This document shows, in pieces, positions 1 to 39,835 of a DNA stretch of 39,835 bases. This stretch comes from an uncultured Methanosarcinales archaeon. Lineage in GTDB: Archaea > Nanobdellota > Nanobdellia > Woesearchaeales > CAYNLP01. Position numbers and translations under genes: made by a program. Within the stretch, counting starts at the first letter, position 1. Every line of letters begins with the position of its first letter. The notes under the pieces were generated by a model, which saw only the letters and a program-made list of their open reading frames with translations, had not been told where the DNA came from and ran no database searches. The stretch lies in the NCBI GenBank assembly GCA_964398115.1, contig CAYNLP010000007.1:1-39835 (forward strand), read 5' to 3'.

Positions 1-474
1 TTGCAAATAGATCATAAGAATTATGGTTTGCTTGCCCCGTTTAAGCGTGTTTTCGAAAATAGGTATACGCGTTTGACAATACTTGCAGGTCTTATATTCT
101 CTGTCACCATAACGTTAGATCGTTTTGTGTTGCAAAACTATACTGAGCCATTAACTTACTTTTTCCTTGTACATGTTTTTATGTTTGTCTTGCTGACGTT
201 GAGGCATTTTTACAAGCAAGGTTGGAGATCTTTGTTTGATTCCAGACATCATAACAAGTGGACGGTTATAACTTCTGTATTCTATGTCTTGTTCCTGCTA
301 ACTTTCTACGAAGCTATCAGTCTCGCTTATGCAGGCTTGGTGGCGGCTGTGATGAGAATGCAAAACTTGATAACCACGGTTGAAGGCGGTCGCTTCTTTC
401 AGGAAGAACATCTTAAGAAGAAAAGCTTGGCCTGCTTGATAATGGTGGTAGGAGCTGTTCTAGTAGTTATATAG
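1..474 (+). CDS. EamA/DMT-family transporter, 5'-truncated by window edge
   Basis: Multiple hydrophobic helices; C-terminal pattern (..GRFFQEEHLKKKSLACLIMVVGAVLV) typical of DMT/EamA repeats. Confidence 0.7.
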   Translation: MQIDHKNYGLLAPFKRVFENRYTRLTILAGLIFSVTITLDRFVLQNYTEPLTYFFLVHVFMFVLLTLRHFYKQGWRSLFDSRHHNKWTVITSVFYVLFLLTFYEAISLAYAGLVAAVMRMQNLITTVEGGRFFQEEHLKKKSLACLIMVVGAVLVVI

Positions 475-523
475 AAACTTTTTCGTGACTGAATGTTGTA
501 TATGTTTATTTATGGAATTTTAA

Positions 524-545
524 TATTTATTGTCTATATTGAAAA
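524..545 (+). repeat. 22-bp dispersed intergenic motif, copy 1 (TATTTATTGTCTATATTGAAAA)
   Basis: Matches copies at 4457-4478 (minus), 16401-16422 and 39731-39752, each with 1 mismatch. Confidence 0.85.
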
Positions 546-602
546 ATATTATTTTTAGAGTTTCGGTAATGTTTTAAAAAAGAACACGTTTAATTTCACA
601 AT

Positions 603-1502
603 ATGAAACTCACATTCCTCGGTACTAATTCGATGGTGCCCACCAAGGAGAGAAACGTAACCGGCCACTTTCTTGAATATGACGGTCATGGAATCTTGGT
701 AGATTGTGGTGAAGGCACTCAGCGTCAGATGAACAAGGCAGGTATTAATCGGTTGCGTGTGAACAAAATTTTGATAACGCATTGGCATGGCGACCACGTC
801 GCGGGATTGATTGGATTATTACAAACTATAGGTAATGAAGAAAACGCTCCAACTATCGAGATTTACGGACCGCCTGGGACGAAGCAGAATCTGATGTATT
901 TGATGAAAGCCACGTTGCACAGTTCAAACCTAGAGATTGGGGTGAAAGAACTCGATCCGGCTGGAGTTGAGAAGTTTAGTGAGGAGGAAGATTATTATCT
1001 CGAGGCGGTTTGGATGGATCATCAAGTGGATTGTCTAGCATACCGTTTTGTAGAGAAAGATAAGAGAAAGATAGATATGAACAAAGCTAACCGTCTGGGA
1101 CTAGAAGAAGGTCCTAAGATTGGCGAGTTGAAGGAAGGGCAAGAAGTAGAAACTGATAACAGTGTGATTAAACCTGAAGATGTGAGCTATATTGAAGAAG
1201 GAAGGAAGGTCACTTTCATAATGGATACCTTGCTCAATGACAATTGTTACGATATTTCTCAACGAAGTGATTTACTCGTATGCGAGGCAACTTTCTTATC
1301 TGACTTGGAAGAAAAAGCAACTGAGTTTAAACACTTAACCGCTGAACAAGCGGCGCAAATTGCGGATGAAGCTGAAGTAAAAAGATTGATACTAACTCAT
1401 TTCAGCCAGCGTTACAGAGATACTCAATCATTAGTGGAAGAAGCGAAAAAAATATTTGCAAATACTCAAGCAGCGGAAGACTTTATGGAAGTAGAAATAT
1501 GA
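603..1502 (+). CDS. rnz: Ribonuclease Z (tRNA 3' processing)
   Basis: LGT..PTKERN N-terminus, DCGEGTQRQ, THWHGDH metallo-beta-lactamase motif, GP exosite arm, EATF, KHLT, LTHFSQRY. Confidence 0.95.
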   Translation: MKLTFLGTNSMVPTKERNVTGHFLEYDGHGILVDCGEGTQRQMNKAGINRLRVNKILITHWHGDHVAGLIGLLQTIGNEENAPTIEIYGPPGTKQNLMYLMKATLHSSNLEIGVKELDPAGVEKFSEEEDYYLEAVWMDHQVDCLAYRFVEKDKRKIDMNKANRLGLEEGPKIGELKEGQEVETDNSVIKPEDVSYIEEGRKVTFIMDTLLNDNCYDISQRSDLLVCEATFLSDLEEKATEFKHLTAEQAAQIADEAEVKRLILTHFSQRYRDTQSLVEEAKKIFANTQAAEDFMEVEI

Positions 1503-2107
1503 TAACTGTTGAAGAAATGCATAACTTAGAAGAAAAAGCAATCAAAGAAGGTGTTAGTGAAGCAGAACTCATGGAAAATGCGGGCAGACAAGTCTTTCAA
1601 GTCTTAAACCAACAATACGATTTAGAAAAATATTCAATAGTCGTGTTTGCAGGAGGAGGAAACAACGCAGGTGATGGATTTGTCGCAGCTCGACACCTTG
1701 CAGAAAAGTGTCCTGTAACGATAATATTTTTAGGAAGCGAAGAAAAACTCAGTCAAGTTTCTAAAAACAATTTTGACAAAGTCAAGGATAAAGTCACGAT
1801 TAGGGAAAGTGATGAAACTAATTTAGAAAAGTTAAAGATAAACGGAAACGTCATATTGTTAGACGCGATGCTCGGCTTGGGAATAAAAGGAAGTTTGAGA
1901 GAGCCTTACAAGACAGCAGTAGATTTTTACAACAAGCAAGAAGGAGAGAAAGTTTCTATAGACATACCAACTGGGATGAATCCGGACACTGGAGAACCTA
2001 CTGGTGAAGAAAGCTGTAAATTTGATTTAATCATTACTTTTCATGATATTAAGAAAGGATTAGTTAATTACGACGACAAGGTTGAAGTAGTAGATATTGG
2101 ACTTTAA
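1499..2107 (+). CDS. nnrE: NAD(P)H-hydrate epimerase (stand-alone YjeF_N)
   Basis: LMENAG, GGGNNAGDGFVAARHL, DAMLGLG, SIDIPTG motifs; ATGA overlap with rnz. Confidence 0.92.
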   Translation: MITVEEMHNLEEKAIKEGVSEAELMENAGRQVFQVLNQQYDLEKYSIVVFAGGGNNAGDGFVAARHLAEKCPVTIIFLGSEEKLSQVSKNNFDKVKDKVTIRESDETNLEKLKINGNVILLDAMLGLGIKGSLREPYKTAVDFYNKQEGEKVSIDIPTGMNPDTGEPTGEESCKFDLIITFHDIKKGLVNYDDKVEVVDIGL

Positions 2108-2316
2108 GACTTGGTCGCCAAGTTAATATCTTCAGCCTTTACAGTCTTCCTGCCAGCGTGTTGTGCTAGTTTAATACCAGCGTTTGAAACTTCTTCAGCT
2201 TTTTCTTCTAAGAAGTCTCGAAGTTCTTCTTTTGCGCCTTCAGAAACTCTTTCTGCTCCGGCTTTTTTCATTATTCTATCCATCGCTGCCAATGGAATGT
2301 CTCTTTTCCTCCCCAT
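2104..2316 (-). CDS. Archaeal histone (HMf family)
   Basis: IPLAAMDRIMKKAGAERVS...AQHAGRKTVKAEDINLA is the canonical archaeal histone fold; ATG at 2316 preferred over TTG at 2322. Confidence 0.95.
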   Translation of the reverse strand: MGRKRDIPLAAMDRIMKKAGAERVSEGAKEELRDFLEEKAEEVSNAGIKLAQHAGRKTVKAEDINLATKS

Positions 2317-2453
2317 TTTCAAGTATAACGGTCTAAAAGACTTTTATTTATAAAATTATTGTTTTTTTGCCGTTTTTTGCCTAAAACAAATAAAATGCAC
2401 TGGACATTCGCCCGCGTAACCTATTTAAATTCATTTATATAAAGTGTTAAGTA

Positions 2454-2858
2454 ATGGGAGTCAGCTTCGGCGGAAGAAAAGCCAAAGGCAGCAAAGCCGA
2501 GAACGAACTACTCAACAAATTCTGGAAAAACGACTGGGGGGGCATAAGATGCGCAGGAAGCGGAAGCGCAAGAAACCCAACACCAGACATCTTAGTAGGT
2601 AATGGCGATAGAGTATTAGCCATGGAAGTAAAAATAACCAAAGACGACAAGAAATACTTCAAAAACGAGGAAATAGAAGCATTAAGAAAATTCGCAGGCG
2701 CATTCGGAGCACACCCAATGGTAGGCGTACAATTCAGCAACAACAACTGGTACTTCCTAAGCTTAGACGACCTACGCAGCACAAAGAAAAGCTACGTCGC
2801 TAGTGTAGATCGAGCAATGAGCCGAGGACTAACATTTGAGGAACTCCTACAAATTTAA
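2454..2858 (+). CDS. hjc: Archaeal Holliday junction resolvase
   Basis: KGSKAENEL, R.AGSG, PDILVG, MEVK PD-(D/E)XK core, EIEALRKFAGAFGAHP. Confidence 0.92.
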   Translation: MGVSFGGRKAKGSKAENELLNKFWKNDWGGIRCAGSGSARNPTPDILVGNGDRVLAMEVKITKDDKKYFKNEEIEALRKFAGAFGAHPMVGVQFSNNNWYFLSLDDLRSTKKSYVASVDRAMSRGLTFEELLQI

Positions 2859-3586
2859 TGCACAAAATTCTTAACTCCAAATATCAATAAAACTCCAAGT
2901 ATCAAAATTATTGTTTCAATAAGCATCTTGCCAAAGTTTTCTTCATCCTGCAATTCAGGGATTAAGTCCGCAGTTGCGACGTAAACAAAACCTCCACTTG
3001 CAATCCCCAAGAAGACGGGAATAAGGCCTTGAACAGTGCTAGACAAATAATACATTAAGACGCCGCCAACTACTGCCGTCACCGCTGACAAAAAATTAAA
3101 ACCGAGAGCTTTCTTCGTACTAAAACCCCCATGAACGAGGATGGCGAAATCACCAAGTTCTTGAGGGATTTCATGCATTGCAATCGCGATGGTAGTAACC
3201 ACCCCGAGTTCAAAATTGGTGAGAAAAGCAGCAGCTATAATCGCACCATCTACGAAATTGTGAACGCCGTCCCCAACCAAATTCAGGTAGGTGTACGGCT
3301 TGACTTCATGATTGTGAGTGTGACAATGATGCCAAAAGACAAATCTCTCCATGATAAAGAATGCAACAACGCCTACAAGAGCCCATGTAAAACCAGTGTG
3401 ATCCAAAGCTTCCACAGACCTTGGTAAGAGATTGAAAAAGCTAGCTCCAAGCATAGTACCTGCTGCGAACGCTACAACATACAGCATCCATTTATGAAGT
3501 TCTTCTTCATTAACGGCCAGACTTATAGCTCCGAGTAATGAAAGCAAGCTTATGAGAACTACTGCTATGACTATAGTGCCTAACAT
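2855..3586 (-). CDS. ZIP-family divalent metal (Zn) transporter
   Basis: His-rich loop HHCHTHNH, GDGVHNFVDG and HEIPQELGDF signatures. Confidence 0.93.
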   Translation of the reverse strand: MLGTIVIAVVLISLLSLLGAISLAVNEEELHKWMLYVVAFAAGTMLGASFFNLLPRSVEALDHTGFTWALVGVVAFFIMERFVFWHHCHTHNHEVKPYTYLNLVGDGVHNFVDGAIIAAAFLTNFELGVVTTIAIAMHEIPQELGDFAILVHGGFSTKKALGFNFLSAVTAVVGGVLMYYLSSTVQGLIPVFLGIASGGFVYVATADLIPELQDEENFGKMLIETIILILGVLLIFGVKNFVH

Positions 3587-4203
3587 TTATACTCCTCTGA
3601 AAGATACTTGTGTTCAGGCTTGTATATAAAAGTGGTGTCGGTGTCGAAATAACCACACATGAACTTGTCTAATGGGATACCTGTTCTTTGACTTAACATT
3701 TGCGCGTAGAAGTAGGTCTGTGTCGTAGCATATTTTTCTCGATGAGCATTAGGTTTGTAATCCCAAATCCATATCTTGTCACCTTCGAAACGGATGAGAT
3801 CTATATGACCGCTCAACGGATTGCTTTCCTCAAATAAGTTATGATAACTTGCTTCGTCAGGCTCTACCCAAATAGGGGCTTCCACACACAAAGTTTGCGG
3901 GTCGTTATGCAACATGTAAACCTGCACGTTACTATGAGCGGTGTTATAATTATCCCACTCCAAGCCTTCTCTAGCAAAACTCGTCACAGGATGATTATCA
4001 ACTTCTTCCGGCTCGATACCCAAATCTAACTTCAACTTACTACTTCGAGGACCATCTTGAAATTTTTCATCCGGGCAATCATCCAGCATAGAAAATAAAT
4101 ACTGCTGAAGGTCAGAATATTCACTTGGTAACTTGTTAAGACGTCCCTTATGGATGCGATAAAAATAGTACCATCCGTGGTCTAAAGAGACGTGGTCGAT
4201 CAC
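3580..4203 (-). CDS. PD-(D/E)XK nuclease-family protein
   Basis: VEAPI..., GHIDLIR...IWDYK and QxxxYA motifs of the RecB/Cas4-like nuclease fold; GTG start overlaps the upstream stop (GTGA). Confidence 0.8.
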   Translation of the reverse strand: MIDHVSLDHGWYYFYRIHKGRLNKLPSEYSDLQQYLFSMLDDCPDEKFQDGPRSSKLKLDLGIEPEEVDNHPVTSFAREGLEWDNYNTAHSNVQVYMLHNDPQTLCVEAPIWVEPDEASYHNLFEESNPLSGHIDLIRFEGDKIWIWDYKPNAHREKYATTQTYFYAQMLSQRTGIPLDKFMCGYFDTDTTFIYKPEHKYLSEEYKC

Positions 4204-4379
4204 TCTTCTATCATCTCTTCTATTTTCTCTTCTTCTTCAAGTATGTGCTTAGCCATCTTTTCAACGTGATGATCGATTCTTGCAATCCTTCTTTCCAAAA
4301 GAACCATTACTCTAAGGCTGTAAACGATAGCTGCTAACGTTCCAATAATGACTGCTAATATTACGTGTTCGAGTGCCAT
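4200..4379 (-). CDS. Small single-TM protein with charged helical tail (59 aa, not in ORF track)
   Basis: MALEHVILAVIIGTLAAIVYSLRVMVLLERRIARIDHHVEKMAKHILEEEEKIEEMIEE*; GGAGGT RBS upstream; stop overlaps next gene's start. Confidence 0.8.
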   Translation of the reverse strand: MALEHVILAVIIGTLAAIVYSLRVMVLLERRIARIDHHVEKMAKHILEEEEKIEEMIEE

Positions 4380-4456
4380 AACAAACCTCCACCTCTTTTT
4401 CTTAAATGATTAAAGCCCATCATGGCTATAAAAAGTTTTCTAAACAAACACCTTTC

Positions 4457-4478
4457 TTTTCAATATAGAAAATAAATA
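4457..4478 (-). repeat. 22-bp dispersed intergenic motif, copy 2 (TATTTATTTTCTATATTGAAAA on minus)
   Basis: 21/22 identity to copy 1; lies between divergent genes. Confidence 0.85.
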
Positions 4479-4508
4479 ATTTAAATACAAACCCATTACA
4501 CAACTACA

Positions 4509-4967
4509 ATGGATTTCATAGACCGAAGCGGAAACTACCGAGAAAAACCACGAGACAGAAAAGTCTACGAAAAAACCGCCGTGTACGGCGCAGCCAAGAA
4601 AGACGGACACATCTACGTAGTAAAACCAAAAACCATAGAAAGATGGGAACTACCAGGAGGCAACCTAAAAGAAGGAGAAAGCCTCAAACAAGCACTCAAA
4701 AGAGAAATAAAAACAAAAACTGGATACGAAATAGAAATAATCAAACCAGACATAATAGAACCAAAAACAGAACGATTCTACGCATACGACACAGATGAAT
4801 ATAGCATGAAAAAAATGCACTTCTACCGAATAAAACTAAAAGAAGAATTAAAAGACGAAATAGATGAAGAAATCAAACAAGCAAAGTGGGTGCCAGAAAC
4901 CAGCCTAAAACCAACCAACTCAAACGCAACCCAGTTAGAAGTGTTTGACGAGTTAAGAAAATCATAA
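4509..4967 (+). CDS. NUDIX-fold hydrolase
   Basis: WELPGGNLKEGESLKQALKREIKTKTG Nudix box, with the terminal EE replaced by TK. Confidence 0.85.
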   Translation: MDFIDRSGNYREKPRDRKVYEKTAVYGAAKKDGHIYVVKPKTIERWELPGGNLKEGESLKQALKREIKTKTGYEIEIIKPDIIEPKTERFYAYDTDEYSMKKMHFYRIKLKEELKDEIDEEIKQAKWVPETSLKPTNSNATQLEVFDELRKS

Positions 4968-5020
4968 CCTTTATATACTGCATGTAGCTATTCTAAACAC
5001 CGAGGGAGACACACAAAACA

Positions 5021-5287
5021 ATGCTAAAGATGAAGAGACTTTCGGAAACCTACGACATGAGAGTCTTTACCGACAGCGGAGACTACTTCGGAGACATCGA
5101 AGAAATAATTCTCACACAAAACAAAATCTTCGGATGGAGAGTAAGAGCCACAAGAGACAGCTTCCTCAGCAACGTACTAGGAAGCGCAAAAGGCGTCATC
5201 GTACCACACCAACTCGTCAAAGCCATCGGCGACATAATGATCATAAACAAAAGCGCCGTGCCAAGCTACGACGAAGACAAAGAATAA
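5021..5287 (+). CDS. PRC-barrel domain protein (CdpB-like candidate)
   Basis: VFTDSGDYFGDIEEIIL...VIVPHQLVKAIGDIMII stand-alone PRC-barrel pattern. Confidence 0.85.
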   Translation: MLKMKRLSETYDMRVFTDSGDYFGDIEEIILTQNKIFGWRVRATRDSFLSNVLGSAKGVIVPHQLVKAIGDIMIINKSAVPSYDEDKE

Positions 5288-5320
5288 TCTTTTAATACTC
5301 GACACTTCTAATACCAATTG

Positions 5321-6820
5321 ATGTTAAAAGACAAGAAAAAAATCTACATACTACTAGCAATACTATTCCTAACAGTATTCGCAACCAGAGCATACTTCAG
5401 CCTACAAACAGAAGGATTCACAACCGAAAGCTACTACCACCTAAGACACATAGAACACATAAAACAAACCGGCCTACCACTCTTCCAAGACCCGCTCAGC
5501 TATGAAGGAAGAGAATACTACTTCCCACCACTCTTCCACTACATAATGGCAGGACTAAGCTTCATAATACCCTTAAAACTACTAGCAAAACTAATACCCA
5601 ACCTCTTATTCAGCACACTAATACTAATAGTATACGCCATCGCCAACAGAGTAACAAACCACAAAGGATATAGCCTCCTAGCAGCATTCTTCTTCGCATT
5701 CACACCAATAAGCTTCACCTACCCCATAAATTCAGTCACCCCATACAGCCTAGCAATACCCCTCTTCTTCGGCGTAGTACATGCTATGCTAGACATGAAA
5801 AGCGAACTAAACACAATGCTAATCCTAATAGTCGCTCTCGTATTCACACACCCCACCGCATTCCTACTAGTCATAGGACTCATAACCTATCTAGCACTAC
5901 TAAAACTAGAAAACATGAGTGTCGACGAAAGAAGCAAAGAAATAATACTATTCACAATATTCCTCGTATTCTGGGCCTTATTCCTACTCTACAAAAACGT
6001 GTTCCTAACCCACGGCCTAGGAGCAATCTGGCTAAACCTCCCAGACACGCTCATGCAAAGCGCCTTCCCACAACCAAACATCTTCCAAATCCTATACTAC
6101 GTCGGAATGGTTCCTCTCTTTCTAGGAGTCTTGGGAGCATACGGAACAGTCTTTAAAAACACACGCAAAAACTTACTACTCCTCCTAGGAATAACCCTCT
6201 CAATATTCATCCCCCTATGGATGAACCTAATACGACTACAAACCGGTCTACTATTCCTCAGCGCCCTCCTATCAGTACTAGCAGCCGAAGGACTCCTAGC
6301 CAGAGCAAACTACATGAAGAAAACAAAATTTGAAAAGCTAAGAAAAGTAACAATATTCTTCCTCGTATTCTTCTTCATAATAAGCTCAGTCATACCACTA
6401 TTCGGAACAGCCCAAACCAAAGCCCAAAACACGCCAGACCCAAACGTGATAAAATCCCTACAATGGATGAAACAAAACACTTCAAAAAACAGCGTAATCC
6501 TCGCCCCCGTCAGCCAAGGCCACCTAGTAACATACTTCGCCAACAGAAAAAACGTTATGGACACAAACTTCCTAATGATAGACGACGTAAACGAAAGATT
6601 CCAAGACATAAAAAAAGTGTATAAAGCCAGAATACAAGCAGAAGCGCTAAGAATCATAGACAAATACGGAATAGACTACATACTATTAAGTCAAAAAGCC
6701 AAAGACGAATACGAAACCGATCAACTCTACTACACTGACAGTAACTGCTTCGAAAGAATATACAACGACAAAGTACAAATATACGAAGTAAAATGCCAAT
6801 ACCAAGGAGGTGAACAATGA
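5321..6820 (+). CDS. GT-C / AglB(STT3)-like polytopic membrane glycosyltransferase, paralog 1
   Basis: ESYYHLRHIEHI...DPLSY.G...PPLFHY N-terminus, many TM helices, C-terminal WMKQNT..SVILA....GHLVTYFANRKNVMD...YGIDYIL resembling the AglB soluble domain but without WWDYG. Confidence 0.65.
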   Translation: MLKDKKKIYILLAILFLTVFATRAYFSLQTEGFTTESYYHLRHIEHIKQTGLPLFQDPLSYEGREYYFPPLFHYIMAGLSFIIPLKLLAKLIPNLLFSTLILIVYAIANRVTNHKGYSLLAAFFFAFTPISFTYPINSVTPYSLAIPLFFGVVHAMLDMKSELNTMLILIVALVFTHPTAFLLVIGLITYLALLKLENMSVDERSKEIILFTIFLVFWALFLLYKNVFLTHGLGAIWLNLPDTLMQSAFPQPNIFQILYYVGMVPLFLGVLGAYGTVFKNTRKNLLLLLGITLSIFIPLWMNLIRLQTGLLFLSALLSVLAAEGLLARANYMKKTKFEKLRKVTIFFLVFFFIISSVIPLFGTAQTKAQNTPDPNVIKSLQWMKQNTSKNSVILAPVSQGHLVTYFANRKNVMDTNFLMIDDVNERFQDIKKVYKARIQAEALRIIDKYGIDYILLSQKAKDEYETDQLYYTDSNCFERIYNDKVQIYEVKCQYQGGEQ

Positions 6821-8202
6821 AGAGATTCCTCCAACAATGGGGTCCGTTGATAATAGTACTCATGGCCATAACCTTCTCCCTAGCCCCAGTAATGGTTAGA
6901 TCCGCCCAAGACCCACTCGTCCCCCTCGGAGAAAGCTACTACAACATGAGAATATCACAAGAACTGCAAGAAAACCCCACATTACAAAATGACCCCTTAC
7001 AAGAAAGACCATACAACCCCAACCTATACCACTACTTACTAGCACTACTACAACTATTCCTTTCAGATCAAGGATTGATAATGAGTTCCATAGCACTATC
7101 AGTAGCAAGCGCGTTCCTACTGCAAAAAGCATTAAGAGACTACGGCATGGACGAAAGAGCAATACTCGCCGTAGCCATATTCATACTATCACCCATATAC
7201 ATATACACCTCAACCACGCTAACCCCCTACACACTCACACTCTTCCTAATCACACTAACCCTTTACCTAAGAAATTGGTCCGCCGCCATACCAGCAGGAT
7301 TAACCGCTCTCACCAACCCATCCGTATTCCTAATACTAACAATAACTATGATAATACACAACCACCTAGGCGAAGAAAAACACCCCGCTTACTTAACTCT
7401 AGGCGTTGGGACAATACTCACAGGAGCAGCATATCTCTTCCTCGACTACATCCCCATAATAAAACTATTCAATGGAGGACTAGCACCCTTAAACTACATC
7501 ACCGACTTCGGCGCCACAGTAGGATACAGCTTCTTCGGCCTACTCCTAGCTATAGTGTCAATCCTACTATTCTGGAAAGATGACAAAAAATTCAGCAAAG
7601 GCGGCGTGATATACCTACTCCTACTACTAACGTCAACCACACTCGAACCAACACGACTACTCATAAACATAATAACCTCGATATACGCCGCATACGCCCT
7701 CTACTTCTTCATAACCCGAGAATGGATAGTATTAAACCTCAAAGACTTAACACTACTAATACTCTTCAGCAGCTTACTATTCTCCGCAGTATCATTCACA
7801 ACCCGAACATCCAACATGGAACCCACACACGAAACAATAAAAACACTAGAAACCATCAAAAACCAACAAATAAAAGGAACAGTCTTCAGCGATCCACAAA
7901 ACGGGTTCTTAATACAATACTACGCACAAAGAAAAAGCTATATGGACGAACTAAGCTTCCTATACAAAGGATACGAAGAGAAAAAACAAACCACACAAAC
8001 ATTATACACCAACTCAAAACCAAAAATAACCAAAAAACTCCTAGACGAAAACGACATAAGCTACATATATATAGACCAAAAAATGCAAGACAGGCTATGG
8101 CAAACACGAAATCAACTGCCTCTCGTCCTAGAACTCAGCGAAAACTTTATTAAACTCACAGATTTTCAAAACAGACAAGCTTGGCTCTACATAAGAACTT
8201 GA
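6817..8202 (+). CDS. GT-C / AglB(STT3)-like membrane protein, paralog 2
   Basis: ESYYNMR...DPL...NLYHY, many TM helices, VFSDPQNGFLIQYYAQRKSYMD...NDISYIY; same layout as upstream gene; GGAGGTG RBS and ATGA overlap. Confidence 0.6.
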   Translation: MKRFLQQWGPLIIVLMAITFSLAPVMVRSAQDPLVPLGESYYNMRISQELQENPTLQNDPLQERPYNPNLYHYLLALLQLFLSDQGLIMSSIALSVASAFLLQKALRDYGMDERAILAVAIFILSPIYIYTSTTLTPYTLTLFLITLTLYLRNWSAAIPAGLTALTNPSVFLILTITMIIHNHLGEEKHPAYLTLGVGTILTGAAYLFLDYIPIIKLFNGGLAPLNYITDFGATVGYSFFGLLLAIVSILLFWKDDKKFSKGGVIYLLLLLTSTTLEPTRLLINIITSIYAAYALYFFITREWIVLNLKDLTLLILFSSLLFSAVSFTTRTSNMEPTHETIKTLETIKNQQIKGTVFSDPQNGFLIQYYAQRKSYMDELSFLYKGYEEKKQTTQTLYTNSKPKITKKLLDENDISYIYIDQKMQDRLWQTRNQLPLVLELSENFIKLTDFQNRQAWLYIRT

Positions 8203-8212
8203 GGCTTTTAAA

Positions 8213-9457
8213 ATGATAACATTCGGGGATATACTCATATACGCCGTAGCTTTCTTTGGCATATATACAGCTACATTCTTCACACTAACAATGCTAGAAG
8301 GCACTAGAGAAGTAAAAAGAAAAAAAGAAACAGACTGGCGACCAGAAGTATGCGTTATAGTCCCTTGCTACAATGAAGAAAACACGGTAGAAAAAACCGT
8401 CGACTCACTTCTCAACCTCAACTATCCAAGAGAAAAACTAGACCTAATAGTAGTAGATGACGGAAGTACTGATAACACCTACGAAGTAGCAAAGAAATAC
8501 GAAGAAAAAGGAGTAAGAGTATTCCAAAAAGAGAACGGGGGGAAACACACAGCACTAAACCTAGGCTTAGAAAAAACAGACGCAGAAATAGTAGGAGCAC
8601 TAGACGCAGACAGCCACGTGGATCCCGACGCACTAAAACGAATGATACCATACTTCGAAGAAGACGACGTAGCAGCAGTCACCCCCGCACTCAAAATAGA
8701 CAAACCCGACACATGGCTACAAATGGTACAAATGATCGAATACCTAATCGGTATATTCCTAAGAAAAGTATTCGCCATGCTCGGAAGCAACCACGTCACA
8801 CCCGGCCCCTTCACCTTATTCAAAAAAAGCTTCTTCGAAGAACACGGACCATACCGAGAAGCATACCTCACAGAAGACATCGAAATGGCATTGCGAATAG
8901 AAAAATATAACTACCAAATAGAAAATGCACCAAACGCATACGTATACACTATAGGCCCACCCACATTCAAAGGCTTGTTAAACCAAAGAAGAAGATGGTA
9001 CTACGGATTCATACAAAACACGTTAGACTATAAAGAACTCTTCAGCAGAGAACACGGAAACCTCGGACTATTCGTACTACCAAGCGCCTTCATATCCGTC
9101 CTCTTAGTAATCCTAACACTCCTCTACACCGGATTCAAACTCACAACTAAGGCATGGGAAAGATTCCAATACATGCAAGCGATAAACTGGGACTTCATGG
9201 AAATATTAGAATTCAACTTCGACCCATTCTTTCTAAACTTCAACGACACCGTAATGCTAGGATTCCTAGTAATGGCCATCAGTATAGCACTAATATTACT
9301 AGCCAAAAACGTGGCAGGAGAAAACGAACAGATAAAATACCACTACATAGTCTATGTATTAATCTACTGGCTACTATTTGGATTCTGGTGGATAGTCGCG
9401 TTTTGGAACAAACTTCTTAACAAAGAAAACTATTGGAATCACAAAAGCGCTGATTGA
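8213..9457 (+). CDS. Processive GT2 glycosyltransferase (cellulose synthase/PgaC-like)
   Basis: VPCYNEE, DDGSTD, GKHTALN, DAD, TED and QRRRW motifs with flanking TM helices. Confidence 0.9.
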   Translation: MITFGDILIYAVAFFGIYTATFFTLTMLEGTREVKRKKETDWRPEVCVIVPCYNEENTVEKTVDSLLNLNYPREKLDLIVVDDGSTDNTYEVAKKYEEKGVRVFQKENGGKHTALNLGLEKTDAEIVGALDADSHVDPDALKRMIPYFEEDDVAAVTPALKIDKPDTWLQMVQMIEYLIGIFLRKVFAMLGSNHVTPGPFTLFKKSFFEEHGPYREAYLTEDIEMALRIEKYNYQIENAPNAYVYTIGPPTFKGLLNQRRRWYYGFIQNTLDYKELFSREHGNLGLFVLPSAFISVLLVILTLLYTGFKLTTKAWERFQYMQAINWDFMEILEFNFDPFFLNFNDTVMLGFLVMAISIALILLAKNVAGENEQIKYHYIVYVLIYWLLFGFWWIVAFWNKLLNKENYWNHKSAD

Positions 9458-9459
9458 TC

Positions 9460-10110
9460 ATGGCGGGAAACAAATACAAAGAAATGGATAAAATGAAGTA
9501 CTTCGCAGTACTTCTACTCACAATCATAATATTCGCTTCAGGAATCCTACTAGGCAACTACATCTCAGGAGAAAAAGCCGAACAACTAAACGAAGTACAG
9601 GAAAACATCAAATTAAGAACTCTCGGAGCAGAAACACAATTCCAACTCATGACAATGGACCCCTGCCAATTCATAAATAGCACACCTCTCACCCAAGACT
9701 TATATGAACTCTCGGAAAAACTAGACCACTTAGAAACACTGATGGGAAAAGACAGTGACCAAGTAAAAAGACTCAAAGAAAGATACAGCATACTAGAAAT
9801 AAGACACTGGCTTTACACTAAAAAAACTAATGAAGAGTGCGGAACCAACCACACACCCATACTCTACTTCTACAGCAACCAAGGAGACTGTGCAAAATGC
9901 GAGGAACAAGGATACGTATTAACCTATTTACGCAGAAAATACCCTAATTTAAGAGTTTACAGCTTCGACATCCACATGGAAAACCCAGCTTTAAACACTG
10001 TAAAAGACATCTACGACGTAAGACAACCCCCAACACTCATAGTAGGGTCTAGAGTATACCGAGAATTCCAAACACGAAATGACATGGAAAAAATCCTTGG
10101 AAAAGTTTAA
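9460..10110 (+). CDS. Membrane-anchored thioredoxin-fold protein
   Basis: N-terminal TM, helical region, ILYFYS...CAKC, cis-Pro-like QPPTLIV. Confidence 0.7.
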   Translation: MAGNKYKEMDKMKYFAVLLLTIIIFASGILLGNYISGEKAEQLNEVQENIKLRTLGAETQFQLMTMDPCQFINSTPLTQDLYELSEKLDHLETLMGKDSDQVKRLKERYSILEIRHWLYTKKTNEECGTNHTPILYFYSNQGDCAKCEEQGYVLTYLRRKYPNLRVYSFDIHMENPALNTVKDIYDVRQPPTLIVGSRVYREFQTRNDMEKILGKV

Positions 10111-10111
10111 T

Positions 10112-10567
10112 TCACTGGATTTGAACCATGTCCCCAATGGTCATACTCTTTGAAGTACTCTTTTGTTCCCTTTCAAGTTTCTCCTCATACTCGTCAACCA
10201 ATTCAATATCGAGAAACTTTTCAACCTTCCTAGCCAAGTCAATACTAGGCTCCATACGACCAGTTTCCAAATGATGAATCACACTTTCCTTCTCCCCAAT
10301 TTTATGAGCCATTTCTTCCTGCTTCAAACCACGGCTTTCCCTCTCAGACTTAATCATTTCCGGATAGCCATCTTTAATCACCGTGATAACTTTAGACCTT
10401 TCAGGCTCTTCCCTAACTTCAGACTTATCCTCTTTCTTTTCTTTAGCTTTGGTAACTTTAGAAATCACCTCTCCGTAATTAGAACAAGATTTACACACTT
10501 GCATCTCTGCACCTTCTAACTTCGTATTAAAGAGTTGTTCTTCAGAACCACACATATCGCAACGCAT
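10112..10567 (-). CDS. mbf1: Archaeal multiprotein bridging factor 1 (Zn ribbon + HTH)
   Basis: CDMCG...EGAEMQVCKSC Zn ribbon; RESRGLKQEEMA..IGEKESVI..LETG HTH; TIGD C-terminus. Confidence 0.92.
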   Translation of the reverse strand: MRCDMCGSEEQLFNTKLEGAEMQVCKSCSNYGEVISKVTKAKEKKEDKSEVREEPERSKVITVIKDGYPEMIKSERESRGLKQEEMAHKIGEKESVIHHLETGRMEPSIDLARKVEKFLDIELVDEYEEKLEREQKSTSKSMTIGDMVQIQ

Positions 10568-10613
10568 GATACACCCCCTTCTCCTATAACATTATAAATG
10601 GTGAAAAGAATAT

Positions 10614-11771
10614 TTAAGTGTTTGCCTCAATTTTCAAAATTACATATTCTAACTCTCCCGTCCGTATTTCATGCCACTCCTCCACAGAAAAACCATGCTT
10701 ATCAGCCGCCTCAACAAACAAATCCGTATGGATCATCAAAGCCACAATACAACCATCCTCAGATAAGACATAATCAGCTTGGTAAAACAACTCATCATAA
10801 ACTTCTTCTATATCATCTTCATCCTTGCTCTTAGTATTTTGAGGAGGTTGAGTCACAATAACATCCACCTCTCCCTCGTTAAATTCAGTATCTAACCATT
10901 CAACACCCACTTTGGAAAAATTAATTACTTCACTCATGCCTGCTATTTCAGCATTGTTCTTTCCATACTTCAAATTGTTCAAGTTAACATCAAAACCATT
11001 AACATCTAAACCAGACAAATCAGACCTAGAATTTATATTTCTAAACCACTCCATCCAATCCTCACCTTCCAATGGTTTCAAATTTTGAAAAGCGAAATCT
11101 CTATCACGAGCATGAACCGGAACCTTACTCGCATGATAAACCGCTTCTAACACTATAGGAGCAGAACCACAAAATGGGTCCAAAAACTTATCATCTTTTT
11201 CATACTCAGAAATCCTAACCAAAGAATAAGCAATATCACCTCTAACTGTCGTAGGATGTGAATAAACTTTGTAATTCCTCTGACTTAAATCTCTACCCGC
11301 AAAGTCAATCCCTAAACAGCAAAAATCATTTAACACATAACAGTAAAAAGTTACATCCGGCTCTTCTAAAGAAACACTAGGAGTAAAATCTAAACTTTCC
11401 TCAACCTCCTCAACAACCACGTCACCAAGAGACTTCTCAACCTCAGGACTATTAAAACCCTGCTCTCCCTGCCTATCACAAACAACCCTGAAATCAACAT
11501 CCTTACCTAACCATTTAGAAAAGTTAAAATCGTCAAAACAAGTACGAGATTTCTCAACCAAATCCTCCAAGTCTTCAAACTCAAAACTACCTATCTCCGC
11601 TAAAACTCTCGTGACAGACTGTCCAGTATAAGTAAATTCACAAACATCTAAAATGTCAGCTTCAAACCTGACACCACATTCAAGAACTTCGGTTTCCGCA
11701 TCGATCTTGTCCCTTATTTCGTCAGCGACGAACTCTTTTAATCCTTGGTCAGTCAAAGCAATCGCTTTCAT
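10614..11771 (-). CDS. THUMP-domain class I RNA methyltransferase (Trm14/RlmL-like)
   Basis: THUMP region, GIDFAGRDLSQRNY, LDPFCGSAPIVLEA SAM motif, TQPP; ATG at 11771. Confidence 0.85.
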   Translation of the reverse strand: MKAIALTDQGLKEFVADEIRDKIDAETEVLECGVRFEADILDVCEFTYTGQSVTRVLAEIGSFEFEDLEDLVEKSRTCFDDFNFSKWLGKDVDFRVVCDRQGEQGFNSPEVEKSLGDVVVEEVEESLDFTPSVSLEEPDVTFYCYVLNDFCCLGIDFAGRDLSQRNYKVYSHPTTVRGDIAYSLVRISEYEKDDKFLDPFCGSAPIVLEAVYHASKVPVHARDRDFAFQNLKPLEGEDWMEWFRNINSRSDLSGLDVNGFDVNLNNLKYGKNNAEIAGMSEVINFSKVGVEWLDTEFNEGEVDVIVTQPPQNTKSKDEDDIEEVYDELFYQADYVLSEDGCIVALMIHTDLFVEAADKHGFSVEEWHEIRTGELEYVILKIEANT

Positions 11772-11807
11772 GTTGAGAAATTGAAACAATGCCTTTATTA
11801 TAAATGT

Positions 11808-12521
11808 TTAGTACCGTACACCAGCCATGTTTTCCGCTAGTTCTGAAAACCTCTTAGAACTTTCACTATCAGGATGACTATGCACCACAGGATGTCTCAT
11901 CTTCAAAGAAGCTTTTATACTTTCATCATGCGGTATGACAGAAAGTACTGGAATGCCTAATTCACTCTGAACCTCATCAACGTTATGCTCATATTCTTTA
12001 TCCTCCGCCATGTTAACAATAACTCCAAGAACATGTTTTCCAAGATCCCTAGCCACATCCAACGTTTTCTTAGCATCTTCAACGCTAGCATGATCAGGAG
12101 TAGTCACAATCAAAATTTCATCACTAACCTCCAAAGGTATTACCGACTCTCTTCCAAAACCAGGAGCGCTGTCAACCACTATCGTATCAGCATGCTCATC
12201 TAAATCCATCAACGCATTCTTGAAACCCTCATGATGAGGATACTTCAAATGATCCATCTCAGTCACGGTAGGGACAATTCTCAAACCACTAACGTGTTTG
12301 TGAACAATCTGGCTAGGATGAACTTTGTCTCGAATAGCATCTTGCAAACTCTTCTGAACGTTTTTAGCACCTAGATGGAGGTGTACATGAGGAGTGGACA
12401 AGTTGCCATCTACAAGAATCACGTCTTCCCCCTTTTCGTGTAGACTAGTAGCTAAATTTACAGCGGTGGTTGTCTTACCCACCCCGCCCTTTCCGCTACT
12501 AATGCAGATGTGACGCGTCAT
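11808..12521 (-). CDS. minD: MinD/ParA-family ATPase (archaeal MinD-like)
   Basis: SGKGGVGKTT deviant Walker A, LVDGNL, VDSAPG, LGVIVN, VIPHD. Confidence 0.85.
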   Translation of the reverse strand: MTRHICISSGKGGVGKTTTAVNLATSLHEKGEDVILVDGNLSTPHVHLHLGAKNVQKSLQDAIRDKVHPSQIVHKHVSGLRIVPTVTEMDHLKYPHHEGFKNALMDLDEHADTIVVDSAPGFGRESVIPLEVSDEILIVTTPDHASVEDAKKTLDVARDLGKHVLGVIVNMAEDKEYEHNVDEVQSELGIPVLSVIPHDESIKASLKMRHPVVHSHPDSESSKRFSELAENMAGVRY

Positions 12522-12529
12522 ACTATTAT

Positions 12530-13018
12530 TTATTCCTCTTCTTCTTTATTTAAATATTCCTCAACCATATCATTCACGTAATCGTAAAAATCAGTTAGGA
12601 AATTGTAATATTCTTCAGCAATGTCGATATTTACAACCTCCTCCCTTCCGTCCACAAAAGTACGCAAAGTAACATGTCTTCTATACTCTTTTTCTCTCTG
12701 CGGCTTGCTGTTATGAATTTTCCTCAACAAATCATAAAGTTCAACATTATCCTTGATTTTATCATCGTCTTCAAAGTTTTCAATAACCGTCTTAGCCCTT
12801 TTCTGAGGAGCTTCCGGCACTTCCATAATTTTATGCTGATCTTCTAACATTCTCAGAAGAGTTTCAATCAGACGATCATATGCTTGAATCATACGATTGA
12901 GAGTGTTTAAAATAACATCTACTGTCCTTGTATACTTCAAACTGACAAAAAGCAAATGATCAGCTCTCTTCAGTTCTTCATTCGCGTCCTCTAAAGATTC
13001 TTTCAGATTCACTGACAA
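12530..13018 (-). CDS. Hypothetical helical protein (possible HEPN-like fold)
   Basis: A.EELKRADHLL.V pattern shared with adjacent gene; GGTGG RBS before TTG. Confidence 0.6.
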   Translation of the reverse strand: MSVNLKESLEDANEELKRADHLLFVSLKYTRTVDVILNTLNRMIQAYDRLIETLLRMLEDQHKIMEVPEAPQKRAKTVIENFEDDDKIKDNVELYDLLRKIHNSKPQREKEYRRHVTLRTFVDGREEVVNIDIAEEYYNFLTDFYDYVNDMVEEYLNKEEEE

Positions 13019-13472
13019 CTTTATCCACCTTTTCTACAAATTTTTTAGCTGTTTGAACATCTTCCTTCAGCTTCTCTTCACTGACAGTCTTCATATCATA
13101 ATCGTCATCACAAAGCACGAATTTCTCCCCTCTTTGGAACTCTACAGGGCCCTCTTCGTGATAACCTAAAACTTCTCTTAACCTCTTAATAGTCTCAACT
13201 TGTTCCTCTTTAAAACCGTGCTTGGGTGCAACTTCTGACTTAAAAATTTGATACTTCGGTTCGAAACTTTCTGGGAGAGTTGACAAATTCTTGAACAAAT
13301 GCTCATATTCTAACACAGACTGCATACCTTGTTCAAATGATGTATACAAGTTTTGAACAGCACTCAACAACAGTTTAGGGTCTTCAACTAATGGTTTAGT
13401 AACGTTAAGAAAATGATCAGCGATTTCAAGTCTTTTCTTCGCTTCATCTCTACACTTCTGAAACTCTTCCAT
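12978..13472 (-). CDS. Hypothetical helical protein (possible HEPN-like fold), probable paralog of neighbour
   Basis: A.KRLEIADHFL.V N-terminus; EFQR versus EYRR near C-terminus; similar length. Confidence 0.6.
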   Translation of the reverse strand: MEEFQKCRDEAKKRLEIADHFLNVTKPLVEDPKLLLSAVQNLYTSFEQGMQSVLEYEHLFKNLSTLPESFEPKYQIFKSEVAPKHGFKEEQVETIKRLREVLGYHEEGPVEFQRGEKFVLCDDDYDMKTVSEEKLKEDVQTAKKFVEKVDKVVSESERIFRGRE

Positions 13473-13518
13473 TGGATTAAAGGCACACGTGATTAACTTA
13501 TAAAAACTTGTCGGACAC

Positions 13519-13857
13519 TCACCCTTTCAAGTTCATAATTGCTTCTGCTAAATCACCATTTGCATCTTCAATAGCTTCCTTAGCTCTCTCTTCAGAAACC
13601 CCTGTTTGGTCTACTACTGTTTCAACATCCTCATCTGAAATGCTGGGAGAAACATCCAAAGATTCTCTCTTAAACTTACCCGTTACTTGAAAACTTTTCT
13701 GACCCATCATATCAACTTTTGCAACGCCAGGATCTTTAAAGATTATCTTCTCTTCAGGAGTTTTGATAACAACCTCTGTCGCTTCAATCTCTTCTTGCTC
13801 GATACCCATTTGTTTCATCGCTCTCTTCATCTGTTTGTTGTTCATGTTTGGAAGCAT
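13519..13857 (-). CDS. nac: Nascent polypeptide-associated complex protein (archaeal NAC)
   Basis: QMKRAMKQMGI..EEIEA.EVVI NAC domain; UBA-like DVETVVDQTGVSEERA..A....NGDLAEAIM. Confidence 0.95.
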   Translation of the reverse strand: MLPNMNNKQMKRAMKQMGIEQEEIEATEVVIKTPEEKIIFKDPGVAKVDMMGQKSFQVTGKFKRESLDVSPSISDEDVETVVDQTGVSEERAKEAIEDANGDLAEAIMNLKG

Positions 13858-13869
13858 ATTATCACCTTT

Positions 13870-14046
13870 TTAAATTCCTAAGAGTGCATTCCCGTAGACG
13901 TGTAACAATATAACAATTACACAGACTAAAATTACTAACATGATGACGTGTCCAGGCTGCATGGTAATAGTCGTTTCATAATCGTCAAAGTACTGTGTGA
14001 TACCTGCAGTGGACATCGGCATGCTAACTTTATCATCATTTGCCAT
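13870..14046 (-). CDS. secG: Preprotein translocase subunit Sec61beta (58 aa, not in ORF track)
   Basis: MANDDKVSMPMSTAGITQYFDDYETTITMQPGHVIMLVILVCVIVILLHVYGNALLGI*; AG..xYF..., xP..V and TM tail match archaeal Sec61beta. Confidence 0.88.
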   Translation of the reverse strand: MANDDKVSMPMSTAGITQYFDDYETTITMQPGHVIMLVILVCVIVILLHVYGNALLGI

Positions 14047-14075
14047 TTTTACAATTGGTAGGTAAGCAACTTTAA

Positions 14076-14113
14076 TTTATAAAGGTTTCCGGAAACCCCC
14101 AAGAATTTATAAA
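14076..14113. promoter_or_regulatory. Back-to-back TATA boxes flanking a 14-bp palindrome
   Basis: TTTATAAA at 14076-14083 and 14106-14113; GGTTTCCGGAAACC at 14084-14097; between divergent genes. Confidence 0.6.
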
Positions 14114-14137
14114 CCACGTTTTTATTCCTAACTTGTG

Positions 14138-14986
14138 ATGAGAAAAACACACTTGATTTTATCATTGGCGCTGGTTCTTATTCTCACAGCTTGTGGGGGA
14201 CAACAAAGTAATCAAGTTCAAACAGCTTCTATGAACGATACAGTAGTTTTTGAATACGTTGCCAAACTACCTAATGGTACCGTAGTAGACACTAACAAAC
14301 CACAGATAGCGCAACAACACGGCATTCAAAAAGAACAATTCCAACCCTTAACTATAACTCTAGGAGAAGGACAAGTGGTTCCGGGATTAGAAAGAGCTAT
14401 TGTAGGAATGAAAGCAGGAGAATCTAAAGAAGTAACACTTCAACCATCAGAAGCGTACGGTGAAAAACAAGGGGAGAAAATAATGACTGTAAATAGGAAT
14501 CAAACAGTTAATCGAACCATGACTATGCAAAGATACGTAAACGCTACCATGCAACAATTAAGTCAAGTAAGTAACGAAACAAGTGTTGGAAGCACTGTAG
14601 AAGTGAATGATTTATCCTACGAAATAATAAGTAAAAGTGGCAACCAAGCAAGGTTGAGAATAGACGTAGAAGAAGGCGACCAAGTACAACTACCCCAACT
14701 ACCTTGGAACAGTACCGTTATAGATGTGGATGACAACACATACGAGATAAGGCAAGATCCACAAAATGGTAGTATGATGCGAACACAGTTCGGACCTGTA
14801 AGGATTACCAGAAACGAAGATACCTTAACTCGAAGGCTCATGGTAGAAGAAGGAGGTCAGATCAGAACACCTCAAGGACTGGGTAAAGTAGTGAACGTAA
14901 CCCACGATGAAGTAACTATTGATTTCAACCATCCACTCGCTGGGAAAACTTTGACTTTCCAGATAGACCTTATGGAAATTCAATAA
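14138..14986 (+). CDS. FKBP-type peptidyl-prolyl isomerase (SlyD-like) with lipoprotein-type signal and long insertion
   Basis: LTAC lipobox; G.VVDTN, LG.GQVVPGLE.AIVGM..GE.KEV...P.EAYG, IDFNHPLAGKTL.F. Confidence 0.9.
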   Translation: MRKTHLILSLALVLILTACGGQQSNQVQTASMNDTVVFEYVAKLPNGTVVDTNKPQIAQQHGIQKEQFQPLTITLGEGQVVPGLERAIVGMKAGESKEVTLQPSEAYGEKQGEKIMTVNRNQTVNRTMTMQRYVNATMQQLSQVSNETSVGSTVEVNDLSYEIISKSGNQARLRIDVEEGDQVQLPQLPWNSTVIDVDDNTYEIRQDPQNGSMMRTQFGPVRITRNEDTLTRRLMVEEGGQIRTPQGLGKVVNVTHDEVTIDFNHPLAGKTLTFQIDLMEIQ

Positions 14987-15034
14987 AAACAATTTTTTCA
15001 AAAAATTTCTTAGGACACGTTAGAAAAAATGTGT

Positions 15035-15374
15035 GTAGGACGGGTATAAGCCCGATTCTGTCAGACCTCCAAGAGTGGAGAGGGTCTGTCTCGACATTCT
15101 ACTAAGCGTCTAACACCGACTTGCACCAGCCAGTTCTCGCCGTTTCAACCATTCCACGAGAGACGTCGACAGGTTAACTCAGCTCCGTCTCCGGAAGCCT
15201 TCAACTGTCTCATCCCATTTTCTCGTGGGGGTCTCGTTTCTGCGCGGTTTACGCCCCTTTCAGGACCCTGCTCTCGCAGGTGGCCAAATAAGTGGTGTCG
15301 GGACTTTCCTAAGCAGACAAGTCTTCCCTTCTCAGAAAGACTTGTCATATACCTGCTGTCGAGCCCCGTCCTAC
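15035..15374 (-). ncRNA. rnpB: RNase P RNA
   Basis: P1 GTAGGACGGG/CCCGTCCTAC; P2 CTCGACA/TGTCGAG; AGGAAAGTCCCGA pairing with ACAGAATCGGGCTTA (P4); GCAGAAACG and TGAAACG conserved regions; GGTGCAAG; upstream TTTATAAA (15397-15404) and downstream T-run. Confidence 0.95.
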
Positions 15375-15407
15375 CCTTAAATTACAAGTTTGAGAATTTA
15401 TAAAACT

Positions 15408-15911
15408 TTAGCACGTCTTCAAATAAGCTCTTGTACCATCATAAGTGACTTCTAAAACGTCGCCGCTCTCACATGTGCTGTTGAAAAACATTTTACAAGT
15501 GTAGCCAGAATCTATTTTCCCTTCAATGACACATCCTTCATCCATAACTTTCCTATTCTTAGTCAGGGTGAAAAGTGAAGAATTCAAAGAAGAACGGCCG
15601 TCATTAACAACTATGAGATACCCACTTTCATTAGTTTCTTCATCAAACTCTTGAAACTCATCTTCCTCGATATCTCCTACTCTTTGAATTTTTTCATTTA
15701 ACTTTTCCATGCATTCTGTCATCTTGTCAAAATCGTCAGGTCGCGCCCTGCAAATCTCTTTAATGTTACTAAAGTATTCATAAACTTCGCCTGAGAGTCT
15801 TTCTGCTTTTTCTATTTTAGAACTTTTTGACGCGTTACTAACGAAAAGAAATCCTGTTACGAATATCAATAGAACAAATATTATTGCAAAAACTAGTCTC
15901 AAATTTGCCAT
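15408..15911 (-). CDS. Hypothetical membrane-anchored protein
   Basis: N-terminal TM; six Cys in the predicted extracytoplasmic part; no recognised family. Confidence 0.6.
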   Translation of the reverse strand: MANLRLVFAIIFVLLIFVTGFLFVSNASKSSKIEKAERLSGEVYEYFSNIKEICRARPDDFDKMTECMEKLNEKIQRVGDIEEDEFQEFDEETNESGYLIVVNDGRSSLNSSLFTLTKNRKVMDEGCVIEGKIDSGYTCKMFFNSTCESGDVLEVTYDGTRAYLKTC

Positions 15912-15951
15912 ACGCTCACTTTATGTTCTATTTTGTAATAAATCTTTTCAT

Positions 15952-16353
15952 TTATTTTTCCATGACTGTCACTTCAATATTTCTATTACCTCTTGGACCA
16001 TCCAGTTCTACAAGCATAACTGATTGCCACCTTCCAAGTTTTAACTCACCTTGCCTTACAGGGATTGTTTCACCCGCGCCTATAGTCGCCGCTAAGATGT
16101 GGCTTTGAGCGTTTCCATCAACTTGGTCGTGTTCGTAATTGTTGTGTTCTGGAATGGCTTTATTCCACGCTTTAAACACGTCTTGAGGTATGTCCTCATC
16201 CCAATTTTCATTTATTATGATCCCAGCTGTACTGTGCAGGGCAAATACGTGACATATTCCTTCATCAATATTGCTTTTCTTAACAAGTTTATTCACTTTG
16301 TCTGTGATGTCGATCATTTCCTGATGTTCAGAAGTGCTTATCGTTAATTTCAT
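15952..16353 (-). CDS. yjbQ: YjbQ/UPF0047 family protein
   Basis: IDIT, HSTAGIIINEN, YEHD..DGNAQSHI, LGRWQ.V.LVELDGPR; likely start ATG 16353. Confidence 0.92.
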   Translation of the reverse strand: MKLTISTSEHQEMIDITDKVNKLVKKSNIDEGICHVFALHSTAGIIINENWDEDIPQDVFKAWNKAIPEHNNYEHDQVDGNAQSHILAATIGAGETIPVRQGELKLGRWQSVMLVELDGPRGNRNIEVTVMEK

Positions 16354-16400
16354 ATTGTCTGGAAAAACTTTTGAAGTTAAAAAGAATTGCGGTTCAAGCA

Positions 16401-16422
16401 TATTTATTGTCCATATTGAAAA
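16401..16422 (+). repeat. 22-bp dispersed intergenic motif, copy 3 (TATTTATTGTCCATATTGAAAA)
   Basis: 21/22 identity to copy 1; between divergent yjbQ and gnd. Confidence 0.85.
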
Positions 16423-16475
16423 TAAATATTTGTTAAACACAACTTTTTTATTCCAACAAAACCCGAACAGAAAAT

Positions 16476-17924
16476 ATGATAAACAAAATAGGCATGATTG
16501 GCCTCGGTGCCATGGGAAAAAGCCTTTCTCTAAACATCCAAAACAACGGCTACGAAGTAATAGCCTTCGACATTGATGAAAATGCAAGAAAAAGAGCAGA
16601 AGAACTAGGAATAGACACAGCAAATAGCAATGCAGAACTAGCAGAAAGTTTTAACGGAAGAAAAGCAATCTGGTTAATGGTACCACCCAGCATCGTTGAC
16701 AACGTCTTAGAAGAACTAGACCCCCACCTACAAGAAGGAGATATAATAATAGAAGGAGGAAACAGTCACTTCAAAAACACAGAAGAAAGAGTAAAATGGG
16801 CAGAAGAAAGAAATCTACAATTCCTAGGAACTGGGGTATCAGGAGGAGAAGAAGGAGCACTACAAGGGCCATCCATAATGCCCGGCGGACACAAACAAGC
16901 ATACGAATCAATACAACACATACTAGAAGATGTAGCTGCCGAAGCCAACGGAGAACCCTGCGTCACATACCTCGGAAAAGGAGGTGCAGGACACTTCGTC
17001 AAAATGGTACACAACGGAATAGAATATGGGATAATGCAAAGCATAACAGAAGCATACCACATCATGCAAGAAGGCTTAGAAATGAGTTACAAAGAAATCC
17101 ATCAACACTTCAGCCAATGGGCAGAAAGCAGACTCGGCGGATATCTCATGGAAATCAACGCCGACATAATGAACACCATCGACGAAAAAACAGGGAATCC
17201 AATTGTAGAATCAATCCTTGATACAGCCAAACACAAAGGAACAGGAAAGTGGACTAGCCAAACAGCCTACGATATGGGCGTGCCCGTACACGGAATAAGC
17301 TCAGCAGTTCTATCAAGAATACTATCAGCCTATAGAGAAATGAGAGACGACGCCAGTGAAAAATTCAATTATGAAGGAAGTGCAGAACTAACCTACAAAG
17401 AAGTAGAACAAGCACTGTTCAGCTCAGTACTGATGAACTACGCACAAGGATTCCACGTCTTACAAAGAGCAAAAGAAGAATACGATTATGACCTAAACCT
17501 AAAAGACATAGCAGCTATTTGGAGAGCTGGATGTATAATAAGAAGTGTACAACTCCAACCAATAATGGAAGTTTTCTCACAAAATCCCAACTTACAAAAC
17601 ATACTCTTATCAGATCAATTCAGCAAAAAAATAAATGAAAGCACAAAAGGACTTAGAAAAACAGTGTCCGCAACAGCTCAGATGGGCATTCCCATCCCAG
17701 ACATGTCACACCAACTAGCCTACTACGACAGCTTAAGAAGAGGAAGACTACCAACCGCCAGTTTAATACAGGCTATGAGAGATTACTTCGGAAGCCACAC
17801 ATATCGGAGGATAGACGAAGAAGGAGACTTCCACACCTTATGGACAGAAGACAAAAAAGAAATAACAAAAGAAGACACGACAGAGTACTACCAGAAAAAA
17901 GCTAAAAAACATTCAGAAAAATGA
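16476..17924 (+). CDS. gnd: 6-phosphogluconate dehydrogenase, decarboxylating (long GndA type)
   Basis: GLGAMG, GGNS, GVSGGEEGA..GPSIMPGG, GHFVKMVHNGIEY, KGTGKWT, WRAGCIIRS, QAMRDYFGSHTY. Confidence 0.97.
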   Translation: MINKIGMIGLGAMGKSLSLNIQNNGYEVIAFDIDENARKRAEELGIDTANSNAELAESFNGRKAIWLMVPPSIVDNVLEELDPHLQEGDIIIEGGNSHFKNTEERVKWAEERNLQFLGTGVSGGEEGALQGPSIMPGGHKQAYESIQHILEDVAAEANGEPCVTYLGKGGAGHFVKMVHNGIEYGIMQSITEAYHIMQEGLEMSYKEIHQHFSQWAESRLGGYLMEINADIMNTIDEKTGNPIVESILDTAKHKGTGKWTSQTAYDMGVPVHGISSAVLSRILSAYREMRDDASEKFNYEGSAELTYKEVEQALFSSVLMNYAQGFHVLQRAKEEYDYDLNLKDIAAIWRAGCIIRSVQLQPIMEVFSQNPNLQNILLSDQFSKKINESTKGLRKTVSATAQMGIPIPDMSHQLAYYDSLRRGRLPTASLIQAMRDYFGSHTYRRIDEEGDFHTLWTEDKKEITKEDTTEYYQKKAKKHSEK

Positions 17925-19261
17925 CGGAAAACGTAACTATAATAATTCTCGGAGGAACAGGTGACCTATCAAGGAAAAAACTAATACCCAGTATATACCA
18001 ACTCTACAAGAAAGACAGACTCGATGAATTCACAGTCATAGGGACCTCAAGAAATAAATACACAGACAAGGAATTCAGACAAATATTTACAGAAAACATA
18101 GAAAACAAAGATAAATGGGATGAATTCAAAAAACATATCAAATTTAATCAACTAGACTTCTACCATGAAGAAACCTTCAAAACTTTAAAAGAAAAACTGG
18201 ACTGCTGCCCAGAAAACCGAATATTCTACTTATCAACCCTACCACAACACTTCGAACAAATAACACAAAATCTAGGAAACCACGATCTCATAAACGAACA
18301 AAGCAAAGTTATGTACGAAAAGCCATTCGGACACGACCTCCAAAGCGCGAAAGAACTAAACAACTGCATACACAAACACTTCCCAGAAGACAGAGTATAC
18401 CGAGTAGATCACTATCTAGACAAAGAACTAGTAGAAAACATATCAATACTGAGATTCACTAATACCTTACTACAACCAATCTGGAACGACGAATACATAG
18501 ATCACATACAAATAGCTATGAGCGAAGACTTCGGAGTAGAAAAAAGAGGAGGATTCTACGATGAAACCGGAGCGATAAAAGACGTATTTCAAAACCACAT
18601 ACTACAAATGCTCGCCCTAACCACGATGGAAGAACCAGACCAATTTGAAAGTGAAGAAATACGAAATGAAAAAGTAAAACTACTAAAAAAAGTGCAAATA
18701 CAGCAAATAATAACAGGACAATACGAAGGCTATACCCAAGAAGAAGGAGTAGATGAAAACAGCAATGTTGAAACCTTCGCCACGATGAAAGCAGCTATAA
18801 ATGGATGGGAAAACACCCCAATATACCTAGTCAGTGGCAAAAATCTAGAAAAAGAAATGGCACAAATATACATTGAGTTCAAAAATACACCATGCGAACT
18901 CTTCAAAGATAAATGCTCACTAGAACCAAACAGTATAGTCATAAACATAAAGCCCGAAGGCACAATATACTTTACTATAAATACTAAAGTACCAGAAAAA
19001 ATAGAAACAGAAAAAAACAAATTCGAATTCTGCTACAGCTGCCAACATGGTCCAAACACACCCGAAGCATACGAAAATGTATTCTGGCAAGCCATACAAA
19101 ACAACCACACCCCTTTTATCAGAAGCGATGAAATAGAAGAACAATGGAAAATAATCGATACTTTAAAGAAACCTCAACCATTCACATACGAAAAAGGAAA
19201 ATTCCCAGAAGAAGCCAAAGTCTTCATACAAGAAGACGGGCGTGAATGGTACAATCTATGA
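17921..19261 (+). CDS. zwf: Glucose-6-phosphate 1-dehydrogenase (bacterial Zwf type)
   Basis: GGTGDLSRKKL, EKPFGHDL, RVDHYLDK, RGGFYD..GAIKDVFQNHILQ, PEAYE. Confidence 0.95.
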   Translation: MTENVTIIILGGTGDLSRKKLIPSIYQLYKKDRLDEFTVIGTSRNKYTDKEFRQIFTENIENKDKWDEFKKHIKFNQLDFYHEETFKTLKEKLDCCPENRIFYLSTLPQHFEQITQNLGNHDLINEQSKVMYEKPFGHDLQSAKELNNCIHKHFPEDRVYRVDHYLDKELVENISILRFTNTLLQPIWNDEYIDHIQIAMSEDFGVEKRGGFYDETGAIKDVFQNHILQMLALTTMEEPDQFESEEIRNEKVKLLKKVQIQQIITGQYEGYTQEEGVDENSNVETFATMKAAINGWENTPIYLVSGKNLEKEMAQIYIEFKNTPCELFKDKCSLEPNSIVINIKPEGTIYFTINTKVPEKIETEKNKFEFCYSCQHGPNTPEAYENVFWQAIQNNHTPFIRSDEIEEQWKIIDTLKKPQPFTYEKGKFPEEAKVFIQEDGREWYNL

Positions 19262-19980
19262 AAGACGTAAAAACCATCTCGGAAGAAAATAAAGAAAAAC
19301 TAGCAGAAAAAACGTGCAAAGCTTTCATAAAAGAATTAAAAAATCTTTTACAGGATCAAGATAAAGTCATCGTAAGCCTTTGCGGAGGAAAATCTGTAAG
19401 AAAATTCTATAAGAAAATTCCTAAACATGCGAAAAAACTAGACCAGGAAGACTGGGAAAACATACACTTCTTCTTCACAGATGAAAGAATAGTAAATCCA
19501 TTAGATGAAGGAAGCAATCACAAACAAGCGAGAGACCTGTTCCTCATGGACCTAGGAAGGATGAAGCTGTTACTAGAAGAAAATGTTCACCGATTCCATG
19601 GTCAAAAAGAAAATATAAACGAAGAACTGGCAAGATACGATGACATGCTAAATGAACTCGGAGGCGACATAGACATCGCAATAATGGGAGTAGGAAAAGA
19701 CGGACATATAGGAAGCTTATTCCCAAACAAAGAAGAACTAGACGCGGAAAGAAAAGAATACCTGTTAGTCACTAACAGTCCTAAACCACCAGCGGAGAGA
19801 ATAACAATAGCCCCTAAACACATAGAAAAATCACAAACCAACTTTTTATTCTTCATAGATGAAGAGAAAGAAAAAGCATATAAGAAATTCCAGGATGAAG
19901 AAGCCGATTATCACAACTGGCCATGTAAACTTGCGTTAAAAGGCGAAGGAACTTGTTACGTTTCAACTAACTTAGCATAA
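19258..19980 (+). CDS. pgl: 6-phosphogluconolactonase (Pgl/NagB fold)
   Basis: LCGG.S, FFTDER.V, SN, MGVG.DGHIGSLFP, SPKPPAERIT; ATGA overlap with zwf. Confidence 0.9.
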   Translation: MKDVKTISEENKEKLAEKTCKAFIKELKNLLQDQDKVIVSLCGGKSVRKFYKKIPKHAKKLDQEDWENIHFFFTDERIVNPLDEGSNHKQARDLFLMDLGRMKLLLEENVHRFHGQKENINEELARYDDMLNELGGDIDIAIMGVGKDGHIGSLFPNKEELDAERKEYLLVTNSPKPPAERITIAPKHIEKSQTNFLFFIDEEKEKAYKKFQDEEADYHNWPCKLALKGEGTCYVSTNLA

Positions 19981-20035
19981 CATTTAAATACTAATCTCGG
20001 CTGGTTTAGGAACAGAAAAAAGAGGTGGGAGTGAG

Positions 20036-20902
20036 TTGAGCTTAACAGACGAAGAACTGGAATTCTTAGAAAATAAAGCTAATGAGATTAGAGAAGATAT
20101 TATTAAAACTCTTCTAAACGCTGGCTCGGGACACAGTGCAGGACCTCTTGGAATGGCAGACGTGATGACTGCCTTATACTTCCACGTCATGAACCACGAT
20201 CCAGACAATCCTGACTGGGAAGAAAGAGACAGGATGGTATTAAGCAACGGACACATCTGTCCAGGTCTTTACGTAACACTCGCACATGCTGGATACTTCC
20301 CACGAGAAGAACTGAAAACGTTAAGAGAACTTGGAACCAGACTTCAAGGACACCCACACAACGTTGTAACACCTGGCATTGAAAACAGCAGCGGTCCGTT
20401 AGGACATGGTCTGAGCCAAGCATGTGGAATGGCAAAAGCAGCTCTGATGGATGATAAAGACTGGCACGTATACTGCCTAATGAGCGACGGCGAACAAGAA
20501 GAAGGAAACACTTGGGAAGCAGCAATGTTCGCCGGCAATAATGAACTTAGAAACCTAACCGCAATAATGGACCGAAACAACATACAAATTGATGGCTATA
20601 CAGAACATGTCATGCCATTAGAACCATTAAGAGAAAAATACGAAAGTTTCGGATGGCACGTACAAGAAGTAGACGGACATAACATAAGGGAAATAATAGA
20701 TGCGATAAATGAAAGCAAAGCAATATATGAAAAACCAAGCATGATAATAGCCCACACAATACCAGGTAAAGGCGTAGACTTCATGGAAAAAGACTACCAC
20801 TGGCACGGCAAACCACCCAATGAAGAACAAGCTCAAAAAGCATTAGAACAACTTCACAAAATAAGAACATTACAAGGGGAAATCACAGGTGAACACGAAT
20901 GA
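20036..20902 (+). CDS. Transketolase, N-terminal (TPP-binding) subunit
   Basis: SGH, RDRMVLSNGH, LQGHP, GPLGHG, SDGEQEEG.TWEA, DRNNIQIDG, HWHG. Confidence 0.95.
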   Translation: MSLTDEELEFLENKANEIREDIIKTLLNAGSGHSAGPLGMADVMTALYFHVMNHDPDNPDWEERDRMVLSNGHICPGLYVTLAHAGYFPREELKTLRELGTRLQGHPHNVVTPGIENSSGPLGHGLSQACGMAKAALMDDKDWHVYCLMSDGEQEEGNTWEAAMFAGNNELRNLTAIMDRNNIQIDGYTEHVMPLEPLREKYESFGWHVQEVDGHNIREIIDAINESKAIYEKPSMIIAHTIPGKGVDFMEKDYHWHGKPPNEEQAQKALEQLHKIRTLQGEITGEHE

Positions 20903-22129
20903 TAAACGAAAGTCTGAACTTCGTAAAAAACCTATATGGAGACTTAGAAGAAAAACCTACCAGAAACGGATACGGCCATGGCGTGTTACAAGCAGGAAAA
21001 GAAAATGAAGACATCNNNNNNNNNNGTCCTGTGCTGTGACTTAACAAGCTCAACTAGAAGCCACTTCTTCAAAGAAGAATTCCCAGAAAGATTCGTAGAA
21101 GTAGGAGTGGCAGAACAAAACATGGCAGGACTAGCAGCAGGCATGAGCTTTGCAGGAAAAATCCCCTACATCTCAAGCTACGCAGTTTTCAATCCAGGAA
21201 TAAACTGGAGTCAGATAAGAGTAGCCATATGTTACAGCCAAGCCAACGTGAAAATAATGGGAGCACACGCAGGCATATCAGTAGGTCCAGACGGAGCAAC
21301 CCACCAAGCACTAGAAGACATAGCCATAACTAGAGTACTACCCAACCTCACAGTAGTGGTGCCATGCGACTTCCATCAAGCAAAGAAAGCCGCACAAGCC
21401 ATAGCAAAAGTAGACGGACCATGCTATATGAGATTTGCACGAGCCGAAACACCAATATTCACAACAGAAGAAACACCATTCCAGATAGGAAAAGCACAAA
21501 CCTTCAAATATGGACAAGACGTGACCATAATAGGAGCAGGTCCGGTCATATATGAAGCATTGAAAGCCGCCAAAGAATTAGAAAAAGAAGATGTGAGCAC
21601 GAGAGTGATAAACCTACATACTATAAAGCCGATGGATAAAGAAGCCGTGTTAAGAGCAGCAAAAGAAACCGGAGCCATAGTAACTGTAGAAGAACATCAA
21701 AAACACGGAGGGATAGGAAGCGCAGTTTCAGAATACCTTTCAAAAGAAAATCCGGTACCTATAGAAAGAGTAGCAATTGACGACAGATTCGGAGAAAGCG
21801 GCGATCCCAAAAAATTATTGGATGAAGTAGGACTTACCGCTCCATACATTAAAGAAGCCGTGTACAAAGCAATAAGTAAAAAAGGACAAGTACCTCCAGA
21901 ATTCAGACAACCATTCCACCTAGAAAATGGTGAAGTAATAAGAACAAAGAAAGAACTCATATACGCCTTGCAAGAACACCCCACAATTTACGAACATCAC
22001 GTACACGAAGACAGAAACGACTTCGCAAATTGGATAAGAGACGTCATGCACGAAACTAGCTTAGCAAGTCACATAGACAAAGCACAAAGTCGAGAAGAAA
22101 CTATACAAATTTTGAAAAACCACCTGTAA
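20899..22129 (+). CDS. Transketolase, C-terminal subunit with an extra C-terminal domain (contains assembly gap)
   Basis: ATG 20899 (MINESLNF..PTRNGYG), gap 21016-21025, then GVAEQNM, GPDGATHQALED, TVEEHQ..GGIG; about 80-aa extension PFHLENG...NDFANWIRDV. Confidence 0.9.
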
Positions 22130-22130
22130 C

Positions 22131-23249
22131 CTATTTCCAACGCTTAGAATAACGCTTGTTTCTGAAACTACCAAACATATCAGCTAACTTACCCTCTGTT
22201 ACAAAATCCTTCCAAACAAATATCGACTTACCTCTTCCAAGACTAATCCACATCGGAGTTTTCTTAAACTCAAAATATTTCTTCTCTCCTTCATTCATAA
22301 TACTTGCTAAATTATGAGCAACGAGTTTAGCTTCTCTAACACTATGTCCTAAACTACTCAATTCTGGACCTTTATACTTCACATGTCTAGCCCTACCTGC
22401 CTGGCCCAAAGCGTAAATAGTAGCTTCATTAACACTCTGCAAATAAGGATTTACCATGACACGTCCATCCCCATCAGTGTGTAACTTATGATCAGACAAC
22501 ACACCCTCTGGTTTCACCCCTCCACACCAGATAACGTTTGAACTTCTAAAACTATCGCTATCCAAAACCACTTGTTCCTCCCGAACCTCTTCTACCTTAG
22601 AATTAAGTCTGACATCAATCCCTTCCCGACTCAAATGAGTGTGAGCTATCTCTCCAGCTTTTGACGGGAATTCAGGAAGCAACCTATTCTTTTCCTCAAC
22701 TAAAACTAGCTCTACATCAATCCTCCTAACATCTAAACCTTTACAACAATCGTCAAGGAATTCATTCAACTCACTCGCTAACTCAACACCTGCTGGACCT
22801 CCACCACATACAGTTATAGTTAAATCCGCATCATCAGGGTCAGACAATGAATCCTTAATATTCTCTTTAATAACTTCTGAATCCTTCGCAGTAAGATACT
22901 GCATCAAGTTCGAATTGTCAAAATTAGTGACTTGAGGCTTAGAATAGACTAGGAAGTCAAAACTTTCTTCACCATCAGCCAAAATCAACTCTTTATTATT
23001 CAAATTTATATCCTGAACTTCACTTTCAATAAATTCAATGCCGTTGTCAGAAAATAGGAAGTCGAGGTTAACGGCGACATCACTTTCATCCTTCCCTCTA
23101 AAAACTTCTTTTATCCAAGGTCTATAAGTAAAGAAGCCATCACTATGAACTGCAACAATCTCAACATTATCATCTACTTTCTTATTCAATCGCAAAGCAG
23201 TTTCTATACCGCCCACACTACACCCAGTAATGACAATCTTGGTTTTCAT
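22131..23249 (-). CDS. NDH-2/AIF-like FAD-dependent pyridine nucleotide oxidoreductase
   Basis: GGGPAGVELASE, RLLP.F, VIWCGGVKP, GRVMVNPYLQ, ISLG; first dinucleotide motif degenerate (GCSVGG). Confidence 0.8.
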   Translation of the reverse strand: MKTKIVITGCSVGGIETALRLNKKVDDNVEIVAVHSDGFFTYRPWIKEVFRGKDESDVAVNLDFLFSDNGIEFIESEVQDINLNNKELILADGEESFDFLVYSKPQVTNFDNSNLMQYLTAKDSEVIKENIKDSLSDPDDADLTITVCGGGPAGVELASELNEFLDDCCKGLDVRRIDVELVLVEEKNRLLPEFPSKAGEIAHTHLSREGIDVRLNSKVEEVREEQVVLDSDSFRSSNVIWCGGVKPEGVLSDHKLHTDGDGRVMVNPYLQSVNEATIYALGQAGRARHVKYKGPELSSLGHSVREAKLVAHNLASIMNEGEKKYFEFKKTPMWISLGRGKSIFVWKDFVTEGKLADMFGSFRNKRYSKRWK

Positions 23250-23277
23250 CTCTAAAAATGAGCACCAAATAAAATAT

Positions 23278-23646
23278 TTAAAGGTTCTGCTCCAAACTCC
23301 ACTTCCCTGGACCCGTGAAGAACAATGCTAAACTCGTAAAGGAAAGTGCTAAGTCATAAACTCCTCCAGGATAACCCAATTGTATGAAGATAAGAAAAGT
23401 CCATCCTGCAGAAGCCAAAGCTACAAATTTTGTTAAAAAACCCGCAAGTAATAAACAAGCTAGAATGATCTCCACTACCCCTGTGAATAACACTAAGAAC
23501 TTAGTAGAAAAAGGAATTAAATTAACTAACCATAAATTTTCAAAAGTTGTAACGTTAATCGATAATTCTGTAAATTTCTTGATACCAAAATGTATGAATA
23601 GCAAAGCTAACCCAATTCTTAGTAACAAACCTGCGTATTTCTTCAT
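23278..23646 (-). CDS. DoxX-family membrane protein
   Basis: LLRIGLALLFIHFGIKK, E......LLAGFLTK, GPGKWSLE; ATG 23646 overlaps the upstream stop. Confidence 0.88.
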   Translation of the reverse strand: MKKYAGLLLRIGLALLFIHFGIKKFTELSINVTTFENLWLVNLIPFSTKFLVLFTGVVEIILACLLLAGFLTKFVALASAGWTFLIFIQLGYPGGVYDLALSFTSLALFFTGPGKWSLEQNL

Positions 23647-24371
23647 TCTACCACCAAAGTTCCTGTCATGCTGGAATGACCAGTACCACAATAAACCGTG
23701 CACTTAATCTTAAACCTTCCAGTCTTATCTGGAGTAAACCGCACCGTAACATTCTCTCCAACAGGCAATACTTCATTAACCCCGAAAGCAGAAATTCCAA
23801 GTCCATGATCAACATCCATGCTCCGCGCATGAATAACTACAGGAACGCCTTCAGTAACATTAACTGTGCTTGGTTCAAACCTGTACTTTTTAGCCACTAA
23901 ATTAATTTCCTGAACTTCCCGTTCCGGACTTTCTACTTCTTTCTCATCTCTTTCTGAACTATTCTCAGATGATTCATCTATCACTTTTTTAACAATCGTA
24001 TTAGAAGTATATCTTTGACCATTAACGTCTGCATTTGCTTGAATATATACTGTGCCTGTTTCATCAAAACTTAGATTATCCGAGAAAATATCTGAGCCTC
24101 CCTTCGCCGCGGTTTCTTTTGCGTTAAAAAATTCTTTAGAATAACTCGCTTGAAGATTTGTTGTAACCTCTTCACTACTTCTTACATTCCAAACAAATTC
24201 ATAACTTTGATTCACTAACAAACTATCTTCAGGCACTTTCGAAAACTCAACGCTAACATTAACTTCATTCTTTTCTTCTGGAGAAGAAGTGGGCTGATTT
24301 TGAGAAGATTGACAACCTACTACTAATAAGAAACCTATAAAGCTTATCAAGGTTTTGTTCAACTTTCCCAC
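23643..24371 (-). CDS. Lipoprotein with C-terminal CuA-type cupredoxin domain
   Basis: VVGC lipobox; DVDHG and CTVYCGTGHSSM match the binuclear CuA ligand pattern. Confidence 0.85.
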   Translation of the reverse strand: MGKLNKTLISFIGFLLVVGCQSSQNQPTSSPEEKNEVNVSVEFSKVPEDSLLVNQSYEFVWNVRSSEEVTTNLQASYSKEFFNAKETAAKGGSDIFSDNLSFDETGTVYIQANADVNGQRYTSNTIVKKVIDESSENSSERDEKEVESPEREVQEINLVAKKYRFEPSTVNVTEGVPVVIHARSMDVDHGLGISAFGVNEVLPVGENVTVRFTPDKTGRFKIKCTVYCGTGHSSMTGTLVVE

Positions 24372-24413
24372 CTAATGTTAGGAAAAAAGACTATGGTTTT
24401 AATTATTTAACGT

Positions 24414-27400
24414 TTACTCATTAAAAGCTCTGTGTACATAAAATAGGACTGCTCCTGAGAATAATATCAATGCTAAAATAACTCCNNNNNNNNNNNNNNN
24501 NNNNNNNNNNNNNNNNNNNNNNNNNNNNNNNNNNNNNNNNNNNNNNNNNNNNNNNNNNNNNNNNNNNNNNNNNNNNNNNNNNNNNGGGATGTTATTATCA
24601 ATTTGGAAAGCATCTAACTTAACGCCTTTAAACTCTGGATGGTTGCTTGCGTTTATAACCTCTAAGTAAGTTTCTGTTAAACTTTCACTGGGTGTGAACG
24701 CAATCTTTTGTAAATCGACACCTTCTTCGTTAATCATTACTGTCTTTTCCACATTAGCTGGTAAGTTTGCAAAAGTTACTTTTCCTGTGGCGAAGAAACC
24801 ACCAGCTCCTCCTCCACCTCCGCCGCCTCCTCCACTGCTGCTGGAGGTAGAGGTGCTGTCGCTACTTGTATCAACTTGATATTGCCTTACTGAACTGTGA
24901 TCTAAACCGCTGATTTTCAACCTGTTCCCTAGGTCTGTACAGGTATATTGTCCTTGACTGTTACCTCCGCTTGTACATTGTAGCTTGGTTTCGTCAGAAG
25001 CTGAACAGTCTGAAGTTATATCGTTGGAGTCAATATTATTTGAATCTTTAATACAAACTCCATCGTAACTACCTGTTTCGTTCATATAAACGGTTTTTGT
25101 TTTACTTTGACTTGCTAAACTTAATTTTTGAACGGTTATAGTATTCTTGTCAGTATCGTTCTTCTCAGTAATGTTTATCTTTGAGAAGTTCAAACTGTCT
25201 TTGTCAAAGTTGAAGTCGAAATATAGTACAGTGTTAGTAGTGTTACTCACGTTCTGTGTGAAGTTAACGGTTTGGTTACCGGAGAAATCCCCTGAGAGGT
25301 TAGCACTTTTATTGATCTTAATTGAAAGATTTACTTTGTTTCCTTTCACACTGGATGCGTTTCCTTCTACCTCGCCAGCTATTGTTATAACGGTGCTTTC
25401 ACTACCGTTTAGATTGCCTATTGTGTCGGAGGCGTGTATGGTGATAGTGCAGTTTTCAATGCCACATCCTAGGTTGGTAGAGTTTGTAGTGGTGCTGTAC
25501 GTGTTGTTTGAGCCTGCAGTCATGGAAAGCATTGTTGATCCGTCTCCACTTGCATTTACTTCTTGAACTGTTTTAACACTGTCTGTAACTTGTACTGAAA
25601 TGTTGAAGGTTGTTCCTTTCCTGACTGTTGTGTCATTCACGCTTAAACTTGTAACCTGGGGCGGCGTGGTGTCAACAGTGAAGTTATATTCTGTACTATT
25701 CTTGTTACCGGGAGCGCTGCCTCCATAGTCCCAAGTTGTCACGTTTACAGTGTGTTCTCCATCAGACAGGGTGGTGTTGAATGTGCAAGTTTCCGCGTCG
25801 GATCCTTGTGTTACATTCTGACAACTCATATTAGATTTTGTGAAAACTGTTGTATCTATGGTTACGTTTGCAGAGCTTATGCTTGTTCCTGTACCGTTGA
25901 ACGTGTAGTTAAACATTACAGGGTTTTGACTTACATTTGAATTCTCTACTGGTTCATGAGGAGTTATAGTAGGTGTTTTGTTATCCGTTACGTTGTATCC
26001 GGAGAAGCCTGTGACGCTGAATGTTAAGTTACCTACTTTTGATGAGAAGTTTGGCTTGAATGGTCCTGGCACCCAGGTAGTGTTGGTAACGGCTTGACTG
26101 GTGTTGTCAGTTACGACGTCAGGTTCTGAGCTGAAAGGTAGGTCGTAGAAGGTTATTGACGTGTTAGTGTTCAAACTGGCGAAGAATGTCGTATTGACGA
26201 AAATCCTTGATTGTTTATGAGTTTGGGGAGGTGCAATCTTCACATCGATTGCTTGGCTTAAGTTGCTGAATTTTTGTGCTTGTTGTCTCGTGCTCATGTT
26301 GACGCTGGTAAAGTTAATCTTCATTACTTTCTTGAATGTGTTACCCCAAGGAAGTTGTCTATTATTGTACTTGGAGCTTCCGTTCCTTTCAAAAACGAGG
26401 ATCATGTTGATAGTTTCAAAGTCTGGGACTTTGCTGAAGTTGGTTGTTTCATCTTTTGCAAATCTTGTACCGTTTCTTCCGGGTGGTGTCGTGAAGTTAT
26501 ATAGTATTACTGTTTGACTAACAGTAGTTACTCTGGTATTACCTGAGTTTTCTGTAGCGCTTACAGTTATGTTATATGGGAGGAATGGTCTTGTGAGGTC
26601 TGACTTGCTAACGGTGAAGTTTACTTCATGCAAGCCAGAAGTATTATTATAAGTTAGGTTGGCTTTTCTGAAAGTAACCGTTGTTGAAGTAAAACTTCCG
26701 TTAACTAATTTGAAAGTTTTTGCGGAGATGTTAACAAATGCTGAGCTAATATTTTCTCCGGGTGAAATGTTCACGTTCAAATTCATTTTACTGTTGTTAA
26801 CGAAAGTACTGTAGAATCTGTCCGGTTCATCCAGACTAACACCCTGTATGGTTGGTTTGCTTGTATCAATGTTAACCACGTTGTCGTTGGTGGTAGTGCT
26901 TAATGGTAGGTTGTCTCTGCAGGTAACGTTCCATGTATGCGCTCCATCACTCAAGCCGGTGATTGTGTAGCTAGTGTTAGACAAGTTATTTTGATTGGTT
27001 GCTCCTTCCACTTTCAAATCACAAACAGGATTGCTATCTAGGTTGTCACTGGCTGTCCAGTTGAAGGTAACGTTGTTAGTGCTCAAGTTTGCATTATCTA
27101 CCGGCGAGACCAGGGTAACGTTTGGTGCTGTGTCGTCTACGGTTATTTCTATGGTTGTGGTGTCGTTTAAGTTTCCGACGGTGTCTTCTGCATAGAATCT
27201 TAATGTGCAGGTACCTCCACTACTGCATCCAAGGTTGCTAGCGTTAGTTATAACACTGTAAGTTCCATCACTTGCATTCATTGAAACATTCGTTGAACCA
27301 TCATCGCCAGTTAATTCCATACTAACTATTTCAGTGTGGATTTCACCTGCTTGAACACTTACGTTTATGGATTGATTACTTGAGACAAGGTTGTCAGAAT

Positions 27401-29834
27401 CGTTCACACTTGGATTTTGAACGCTTGGCGGTGTTTGATCTACTGTTACGGTGAAAGTACTACTAGTGTTAGAGTTTTGCTTGTTATCTCGGCATGTAAC
27501 GTTCCAATCATGACTTCCCTCTCCAAGATTCATGGAGTAGTTGTCAGTAACTCCACTAGAAGTTGTAAGGTTATTTTGTGGTGTACCGTTTACTGTTAAG
27601 TCACATGCTAAGTTGTTAGCGACTGTATCAGTAGGCGTCCAGGTAAAGTTCACGTTCGAACTAGTCGTATTAGCATTGTCAAGAGGGTTGTTCAAAGTTA
27701 TTGATGGTGGTGTGTCATCTACGGTTACGTTTGTAGTTGTGGTATCGTTAACATTACCGGTAACGTCTGTGCTGAAGAAAGTTAGGTTACAAACTTGGTC
27801 TACACCACATCCGAGGCTGGAAGCGTTTGTACTAACTACAAATTGAGTTACATTCTGAAACATCGAAACCTGCGTAGTTCCACCATCCCCTGAAACGTTA
27901 ACTCCTGAAACTCCATTTACGTCTGTTGAATTGACACTTATGTTAAGAACCTGTGTAGAGTTTACAACATTATCTGTTGTTTGAGGATTAGTTACACTTG
28001 GTGGTGTGTTATCTACTATTATCGTAACTCCTTCAGTATTGTTCACGTTACCCGCGCCATCTGTTGCTGTTATTGTGATTCCGCATGGACCGTCTGTATT
28101 ACATCCTAGTGATGAAGCATCAGTTGTACTCGTATAATTATTTCCACTCGCTTGTGTTAGATTAACAGGTGATGAATTCGCGGCTGTCACCGAGGATATG
28201 GTGTTAGTTTCATTTACAATCGCGCTAAGTACAAAGCTATCAGTACTATTTACAACATTATCAGAATCATCCGTTGTGACATTGCTCACGTTAGGTGCTG
28301 TGTTGTCTACCGTGAAAGTGGTTGTTGTAGTATCGTTTAAGTTACCTACGGTGTCAGTTGCAAAGAATGTTAACGTGCATATTCCGTCAGTTCCACAACC
28401 AAGATTTGTTGGATTATCAGTTGCGGTATAAACCCCGCCGCTTATACTCATTGAAACTATCGTGTTTCCACCATCACCTGATACATTAACACTACTAACA
28501 TTTGTTGTTGAGTCACTGACGCTAACGTTTATACTGATTGATGAAGAATTTTGCACTTCACTATCATTCACGTTTGGATTAGTAACACCTGGAGGAGTTG
28601 TATCGACTATTAAGGTGTTTGTGTGGGTGTTGTTCAAGTTTCCAGCTGTGTCGTAAGCGTAGAATGTCAAGGTGCACGTACTGGTACAACCTAAGTTGTT
28701 TGCGGTTGTAACTGATTTGAAAGTAGTACCTCCAGTAGAGTTCATATTAACCATGTTAGTACCACCGTTACCGGAAACATTAATGTCTGAAATTCCACTT
28801 GGATCAAACGCGTCAACTGAAACATTTACTTGCTGTGTAGAATTGACAGGCCCAGTTTCTGTACCGTTCTCAACCTTGGGAGGAGTGTCGTCAACATTCA
28901 AAGTAACAGATTCAGTATTGTTTACATTGCTGGCGTTATCCGTTGCTGTTATTGTGATTCCGCATGGACCGTCTGTAGTACATCCTAATGAAGAAGCGCT
29001 GGTATTAGCAGTGTAATTGTTTGATCCTGCAAGTGTCATGGCTACTGGTGAAGAGTTTGAAGCACTTACAGACTTTATACCATTTATATCCACAACTGTT
29101 GCGTCTACTATAAAGTTTTCAGTACTGTTCACTATATTGTCATTGTCGCTTGTACCTACGCTGGTCACGTTTGGTGCCGTATCATCCACTGTTATAGTGG
29201 TACTAGCTCCACTTGCAGGACCATTTGTGTTACCTGCTTCGTCATTAGATCCAAATTCAACGGTGCAAATACCTTCGCTACTACAACCGATGTTAGAAGG
29301 AGTGGTTTTTGCTTGCCAAACTCCACCAGATTCGTTCATACTTACTGTGTTTCCTCCACTGTCACCAGTTACTGTAACTGAAATGACGCTAGTGGTAGCG
29401 TCAGAAACGGTCACGTTAATATATAATGGTGTGCTGTTTTGAACTGTTGAATCATTCGTTACAGCGTTTGACTCTGCGGGTGCCGTGTTATCTACCGTGA
29501 TGTTTTTGTTTTCATCACTTACAGTTGTGCCGGTGCTGTTCTTTGCTGTAACGTTTAAAGAATGATTACCATCAGCAAATGTAGTGGTATCGCTAGTGTT
29601 TATGAACTCCGTGCCCGTGTTGTTATTCTTTATAGTTTGAACAGTGCTTCCTGTTTCGTTTATCCACGTAAACGTTACGTTTGCACTCGCATCCGTGGTT
29701 GCGTTTAAACTAACACTTCCTGAAACAACCGCGTGGCTAGAAGGATTGTTTAAAGTTACAGAAGTAAGGCCTGAAACGATAGGTAATATGAATAAAAGCG
29801 TTGTAATCACTAACGTTACTCTCTTAATAGTCAC
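24414..29834 (-). CDS. Large surface glycoprotein with tandem Ig-like repeats (gap near C-terminus)
   Basis: Signal peptide; approximately 97-aa repeats ending VDxTxP; very many NxS/T sequons; Ser/Gly linker; C-terminal TM beyond a 100-N gap; GGAGG RBS. Confidence 0.85.
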   Translation of the reverse strand: MTIKRVTLVITTLLFILPIVSGLTSVTLNNPSSHAVVSGSVSLNATTDASANVTFTWINETGSTVQTIKNNNTGTEFINTSDTTTFADGNHSLNVTAKNSTGTTVSDENKNITVDNTAPAESNAVTNDSTVQNSTPLYINVTVSDATTSVISVTVTGDSGGNTVSMNESGGVWQAKTTPSNIGCSSEGICTVEFGSNDEAGNTNGPASGASTTITVDDTAPNVTSVGTSDNDNIVNSTENFIVDATVVDINGIKSVSASNSSPVAMTLAGSNNYTANTSASSLGCTTDGPCGITITATDNASNVNNTESVTLNVDDTPPKVENGTETGPVNSTQQVNVSVDAFDPSGISDINVSGNGGTNMVNMNSTGGTTFKSVTTANNLGCTSTCTLTFYAYDTAGNLNNTHTNTLIVDTTPPGVTNPNVNDSEVQNSSSISINVSVSDSTTNVSSVNVSGDGGNTIVSMSISGGVYTATDNPTNLGCGTDGICTLTFFATDTVGNLNDTTTTTFTVDNTAPNVSNVTTDDSDNVVNSTDSFVLSAIVNETNTISSVTAANSSPVNLTQASGNNYTSTTDASSLGCNTDGPCGITITATDGAGNVNNTEGVTIIVDNTPPSVTNPQTTDNVVNSTQVLNISVNSTDVNGVSGVNVSGDGGTTQVSMFQNVTQFVVSTNASSLGCGVDQVCNLTFFSTDVTGNVNDTTTTNVTVDDTPPSITLNNPLDNANTTSSNVNFTWTPTDTVANNLACDLTVNGTPQNNLTTSSGVTDNYSMNLGEGSHDWNVTCRDNKQNSNTSSTFTVTVDQTPPSVQNPSVNDSDNLVSSNQSINVSVQAGEIHTEIVSMELTGDDGSTNVSMNASDGTYSVITNASNLGCSSGGTCTLRFYAEDTVGNLNDTTTIEITVDDTAPNVTLVSPVDNANLSTNNVTFNWTASDNLDSNPVCDLKVEGATNQNNLSNTSYTITGLSDGAHTWNVTCRDNLPLSTTTNDNVVNIDTSKPTIQGVSLDEPDRFYSTFVNNSKMNLNVNISPGENISSAFVNISAKTFKLVNGSFTSTTVTFRKANLTYNNTSGLHEVNFTVSKSDLTRPFLPYNITVSATENSGNTRVTTVSQTVILYNFTTPPGRNGTRFAKDETTNFSKVPDFETINMILVFERNGSSKYNNRQLPWGNTFKKVMKINFTSVNMSTRQQAQKFSNLSQAIDVKIAPPQTHKQSRIFVNTTFFASLNTNTSITFYDLPFSSEPDVVTDNTSQAVTNTTWVPGPFKPNFSSKVGNLTFSVTGFSGYNVTDNKTPTITPHEPVENSNVSQNPVMFNYTFNGTGTSISSANVTIDTTVFTKSNMSCQNVTQGSDAETCTFNTTLSDGEHTVNVTTWDYGGSAPGNKNSTEYNFTVDTTPPQVTSLSVNDTTVRKGTTFNISVQVTDSVKTVQEVNASGDGSTMLSMTAGSNNTYSTTTNSTNLGCGIENCTITIHASDTIGNLNGSESTVITIAGEVEGNASSVKGNKVNLSIKINKSANLSGDFSGNQTVNFTQNVSNTTNTVLYFDFNFDKDSLNFSKINITEKNDTDKNTITVQKLSLASQSKTKTVYMNETGSYDGVCIKDSNNIDSNDITSDCSASDETKLQCTSGGNSQGQYTCTDLGNRLKISGLDHSSVRQYQVDTSSDSTSTSSSSGGGGGGGGGAGGFFATGKVTFANLPANVEKTVMINEEGVDLQKIAFTPSESLTETYLEVINASNHPEFKGVKLDAFQIDNNIXXXXXXXXXXXXXXXXXXXXXXXXXXXXXXXXXXGVILALILFSGAVLFYVHRAFNE
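28063..28977. repeat. Intragenic direct repeat, 36 bp identical (28063-28098 and 28942-28977)
   Basis: GTTGCTGTTATTGTGATTCCGCATGGACCGTCTGTA twice, 879 bp (293 codons) apart. Confidence 0.85.
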
Positions 29835-29910
29835 TCACCCTCCTCCACAACTTTCTCTACAACCGAAATTCTTTATTTAAATCTTTCGGACATCTTTTAA
29901 TCATTAAACT

Positions 29911-30324
29911 TTATCTTTTTAGCTCTTCCTTTATCTTTGAAGACTTATATTTTTCAGGCTTGTATGCTTCCATCCTTTTTACTTCAACGTCTAAACCTCT
30001 ATTTCTCAATTTTTCCTTGAGGTCTTTTGTAAAGGCTTTTTGATCATATCCCAGGCAGATAACATCAGGGTTAACTTCTTCTACTATTCTGTACTTGTCA
30101 CCTTCGTATCCTAGGACGGCTTCATCGACTAATTCGCATTCTTCAACTCTTCTACGTCTTTCCTCTTCGGAATTCCACGGTTCTTCTCCTTTTATTTCCT
30201 TCACGGTCTTGTCTCTGGAAATAACAACTGTTAAGTGATCGCCATGTCTTTTGGCTTGTTGGAAGAAGTTACGATGGCCGTCGTGTAAAATATCGTAAGT
30301 CCCAGTAACTAATACTTTCTTCAT
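29911..30324 (-). CDS. ribL: Archaeal FAD synthase (cytidylyltransferase family)
   Basis: GTYDILHDGH, VVISRD, VDEAVLG, PDVICLGYDQ, KSSKI. Confidence 0.85.
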   Translation of the reverse strand: MKKVLVTGTYDILHDGHRNFFQQAKRHGDHLTVVISRDKTVKEIKGEEPWNSEEERRRRVEECELVDEAVLGYEGDKYRIVEEVNPDVICLGYDQKAFTKDLKEKLRNRGLDVEVKRMEAYKPEKYKSSKIKEELKR

Positions 30325-30354
30325 AATCAAGCTTTTATAGAAAAGACGACTTTA

Positions 30355-30582
30355 TTACTTTAATGCTTTCTTCACGCGCTTTTTATCAAAACCCACGATG
30401 ACTTCACCATCTACGTCGATTACAGGCACTCCTCTCTGACCTGATTTTTCAATCATTTCCTTAGCTTTTTCTTCATCTTCTGCCACGTTATATTCTTGGA
30501 ACTCGATGTTTTCCTCTTGAAAGAATTCTTTAGCTTTTTTGCACCATGGACATGTTGGCGATGTATAGATTTCAACTGTCAT
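30355..30582 (-). CDS. Glutaredoxin-like protein (NrdH/YruB family)
   Basis: YTSPTCPWC, SGQRGVPVIDV, IVGFD. Confidence 0.92.
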   Translation of the reverse strand: MTVEIYTSPTCPWCKKAKEFFQEENIEFQEYNVAEDEEKAKEMIEKSGQRGVPVIDVDGEVIVGFDKKRVKKALK

Positions 30583-30629
30583 AACGTGTTAGAAAGGTTT
30601 GAAAATTTATAAAAGTAATATTTAAGATT

Positions 30630-31490
30630 TTAACTTGTGGTTAAGACTTCGTAGAAGACGTCGAACACCGGTACGTCTGTAGTGGTTGTTATGAAGCTAG
30701 CTTCGTTTTCTTCACAAATGTGCCTGAGTTGTGCAATATGTTGTCCCAGTCTATCTTGATAATTCTTGATAGTTCGCCTGCTTAAAAACGTTCTTAACTG
30801 CGTGTCTTGTTCACTATCTTTTAGTATGACGTCTCCTTGCATATGGACTTCTCTCTCACTCGGATCTAATACTTGAACCACGACGACCTCGCTCTTTCTA
30901 TACCTTTCCAAGATGTCTCTGAATTCTTCAGCATCGTAGAGGAAGTCGCTCACTATGACAACTAAAGATTTGCTCTTTATAGCTTTCTTATAAGTTTGTA
31001 AACTATCCATAAAGTTGGTTTCTCCTTCTGGCTCGTGTTTTTGCAAGTGGTCTACTATGCTCATAAGTTGGTCTCTGCCCTTTTCTGGACGGATGATTTC
31101 CAATTCTTCTGCGAACGTGTTGAAATTAAATTTCTCGTTATTGTTCAACGCCATGTATGCAAATCCTAATCCGACCATACTAGCGTATTCAAATTTGTCA
31201 TGTTCAGTAGTTCCATAATCCATACTTGCGCTTGCGTCAACTACTATGTGAACGGTTAGGTTCCTTTCTTCTTCAAATCTTTTGATAAAATACTTGTTAG
31301 TCCTTGCGTACACTTTCCAATCTACAAAACGAATATCGTCACCAGGCACGTATTCTCGAAAGTCTTTAAATACTAGTCCTTCTCCAAACTCGCGAGTCTC
31401 TCTAGCACCTTGGTATTGAGAATGTACTCTTTTCTTCATTGCGAGCTGGAACTTGTCCAACTCGTTCAAAAAGTCTAGTTCTATTGCCAT
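30630..31490 (-). CDS. DUF58 family protein (vWA-like MoxR partner)
   Basis: F..FREYVPGDDIRFVDWKVYART, VDASASM, VSDF. Confidence 0.92.
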   Translation of the reverse strand: MAIELDFLNELDKFQLAMKKRVHSQYQGARETREFGEGLVFKDFREYVPGDDIRFVDWKVYARTNKYFIKRFEEERNLTVHIVVDASASMDYGTTEHDKFEYASMVGLGFAYMALNNNEKFNFNTFAEELEIIRPEKGRDQLMSIVDHLQKHEPEGETNFMDSLQTYKKAIKSKSLVVIVSDFLYDAEEFRDILERYRKSEVVVVQVLDPSEREVHMQGDVILKDSEQDTQLRTFLSRRTIKNYQDRLGQHIAQLRHICEENEASFITTTTDVPVFDVFYEVLTTS

Positions 31491-32455
31491 TATATTTCCT
31501 TTAAGAGTTGTTCTATGGCGTCGTCAGGTTCCATACCTTCTCTTTCAGCTTCAAAACTTAAGATTATCCTATGTCTCAAGATTGGATAGGCCATAGCTTT
31601 AATATCTTTTTCAGATACGTACTTTCTTCCTTCGAGCAAAGCTCGAGCTTTTGAAGCTAGGATTAAACCAATTGAAGCTCTAGGTGAGGCGCCATACTCG
31701 ATGAGTTCCTTCTTCGTCCTCGTCAAGTTAACGAGGTCGACTACTTTCTGCTTTAAGTCATCAGCTATTGGGACTTGTCTGGTCAAGTCTTGTAGCATAA
31801 GCAAGCTATCCTTACTTAACATAACTCTCAAGTTAGGGTCTTTTTCTTTCTTAGTATACCGATTCACGATCTCCATTTCTTCATCACTGCTTGGATAATC
31901 AACGAGGATTTTAAGTAGGAACCTGTCTGTTTGTGCTTCTGGAAGTGGATAAGTTCCTTCCTGATCGATTGGATTTTGAGTAGCTAGTACGAAGAATGGC
32001 TCGTCAAGTTTGAAAGTGTTGTTACCACTTGAAACCTGCTTCTCCTGCATTGCCTCTAACAACGCAGCTTGCGTCTTTGGAGTAGCTCTGTTTATCTCAT
32101 CTGCTAAGATCATATTGGCAAATATTGGTCCTTCTTGGAATTCAAAACTTTTCTTACCACCTTCTTCTTGAATGACATAAGTACCTGTAATGTCGGTAGG
32201 CATCAAGTCAGGAGTGCTTTGAATACGGCTAAAGTCCAAGTCTAGAATATGAGATAAGCTTTTAATCATTAACGTTTTACCAAGACCAGGATAGCTTTCT
32301 AACAACGCGTTTCCATCGCATAAAATTGCAACTAGTATTTGATTGATGACCTCGTCTTGACCTATAATGACTTTTCTTAACTCTTGTTTGACATTGCTGA
32401 AAGTTTCCTTGAGCTTTTCTATGTTTTTAACACTTTCAATTGTTTTACTCGGCAT
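31490..32455 (-). CDS. moxR: MoxR-family AAA+ ATPase
   Basis: PGLGKT, RIQ.TPDLMP.DITG, LADEINRATPKTQAALLEAMQE, ATQNP, YPLPEAQ.DRF, GASPRA. Confidence 0.96.
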   Translation of the reverse strand: MPSKTIESVKNIEKLKETFSNVKQELRKVIIGQDEVINQILVAILCDGNALLESYPGLGKTLMIKSLSHILDLDFSRIQSTPDLMPTDITGTYVIQEEGGKKSFEFQEGPIFANMILADEINRATPKTQAALLEAMQEKQVSSGNNTFKLDEPFFVLATQNPIDQEGTYPLPEAQTDRFLLKILVDYPSSDEEMEIVNRYTKKEKDPNLRVMLSKDSLLMLQDLTRQVPIADDLKQKVVDLVNLTRTKKELIEYGASPRASIGLILASKARALLEGRKYVSEKDIKAMAYPILRHRIILSFEAEREGMEPDDAIEQLLKEI

Positions 32456-32474
32456 TGAATTAAACCTCCATTAA

Positions 32475-33269
32475 TTATTTTTTGAGTTCTAAGTTATAAG
32501 CTTTGGCAAGTTCTGCTTCATCCGGGACGTTATTATCGCCGAAGTCGCCGGATTGAGCACTAACTTCTCCGGGATAATTCCCTTCTTCAAAACTTTTTTC
32601 TTCAAGCGACTTCTCTTTATTAAAATCTACTTGACCCATAGATGGATTTATATTTAAATCTAATTCTTCCTTACCCAACTTGGCAAGGCTTTCATCTCCA
32701 TAAATATTGCTCTGGTTAAAACCAATTTTTTCTAAACTCGTGTTTTTAGCATCTCCTGCATCCGTGTTATTACCACCGAAAACGCTTCCAAAACCTCCTC
32801 CAAAACTACCTACTGGCAAAGCTATATTACCTAAGTAGATTTCTAAGGAACTTACAAAAACAACTGCGAACGTTAGTATAGTTATGCCTAAAACTTTTTT
32901 GAATAAAATACTGCTATCTAAAAGGTTACCTGCAGAAACTTTTTTCATGCTTTTAACAACGTCGTAGAACAGCCCTAACACTAACACGTTCTTTTCGTCC
33001 TTGTAATCATTAGCGGTTCTGAGCATTTCCTTAACCGCGGGGTTAGCATCTTCAACAGCTTTCAAATCCAACTTTCTCTTCCACATTATAAAATTCACGA
33101 TGAAGAAAGCCAAAGCAGTTCCTAACGCCCACACCCAAGTTTGATCTATTAAAATAACTACGAGGTAAGAAGCGAAAAACACCAAGCAAGTGTTTAAAAA
33201 ACTATTTAGAAAAGCAACTTTCAAAATTTCAACATTGACTTCCCTAAACAATCTTTCTATCGTTTTCAT
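32475..33269 (-). CDS. Membrane protein of the MoxR operon
   Basis: Two N-terminal TMs, E..NP...E.LRTA.D motif, third TM, acidic tail; overlaps or abuts its neighbours. Confidence 0.65.
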   Translation of the reverse strand: MKTIERLFREVNVEILKVAFLNSFLNTCLVFFASYLVVILIDQTWVWALGTALAFFIVNFIMWKRKLDLKAVEDANPAVKEMLRTANDYKDEKNVLVLGLFYDVVKSMKKVSAGNLLDSSILFKKVLGITILTFAVVFVSSLEIYLGNIALPVGSFGGGFGSVFGGNNTDAGDAKNTSLEKIGFNQSNIYGDESLAKLGKEELDLNINPSMGQVDFNKEKSLEEKSFEEGNYPGEVSAQSGDFGDNNVPDEAELAKAYNLELKK

Positions 33270-33271
33270 CT

Positions 33272-33757
33272 TCAACTTGCCTCACACTGTTCTAAATCCT
33301 CTTCACAACTAGCTAGTTGGGATTCCAAACTATCAATTTCTTGTTTTAAGTTTTTAATCTGGTTTTGTAAGTCTTTCACTGTTTGTTGTTGCTCTTCCAC
33401 TCTAGTCCTCGTCTGTTGTAATTCTTGCTTGGTTTGTAATAATTGATCATTTGTAAGTTTTAATTCTTGCTTGGTTTTTTCTAACTCGTTAACTTTTTGC
33501 TCGTATAAAGCGTCATACTTTCCAATGTCTTGCGAAGTGCTGTTCAAGTCTTGGATACAACTTTGTAACCTTTGTTCTTTATCCTCTAAAACGTTGGTAC
33601 ACGTGCTGTAATTGCTCACAACGCTTTCATAATTCTGGTTTAAATCTTTAAACGATTCTTGGAAGTAAATGGCTGAACCTGCTAGTCCAACTATGACTAG
33701 ACACATCAGTATCAGTAGGAAGATATTCACCCTTTTATACATGAAATTTTGTGCCAT
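33272..33757 (-). CDS. Membrane-anchored coiled-coil protein
   Basis: N-terminal TM then heptads (LEKTKQELKLTNDQLLQTKQELQQT); four Cys in the coiled coil. Confidence 0.75.
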   Translation of the reverse strand: MAQNFMYKRVNIFLLILMCLVIVGLAGSAIYFQESFKDLNQNYESVVSNYSTCTNVLEDKEQRLQSCIQDLNSTSQDIGKYDALYEQKVNELEKTKQELKLTNDQLLQTKQELQQTRTRVEEQQQTVKDLQNQIKNLKQEIDSLESQLASCEEDLEQCEAS

Positions 33758-33762
33758 TTCTT

Positions 33763-36201
33763 TTACCTTCGCTTCATCATCTTGTTTTCAGATATTCTCC
33801 TTAATAACACTTCTATTAGGAACAGCAGCAACGCGCCGAGTAGGAACGGCCATACTAAAACCGTTTTTTCAGTGACTGTCTTCTTCGAAACTGACTTTAC
33901 AAACTCTACTATTCTTTGTGTTTCGCTAGGTTTAAATAGATTTCCGCCTGTAGATTGAACTATGCCTTCCAGCTCAGGATTGAAACCTGTTTCTTGATAC
34001 TCAACAGGGTAATTGACTGCGTATTGACTGTTTAAAACACTGCCGAAACCAACTTCTTTTGGTGTCAAGCTTGCTTCGTATTGGTTTTCATCTTTCTTAA
34101 CAAAGTTTAAACCTTCTGCTGATGGTATCTTATCCGCTTTTACATTAATCTTTAATGGTTCGTTAACTCTACCGTCTGAAATGTCTACAAAGTAATTTTT
34201 CTTCCTTTCAGGATCTCCAATAGCCCAATTAACTGTTTTTGTAAGTATTTTGCTATTCTGAGCGTTAAGCAATTCGCCAAGAGTGTTTCCAGTGAACACG
34301 TTCCAACTTGCTACTTTTCCAAGTCCGTATCTCCAAACCGTAAGTGCTGGTTCTCCAGTGTCGGTTGTGGCTAAAAGCTGAGCGGAACTCTTGGGTATGA
34401 CTTGGTTGTAACCTTTCATCACAGCGTTGGGATCAGTATTTTGAGTTATGAAATGTCCTGAATTAACAACTACTATTCCGTAGTTGTCATCTTCTTCACC
34501 CTCTTCGGGTTCACCGAATAAAACTTTCAATCTTCCTTTGTCACTTGCGGAAAGGTAGAATCCGCCTCCGTTGCTTGCCGCATCTTTAAGGAAGCCGTCA
34601 TACACGCTTCTTCCAATACCTACTGTTATTAGTTTTATTCCTTGCTGATAGAGGTTTCCTGCGAGACCCACGCTTTTATCCCTATCTCCTTTGTACGTAA
34701 CACCATCGGTTAATAAAATGACATATCGACTTCCGCCTTTGTTTGAAAGCAGATTATAAGCGCCTTGTATTCCTTTACTGACTAAAGTATTTCCTCCAGG
34801 GTTTATCTTCTTAATCTTGTTTATCATTTCTTCCTTATGCTCATATAATGGTTCAATAGGTTCTATCAAGTAAGTACCCGTGTCGAAAGCCACTGCGCCG
34901 ACTTTATTTGTTTCATCTAACTGGTTGATAACTTGGACGGCTTGTGATTTTATAACGTCAGTGTAAGCTACTTCGCTACACACTTCAGTCTTGGTGTTAG
35001 TAACGGTGTCTACTACGATACGGCATTTACCCCCTCCTTTACTACGGTCAATAGACAAGACTATTGTGTTATCACTATAATCTCTTTCAGCACTTCCAAC
35101 CTTTACAGGAAGTAACTGCTCAAATACGGAGTTCTTATAGTTCCCTCTGTCGTAACTGTTGAAACCGCCGAAAACCACCATGCCGTTTCCGTCTATGAGG
35201 TAGTCGCTTAGCTTGTCATAGTTCGTGTTAAAGCTTCTAGCTTTCATGTCATTTACAACAATTGCGTAATAGTCGCTGATATTTCTAGGCATCGCTCCTC
35301 TTTTATCAACCTCGTAAAGTTGGTTGAGAATTTTTTCTAATGGGGAATCTTTGCTAGTCATGTACAAAATGTTGGGTTTTTCTACCACCCTCACAGTTTT
35401 TCTGTACACGTTGTTTTCTGAAAAGTGGTCCTGCCCGTTTGTACTCACTTCAGCCTTTAAAGTATGGTCTCCATAGTCGCTGAACTGTTGGTTTATACGT
35501 ACCACGCTTTGACTTGTATCCCTGTCAAACACTACTTCGTCATCAACGGTCACGGTTAAGTGATAGGTTTCTACGTTAGGCTTGGTAACCTTTACCAAGT
35601 ATGTATTGTTCACGCTTTCTACTACCTTTTCTGGTCCGAGGATTGAAACTGCAACGTCACTCTTATCAGGTTGTAAATCTAAAGCGCTAACTGTTGAGTT
35701 AGTGTTTTGTGCGAATAAAGAAACGTCACCAAGGCTGGTTCCTTGATTATTGTATCCGTCCGTTATCAATAATACGTTATTATCTTGTTCAATATTAGCT
35801 AAGATTCCTTCTCCTATCGGCGAACTTGTTTCTGTCCCTACTCTTTTAACCTTTAAAGGTATCCTTGATTCAATTTCTTCCATAAATTGAGGTAAGAATT
35901 CTTGGTTGAATAACTCCATTGAAGTGCTGTTATCAATGAGGATGGTTAGTCGTGGGTTTCCACTTACTTCTCTAGTAACTTCTGTAAAGGGTTCGGCAAG
36001 GGCTATACAGAGTAGTAAGACTATTATTATTCTGGAAACAGTTATCCATCGCCTCCATTTCTTTTTCTTTAGCTGGAAGACTTCATCTTCCGGCAAGTTT
36101 ACAAAATCCTTTCTTATAAGATACCATACCAGCGTGGCTAGTGGTATGAAAAGCAAGAGCGCTTTTGGTTGTAGGAATTGAAAATTGAGTCCTAAAACCA
36201 C
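33763..36201 (-). CDS. Membrane-anchored multi-vWA protein with Ig-like and GATase-like domains
   Basis: BatA-like N-terminus, LIDNSTSM and LLITDG, second vWA ILLTDG, WRYGLGKVA, C-terminal TM. Confidence 0.8.
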   Translation of the reverse strand: MVLGLNFQFLQPKALLLFIPLATLVWYLIRKDFVNLPEDEVFQLKKKKWRRWITVSRIIIVLLLCIALAEPFTEVTREVSGNPRLTILIDNSTSMELFNQEFLPQFMEEIESRIPLKVKRVGTETSSPIGEGILANIEQDNNVLLITDGYNNQGTSLGDVSLFAQNTNSTVSALDLQPDKSDVAVSILGPEKVVESVNNTYLVKVTKPNVETYHLTVTVDDEVVFDRDTSQSVVRINQQFSDYGDHTLKAEVSTNGQDHFSENNVYRKTVRVVEKPNILYMTSKDSPLEKILNQLYEVDKRGAMPRNISDYYAIVVNDMKARSFNTNYDKLSDYLIDGNGMVVFGGFNSYDRGNYKNSVFEQLLPVKVGSAERDYSDNTIVLSIDRSKGGGKCRIVVDTVTNTKTEVCSEVAYTDVIKSQAVQVINQLDETNKVGAVAFDTGTYLIEPIEPLYEHKEEMINKIKKINPGGNTLVSKGIQGAYNLLSNKGGSRYVILLTDGVTYKGDRDKSVGLAGNLYQQGIKLITVGIGRSVYDGFLKDAASNGGGFYLSASDKGRLKVLFGEPEEGEEDDNYGIVVVNSGHFITQNTDPNAVMKGYNQVIPKSSAQLLATTDTGEPALTVWRYGLGKVASWNVFTGNTLGELLNAQNSKILTKTVNWAIGDPERKKNYFVDISDGRVNEPLKINVKADKIPSAEGLNFVKKDENQYEASLTPKEVGFGSVLNSQYAVNYPVEYQETGFNPELEGIVQSTGGNLFKPSETQRIVEFVKSVSKKTVTEKTVLVWPFLLGALLLFLIEVLLRRISENKMMKRR

Positions 36202-38088
36202 TTACATGTCACCTCTGAACTTAGTATATAATAACTCGAGGATTAAAGCTATTAATCCTGCAATTATAAAGTAGTTGGTTAAAGGCTTTGGTTTTTCAGT
36301 CTCAACTTCTTCAGTTTGGATATCAGGAGTTAGAGTTTCGCTGAACTCACCACTAATATCTGATTCTTTACTGTTTATAAGATTAGCAGCGATATCTCTT
36401 TTCTGAAAGTTGTAAATCCCTTGTTCATCCATTAGGAAAGCTCCTTGCACTTCATTTCCTTGCGGTGTTTGAACCTGTTGTCCTTCAGGGAGTTGGATTA
36501 CTTGTCCCGTCCTTCTGTTTAGTGTTCCCACACTAGGCGTTCCGCTTAATATGTCGAGAACTCGCTTCCAAAAAATTGGGTAGTATAAATCATTTTTGAA
36601 AGTGCTTCTCATCGTGTTTCCATTTACTTGTATGTCTTCGTCGAAAATTCCATAGTAGAAAATGTTTCCACTTCCTCTTTGTTCATACGCTATCAAGGTT
36701 CCATTATCTCTTGCAGTTTTCGCTATTGGCCTCACTCCTTGGTTAGGACTTGTTTTGAAATAATAATCGACGTGTCCAAAACTAACATCTTGAGTTAAAC
36801 GATTCAACTCCGGCTTAGCTACTCGTATGTCACTTCCTTCAGTTACTTCTTCTTCAAAACTTACCGGCAATAAACTATCTAACGGTTGGAAGTTAAACAT
36901 TCCTCTCTGAGGAGTTATTATCAAATTACCTCCTTCTTCCTCTACTTCTTCTTGAATGCTGTTGAAAACTCCGGGTAGTATTTTATCTTGATCAAATTGT
37001 TTTAGGATAACAACGTCGTGGTTAACCTGCACGCTTTTTGGCGGTATCGCTTTTTCAATACTCAACTGATAGTTGGTTTTACTATTGATAGCTTTCAAAG
37101 CCACCCATAAGTTGCTCTGTTCAACATTTTCCTGATTGGTAATGACTAAAACGTCAAGTTGTGTGGTTTTAGGCGTGCTGATATAAGCGCTGTTATCTAA
37201 TTCTAACGCGTCGTCTACGTCCAGTTCTACAGTATTGACTCCAGTAGGAGTGGAAAATGTGAAAACTTCTGCGCTTCCACTACCAATTGTCAAAGTTTCT
37301 TCAATATCTCCTACTCGTAGAGTAACGGTTTTGTTTTCAGGAAAGTAATTCCTTACTTGCACACTAGTCTTTCTATCTTTCACCACGACGTCTACAATTC
37401 CAATGTTACTAACCTCGTTTGAAACTGGGATGAATTCTACAATTGCTCCTTTAGCTTTCAACGCGCTCTTTACGCTGTTAACGTCGTTATCCACCTCGGT
37501 TTCTAGAAAGTCGCTTAACACCACTATCCTAGTTTCTTCCTTGGCATAATCTAATGCACTTCTAACAGCGTCATAAATCGCTGTGCTAGTGTCAGAAGGT
37601 TCTAATCCTTGTATGAATTGTCTGGCTTCTTCTTTGTCTACTTTTTCCTTTGCCACTATCGGTCTGTTCTTAGCTAAAATTATAGTGTTTTCGCCTCCCA
37701 AGTTATCAAGGGCTTTTTCTTTCGCCTCGCTAAACCTTGTTCCCTCATCAGTTTTTGTTTGCATGCTAGCACTCACGTCTAAAACAGTTACTGTATGTTG
37801 TGCTAGGCTGCTTTCGGGAACTTCTACAAAGGGTTTGGCATTAGCTAAAGCGAGTAGAAGAATGGTTAAGAGTTGAAGCCAGAACAGCCAGTCTTGTGTG
37901 AATCTTTTGAAAAAGCTTTTCCTATCAGAAGCTCCCATGTCTTTCAGGAAGAACATCAGGCTTGGAATAGTTTTTTCTTGCGGTTTAGGTCTGATAAGGT
38001 ATAATATGATTAAAGGTAAGAGTGCGAGTAAGGCGTAAAGGCCTGAAACGTCCAAGAAATAATTGCTTAGGTTTACTCCCAAAACCAT
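36202..38088 (-). CDS. BatA-domain / vWA membrane protein
   Basis: PLIILYLIRPKP..KTIPSLMF BatA motif, LDVSASM MIDAS, LSDF, C-terminal TM. Confidence 0.88.
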   Translation of the reverse strand: MVLGVNLSNYFLDVSGLYALLALLPLIILYLIRPKPQEKTIPSLMFFLKDMGASDRKSFFKRFTQDWLFWLQLLTILLLALANAKPFVEVPESSLAQHTVTVLDVSASMQTKTDEGTRFSEAKEKALDNLGGENTIILAKNRPIVAKEKVDKEEARQFIQGLEPSDTSTAIYDAVRSALDYAKEETRIVVLSDFLETEVDNDVNSVKSALKAKGAIVEFIPVSNEVSNIGIVDVVVKDRKTSVQVRNYFPENKTVTLRVGDIEETLTIGSGSAEVFTFSTPTGVNTVELDVDDALELDNSAYISTPKTTQLDVLVITNQENVEQSNLWVALKAINSKTNYQLSIEKAIPPKSVQVNHDVVILKQFDQDKILPGVFNSIQEEVEEEGGNLIITPQRGMFNFQPLDSLLPVSFEEEVTEGSDIRVAKPELNRLTQDVSFGHVDYYFKTSPNQGVRPIAKTARDNGTLIAYEQRGSGNIFYYGIFDEDIQVNGNTMRSTFKNDLYYPIFWKRVLDILSGTPSVGTLNRRTGQVIQLPEGQQVQTPQGNEVQGAFLMDEQGIYNFQKRDIAANLINSKESDISGEFSETLTPDIQTEEVETEKPKPLTNYFIIAGLIALILELLYTKFRGDM

Positions 38089-38192
38089 ATAACTGTTTAC
38101 TTTCCCTCCTTTTTAAATATGACATAACTGGATTTTATATAGTTTTCCTTAGAAAAACAAAGAGTTTAAAAAGTAGTGATAAATAGTAATCG

Positions 38193-38210
38193 CTGTCCCG
38201 AATGGGACAG
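38193..38210 (+). promoter_or_regulatory. 5' UTR hairpin upstream of cold-shock gene
   Basis: CTGTCCC-GAAT-GGGACAG perfect 7-bp stem, about 20 nt after TTTAAAAA (38165-38172) and before AGGAGG RBS. Confidence 0.6.
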
Positions 38211-38236
38211 AGTTGAACAAAGGAGGAAAAACTATA

Positions 38237-38458
38237 ATGCCAGAAGAAGATGAAGAAAGACACACTGGAACTGTAANNNNNNNNNNGTTTGATCGACAGA
38301 AAGGATATGGCTTCATCGAAAGGGAAGAAGGCGATGATGTCTTTGTACATCACAGTCAAGTTCCTGAAGGCGAAGCACTCGCTGAAGATGATGAAGTATC
38401 CTTCGAAGTCGTTGAAACCGAGAAAGGTCTCCAAGCACAAGAAATTCAACTAGAGTAG
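38237..38458 (+). CDS. csp: Cold-shock domain protein (contains assembly gap)
   Basis: TGTV..FD..KGYGFI (RNP1), DVFVH (RNP2), KGLQA; AGGAGG RBS. Confidence 0.95.
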   Translation: MPEEDEERHTGTVXXXXFDRQKGYGFIEREEGDDVFVHHSQVPEGEALAEDDEVSFEVVETEKGLQAQEIQLE

Positions 38459-38563
38459 GATACTTCTCAAAAAAAAGTAGGAGGTTTTGTCTATTTCTTT
38501 TTGTTATTTTTATCTACGAAAAATTTTTAACCTAACAAATTCTAGATGTAAGTAGTTGATAGT

Positions 38564-38830
38564 ATGAGTGAAGTCGTTGGCCCAGGAGTAGACGTTCCAA
38601 TAAGAAGCTTAGATGACGTGTTAGAAGAAGTTGAAAAATGGGCGGAATGTAAGGAAGATGGCGGGCATGAATACCGAGATGTTAGTTCTCCGATAGGCAT
38701 TCCTAATGGAGCAGTTATACAAAAATGTAGAAGATGCGGATCACCTGGTAGTAGATCAACAAGCAGAGGCGAGGTTATGGATTATAGGGAACGCATGCAA
38801 AAAGCGCTTAAGACAGAAGTAATATATTAA
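38564..38830 (+). CDS. Small hypothetical protein, possible Zn-binding
   Basis: C-x5-H ... C-x2-C; upstream TATA-like TTTTTAA. Confidence 0.55.
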   Translation: MSEVVGPGVDVPIRSLDDVLEEVEKWAECKEDGGHEYRDVSSPIGIPNGAVIQKCRRCGSPGSRSTSRGEVMDYRERMQKALKTEVIY

Positions 38831-38831
38831 G

Positions 38832-39689
38832 TTAAAAGACTAACGCAGCAGCTCCTAACACCCCGCTTGAATCTCCCAGTTCATTCTCTACTACTTTGCA
38901 GGACTGTCCAGAGAGTTCTAAACTGTGTTTTCTCATCTGTTCGTTTAAGTCATGGTAGACGGGGAGGTTGGAAACGCCGCCGCCCATAACGATTTTTTCA
39001 GGATTGAAGATGTTAACCAAGTTTCCGAGTCCAACTCCCATATCACTCAACACTTTTTCAATAACTTCGGAAGCTATGTCTTCATCACTTTCTAGGATGT
39101 CATCTGGTTGGGGATTTTCTAAATCCCCCCCATTTTCTTTGTATCTTCTCACAATGTTTGGTCCGGAGCAGTAGTATTCCCACGTTCCTTTTCCTCCAGG
39201 TTCAAAACCTTCTTCATTTTTGCAAATAATCATCTGTCCTATTTCTCCAGCGCCTCCAATACTTCCTCGTAAGAGTTCGCTTTCCGTTATTATTCCTCCG
39301 CCTATGCCTGTACCCCAGATGACGCCTATCATGTTTTCACAATCTCTTCCTGCTCCCCATTTGTATTCGGCTAGTGCGAAACAATTAGCATCGTTTTCGA
39401 TAACAAGATTTGGAAATTTTCTTTTCAACTTTTTCAACGCTTTATTCACTCCTTCCACATTTGGACTGCTTTCTACTTGGTTGTCATGTATAAATCCGGG
39501 GGTTCCTAAGCCAATCCCTAATATTTCTTTGTCTTTAACTTTGTCAATTACTTTTTCTACTGTGTTTACAATAGCTGAAGGTTTGGAGGGTGTTTTCATT
39601 CTTATTTTTTTATGTCTATTTCCGGTTTCATCTACCAAAGCTGCTTCTATTTTTGAACCTCCAAGGTCTACGCCAATTGAGTGTTTCAT
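38832..39689 (-). CDS. ROK-family sugar kinase (glucokinase-like)
   Basis: GVDLGGSK, ENDANCFALAE, GTGIGGG, AGEIGQ, MGGGVS, GVLGAA. Confidence 0.92.
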   Translation of the reverse strand: MKHSIGVDLGGSKIEAALVDETGNRHKKIRMKTPSKPSAIVNTVEKVIDKVKDKEILGIGLGTPGFIHDNQVESSPNVEGVNKALKKLKRKFPNLVIENDANCFALAEYKWGAGRDCENMIGVIWGTGIGGGIITESELLRGSIGGAGEIGQMIICKNEEGFEPGGKGTWEYYCSGPNIVRRYKENGGDLENPQPDDILESDEDIASEVIEKVLSDMGVGLGNLVNIFNPEKIVMGGGVSNLPVYHDLNEQMRKHSLELSGQSCKVVENELGDSSGVLGAAALVF

Positions 39690-39730
39690 ATTCTACGTTT
39701 TGGATTTTAGATGTATTTAAGATTTATCTT

Positions 39731-39752
39731 TAATTATTGTCTATATTGAAAA
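39731..39752 (+). repeat. 22-bp dispersed intergenic motif, copy 4 (TAATTATTGTCTATATTGAAAA)
   Basis: 21/22 identity to copy 1; between aldolase-like stop and ROK promoter. Confidence 0.85.
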
Positions 39753-39755
39753 GAA

Positions 39756-39835
39756 TTATAGTTCTCCATCGCTGCCAAACATATCCATCTTACTTTCAAC
39801 TACTTCTTTCACAACATTGATAGGTCCTTGCATGT
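39756..39835 (-). CDS. 3' end of probable class II fructose-bisphosphate aldolase (truncated by window edge)
   Basis: ...MQGPINVVKEVVESKMDMFGSDGEL* resembles the VKEVVxxK(I/M)xxFGS C-terminus of class II aldolases; only 25 aa visible. Confidence 0.55.
   Translation of the reverse strand, partial: MQGPINVVKEVVESKMDMFGSDGEL

Follow-up and report, generated by a model that had tools for sequence, protein, structure and literature searches.

A promoter-proximal 30-bp palindrome and a candidate PadR-fold regulator in Woesearchaeales-type DPANN archaea

GvpE is a leucine-zipper-type activator working at one locus. The TrmB box (the Thermococcales glycolytic motif) is a TATCAC-N5-GTGATA element at sugar-metabolism promoters. 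RosR (VNG0258H) of Halobacterium salinarum is an archaeal PadR-family global regulator. Bacterial PadR subfamily 2 proteins (LmrR, bcPadR1/2) are described in PMC3506622 as having ~110 aa, with a winged helix-turn-helix followed by one C-terminal helix, and as binding inverted repeats as dimers, with half-sites in successive major grooves. According to the account in PMC2241852, the GvpE upstream activating sequence (UAS) spans 20 nt, adjoins the BRE on its upstream side, and is located between the haloarchaeal gas-vesicle promoters PA and PD. It is common to, and overlaps between, these two divergent promoters, and its distance from the BRE matters.

Here, we describe a dispersed palindrome that is probably an operator, bound by a dimeric winged-helix transcription factor with a global role, in Woesearchaeales-type DPANN archaea. 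We propose with moderate confidence, from comparative sequence analysis, that the binder is a PadR-fold protein of ~105 aa. This candidate DNA-binding protein is so far undescribed and is carried by nearly all relatives.

The palindrome is a promoter-proximal site

The window, that is, the whole stretch of 39,835 nucleotides analyzed, contains four copies of the palindrome (Table 1). A sequence-only reading had listed four intergenic copies of a 22-bp motif. Allowing up to 3 mismatches, we find this 22-mer at four positions in the window and nowhere else in it: 524-545 (+, 0 mismatches), 4457-4478 (-, 1), 16401-16422 (+, 1), and 39731-39752 (+, 1). The expectation is 0.01 matches (100 dinucleotide shuffles, none reaching 4), and all four copies are indeed intergenic. 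The 16-bp core, with up to 3 mismatches, has 6 matches in the window vs 1.10 expected; an extra match at 8163-8178 (2 mismatches, within an ORF) was rejected as a non-member. The reading was also right that the core is 12/16 self-complementary (6/8 pairs, counted in the sequence), and Pfam agrees with the neighbors it had named: an RNase Z type MBL-fold gene, NUDIX plus a 59-aa protein, UPF0047 (YjbQ family) plus 6PGD, and ROK. It had described the TATTTA flank as one-sided, but the opposite side carries a partner, gAAATA. The true unit is a 30-bp palindrome, A-W-TATTTA TTgTCtATATtGAAAA gAAATA, comprising the core, 8 nt on its left, and 6 nt on its right.

Table 1. Palindrome copies, promoter elements, and neighboring genes in the window.
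Feature	Coordinates	Strand	Details
Palindrome copy 1	522..551	+	core 530-545; PWM score 37.7; core end 57 nt before rnz ATG
rnz BRE/TATA	563..578	+	top match for this genome's own BRE/TATA matrix
rnz, MBL-fold RNase Z type (copy 1 target)	603..1502	+	Pfam Lactamase_B_2
59-aa gene (copy 2 left-hand target)	4200..4379	-	Shine-Dalgarno-like GGAGG
Palindrome copy 2	4451..4480	-	core 4457-4472; between divergent genes; score 37.8
NUDIX hydrolase gene (copy 2 right-hand target)	4509..4967	+	Pfam NUDIX
UPF0047 (YjbQ-family) gene (copy 3 left-hand target)	15952..16354	-	Pfam UPF0047; ATG at 16354
Palindrome copy 3	16399..16428	+	core 16407-16422; centered between divergent genes; score 39.6
gnd BRE/TATA	16436..16451	+	16-mer begins 13 nt past core, 40 nt before ATG
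gnd, 6-phosphogluconate dehydrogenase (copy 3 right-hand target)	16476..17924	+	Pfam 6PGD, NAD_binding_2
ROK-family kinase gene (copy 4 target, lineage-specific)	38832..39689	-	Pfam ROK
ROK gene BRE/TATA	39715..39730	-	16-mer begins 6 nt past core, 41 nt before ATG
Palindrome copy 4	39729..39758	+	core 39737-39752; score 38.5; 47 nt to ROK ATG

The core ends 57 nt (copy 1) and 47 nt (copy 4) from the start codon, 53 nt from both flanking ATGs at copy 3, and 36 and 77 nt from the ATGs of the NUDIX and 59-aa genes, respectively, at copy 2. The rnz BRE/TATA 16-mer begins 17 nt past the core and 40 nt before the ATG, its modal position genome-wide; the rnz orthologue in the relative G018 matches the tRNase Z domain as well. 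Inspection of the sequence places the outer palindrome arm on the NUDIX side of copy 2 at the expected BRE place, followed by TTTAAATA. The 59-aa gene, for whose product no Pfam family was found, has its own BRE/TATA-like AAAACTTTTTATAG between gene and palindrome, and the right flank of copy 4 adjoins the 3′ end of a minus-strand gene leaving the window.

The palindrome is strongly enriched across the genome. The 1.0-Mb genome holds 60 strong copies vs ~0 expected from AT-matched intergenic sequence. An iterated position weight matrix (PWM) recovers 66 sites, 60 of them scoring 22.1-43.4 and 6 scoring 14.4-16.6. With up to 2 mismatches, the 16-mer has 54 strand hits in the whole genome vs 4 for a reversed control, and whole-genome Markov controls give 0-5 hits vs 91-118 observed. 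The enrichment check proposed in the earlier reading yields 38 sites contained entirely in called intergenic pieces vs a mean of 0.03 (30 Markov sets). Positions C5 and G12 are invariant. Information content drops sharply to background beyond the 30 bp, and the flanks of different copies are unrelated to each other. The genome is 93% coding and the sites lie at gene boundaries: 17 between divergent starts and 12 with a 3′ end on one side and a 5′ end on the other. A crude ORF caller places 47/60 outside ORFs and flags the remaining 13 as inside. With ~60 copies before functionally mixed genes, the palindrome is a genome-wide site and not a single-regulon operator, as the sequence-only reading had argued, and its option of a global regulator box is supported.

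Distances between palindromes and genes are constrained. That reading had the distance to TATA varying, and free variation proved wrong: the sites lie directly upstream of BRE/TATA, and the core typically ends ~45-55 nt from the start codon of a leaderless gene or from a tRNA gene. The start lies 38-62 nt from a core in 48 of the 76 candidate flanking genes and 45-54 nt from it in 32; three tRNA genes start 47, 55, and 63 nt away. A gene or tRNA start falls within 30-80 nt of 46/60 sites, and does so on both sides of 14/60. We show that 27/55 distances fall in 42-56 nt, vs 7.1 ± 2.6 (maximum 16) under random placement in the same spacers (2000 trials).

Relative to the ATG, BRE occupies -38 to -34 and TATA -32 to -25 across the genome, and transcripts are therefore leaderless. 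In 42/48 motif promoters, the BRE/TATA 16-mer begins between -38 and -44, and the gap between core and 16-mer is 4-15 nt in 34/48. No general signal at -55 was found among 307 promoters without the motif. The asymmetric half of the palindrome points toward the gene in 21 cases and away in 27, the split expected of a symmetric binder. Spacing to the BRE varies by approximately ±5 nt, which is looser than expected of a strictly face-of-helix activator and counts against our explanation. BRE/TATA strength does not differ between motif and non-motif promoters (median 7.84 vs 8.25, Mann-Whitney p = 0.70), and thus there is no sign of weak, activator-dependent core promoters.

The palindrome thus lies right next to BRE/TATA, on its upstream side, at leaderless promoters, with the core at approximately -63 to -48 from the start codon (equivalent to the transcription start). 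As an operator, a single site would often serve two divergent promoters; some sites are found before tRNA genes. At approximately -55 of ordinary targets, the factor would be placed beside TFB/TBP, where it would most likely aid recruitment (activation); alternatively, it may have a boundary or repressor role there.

A candidate binding protein linked to the palindrome

The palindrome is conserved among relatives within the order. Its exact pattern, TTTNCNATATNGNAAA, is present in 31/41 genomes. In five relatives, each from a different family, we counted 12-22 sites per genome and 0-3 in controls, except for G034 (17 sites, control 13). Targets are mainly housekeeping genes (replication, repair, tRNA processing, and translation), and those common to relatives include rnz, gyrB, FEN1, and cdc6. 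For rnz, the palindrome occurs within 120 nt upstream in 12/29 orthologous loci of relatives; for ROK, which serves as a negative control, it is upstream in 0/18.

The candidate factor is a nearly universal, single-copy protein. In the window's genome (G000), its gene lies outside the window (contig C5:16105-16419). We find it in 37/41 relatives at 54-71% identity (41-57% for rnz), and in 153/201 genomes of a phylum sample, 148 of them from the window's order, always with one match per genome. An RGRP arm is conserved at its N-terminus. The AF2 model (pLDDT 90.6) comprises a winged helix and a C-terminal helix, the arrangement of PadR subfamily 2 (a winged helix-turn-helix, then a single C-terminal helix, in ~110 aa), and PadR-family regulators fill the top Foldseek ranks. 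Membership in PadR (PF03551) fails at the sequence level: with the orthologues from G018 and G033, Pfam returned nothing at E <= 1; hhalign of its alignment against the genome's own PF03551 protein gave a probability of 0.1; and a profile search of PDB sequences returned no regulator. The palindromic site and the modeled fold together predict that the protein dimerizes; a role for the RGRP arm is likewise putative.

The factor gene and the palindrome are linked. With at most 2 of 12 specified bases mismatched, we detected a palindrome within 100 nt upstream of the factor gene in 19/30 loci, vs 16 hits in 90.4 kb elsewhere in those loci. In 20 further genomes, it precedes the gene in 12/20, with 12 hits in 60.7 kb elsewhere. 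Combined, 31/50 relatives have the palindrome upstream of the factor gene, vs 0.018-0.020 hits per 100 nt elsewhere. An operator-like site above background before a factor's own gene, recurring across genomes, is characteristic of autoregulated factors. Distances fall into two classes, 31-37 nt (18/31) and 41-47 nt (11/31), and the palindrome often overlaps BRE/TATA. This shift onto BRE/TATA is the placement that would be expected for negative autoregulation. Among three RGRP-type homologues from other orders, one is likewise preceded by a perfect palindrome.

The linkage has exceptions. In 19/50 relatives, no palindrome lies upstream of the factor gene at up to 2 mismatches. G000 and G001 lack a site directly before the gene; there, it is last in a co-directional string, PfkB-DeoC-PPDK_N-factor, whose first promoter bears the palindrome. 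The 36 relatives with the factor gene hold 110 exact sites, although these kin are not independent, and seven genomes with the gene lack an exact site. Nine genomes without a detected factor gene have 0, 0, 1, 0, 1, 0, 5, 0, and 0 exact sites. The five belong to G171 (98% complete; control 2), where the gene was not found even at E <= 0.01. The link is one of co-location, and the gene could be a conserved target of another factor.

Other readings of the palindrome

The palindrome could instead be a structural promoter-boundary element, bound by a nucleoid protein or basal factor (a TBP/TFB/TFE variant) and not responsive to signals; it would shield close-packed promoters against read-through or mark a class of constitutive "housekeeping" promoters. 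The dominance of housekeeping targets, the position of sites at gene boundaries in a densely coding genome, the normal strength of the core promoters, and a candidate protein that is nearly universal, single-copy, and better conserved than rnz would all suit such a role. We nevertheless consider it unlikely. Of ~350 promoters whose spacers measure 70 nt or more, only ~50 bear the motif, and a general -55 signal is absent; furthermore, a sequence-specific palindrome is the form typical of dimeric regulators, and placement over BRE/TATA at the own gene is likewise typical of a regulator.

It is more doubtful still that the operator belongs to the canonical PadR-family protein (PF03551; G000 C2:62400-62909) in place of the small PadR-fold protein. 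The G000 gene for the PF03551 protein has a palindrome 59 nt upstream, and its G001 orthologue carries one as well, but no site occurs in the ~3.4-kb loci of the G018 (E 4e-20) and G033 (2e-25) orthologues. PadR operators are given in PMC3506622 as ATGT/ACAT inverted repeats with 8-10 nt spacing, and many G000 copies can be read as TTGT-N8-A(A/C)AA; yet PadR matches are no better than weak in G034 (E 1e-4) and G013 (6.5e-9), both of which carry the motif. The small protein, in comparison, has the site before its gene in 31/50 relatives.

A chromosome-maintenance site (an origin recognition box, parS, recombination site, or DNA-uptake signal), also among the options of the sequence-only reading, is highly improbable. 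Many dispersed, near-identical copies would be in keeping with it, as would one G000 copy located 171 nt before an orc1/cdc6 fragment and, in G013, one 174 nt before the orthologue. However, the distances to start codons and BRE/TATA are constrained, the copies are dispersed singly without clustering and mostly outside called ORFs, sites occur between divergent promoters and before tRNA genes, and conserved targets such as rnz are unrelated to replication.

An RNA-level or mobile element (a bidirectional terminator hairpin, small RNA, or MITE remnant) is hardly credible: the palindrome can form a hairpin, both strands start T-rich, and the 12 sites flanked by one 3′ end and one 5′ end would fit, but these hairpins have little stability (-1.5 to -4.6 kcal/mol; z-scores -0.41, -0.01, -2.30, and +0.25), the 17 sites between divergent starts have nothing to terminate, it is the downstream start, not the upstream stop, to which the distance is fixed, and there is no conservation, terminal repeat, or duplication beyond 30 bp. 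We rejected a TrmB-type sugar regulon box, a comparison that the earlier reading had suggested, as sequence and even-centered spacing differ, targets are mostly not sugar genes, and relatives' ROK orthologues lack the site.

Comparison with known systems

Within the searches made, the palindrome matches no known transcription-factor box, and the earlier view that it is not a described element stands. Of the described archaeal global regulators, RosR is a PadR-family example, but it has no detectable sequence similarity to the candidate factor. Its motif is GC-rich (TCGnCGA-type) and is found, on average, no more than 18 bp from ORF starts, whereas the palindrome here is AT-rich, 30 bp long, and at approximately -55. 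RosR is confined to haloarchaea; the candidate factor is confined to Woesearchaeales-type genomes.

In position, the palindrome resembles archaeal upstream activating sites of the GvpE, Ptr2, and TFB-RF1 type, lying directly upstream of the BRE at a constrained distance. Like the GvpE UAS described in PMC2241852, it adjoins the BRE and can have starts close by on both sides. The GvpE UAS, however, consists of two 8-nt portions and not a 30-bp palindrome, and activation at the palindrome is putative.

In fold, the candidate factor model has the same element order as PadR subfamily 2. The PadR operator as given in PMC3506622, ATGT-N8-10-ACAT, and the core, TT(G/T)T-N8-A(A/C)AA, share their geometry but differ in bases. 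Unlike PadR subfamily 2, the candidate factor fails the Pfam PadR model and hhalign and has an N-terminal RGRP arm, while the palindrome, unlike the operators of that subfamily, has conserved AT arms on the outside and a total span of 30 bp. Finally, the palindrome occurs at ~60 sites in an archaeal BRE/TATA context, vs one efflux/detoxification operon for PadR subfamily 2.

The palindrome and its position upstream of genes

We predict with high confidence that the palindrome repeated in the window is a promoter-proximal operator at which a dimeric factor binds sequence-specifically. The sequence-only reading had described four intergenic copies of a 22-mer with mixed neighbours. All four are present, with 0 or 1 mismatch, where shuffled sequences are expected to give 0.01; every copy (4/4) is intergenic, and Pfam bears out the named neighbours, namely an MBL-fold gene of the RNase Z type (rnz), a NUDIX gene with a 59-aa gene, UPF0047/YjbQ with gnd, and ROK.

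Across the window's genome, G000 (1.0 Mb, 67 contigs, 39% GC), the 16-mer core gives 31 + 23 strand hits at ≤2 mismatches, compared with 2 + 2 for the reversed control. A matrix iterated from the core hits finds 66 places, of which 60 score 22.1–43.4 and six score 14.4–16.6. This gap indicates that the palindrome family is discrete. First-order Markov genomes yield 0–5 hits against 91–118 strand hits observed, and 30 Markov sets of intergenic composition (32% GC) average 0.03, whereas 38 sites lie wholly within called intergenic pieces. Alignment of the 60 strong sites defines a 30-bp palindrome, A-W-T-A-T-T-T-A followed by TTgTCtATATtGAAAA and gAAATA. Information falls to background level on both sides of these 30 bp, which rules out a longer repeat or MITE. 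Within the core, G12 is invariant (60/60 sites) and its partner C5 is found in 73%; the motif's apparent polarity in G000 stems from a G at position 3, present at 62% of sites. As RNA, the palindrome forms a weak hairpin (−1.5 to −4.6 kcal/mol, z-scores −2.3 to +0.25).

A crude ORF caller, whose 1239 ORFs cover 93% of G000, places 17 of the 60 sites between divergent starts, 22 between a 3′ end and a start, five between two 3′ ends and three at contig ends; 13 are within called ORFs on that caller's flag alone. Without recourse to the caller, starts of 76 flanking genes were located ≤200 nt from a core, 48 of them at 38–62 nt and 32 at 45–54 nt. Core-to-start distances fall at 42–56 nt in 27 of 55 cases, compared with 7.1 ± 2.6 under random placement in the same spacers (maximum 16 in 2000 trials). 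A gene or tRNA start lies 30–80 nt away at 46/60 sites, and on both sides at 14/60. The 14/60 sites without any start at 30–80 nt count against the model, as does a loose site-to-BRE spacing of about ±5 nt.

Promoters were compared with those of 307 G000 genes that have an upstream spacer of ≥70 nt and no strong site. These motif-free promoters have an A-rich BRE at −38 to −34 and a TATA box at −32 to −25 from the ATG, positions which indicate that most mRNAs are leaderless. They show no signal at −55; thus, promoters in general do not share the palindrome. The BRE/TATA matrix learned on this set has the consensus AGCAAAAGTTTTATAA, and its 16-mer begins at −38 to −44 in 42/48 motif promoters, with a gap of 4–15 nt from the core in 34/48. 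Position and gap together place the core at about −63 to −48, its outer arm ending beside the BRE. Weaker core promoters at motif-bearing genes were not seen, core-promoter scores being no different from those of other promoters (p = 0.70). The asymmetric half of the site shows no association with gene orientation (toward the gene 21, away 27).

Three tRNA genes found by Rfam begin 47, 55 and 63 nt from a core. Two of these are missed by ARAGORN and probably contain introns. Beside a further site, on contig C36, a TATA-like box is followed by what we take to be a likeness to the 5′ end of a class II tRNA; neither Rfam (E ≤ 1) nor ARAGORN finds a tRNA there, and this start may mark a tRNA gene that is split or has several introns, or may be without meaning.

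Coordinates of features in the window, in the rest of its genome (G000) and in related genomes (G009, G013, G018)
Feature	Location	Positions (strand)	Length	Palindrome to gene	Remark
Copy 1	window	524-545 (+)	22 nt		precedes rnz
Copy 2	window	4457-4478 (-)	22 nt		precedes NUDIX/59-aa
Copy 3	window	16401-16422 (+)	22 nt		precedes UPF0047/gnd
Copy 4	window	39731-39752 (+)	22 nt		precedes ROK
Longest ORF of the window	window	24414-29834 (-)	1806 aa		single open reading frame
Candidate-factor gene	G000, contig C5	16105-16419			outside the window
tRNA gene	G000, contig C2, locus L001	1572-1698	127 nt	55 nt
tRNA gene	G000, contig C4, locus L104	473-568	96 nt	63 nt
Site beside tRNA-like start	G000, contig C36	446-461
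tRNA-like start	G000, contig C36, locus L097	~510-535		~50 nt	right of the site
orc1/cdc6 site	G000, contig C8	552-567		171 nt
orc1/cdc6 site	G013, locus L066	1501-1516		174 nt
ROK and candidate-factor genes	G009, contig C8	173266-174545			co-directional, ROK directly upstream
Three-palindrome locus	G018, contig C1, locus L077	760954-763711	2.8 kb

Target genes and conservation in relatives

Pfam assigns a family (E ≤ 1e-5) to 43 of the 76 flanking proteins in G000. Targets in replication, repair and nucleotide metabolism comprise family-B DNA polymerase (on two contigs), FEN1, RNase HII, gyrase B, photolyase, ScpA, cytidylate kinase and two NUDIX proteins. RNA processing and translation are represented by two MBL-fold proteins (one of them rnz), RNase P Rpr2, GatB, EF-1 beta, L21e, L34e, a YchF-type GTPase and an ABC ATPase; redox and membrane functions by SOD, two DoxX, multicopper oxidase, CDGSH, TauE and ThiF; and sugar metabolism by gnd, ROK, PfkB and inositol monophosphatase. 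One regulator, a PF03551 PadR, is also a target. Such a mixed set is as expected for a global factor. A rescan of 30 Pfam-less flanking proteins for further regulators (E ≤ 0.05) gave nothing convincing, the best match being a weak RHH_3 (0.014).

The palindrome is conserved beyond G000. An 18-mer tuned to this genome has matches in 32/41 genomes of the order, mostly 1–9 strand hits (controls 0–3). The palindromic pattern TTTTCNATATNGAAAA, at ≤1 mismatch, finds 12–22 sites each in five genomes from five families, with controls of 0–3 in four of the five and 13 in G034. The exact pattern TTTNCNATATNGNAAA occurs in 31/41 genomes (13 sites in G000, 16 in its relative G001 and 0–9 in the others; controls 0–2), and the flanking arms are likewise conserved.

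Several orthologous targets recur between G000 and a relative: rnz (with G018), gyrB (with G033), FEN1 and a nucleotidyltransferase (with G001), and orc1/cdc6 (with G013). Among the rnz loci of relatives, 12/29 carry the palindrome ≤120 nt upstream (elsewhere, 25 hits in 104 kb), which argues that copy 1 of the window is an old, conserved site. The ROK loci of relatives carry it upstream in 0/18 cases, which argues that copy 4 is lineage-specific.

The orc1/cdc6 sites are set well beyond the usual distance of about 47 nt, and their distance is kept between two families; this upstream region could be an origin. In G018, three palindromes share one short locus. One separates a tRNA-intron endonuclease gene (40 nt) from rnz (49 nt), another lies 186 nt before a TFE-alpha gene, and another has no called gene nearby.

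A small PadR-fold protein as candidate factor

We lean towards a small PadR-fold protein of about 105 aa as the putative binder of the palindrome. An all-against-all comparison of flanking proteins returned one unannotated pair (106 aa in G018, 111 aa in G033; 59% identical), with a core 43 nt upstream of each. The candidate-factor family has no Pfam match at E ≤ 1 and no relative among PDB sequences. One copy per genome is found in 37/41 relatives. Across the phylum, the gene is present in 153/201 sampled genomes, 148 of them in the window's order and five in other orders; the matchless genomes include 20 listed, of which six are in the window's order, and 28 more besides. At E ≤ 1e-5, 2763 relatives are present in a large protein collection; the label is “hypothetical” for most and DUF2513 for a few.

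The palindrome often stands before the candidate's own gene. Scored at ≤2 mismatches in 12 specified bases and ≤100 nt upstream, it is found at 19/30 loci, with 16 hits in 90.4 kb in the rest of the same loci, and at 12/20 loci in further genomes, with 12 hits in 60.7 kb elsewhere. A recognisable site at this gene was not found in 19/50 relatives. Homologues of the RGRP type in other orders have a perfect palindrome upstream in one of three cases. The distance to the ATG is 31–37 nt in 18/31 and 41–47 nt in 11/31; in the shorter class, the palindrome's right arm reads as the BRE and the next bases as the TATA box.

Neither G000 nor G001 has a palindrome directly before the candidate-factor gene, which in G000 encodes 104 aa. 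In both, the gene ends a co-directional string, PfkB-DeoC-PPDK_N-factor, whose first promoter has the palindrome (at 45 nt and 39 nt, respectively). A relative, G009, has a ROK gene in place of PfkB-DeoC-PPDK_N. Seven genomes with the gene show no exact palindrome. Conversely, a 98%-complete genome of the window's order, G171 (160 contigs), carries exact palindromes at five places (control 2), of which four read TTTTCTATATAGAAAA, and a search relaxed to E ≤ 0.01 detected no candidate-factor gene in it; unless the gene falls in an assembly gap, G171 is a counter-example. A canonical PadR (PF03551) was rejected as binder: a site lies upstream of the G000 copy, but within the genus only.

An AlphaFold2 model from the 29-sequence alignment (pLDDT 90.6) gives the order helix, short strand, helix, recognition helix, long beta wing and C-terminal helix. 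The first eight residues, disordered in the model, hold an invariant G-R-(P). PadR-family regulators head the Foldseek ranking (probability 1.0, E about 1e-3, TM about 0.5); among them are LmrR and operator-bound PadR of Bacillus subtilis. Model and ranking thus indicate a winged-helix regulator fold of the PadR/MarR type. By sequence, the candidate does not fall within PadR (Pfam at E ≤ 1; hhalign).

Among the 29 aligned orthologues, the recognition helix (G000 residues 46–52, R-x-I-Y-Y-H-L) has Thr in G000 alone, the others having S, V, G or L. The sites of G000 are mostly TTGTC, not TTTTC or TTTAC. Together, these may represent protein–operator co-variation, in a single case.

Proposed mechanism and comparison with known systems

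A dimer of the candidate would set its recognition helices in two major grooves at TTnTC and GAnAA, centred 12 bp apart. Its wings and RGRP arms would read the minor grooves of the central ATAT and outer AAATA, which would account for a footprint as long as 30 bp despite the protein's small size. At ordinary targets, the dimer would sit just upstream of TFB/TBP, and one dimer could serve two divergent promoters. At its own gene, the site lies over the BRE/TATA, so that repression would be expected. Activation from −55 is predicted only tentatively.

More doubtful still is the following joint prediction. The candidate may be a near-universal, lineage-defining accessory factor of Woesearchaeales-type DPANN, from an undescribed family in which an AT-hook-like RGRP arm is joined to a PadR-like fold, that marks a second promoter class. 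From the 30-bp palindrome at about −55, it would drive or gate leaderless promoters in both directions, including those of tRNA, core replication, repair and tRNA-processing genes, and would throttle its own gene from the BRE/TATA-overlapping copy. Its regulon would have expanded several-fold in the genus.

To our knowledge, almost nothing is known of gene regulation in DPANN archaea, because these archaea are uncultivated and their regulators mostly unannotated. The full texts searched on DPANN/Woesearchaeota promoter motifs and transcription factors hold no description of the motif, the protein family or their link. Four 12-mer forms of the core returned primers and unrelated sequences alone, and DUF2513, the name on some NCBI records of the candidate, one unrelated paper. 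What emerges is a testable pair. Its operator is sharply delimited at 30 bp, with about 60 sites mapped and a core regulon that is conserved; its protein is a 105-aa candidate carried by almost all genomes sampled from the order. If true, this pair would be the first global regulator–operator system described for the clade, offering a handle for reading metatranscriptomes and an annotation for more than 2,700 “hypothetical” proteins. It would further supply an example, in Archaea, of two divergent leaderless promoters sharing a single palindromic site upstream.

Each kind of element involved has precedents, whether palindromic operators, winged-helix factors that regulate their own genes or upstream sites in archaea. 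Proteins of PadR subfamily 2 are about 110 aa long, form dimers and bind ATGT/ACAT repeats spaced 8–10 nt (PMC3506622). Another PadR-family protein, RosR, acts as a global regulator; its motif is a 20-bp palindrome, and one site is at the gene for RosR itself (PMC4287449). The GvpE UAS is one site serving two divergent promoters, as we propose here (PMC2241852).

What the first reader, a model, noticed from the sequence alone, without database searches (positions are those of the whole stretch)
4480..24400. Strong local strand skew independent of gene orientation that appears to reset at the 22-bp motif
Seen by eye, not computed: just right of copies 2 (4478) and 3 (16422) the plus strand becomes very A/C-rich, with codons such as CTA, ATA, ACA, AAC, TTC. 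Minus-strand genes in the same blocks (THUMP methyltransferase, MinD, NDH-2) use T/G-ending codons (GTT, GAG, TTT, GAT), so the bias follows the DNA strand rather than transcription. It fades around 14-16 kb and after about 24.5 kb. Left of copy 1 the plus strand is G/T-rich, and left of copy 4 the minus strand is A-rich. Inference: an asymmetric DNA process (many replication starts or stops, resection, or ssDNA transfer) is anchored at these sites every 4-25 kb, unlike the usual two-replichore skew. Caveat: hjc (2454) is also A/C-rich with no full motif nearby, and the 100-N gap may hide a junction.
Basis: partly seen in the sequence, partly recalled or inferred. Interest (0 to 1): 0.72.

Follow-up and report, generated by a model that had tools for sequence, protein, structure and literature searches.

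The report
Operon-bounded extreme strand skew in archaeon
One DNA strand of a 22-kb stretch of this small archaeal contig has lost almost all G and T at freely evolving sites whichever way the genes point, which is as extreme as in mitochondria and starts sharply at three operon heads, two of them carrying a conserved palindromic motif.

Summary
The skew is real and very strong. At fourfold sites the plus-strand genes at 4509-10110 are about 92% A+C. The minus-strand genes behind them are T/G-rich on their own coding strand. 22 of 23 genes in 4480-24400 are A/C-rich on the plus strand.

The bias is the same in every codon family and shifts first-position A/G, so it is mutational and follows the DNA strand. 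It is not tRNA selection and not a gene-orientation effect.

Change points lie at 2345, 4518, about 12960, 16536 and 24305. Two sit beside motif copies 2 and 3. That co-location is not significant once positions are limited to intergenic gaps (p=0.16). Copy 1 starts no skew, and hjc starts one without a full motif.

The motif is a palindrome conserved across Woesearchaeota-type genomes. It lies next to orc1/cdc6 in 8 of 33 loci, and those loci show no skew change at it.

My best reading (0.38) is a local process anchored at transcription-unit heads that repeatedly exposes the minus strand as single-stranded DNA. The main rival (0.30) is a mosaic of DNA segments with different skew histories. 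The whole genome could not be fetched.

The parts
527..548 (+). Motif copy 1 (TTATTGTC-TATATT-GAAAA...), 55 nt upstream of the metallo-beta-lactamase-fold (MBL) gene. No skew onset here.
   Evidence: Flanking genes have plus-strand third-position A+C minus G+T (AC3) of -0.21 and -0.08. The same motif-MBL arrangement occurs in L008, L033 and L047.
1..2353 (+). Left flank (EamA fragment, MBL-fold, YjeF_N, an 80-aa ORF): no A/C skew, slightly G/T-rich.
   Evidence: Segment mean -0.20 with an orientation term of 0.15, or -0.14 with 0.09. Per-gene values.
2397..2429 (+). Conserved promoter element upstream of hjc (GCACTGGACATTCGCCCG..TATTTAAA). No full palindrome.
   Evidence: The same element directly abuts the palindrome in L064, L083 and L104.
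2454..2858 (+). hjc, a single-gene skew island in its ancestral position.
   Evidence: Fourfold sites A32 C15 G1 T2. AC3 +0.70, z=+6.4. Orthologs in L008, L033, L047, L049 and L056 have AC3 of -0.23 to +0.22.
2855..4379 (-). ZIP transporter, PD-(D/E)XK nuclease and a 59-aa ORF: intermediate skew, flat.
   Evidence: Plus-strand AC3 +0.14 to +0.17. Segment mean +0.21 to +0.32.
4454..4475 (-). Motif copy 2 in a divergent intergenic region, 34 nt before the ATG at 4509. Sharp skew onset at 4518.
4509..10110 (+). Plus-strand unit: NUDIX, PRC-barrel, two large membrane proteins (the first GT39-like), GT2 and a 218-aa ORF. Strongest skew.
   Evidence: AC3 +0.62 to +0.80, z up to +14.6. Slope -0.034 per kb, p=7e-4. 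No run of five or more T on the plus strand from 4397 to 11195. Pfam; homologs.
10112..12960 (-). Convergent minus-strand genes (HTH, THUMP methyltransferase, MinD/ParA-type, a 162-aa ORF) carrying the same plus-strand A/C excess.
   Evidence: Coding AC3 -0.28 to -0.43, z down to -13.9. L008 orthologs are unskewed. Change point at 12276-12960.
12961..16475 (.). Low-skew interval: a 164-aa ORF, NAC, FKBP, RNase P RNA (15035-15374, minus strand), a 167-aa ORF and UPF0047.
   Evidence: Segment mean +0.16 to +0.18. RNase P RNA scores 140.9 bits.
16404..16425 (+). Motif copy 3 in a divergent intergenic region, 50 nt before the ATG at 16476. Sharp skew onset at 16536.
16476..22129 (+). Plus-strand unit: 6PGD, G6PD, 6-phosphogluconolactonase and a split transketolase. 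Strong skew.
   Evidence: AC3 +0.42 to +0.61. Slope -0.025 per kb, p=0.04. Pfam.
22131..24371 (-). Convergent minus-strand genes (NDH-2-type oxidoreductase, DoxX, cupredoxin-like) with a decaying plus-strand A/C excess.
   Evidence: Coding AC3 -0.35, -0.13 and -0.21. Slope -0.14 per kb, p=0.01.
24372..24585 (.). Right boundary of the skewed domain (change point 24305) and the 100-N run at 24486-24585.
24414..39689 (-). Unskewed right flank: a 1806-aa Ig-like repeat protein, a cytidylyltransferase, the DUF58-MoxR-VWA/BatA cluster and a ROK kinase.
   Evidence: Segment mean -0.01 to -0.07. z between -4.2 and +1.7. Pfam.
39734..39755 (+). Motif copy 4, 80 nt from the contig end.

Best explanation
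The contig comes from a Woesearchaeota-like DPANN archaeon. Over about 2.35-24.3 kb the minus strand has lost C and A and gained T and G at nearly every weakly constrained site. This is a mutational bias that follows the DNA strand.

Its strength is set by transcription unit. It jumps at the 5' ends of three plus-strand units: hjc, the NUDIX-glycosyltransferase unit and the oxidative pentose-phosphate unit. It stays high through each unit and leaks, decaying, into the convergent minus-strand genes that abut their 3' ends.

Mechanism I commit to (inferred): the minus strand to the right of these unit heads is repeatedly left single-stranded, where C deaminates to U and A to hypoxanthine. The likely cause is that leftward-moving replication forks are slowed, arrested or broken while running head-on into these units or their promoter-bound complexes. 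The lagging-strand template behind the fork is then exposed or resected.

The 22-bp palindrome is a conserved protein-binding site in promoter and origin regions. It marks two of the three unit heads but is not the reset signal.

Shown: the bias, its strand character, its block structure and the position of the onsets. Inferred: single-strand exposure, fork direction and the role of transcription.
For: - Strand-level and mutational. The same direction appears in all 21 synonymous codon families compared, including Leu CTN versus TTR. First-position A/G tracks third-position skew (slope 0.19, p=1e-4). Amino-acid composition shifts in the skew direction in 3 of 3 proteins compared with homologs (z=+1.45, -2.08, +0.85).
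- Geometry. All 3 sharp rises in the window lie at 5' ends of plus-strand units. In relative L008 both extreme genes (AC3 +0.71 and +0.70 on their own coding strands, in opposite orientations) begin at their own 5' ends. The second is followed by convergent genes at +0.44 and +0.31.
- In all 4 cases where a strongly skewed plus-strand unit meets a convergent gene, the two abut or overlap, and the downstream gene is A/C-rich on the plus strand: +0.35 to +0.44 in 3 cases and +0.14 for ZIP after hjc.
- All four within-orientation slopes are negative.
- Sign. For a break, the reverse strand is the single-stranded one to its right, and C>N and A>N changes fall on the exposed strand (PMC7615360, passages).
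- In place, not assembled in. hjc and the HTH, MinD and NAC genes keep the gene order seen in L008 across the 2.3-4.5 kb change points.
- No sign of foreign origin. Third-position G+C is similar in skewed and unskewed parts. The nearest homologs of a block gene and of a flanking core gene are similarly distant, at 52% and 55% identity.
Against: - No precedent known to me for kb-scale, operon-anchored skew of this size in a cellular genome.
- There is no clear reason why hjc or a NUDIX-glycosyltransferase unit should be affected when the plus-strand MBL/YjeF_N genes and FKBP are not.
- The decay length of several kb is long for gaps behind a fork.
- The right edge of the second block drops sharply at 24.3 kb rather than tailing off.
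- In L008 the tandem gene downstream of the left island is unskewed, and the MBL gene next to the motif is unskewed.
- Three other archaeal loci (L016, 18.7 kb; L049, 20 kb; L021, 7.3 kb) are skewed throughout, including genes that are strongly G/T-rich on their coding strand.
- Across the four skewed loci only 29 of 46 same-orientation junctions decline (p=0.10). A constant strand term plus a small orientation term fits them about as well.
- Fork direction and expression levels are unknown.
Confidence: 0.38

Rival explanations
1. Mosaic history. The skew was written elsewhere or at another time. Some Woesearchaeota-type genomes, or large domains of them, carry a strong replication-type strand bias. 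On this view the window mixes segments that lived under that bias with segments that did not, joined by transfer, recombination or rearrangement, so the change points are segment borders.
For: - Loci skewed throughout, whatever the gene orientation, exist: L016 (-0.08 to -0.59), L021 (+0.37 to +0.76) and L049 (0.00 to +0.46). They carry housekeeping genes.
- In L008 the skewed genes are exactly those absent from the MBL-hjc interval of L047, L033 and L049.
- The window's 4509-10110 is an insertion relative to L008.
- A step model with six segments fits after a small orientation term is removed.
- The right edge at 24.3 kb is sharp and lies close to a 100-N run.
- The two nearest THUMP homologs share its G/T-type amino-acid shift.
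Against: - Skew near saturation (G+T about 8% at fourfold sites) would require three very recent imports, all in the same polarity.
- Core genes in ancestral order (hjc, HTH, THUMP, MinD) are skewed, while neighbouring core genes (MBL, NAC, FKBP) are not. Replacing hjc alone needs crossovers at both gene ends.
- Homologous exchange between skewed and unskewed alleles that differ at most third positions should be rare (inference).
- Third-position G+C and nearest-homolog distances show nothing foreign.
- All four within-block slopes are negative.
- Whether any genome is skewed as a whole is not shown.
Confidence: 0.3
2. Ordinary replication skew of unusual strength over one fork-direction domain. 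Its amplitude is lowered gene by gene where codon selection resists it, for example in well-expressed housekeeping genes.
For: - One sign across 2.35-24.3 kb.
- The low-skew interval holds NAC, FKBP and RNase P RNA.
- L049, L016 and L021 fit a constant strand term plus an orientation term of about 0.06-0.08.
Against: - 15 kb of unskewed accessory genes to the right and unskewed MBL/YjeF_N to the left need separate explanations.
- ZIP and the PD-(D/E)XK nuclease are unlikely to be highly expressed, yet are only weakly skewed.
- In L049 the sign does not switch at the orc1-adjacent site.
- A 22-kb replication domain is implausibly small.
Confidence: 0.12
3. An effect of transcripts alone. Either there is selection for G/U-poor, unstructured RNAs, or there is mutagenesis along read-through or reverse-transcribed transcripts, and replication plays no part.
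For: - Onsets lie at unit heads, and every strongly skewed unit is A/C-rich on its coding strand.
- The plus-strand units end without a spacer and without any plus-strand run of five or more T until 11196 and 23887. The minus-strand units have such runs just past their stops.
Against: - Known transcription-linked asymmetries make the coding strand G/T-rich (recalled, and stated in passing in 10.1101/808410, passage).
- Selection on a read-through antisense RNA has no rationale.
- The scarcity of T runs follows from the composition itself.
- L016 and L049 need a strand term in both gene orientations.
Confidence: 0.07
4. One reading: each motif copy is a replication origin or a single-strand transfer origin that fires rightward.
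For: - The palindrome lies in the long intergenic region beside orc1/cdc6 in 8 of 33 archaeal loci.
- Two onsets sit at copies 2 and 3.
Against: - Rightward forks would make the plus strand G/T-rich under the usual rule, which is the wrong sign.
- There is one copy per orc1 region rather than an array.
- 7 of the 8 orc1 loci are unskewed on both sides, and L049 shows no switch.
- Copy 1 is inert. Motif-facing genes elsewhere are unskewed.
Confidence: 0.05
5. Assembly chimera: skewed and unskewed parts come from different organisms and were joined at the shared motif or at N runs.
For: - Two change points lie at a repeat shared within the contig and across species.
- One change point lies 181 bp from a 100-N run.
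Against: - Gene order across the 2.3-4.5 kb change points matches L008: MBL, hjc, PD-(D/E)XK nuclease, then HTH, MinD and NAC.
- The exact repeat is only 19-26 bp, shorter than the final k-mers of common assemblers (inference).
- All three N runs lie inside ORFs that stay open across them. Pfam matches resume right after the N run in two of them.
Confidence: 0.03

Closest known systems
Replication-associated strand asymmetry in bacteria, where codon usage splits by leading versus lagging strand (for example Lawsonia intracellularis, PMC2671203, seen in search listing and abstract only; Borrelia recalled)
   Same: Keto versus amino bias that follows the DNA strand whichever way the genes point. 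It is visible in synonymous codons and, more weakly, in amino acids.
   Different: In those genomes there are two chromosome-long domains that switch sign at the origin and terminus, with far lower amplitude. Here the domain is 22 kb, has internal sawteeth, lies next to 15 kb of unskewed DNA, and has fourfold sites that are about 92% A+C.
Vertebrate mitochondrial strand asymmetry (PMC11792237, listing and abstract only; details recalled)
   Same: Comparable amplitude and the same bases: an A/C-rich strand with a few percent G at fourfold sites. It also shows a gradient attributed to time spent single-stranded.
   Different: That is a whole small replicon with one origin pair and strand-displacement replication. 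This is a chromosomal segment of an archaeon, with several onsets at operon heads.
Strand-asymmetric mutation around programmed DNA breaks in human recombination hotspots (PMC7615360, passages read)
   Same: Site-anchored and polar. C and A are lost on the strand left single-stranded by 5'-to-3' resection. To the right of the site that is the reverse strand, which matches the sign seen here.
   Different: There the effect is symmetric on both sides, extends 1-2 kb, and is seen as a slight excess of new mutations. Here it is one-sided, extends 2-8 kb, and has driven composition close to saturation.
Sawtooth skew domains of mammalian chromosomes, with jumps at replication initiation zones (recalled, no call)
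   Same: Abrupt jumps separated by gradual decline.
   Different: Those domains span megabases, have small amplitude and cross zero. The jump polarity there is that of origins. Here the polarity is that of fork convergence or arrest.
Compositional anomalies of transferred or inverted segments (genomic islands)
   Same: Block borders at gene boundaries. The skewed blocks include accessory operons, and in L008 the skewed genes are lineage-specific insertions.
   Different: Core genes in ancestral order are also skewed. Nothing else about the blocks looks foreign, and the skew is graded within them.

Membership tests
Replication (leading/lagging) strand skew | Bias follows the DNA strand, not gene orientation | tested here: met
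   22 of 23 genes in 4480-24400 are A/C-rich on the plus strand. Minus genes inside versus outside differ at p=0.0006.
Replication (leading/lagging) strand skew | Sign switches at an origin or terminus, and each domain spans a whole replication arm | tested here: not met
   The domain is about 22 kb with unskewed flanks. The window has no orc1/cdc6. L049 shows no switch at its orc1-adjacent site. The whole genome was not available.
Replication (leading/lagging) strand skew | Mutational origin (all synonymous classes affected, with a weak amino-acid effect) | tested here: met
Transcription-associated strand asymmetry | Sign reverses with gene orientation | tested here: not met
   Minus-strand genes in the blocks carry the plus-strand bias. 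Only a small orientation term of 0.08-0.09 is fitted.
Translational codon selection | Preferred codons are family-specific and match the tRNAs | tested here: not met
   The direction is uniform across all families, and it is mirrored on the opposite strand.
Transferred genomic island | Absent from the same position in relatives | tested here: inconclusive
   4509-10110 is absent between the PD-(D/E)XK nuclease and HTH genes in L008. However, the skewed hjc, HTH, MinD and 12530 genes keep L008's order, and L008 shares only 34-54% protein identity.
Transferred genomic island | Foreign composition or unusually close homologs elsewhere; integrase or tRNA at the border | tested here: not met
   Third-position G+C is similar across blocks. 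Best homologs are at 52%, 55% and 76% identity. No tRNA gene was found and no integrase.
Archaeal replication origin (origin recognition boxes plus an AT-rich unwinding element beside orc1/cdc6), considered for the 22-bp motif | Adjacent to orc1/cdc6 | tested here: inconclusive
   Met in 8 of 33 related loci, but not in the window.
Archaeal replication origin, considered for the 22-bp motif | Several repeated boxes around an unwinding element; skew polarity switch | tested here: not met
   The orc1-adjacent intergenic regions hold one full copy each, at 0-3 mismatches. L059 adds two 5-mismatch matches nearby, and L018, L049 and L078 have only distant weak matches. No switch is seen.
Xer/dif-type recombination site, considered for the 22-bp motif | Two inverted arms around a 6-bp spacer, single copy per chromosome, near a Xer-type recombinase | tested here: inconclusive
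   The architecture fits (8-11-bp arms and a 6-bp spacer). A tyrosine recombinase lies beside it in 2 of 33 loci. But there are 4 copies in this 40-kb contig, and 45 of 59 neighbouring genes face it with their 5' ends. The arm order differs from the epsilonproteobacterial sites listed in PMC3325230 (passage).

The most novel reading that the evidence does not exclude
In some DPANN archaea a DNA transaction anchored at particular operon heads exposes one strand over several kb so often that it overrides all other mutation there. Candidates are arrest or breakage of forks that meet these units head-on followed by resection, or conversion through reverse-transcribed read-through transcripts. The result would be mitochondria-grade skew written as 'teeth'. 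If so, the synonymous-site profile is a fossil map of fork-transcription encounters, and the palindromic motif regulon (orc1, gyrA, hjc, a Xer-like recombinase, a primase-like Toprim protein) would mark where they occur.
Probability: 0.3. Interest if true: 0.85.

Novelty: new variant of a known kind. Interest (0 to 1): 0.58.

Why it matters
Strand skew is normally a faint, chromosome-wide trace of replication direction. Here it is local, bounded by operons, and close to saturation.

If it arises in place, it means local mutation spectra in an uncultured archaeon can be dominated by a single polar process. Composition alone could then be used to read replication and transcription dynamics in organisms that cannot be grown.

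If it is a mosaic, it shows that some Woesearchaeota-type lineages carry an unreported extreme strand bias, and that skew can trace gene flow among them.

Either way, the codon-usage heterogeneity is large enough to mislead binning, gene-transfer detection and phylogeny in these genomes.

Tried and rejected
- Codon selection through tRNAs: rejected, because the bias is uniform across all codon families and mirrored on the other strand.
- Synonymous-only or artefactual recoding: rejected, because first-position A/G and amino-acid composition shift as well, and public records show the same phenomenon.
- Gene-specific conserved bias: rejected, because orthologs of hjc, HTH, MinD, GT2 and transketolase in other loci are unskewed.
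- Faster protein evolution of skewed hjc than of unskewed MBL: no clear difference. The window's protein is the most divergent sequence for both.
- A sawtooth as a general rule in the other skewed loci: weak (29 of 46 declines, p=0.10).
- Motif-driven genes being skewed in general: no.
- Antisymmetric pattern around each motif copy, as expected for a two-ended break: not seen at copies 2 and 3.
- tRNA genes or integrases at block borders: none found.
It was redone with 8-codon bins.
The question stays open.
- Literature. The pair 'Woesearchaeota' and 'GC skew' returned one paper, unrelated by title and abstract. The DPANN and cumulative GC skew search produced nothing on regional skew in its 12 listed titles and abstracts. 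The strand-asymmetry, archaea and codon-usage search returned bacterial and general papers among the 15 listed. Neither 16-mer of the motif occurs in the library.

Full report
**What the window is.** The genes are archaeal: Hjc, NAC, a THUMP methyltransferase and archaeal RNase P RNA. Gene order and the motif are shared with records titled Woesearchaeota or Nanoarchaeota. The window's own proteins are listed with a longest contig of 39835 bases, so the window appears to be a whole contig. N runs lie at 21016-21025, 24486-24585 and 38277-38286, each inside an ORF that stays open across it.

**The observation.** I used two measures. AC3 is A+C minus G+T at third codon positions. The second is base composition at fourfold sites.

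- Plus-strand genes at 4509-10110 have AC3 of +0.62 to +0.80. Fourfold sites of 5318-6820 are A128 C69 G7 T9. hjc has +0.70, and 16476-22129 has +0.42 to +0.61.
- The minus-strand genes that follow are T/G-rich on their own coding strand. For example, 10614-11789 has A15 C8 G23 T82. They therefore carry the same plus-strand A/C excess: +0.38 falling to +0.13 over 10112-13857, and +0.35 to +0.21 over 22131-24371.
- 22 of 23 genes in 4480-24400 are A/C-rich on the plus strand. Inside versus outside differs for plus genes (p=0.007) and for minus genes (p=0.0006). Against 1000 shuffles of synonymous codons among all genes, z runs from +14.6 to -13.9.
- The flanks are different: 1-2353 is slightly G/T-rich and 24414-39689 is unskewed.

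**Nature of the bias.**

- Every two-fold and four-fold codon family shifts the same way. In skewed plus-strand genes, NNY codons are 72-88% C-ending and NNR codons 90-96% A-ending. In the skewed minus-strand genes, NNY codons are 69-83% T-ending. Leu CTN versus TTR follows the same direction. That rules out tRNA-specific selection.
- First-position A versus G tracks the third-position skew across the 36 ORFs (slope 0.19, p=1e-4). Second positions do not.
- Three proteins compared with their database homologs all shift in the expected direction: the GT39-like protein z=+1.45, THUMP z=-2.08, Hjc z=+0.85.
- The bias is therefore mutational, old enough to drive conservative amino-acid replacements, and filtered by selection. 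That also rules out a sequencing artefact.
- Orthologs of hjc, HTH, MinD, GT2 and transketolase in other loci are unskewed, so the bias does not belong to the gene families.

**Structure.**

- Dynamic-programming segmentation of 12473 third positions gives change points at 2345, 4518, 12276-12960, 16536 and 24305. The points at 4518, 16536 and 24305 appear in all settings but the strictest penalty, where only 24305 and one internal break remain. The orientation term was set to 0.09 or 0.15.
- Segment means are about -0.2, +0.2 to +0.3 (with hjc at +0.66 when it is resolved), +0.56 to +0.60, +0.16 to +0.18, +0.41 to +0.43 and about 0.
- Within each block, and within one gene orientation, the skew declines from left to right. 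The slopes are -0.034 per kb (p=7e-4), -0.095 (p=2e-4), -0.025 (p=0.04) and -0.14 (p=0.01). The jointly fitted orientation term is 0.08-0.09.
- These p-values treat codons as independent. Gene-to-gene scatter is larger than that: the unskewed giant gene also shows a significant slope.
- The three sharp rises all sit at the 5' ends of plus-strand units. Each unit ends abutting or overlapping a convergent gene: 2858/2855, 10110/10112 and 22129/22131.
- The plus strand has no run of five or more T between 4397 and 11195. That fits read-through transcription, but it also follows from the composition itself.

**The motif.**

- The window holds four exact matches to TTATTKTCYATATTGAAAA, against 0.21 expected.
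- The full element is a palindrome, TTATTTTC-TATATT-GAAAATAA.
By record title, 48 are Woesearchaeota, Nanoarchaeota, Nanoarchaeia, 'uncultured Methanosarcinales archaeon' or 'Euryarchaeota archaeon SM23-78'. Of these, 33 came with 5.7-20 kb of sequence. The source contig was not among them.
- In these loci and the window, 45 of the 59 neighbouring genes face the motif with their 5' ends.
- In 8 of the 33 loci the motif sits in the long intergenic region next to orc1/cdc6. It lies next to gyrA in 3, next to a tyrosine recombinase in 2, and next to the MBL gene in 3, as at copy 1 here.
- hjc lacks the palindrome but has a second conserved element at 2397-2429, which abuts the palindrome in L064, L083 and L104.

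**Does the motif reset the skew?**

- In the window, two of five change points lie 53 and 123 bp from copies 2 and 3. That gives p=0.006 for random positions, p=0.16 among the 20 intergenic gaps, and p=0.17 among the 4 divergent gaps.
- Copy 1 has no effect.
- In the 28 loci without strong skew, the 34 genes that face the motif do not differ from their locus median (+0.019, p=0.2).
- Seven of the eight orc1-adjacent loci have an absolute AC3 of 0.05 or less on every side that holds several genes. Three sides that hold a single gene reach -0.10, -0.14 and -0.23. L049 is skewed with the same sign on both sides (+0.23 and +0.33).
- The motif is therefore a conserved protein-binding site that often lies at promoter regions. 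It is neither sufficient nor necessary for an onset.

**Relatives with skew.** Four of the 33 loci show strong skew.

- L016 (18.7 kb held), L049 (20 kb) and L021 (7.3 kb) are skewed throughout in both gene orientations and carry housekeeping genes.
- L008 shares gene order with the window: MBL, hjc, the PD-(D/E)XK nuclease, HTH, MinD, two ORFs and NAC, at 34-54% protein identity. It is unskewed except for two small genes of no known family and their neighbours.
- One of these, at 9508-9930 on the minus strand, is directly beside the motif and has coding AC3 +0.71.
- The other, at 11084-11503 on the plus strand, has +0.70. It is followed by convergent M48 and LemA genes at +0.44 and +0.31 on the plus strand.
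- The MBL gene between the two is unskewed.
- The right-hand group is absent from the MBL-hjc interval in L047, L033 and L049.

**Explanations.** Two readings survive.

(a) A local, polar process anchored at unit heads.
- It accounts for onsets at 5' ends (3 of 3 in the window, 2 of 2 in L008).
- It accounts for every strongly skewed unit in the window and L008 being A/C-rich on its coding strand, and for spill-over into convergent downstream genes (4 of 4, weak after hjc).
- It accounts for the declining slopes, and for hjc being a single-gene island in its ancestral place.
- The sign requires the minus strand to be the exposed one to the right of the site. That is what resection from a break gives (PMC7615360, passages). 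It is also what the lagging-strand template of leftward forks gives (established replication geometry).
- I therefore favour arrest or breakage of leftward forks that meet these units head-on.

(b) A mosaic of segments with different skew histories.
- It accounts for the fully skewed loci elsewhere, the match between skew and insertion in L008, the step-like fit and the sharp right edge at 24.3 kb.
- It needs three very recent imports of one polarity and a gene-precise replacement of hjc.
- It also needs exchange between alleles that differ at most third positions.
- Nothing else about the blocks looks foreign. Third-position G+C is similar, and the best homologs lie at 52% identity for a block gene and 55% for a flanking core gene.

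Other readings rank lower.
- Origin firing at the motif has the wrong sign.
- A pure transcript effect cannot explain L016 and L049.
- A chimera is contradicted by synteny across the left change points.

**What stays open.**
- The whole-genome profile, fork direction, expression levels and read support.
- I found no paper describing such regional skew in DPANN archaea. Neither 16-mer of the motif occurs in the library.

Noticed in passing
window 527-548, 4454-4475, 16404-16425, 39734-39755; loci L001-L116: The 22-bp element is a palindrome (TTATTTTC-TATATT-GAAAATAA) conserved almost letter for letter in 48 archaeal records. It lies beside orc1/cdc6 (8 of 33 loci), gyrA (3), a tyrosine recombinase (2), a Toprim protein, an Lhr helicase, ScpB and TFE. 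This looks like the operator of a DNA-replication or chromosome-maintenance regulon, or an origin-region site. The window has an unusual 4 copies in 40 kb, three of them with a G in the left arm, a variant shared only with L008.
   Followed up: partly
window 2397-2429; L064, L083, L104, and in reverse L052, L087, L107: A second conserved element, GCACTGGACAT(TCGCCCG...TATTTAAA), directly abuts the palindrome in several genomes. It stands alone upstream of hjc in the window.
   Followed up: partly
window 1-39835: The window's own proteins are listed with a longest contig of 39835 bases, so the window seems to be a complete contig. Motif copies lie 527 nt from one end and 80 nt from the other.
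   Followed up: no
window 16476-22129: A complete oxidative pentose-phosphate set (6PGD, G6PD, 6-phosphogluconolactonase) with a split transketolase in one operon of a DPANN-type archaeon. Next to it are an NDH-2-like oxidoreductase, DoxX and a cupredoxin-like protein.
   Followed up: no
window 24414-29834: A 1806-aa ORF with Ig-like (Big_13) repeats and a DNA periodicity of about 280-300 nt (repeat family D1). The 100-N run lies inside it and the frame stays open across it.
   Followed up: no
window 15035-15374 (-): Archaeal RNase P RNA (RF00373, 140.9 bits) in the 421-nt G+C-richer gap between FKBP and a 167-aa ORF. No tRNA gene occurs anywhere in the contig.
   Followed up: yes
window 30630-38088: A DUF58-MoxR-VWA/BatA-type cluster (aerotolerance-operon-like) with DUF7502, DUF7406, DUF7407 and DUF7408 domains. 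The MoxR and DUF58 orthologs are adjacent in L046.
   Followed up: no
window 4200-4379 (-): An unlisted 59-aa ORF with a GGTGGAGG ribosome-binding-like sequence and a hydrophobic N-terminus. It lies between the PD-(D/E)XK nuclease gene and motif copy 2.
   Followed up: no
L016, L021 (titles say 'uncultured Methanosarcinales archaeon'), L049: Whole fetched loci (7-20 kb) of housekeeping genes with strong strand skew in both gene orientations. Several records titled Methanosarcinales share gene order (SpoIIM-motif-orc1; MBL-hjc-EndA) with Woesearchaeota records, so the titles may be misassigned.
   Followed up: partly
L076:5818-9444: A GyrA gene carrying an intein (Intein_splicing domain) next to the motif.
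   Followed up: no
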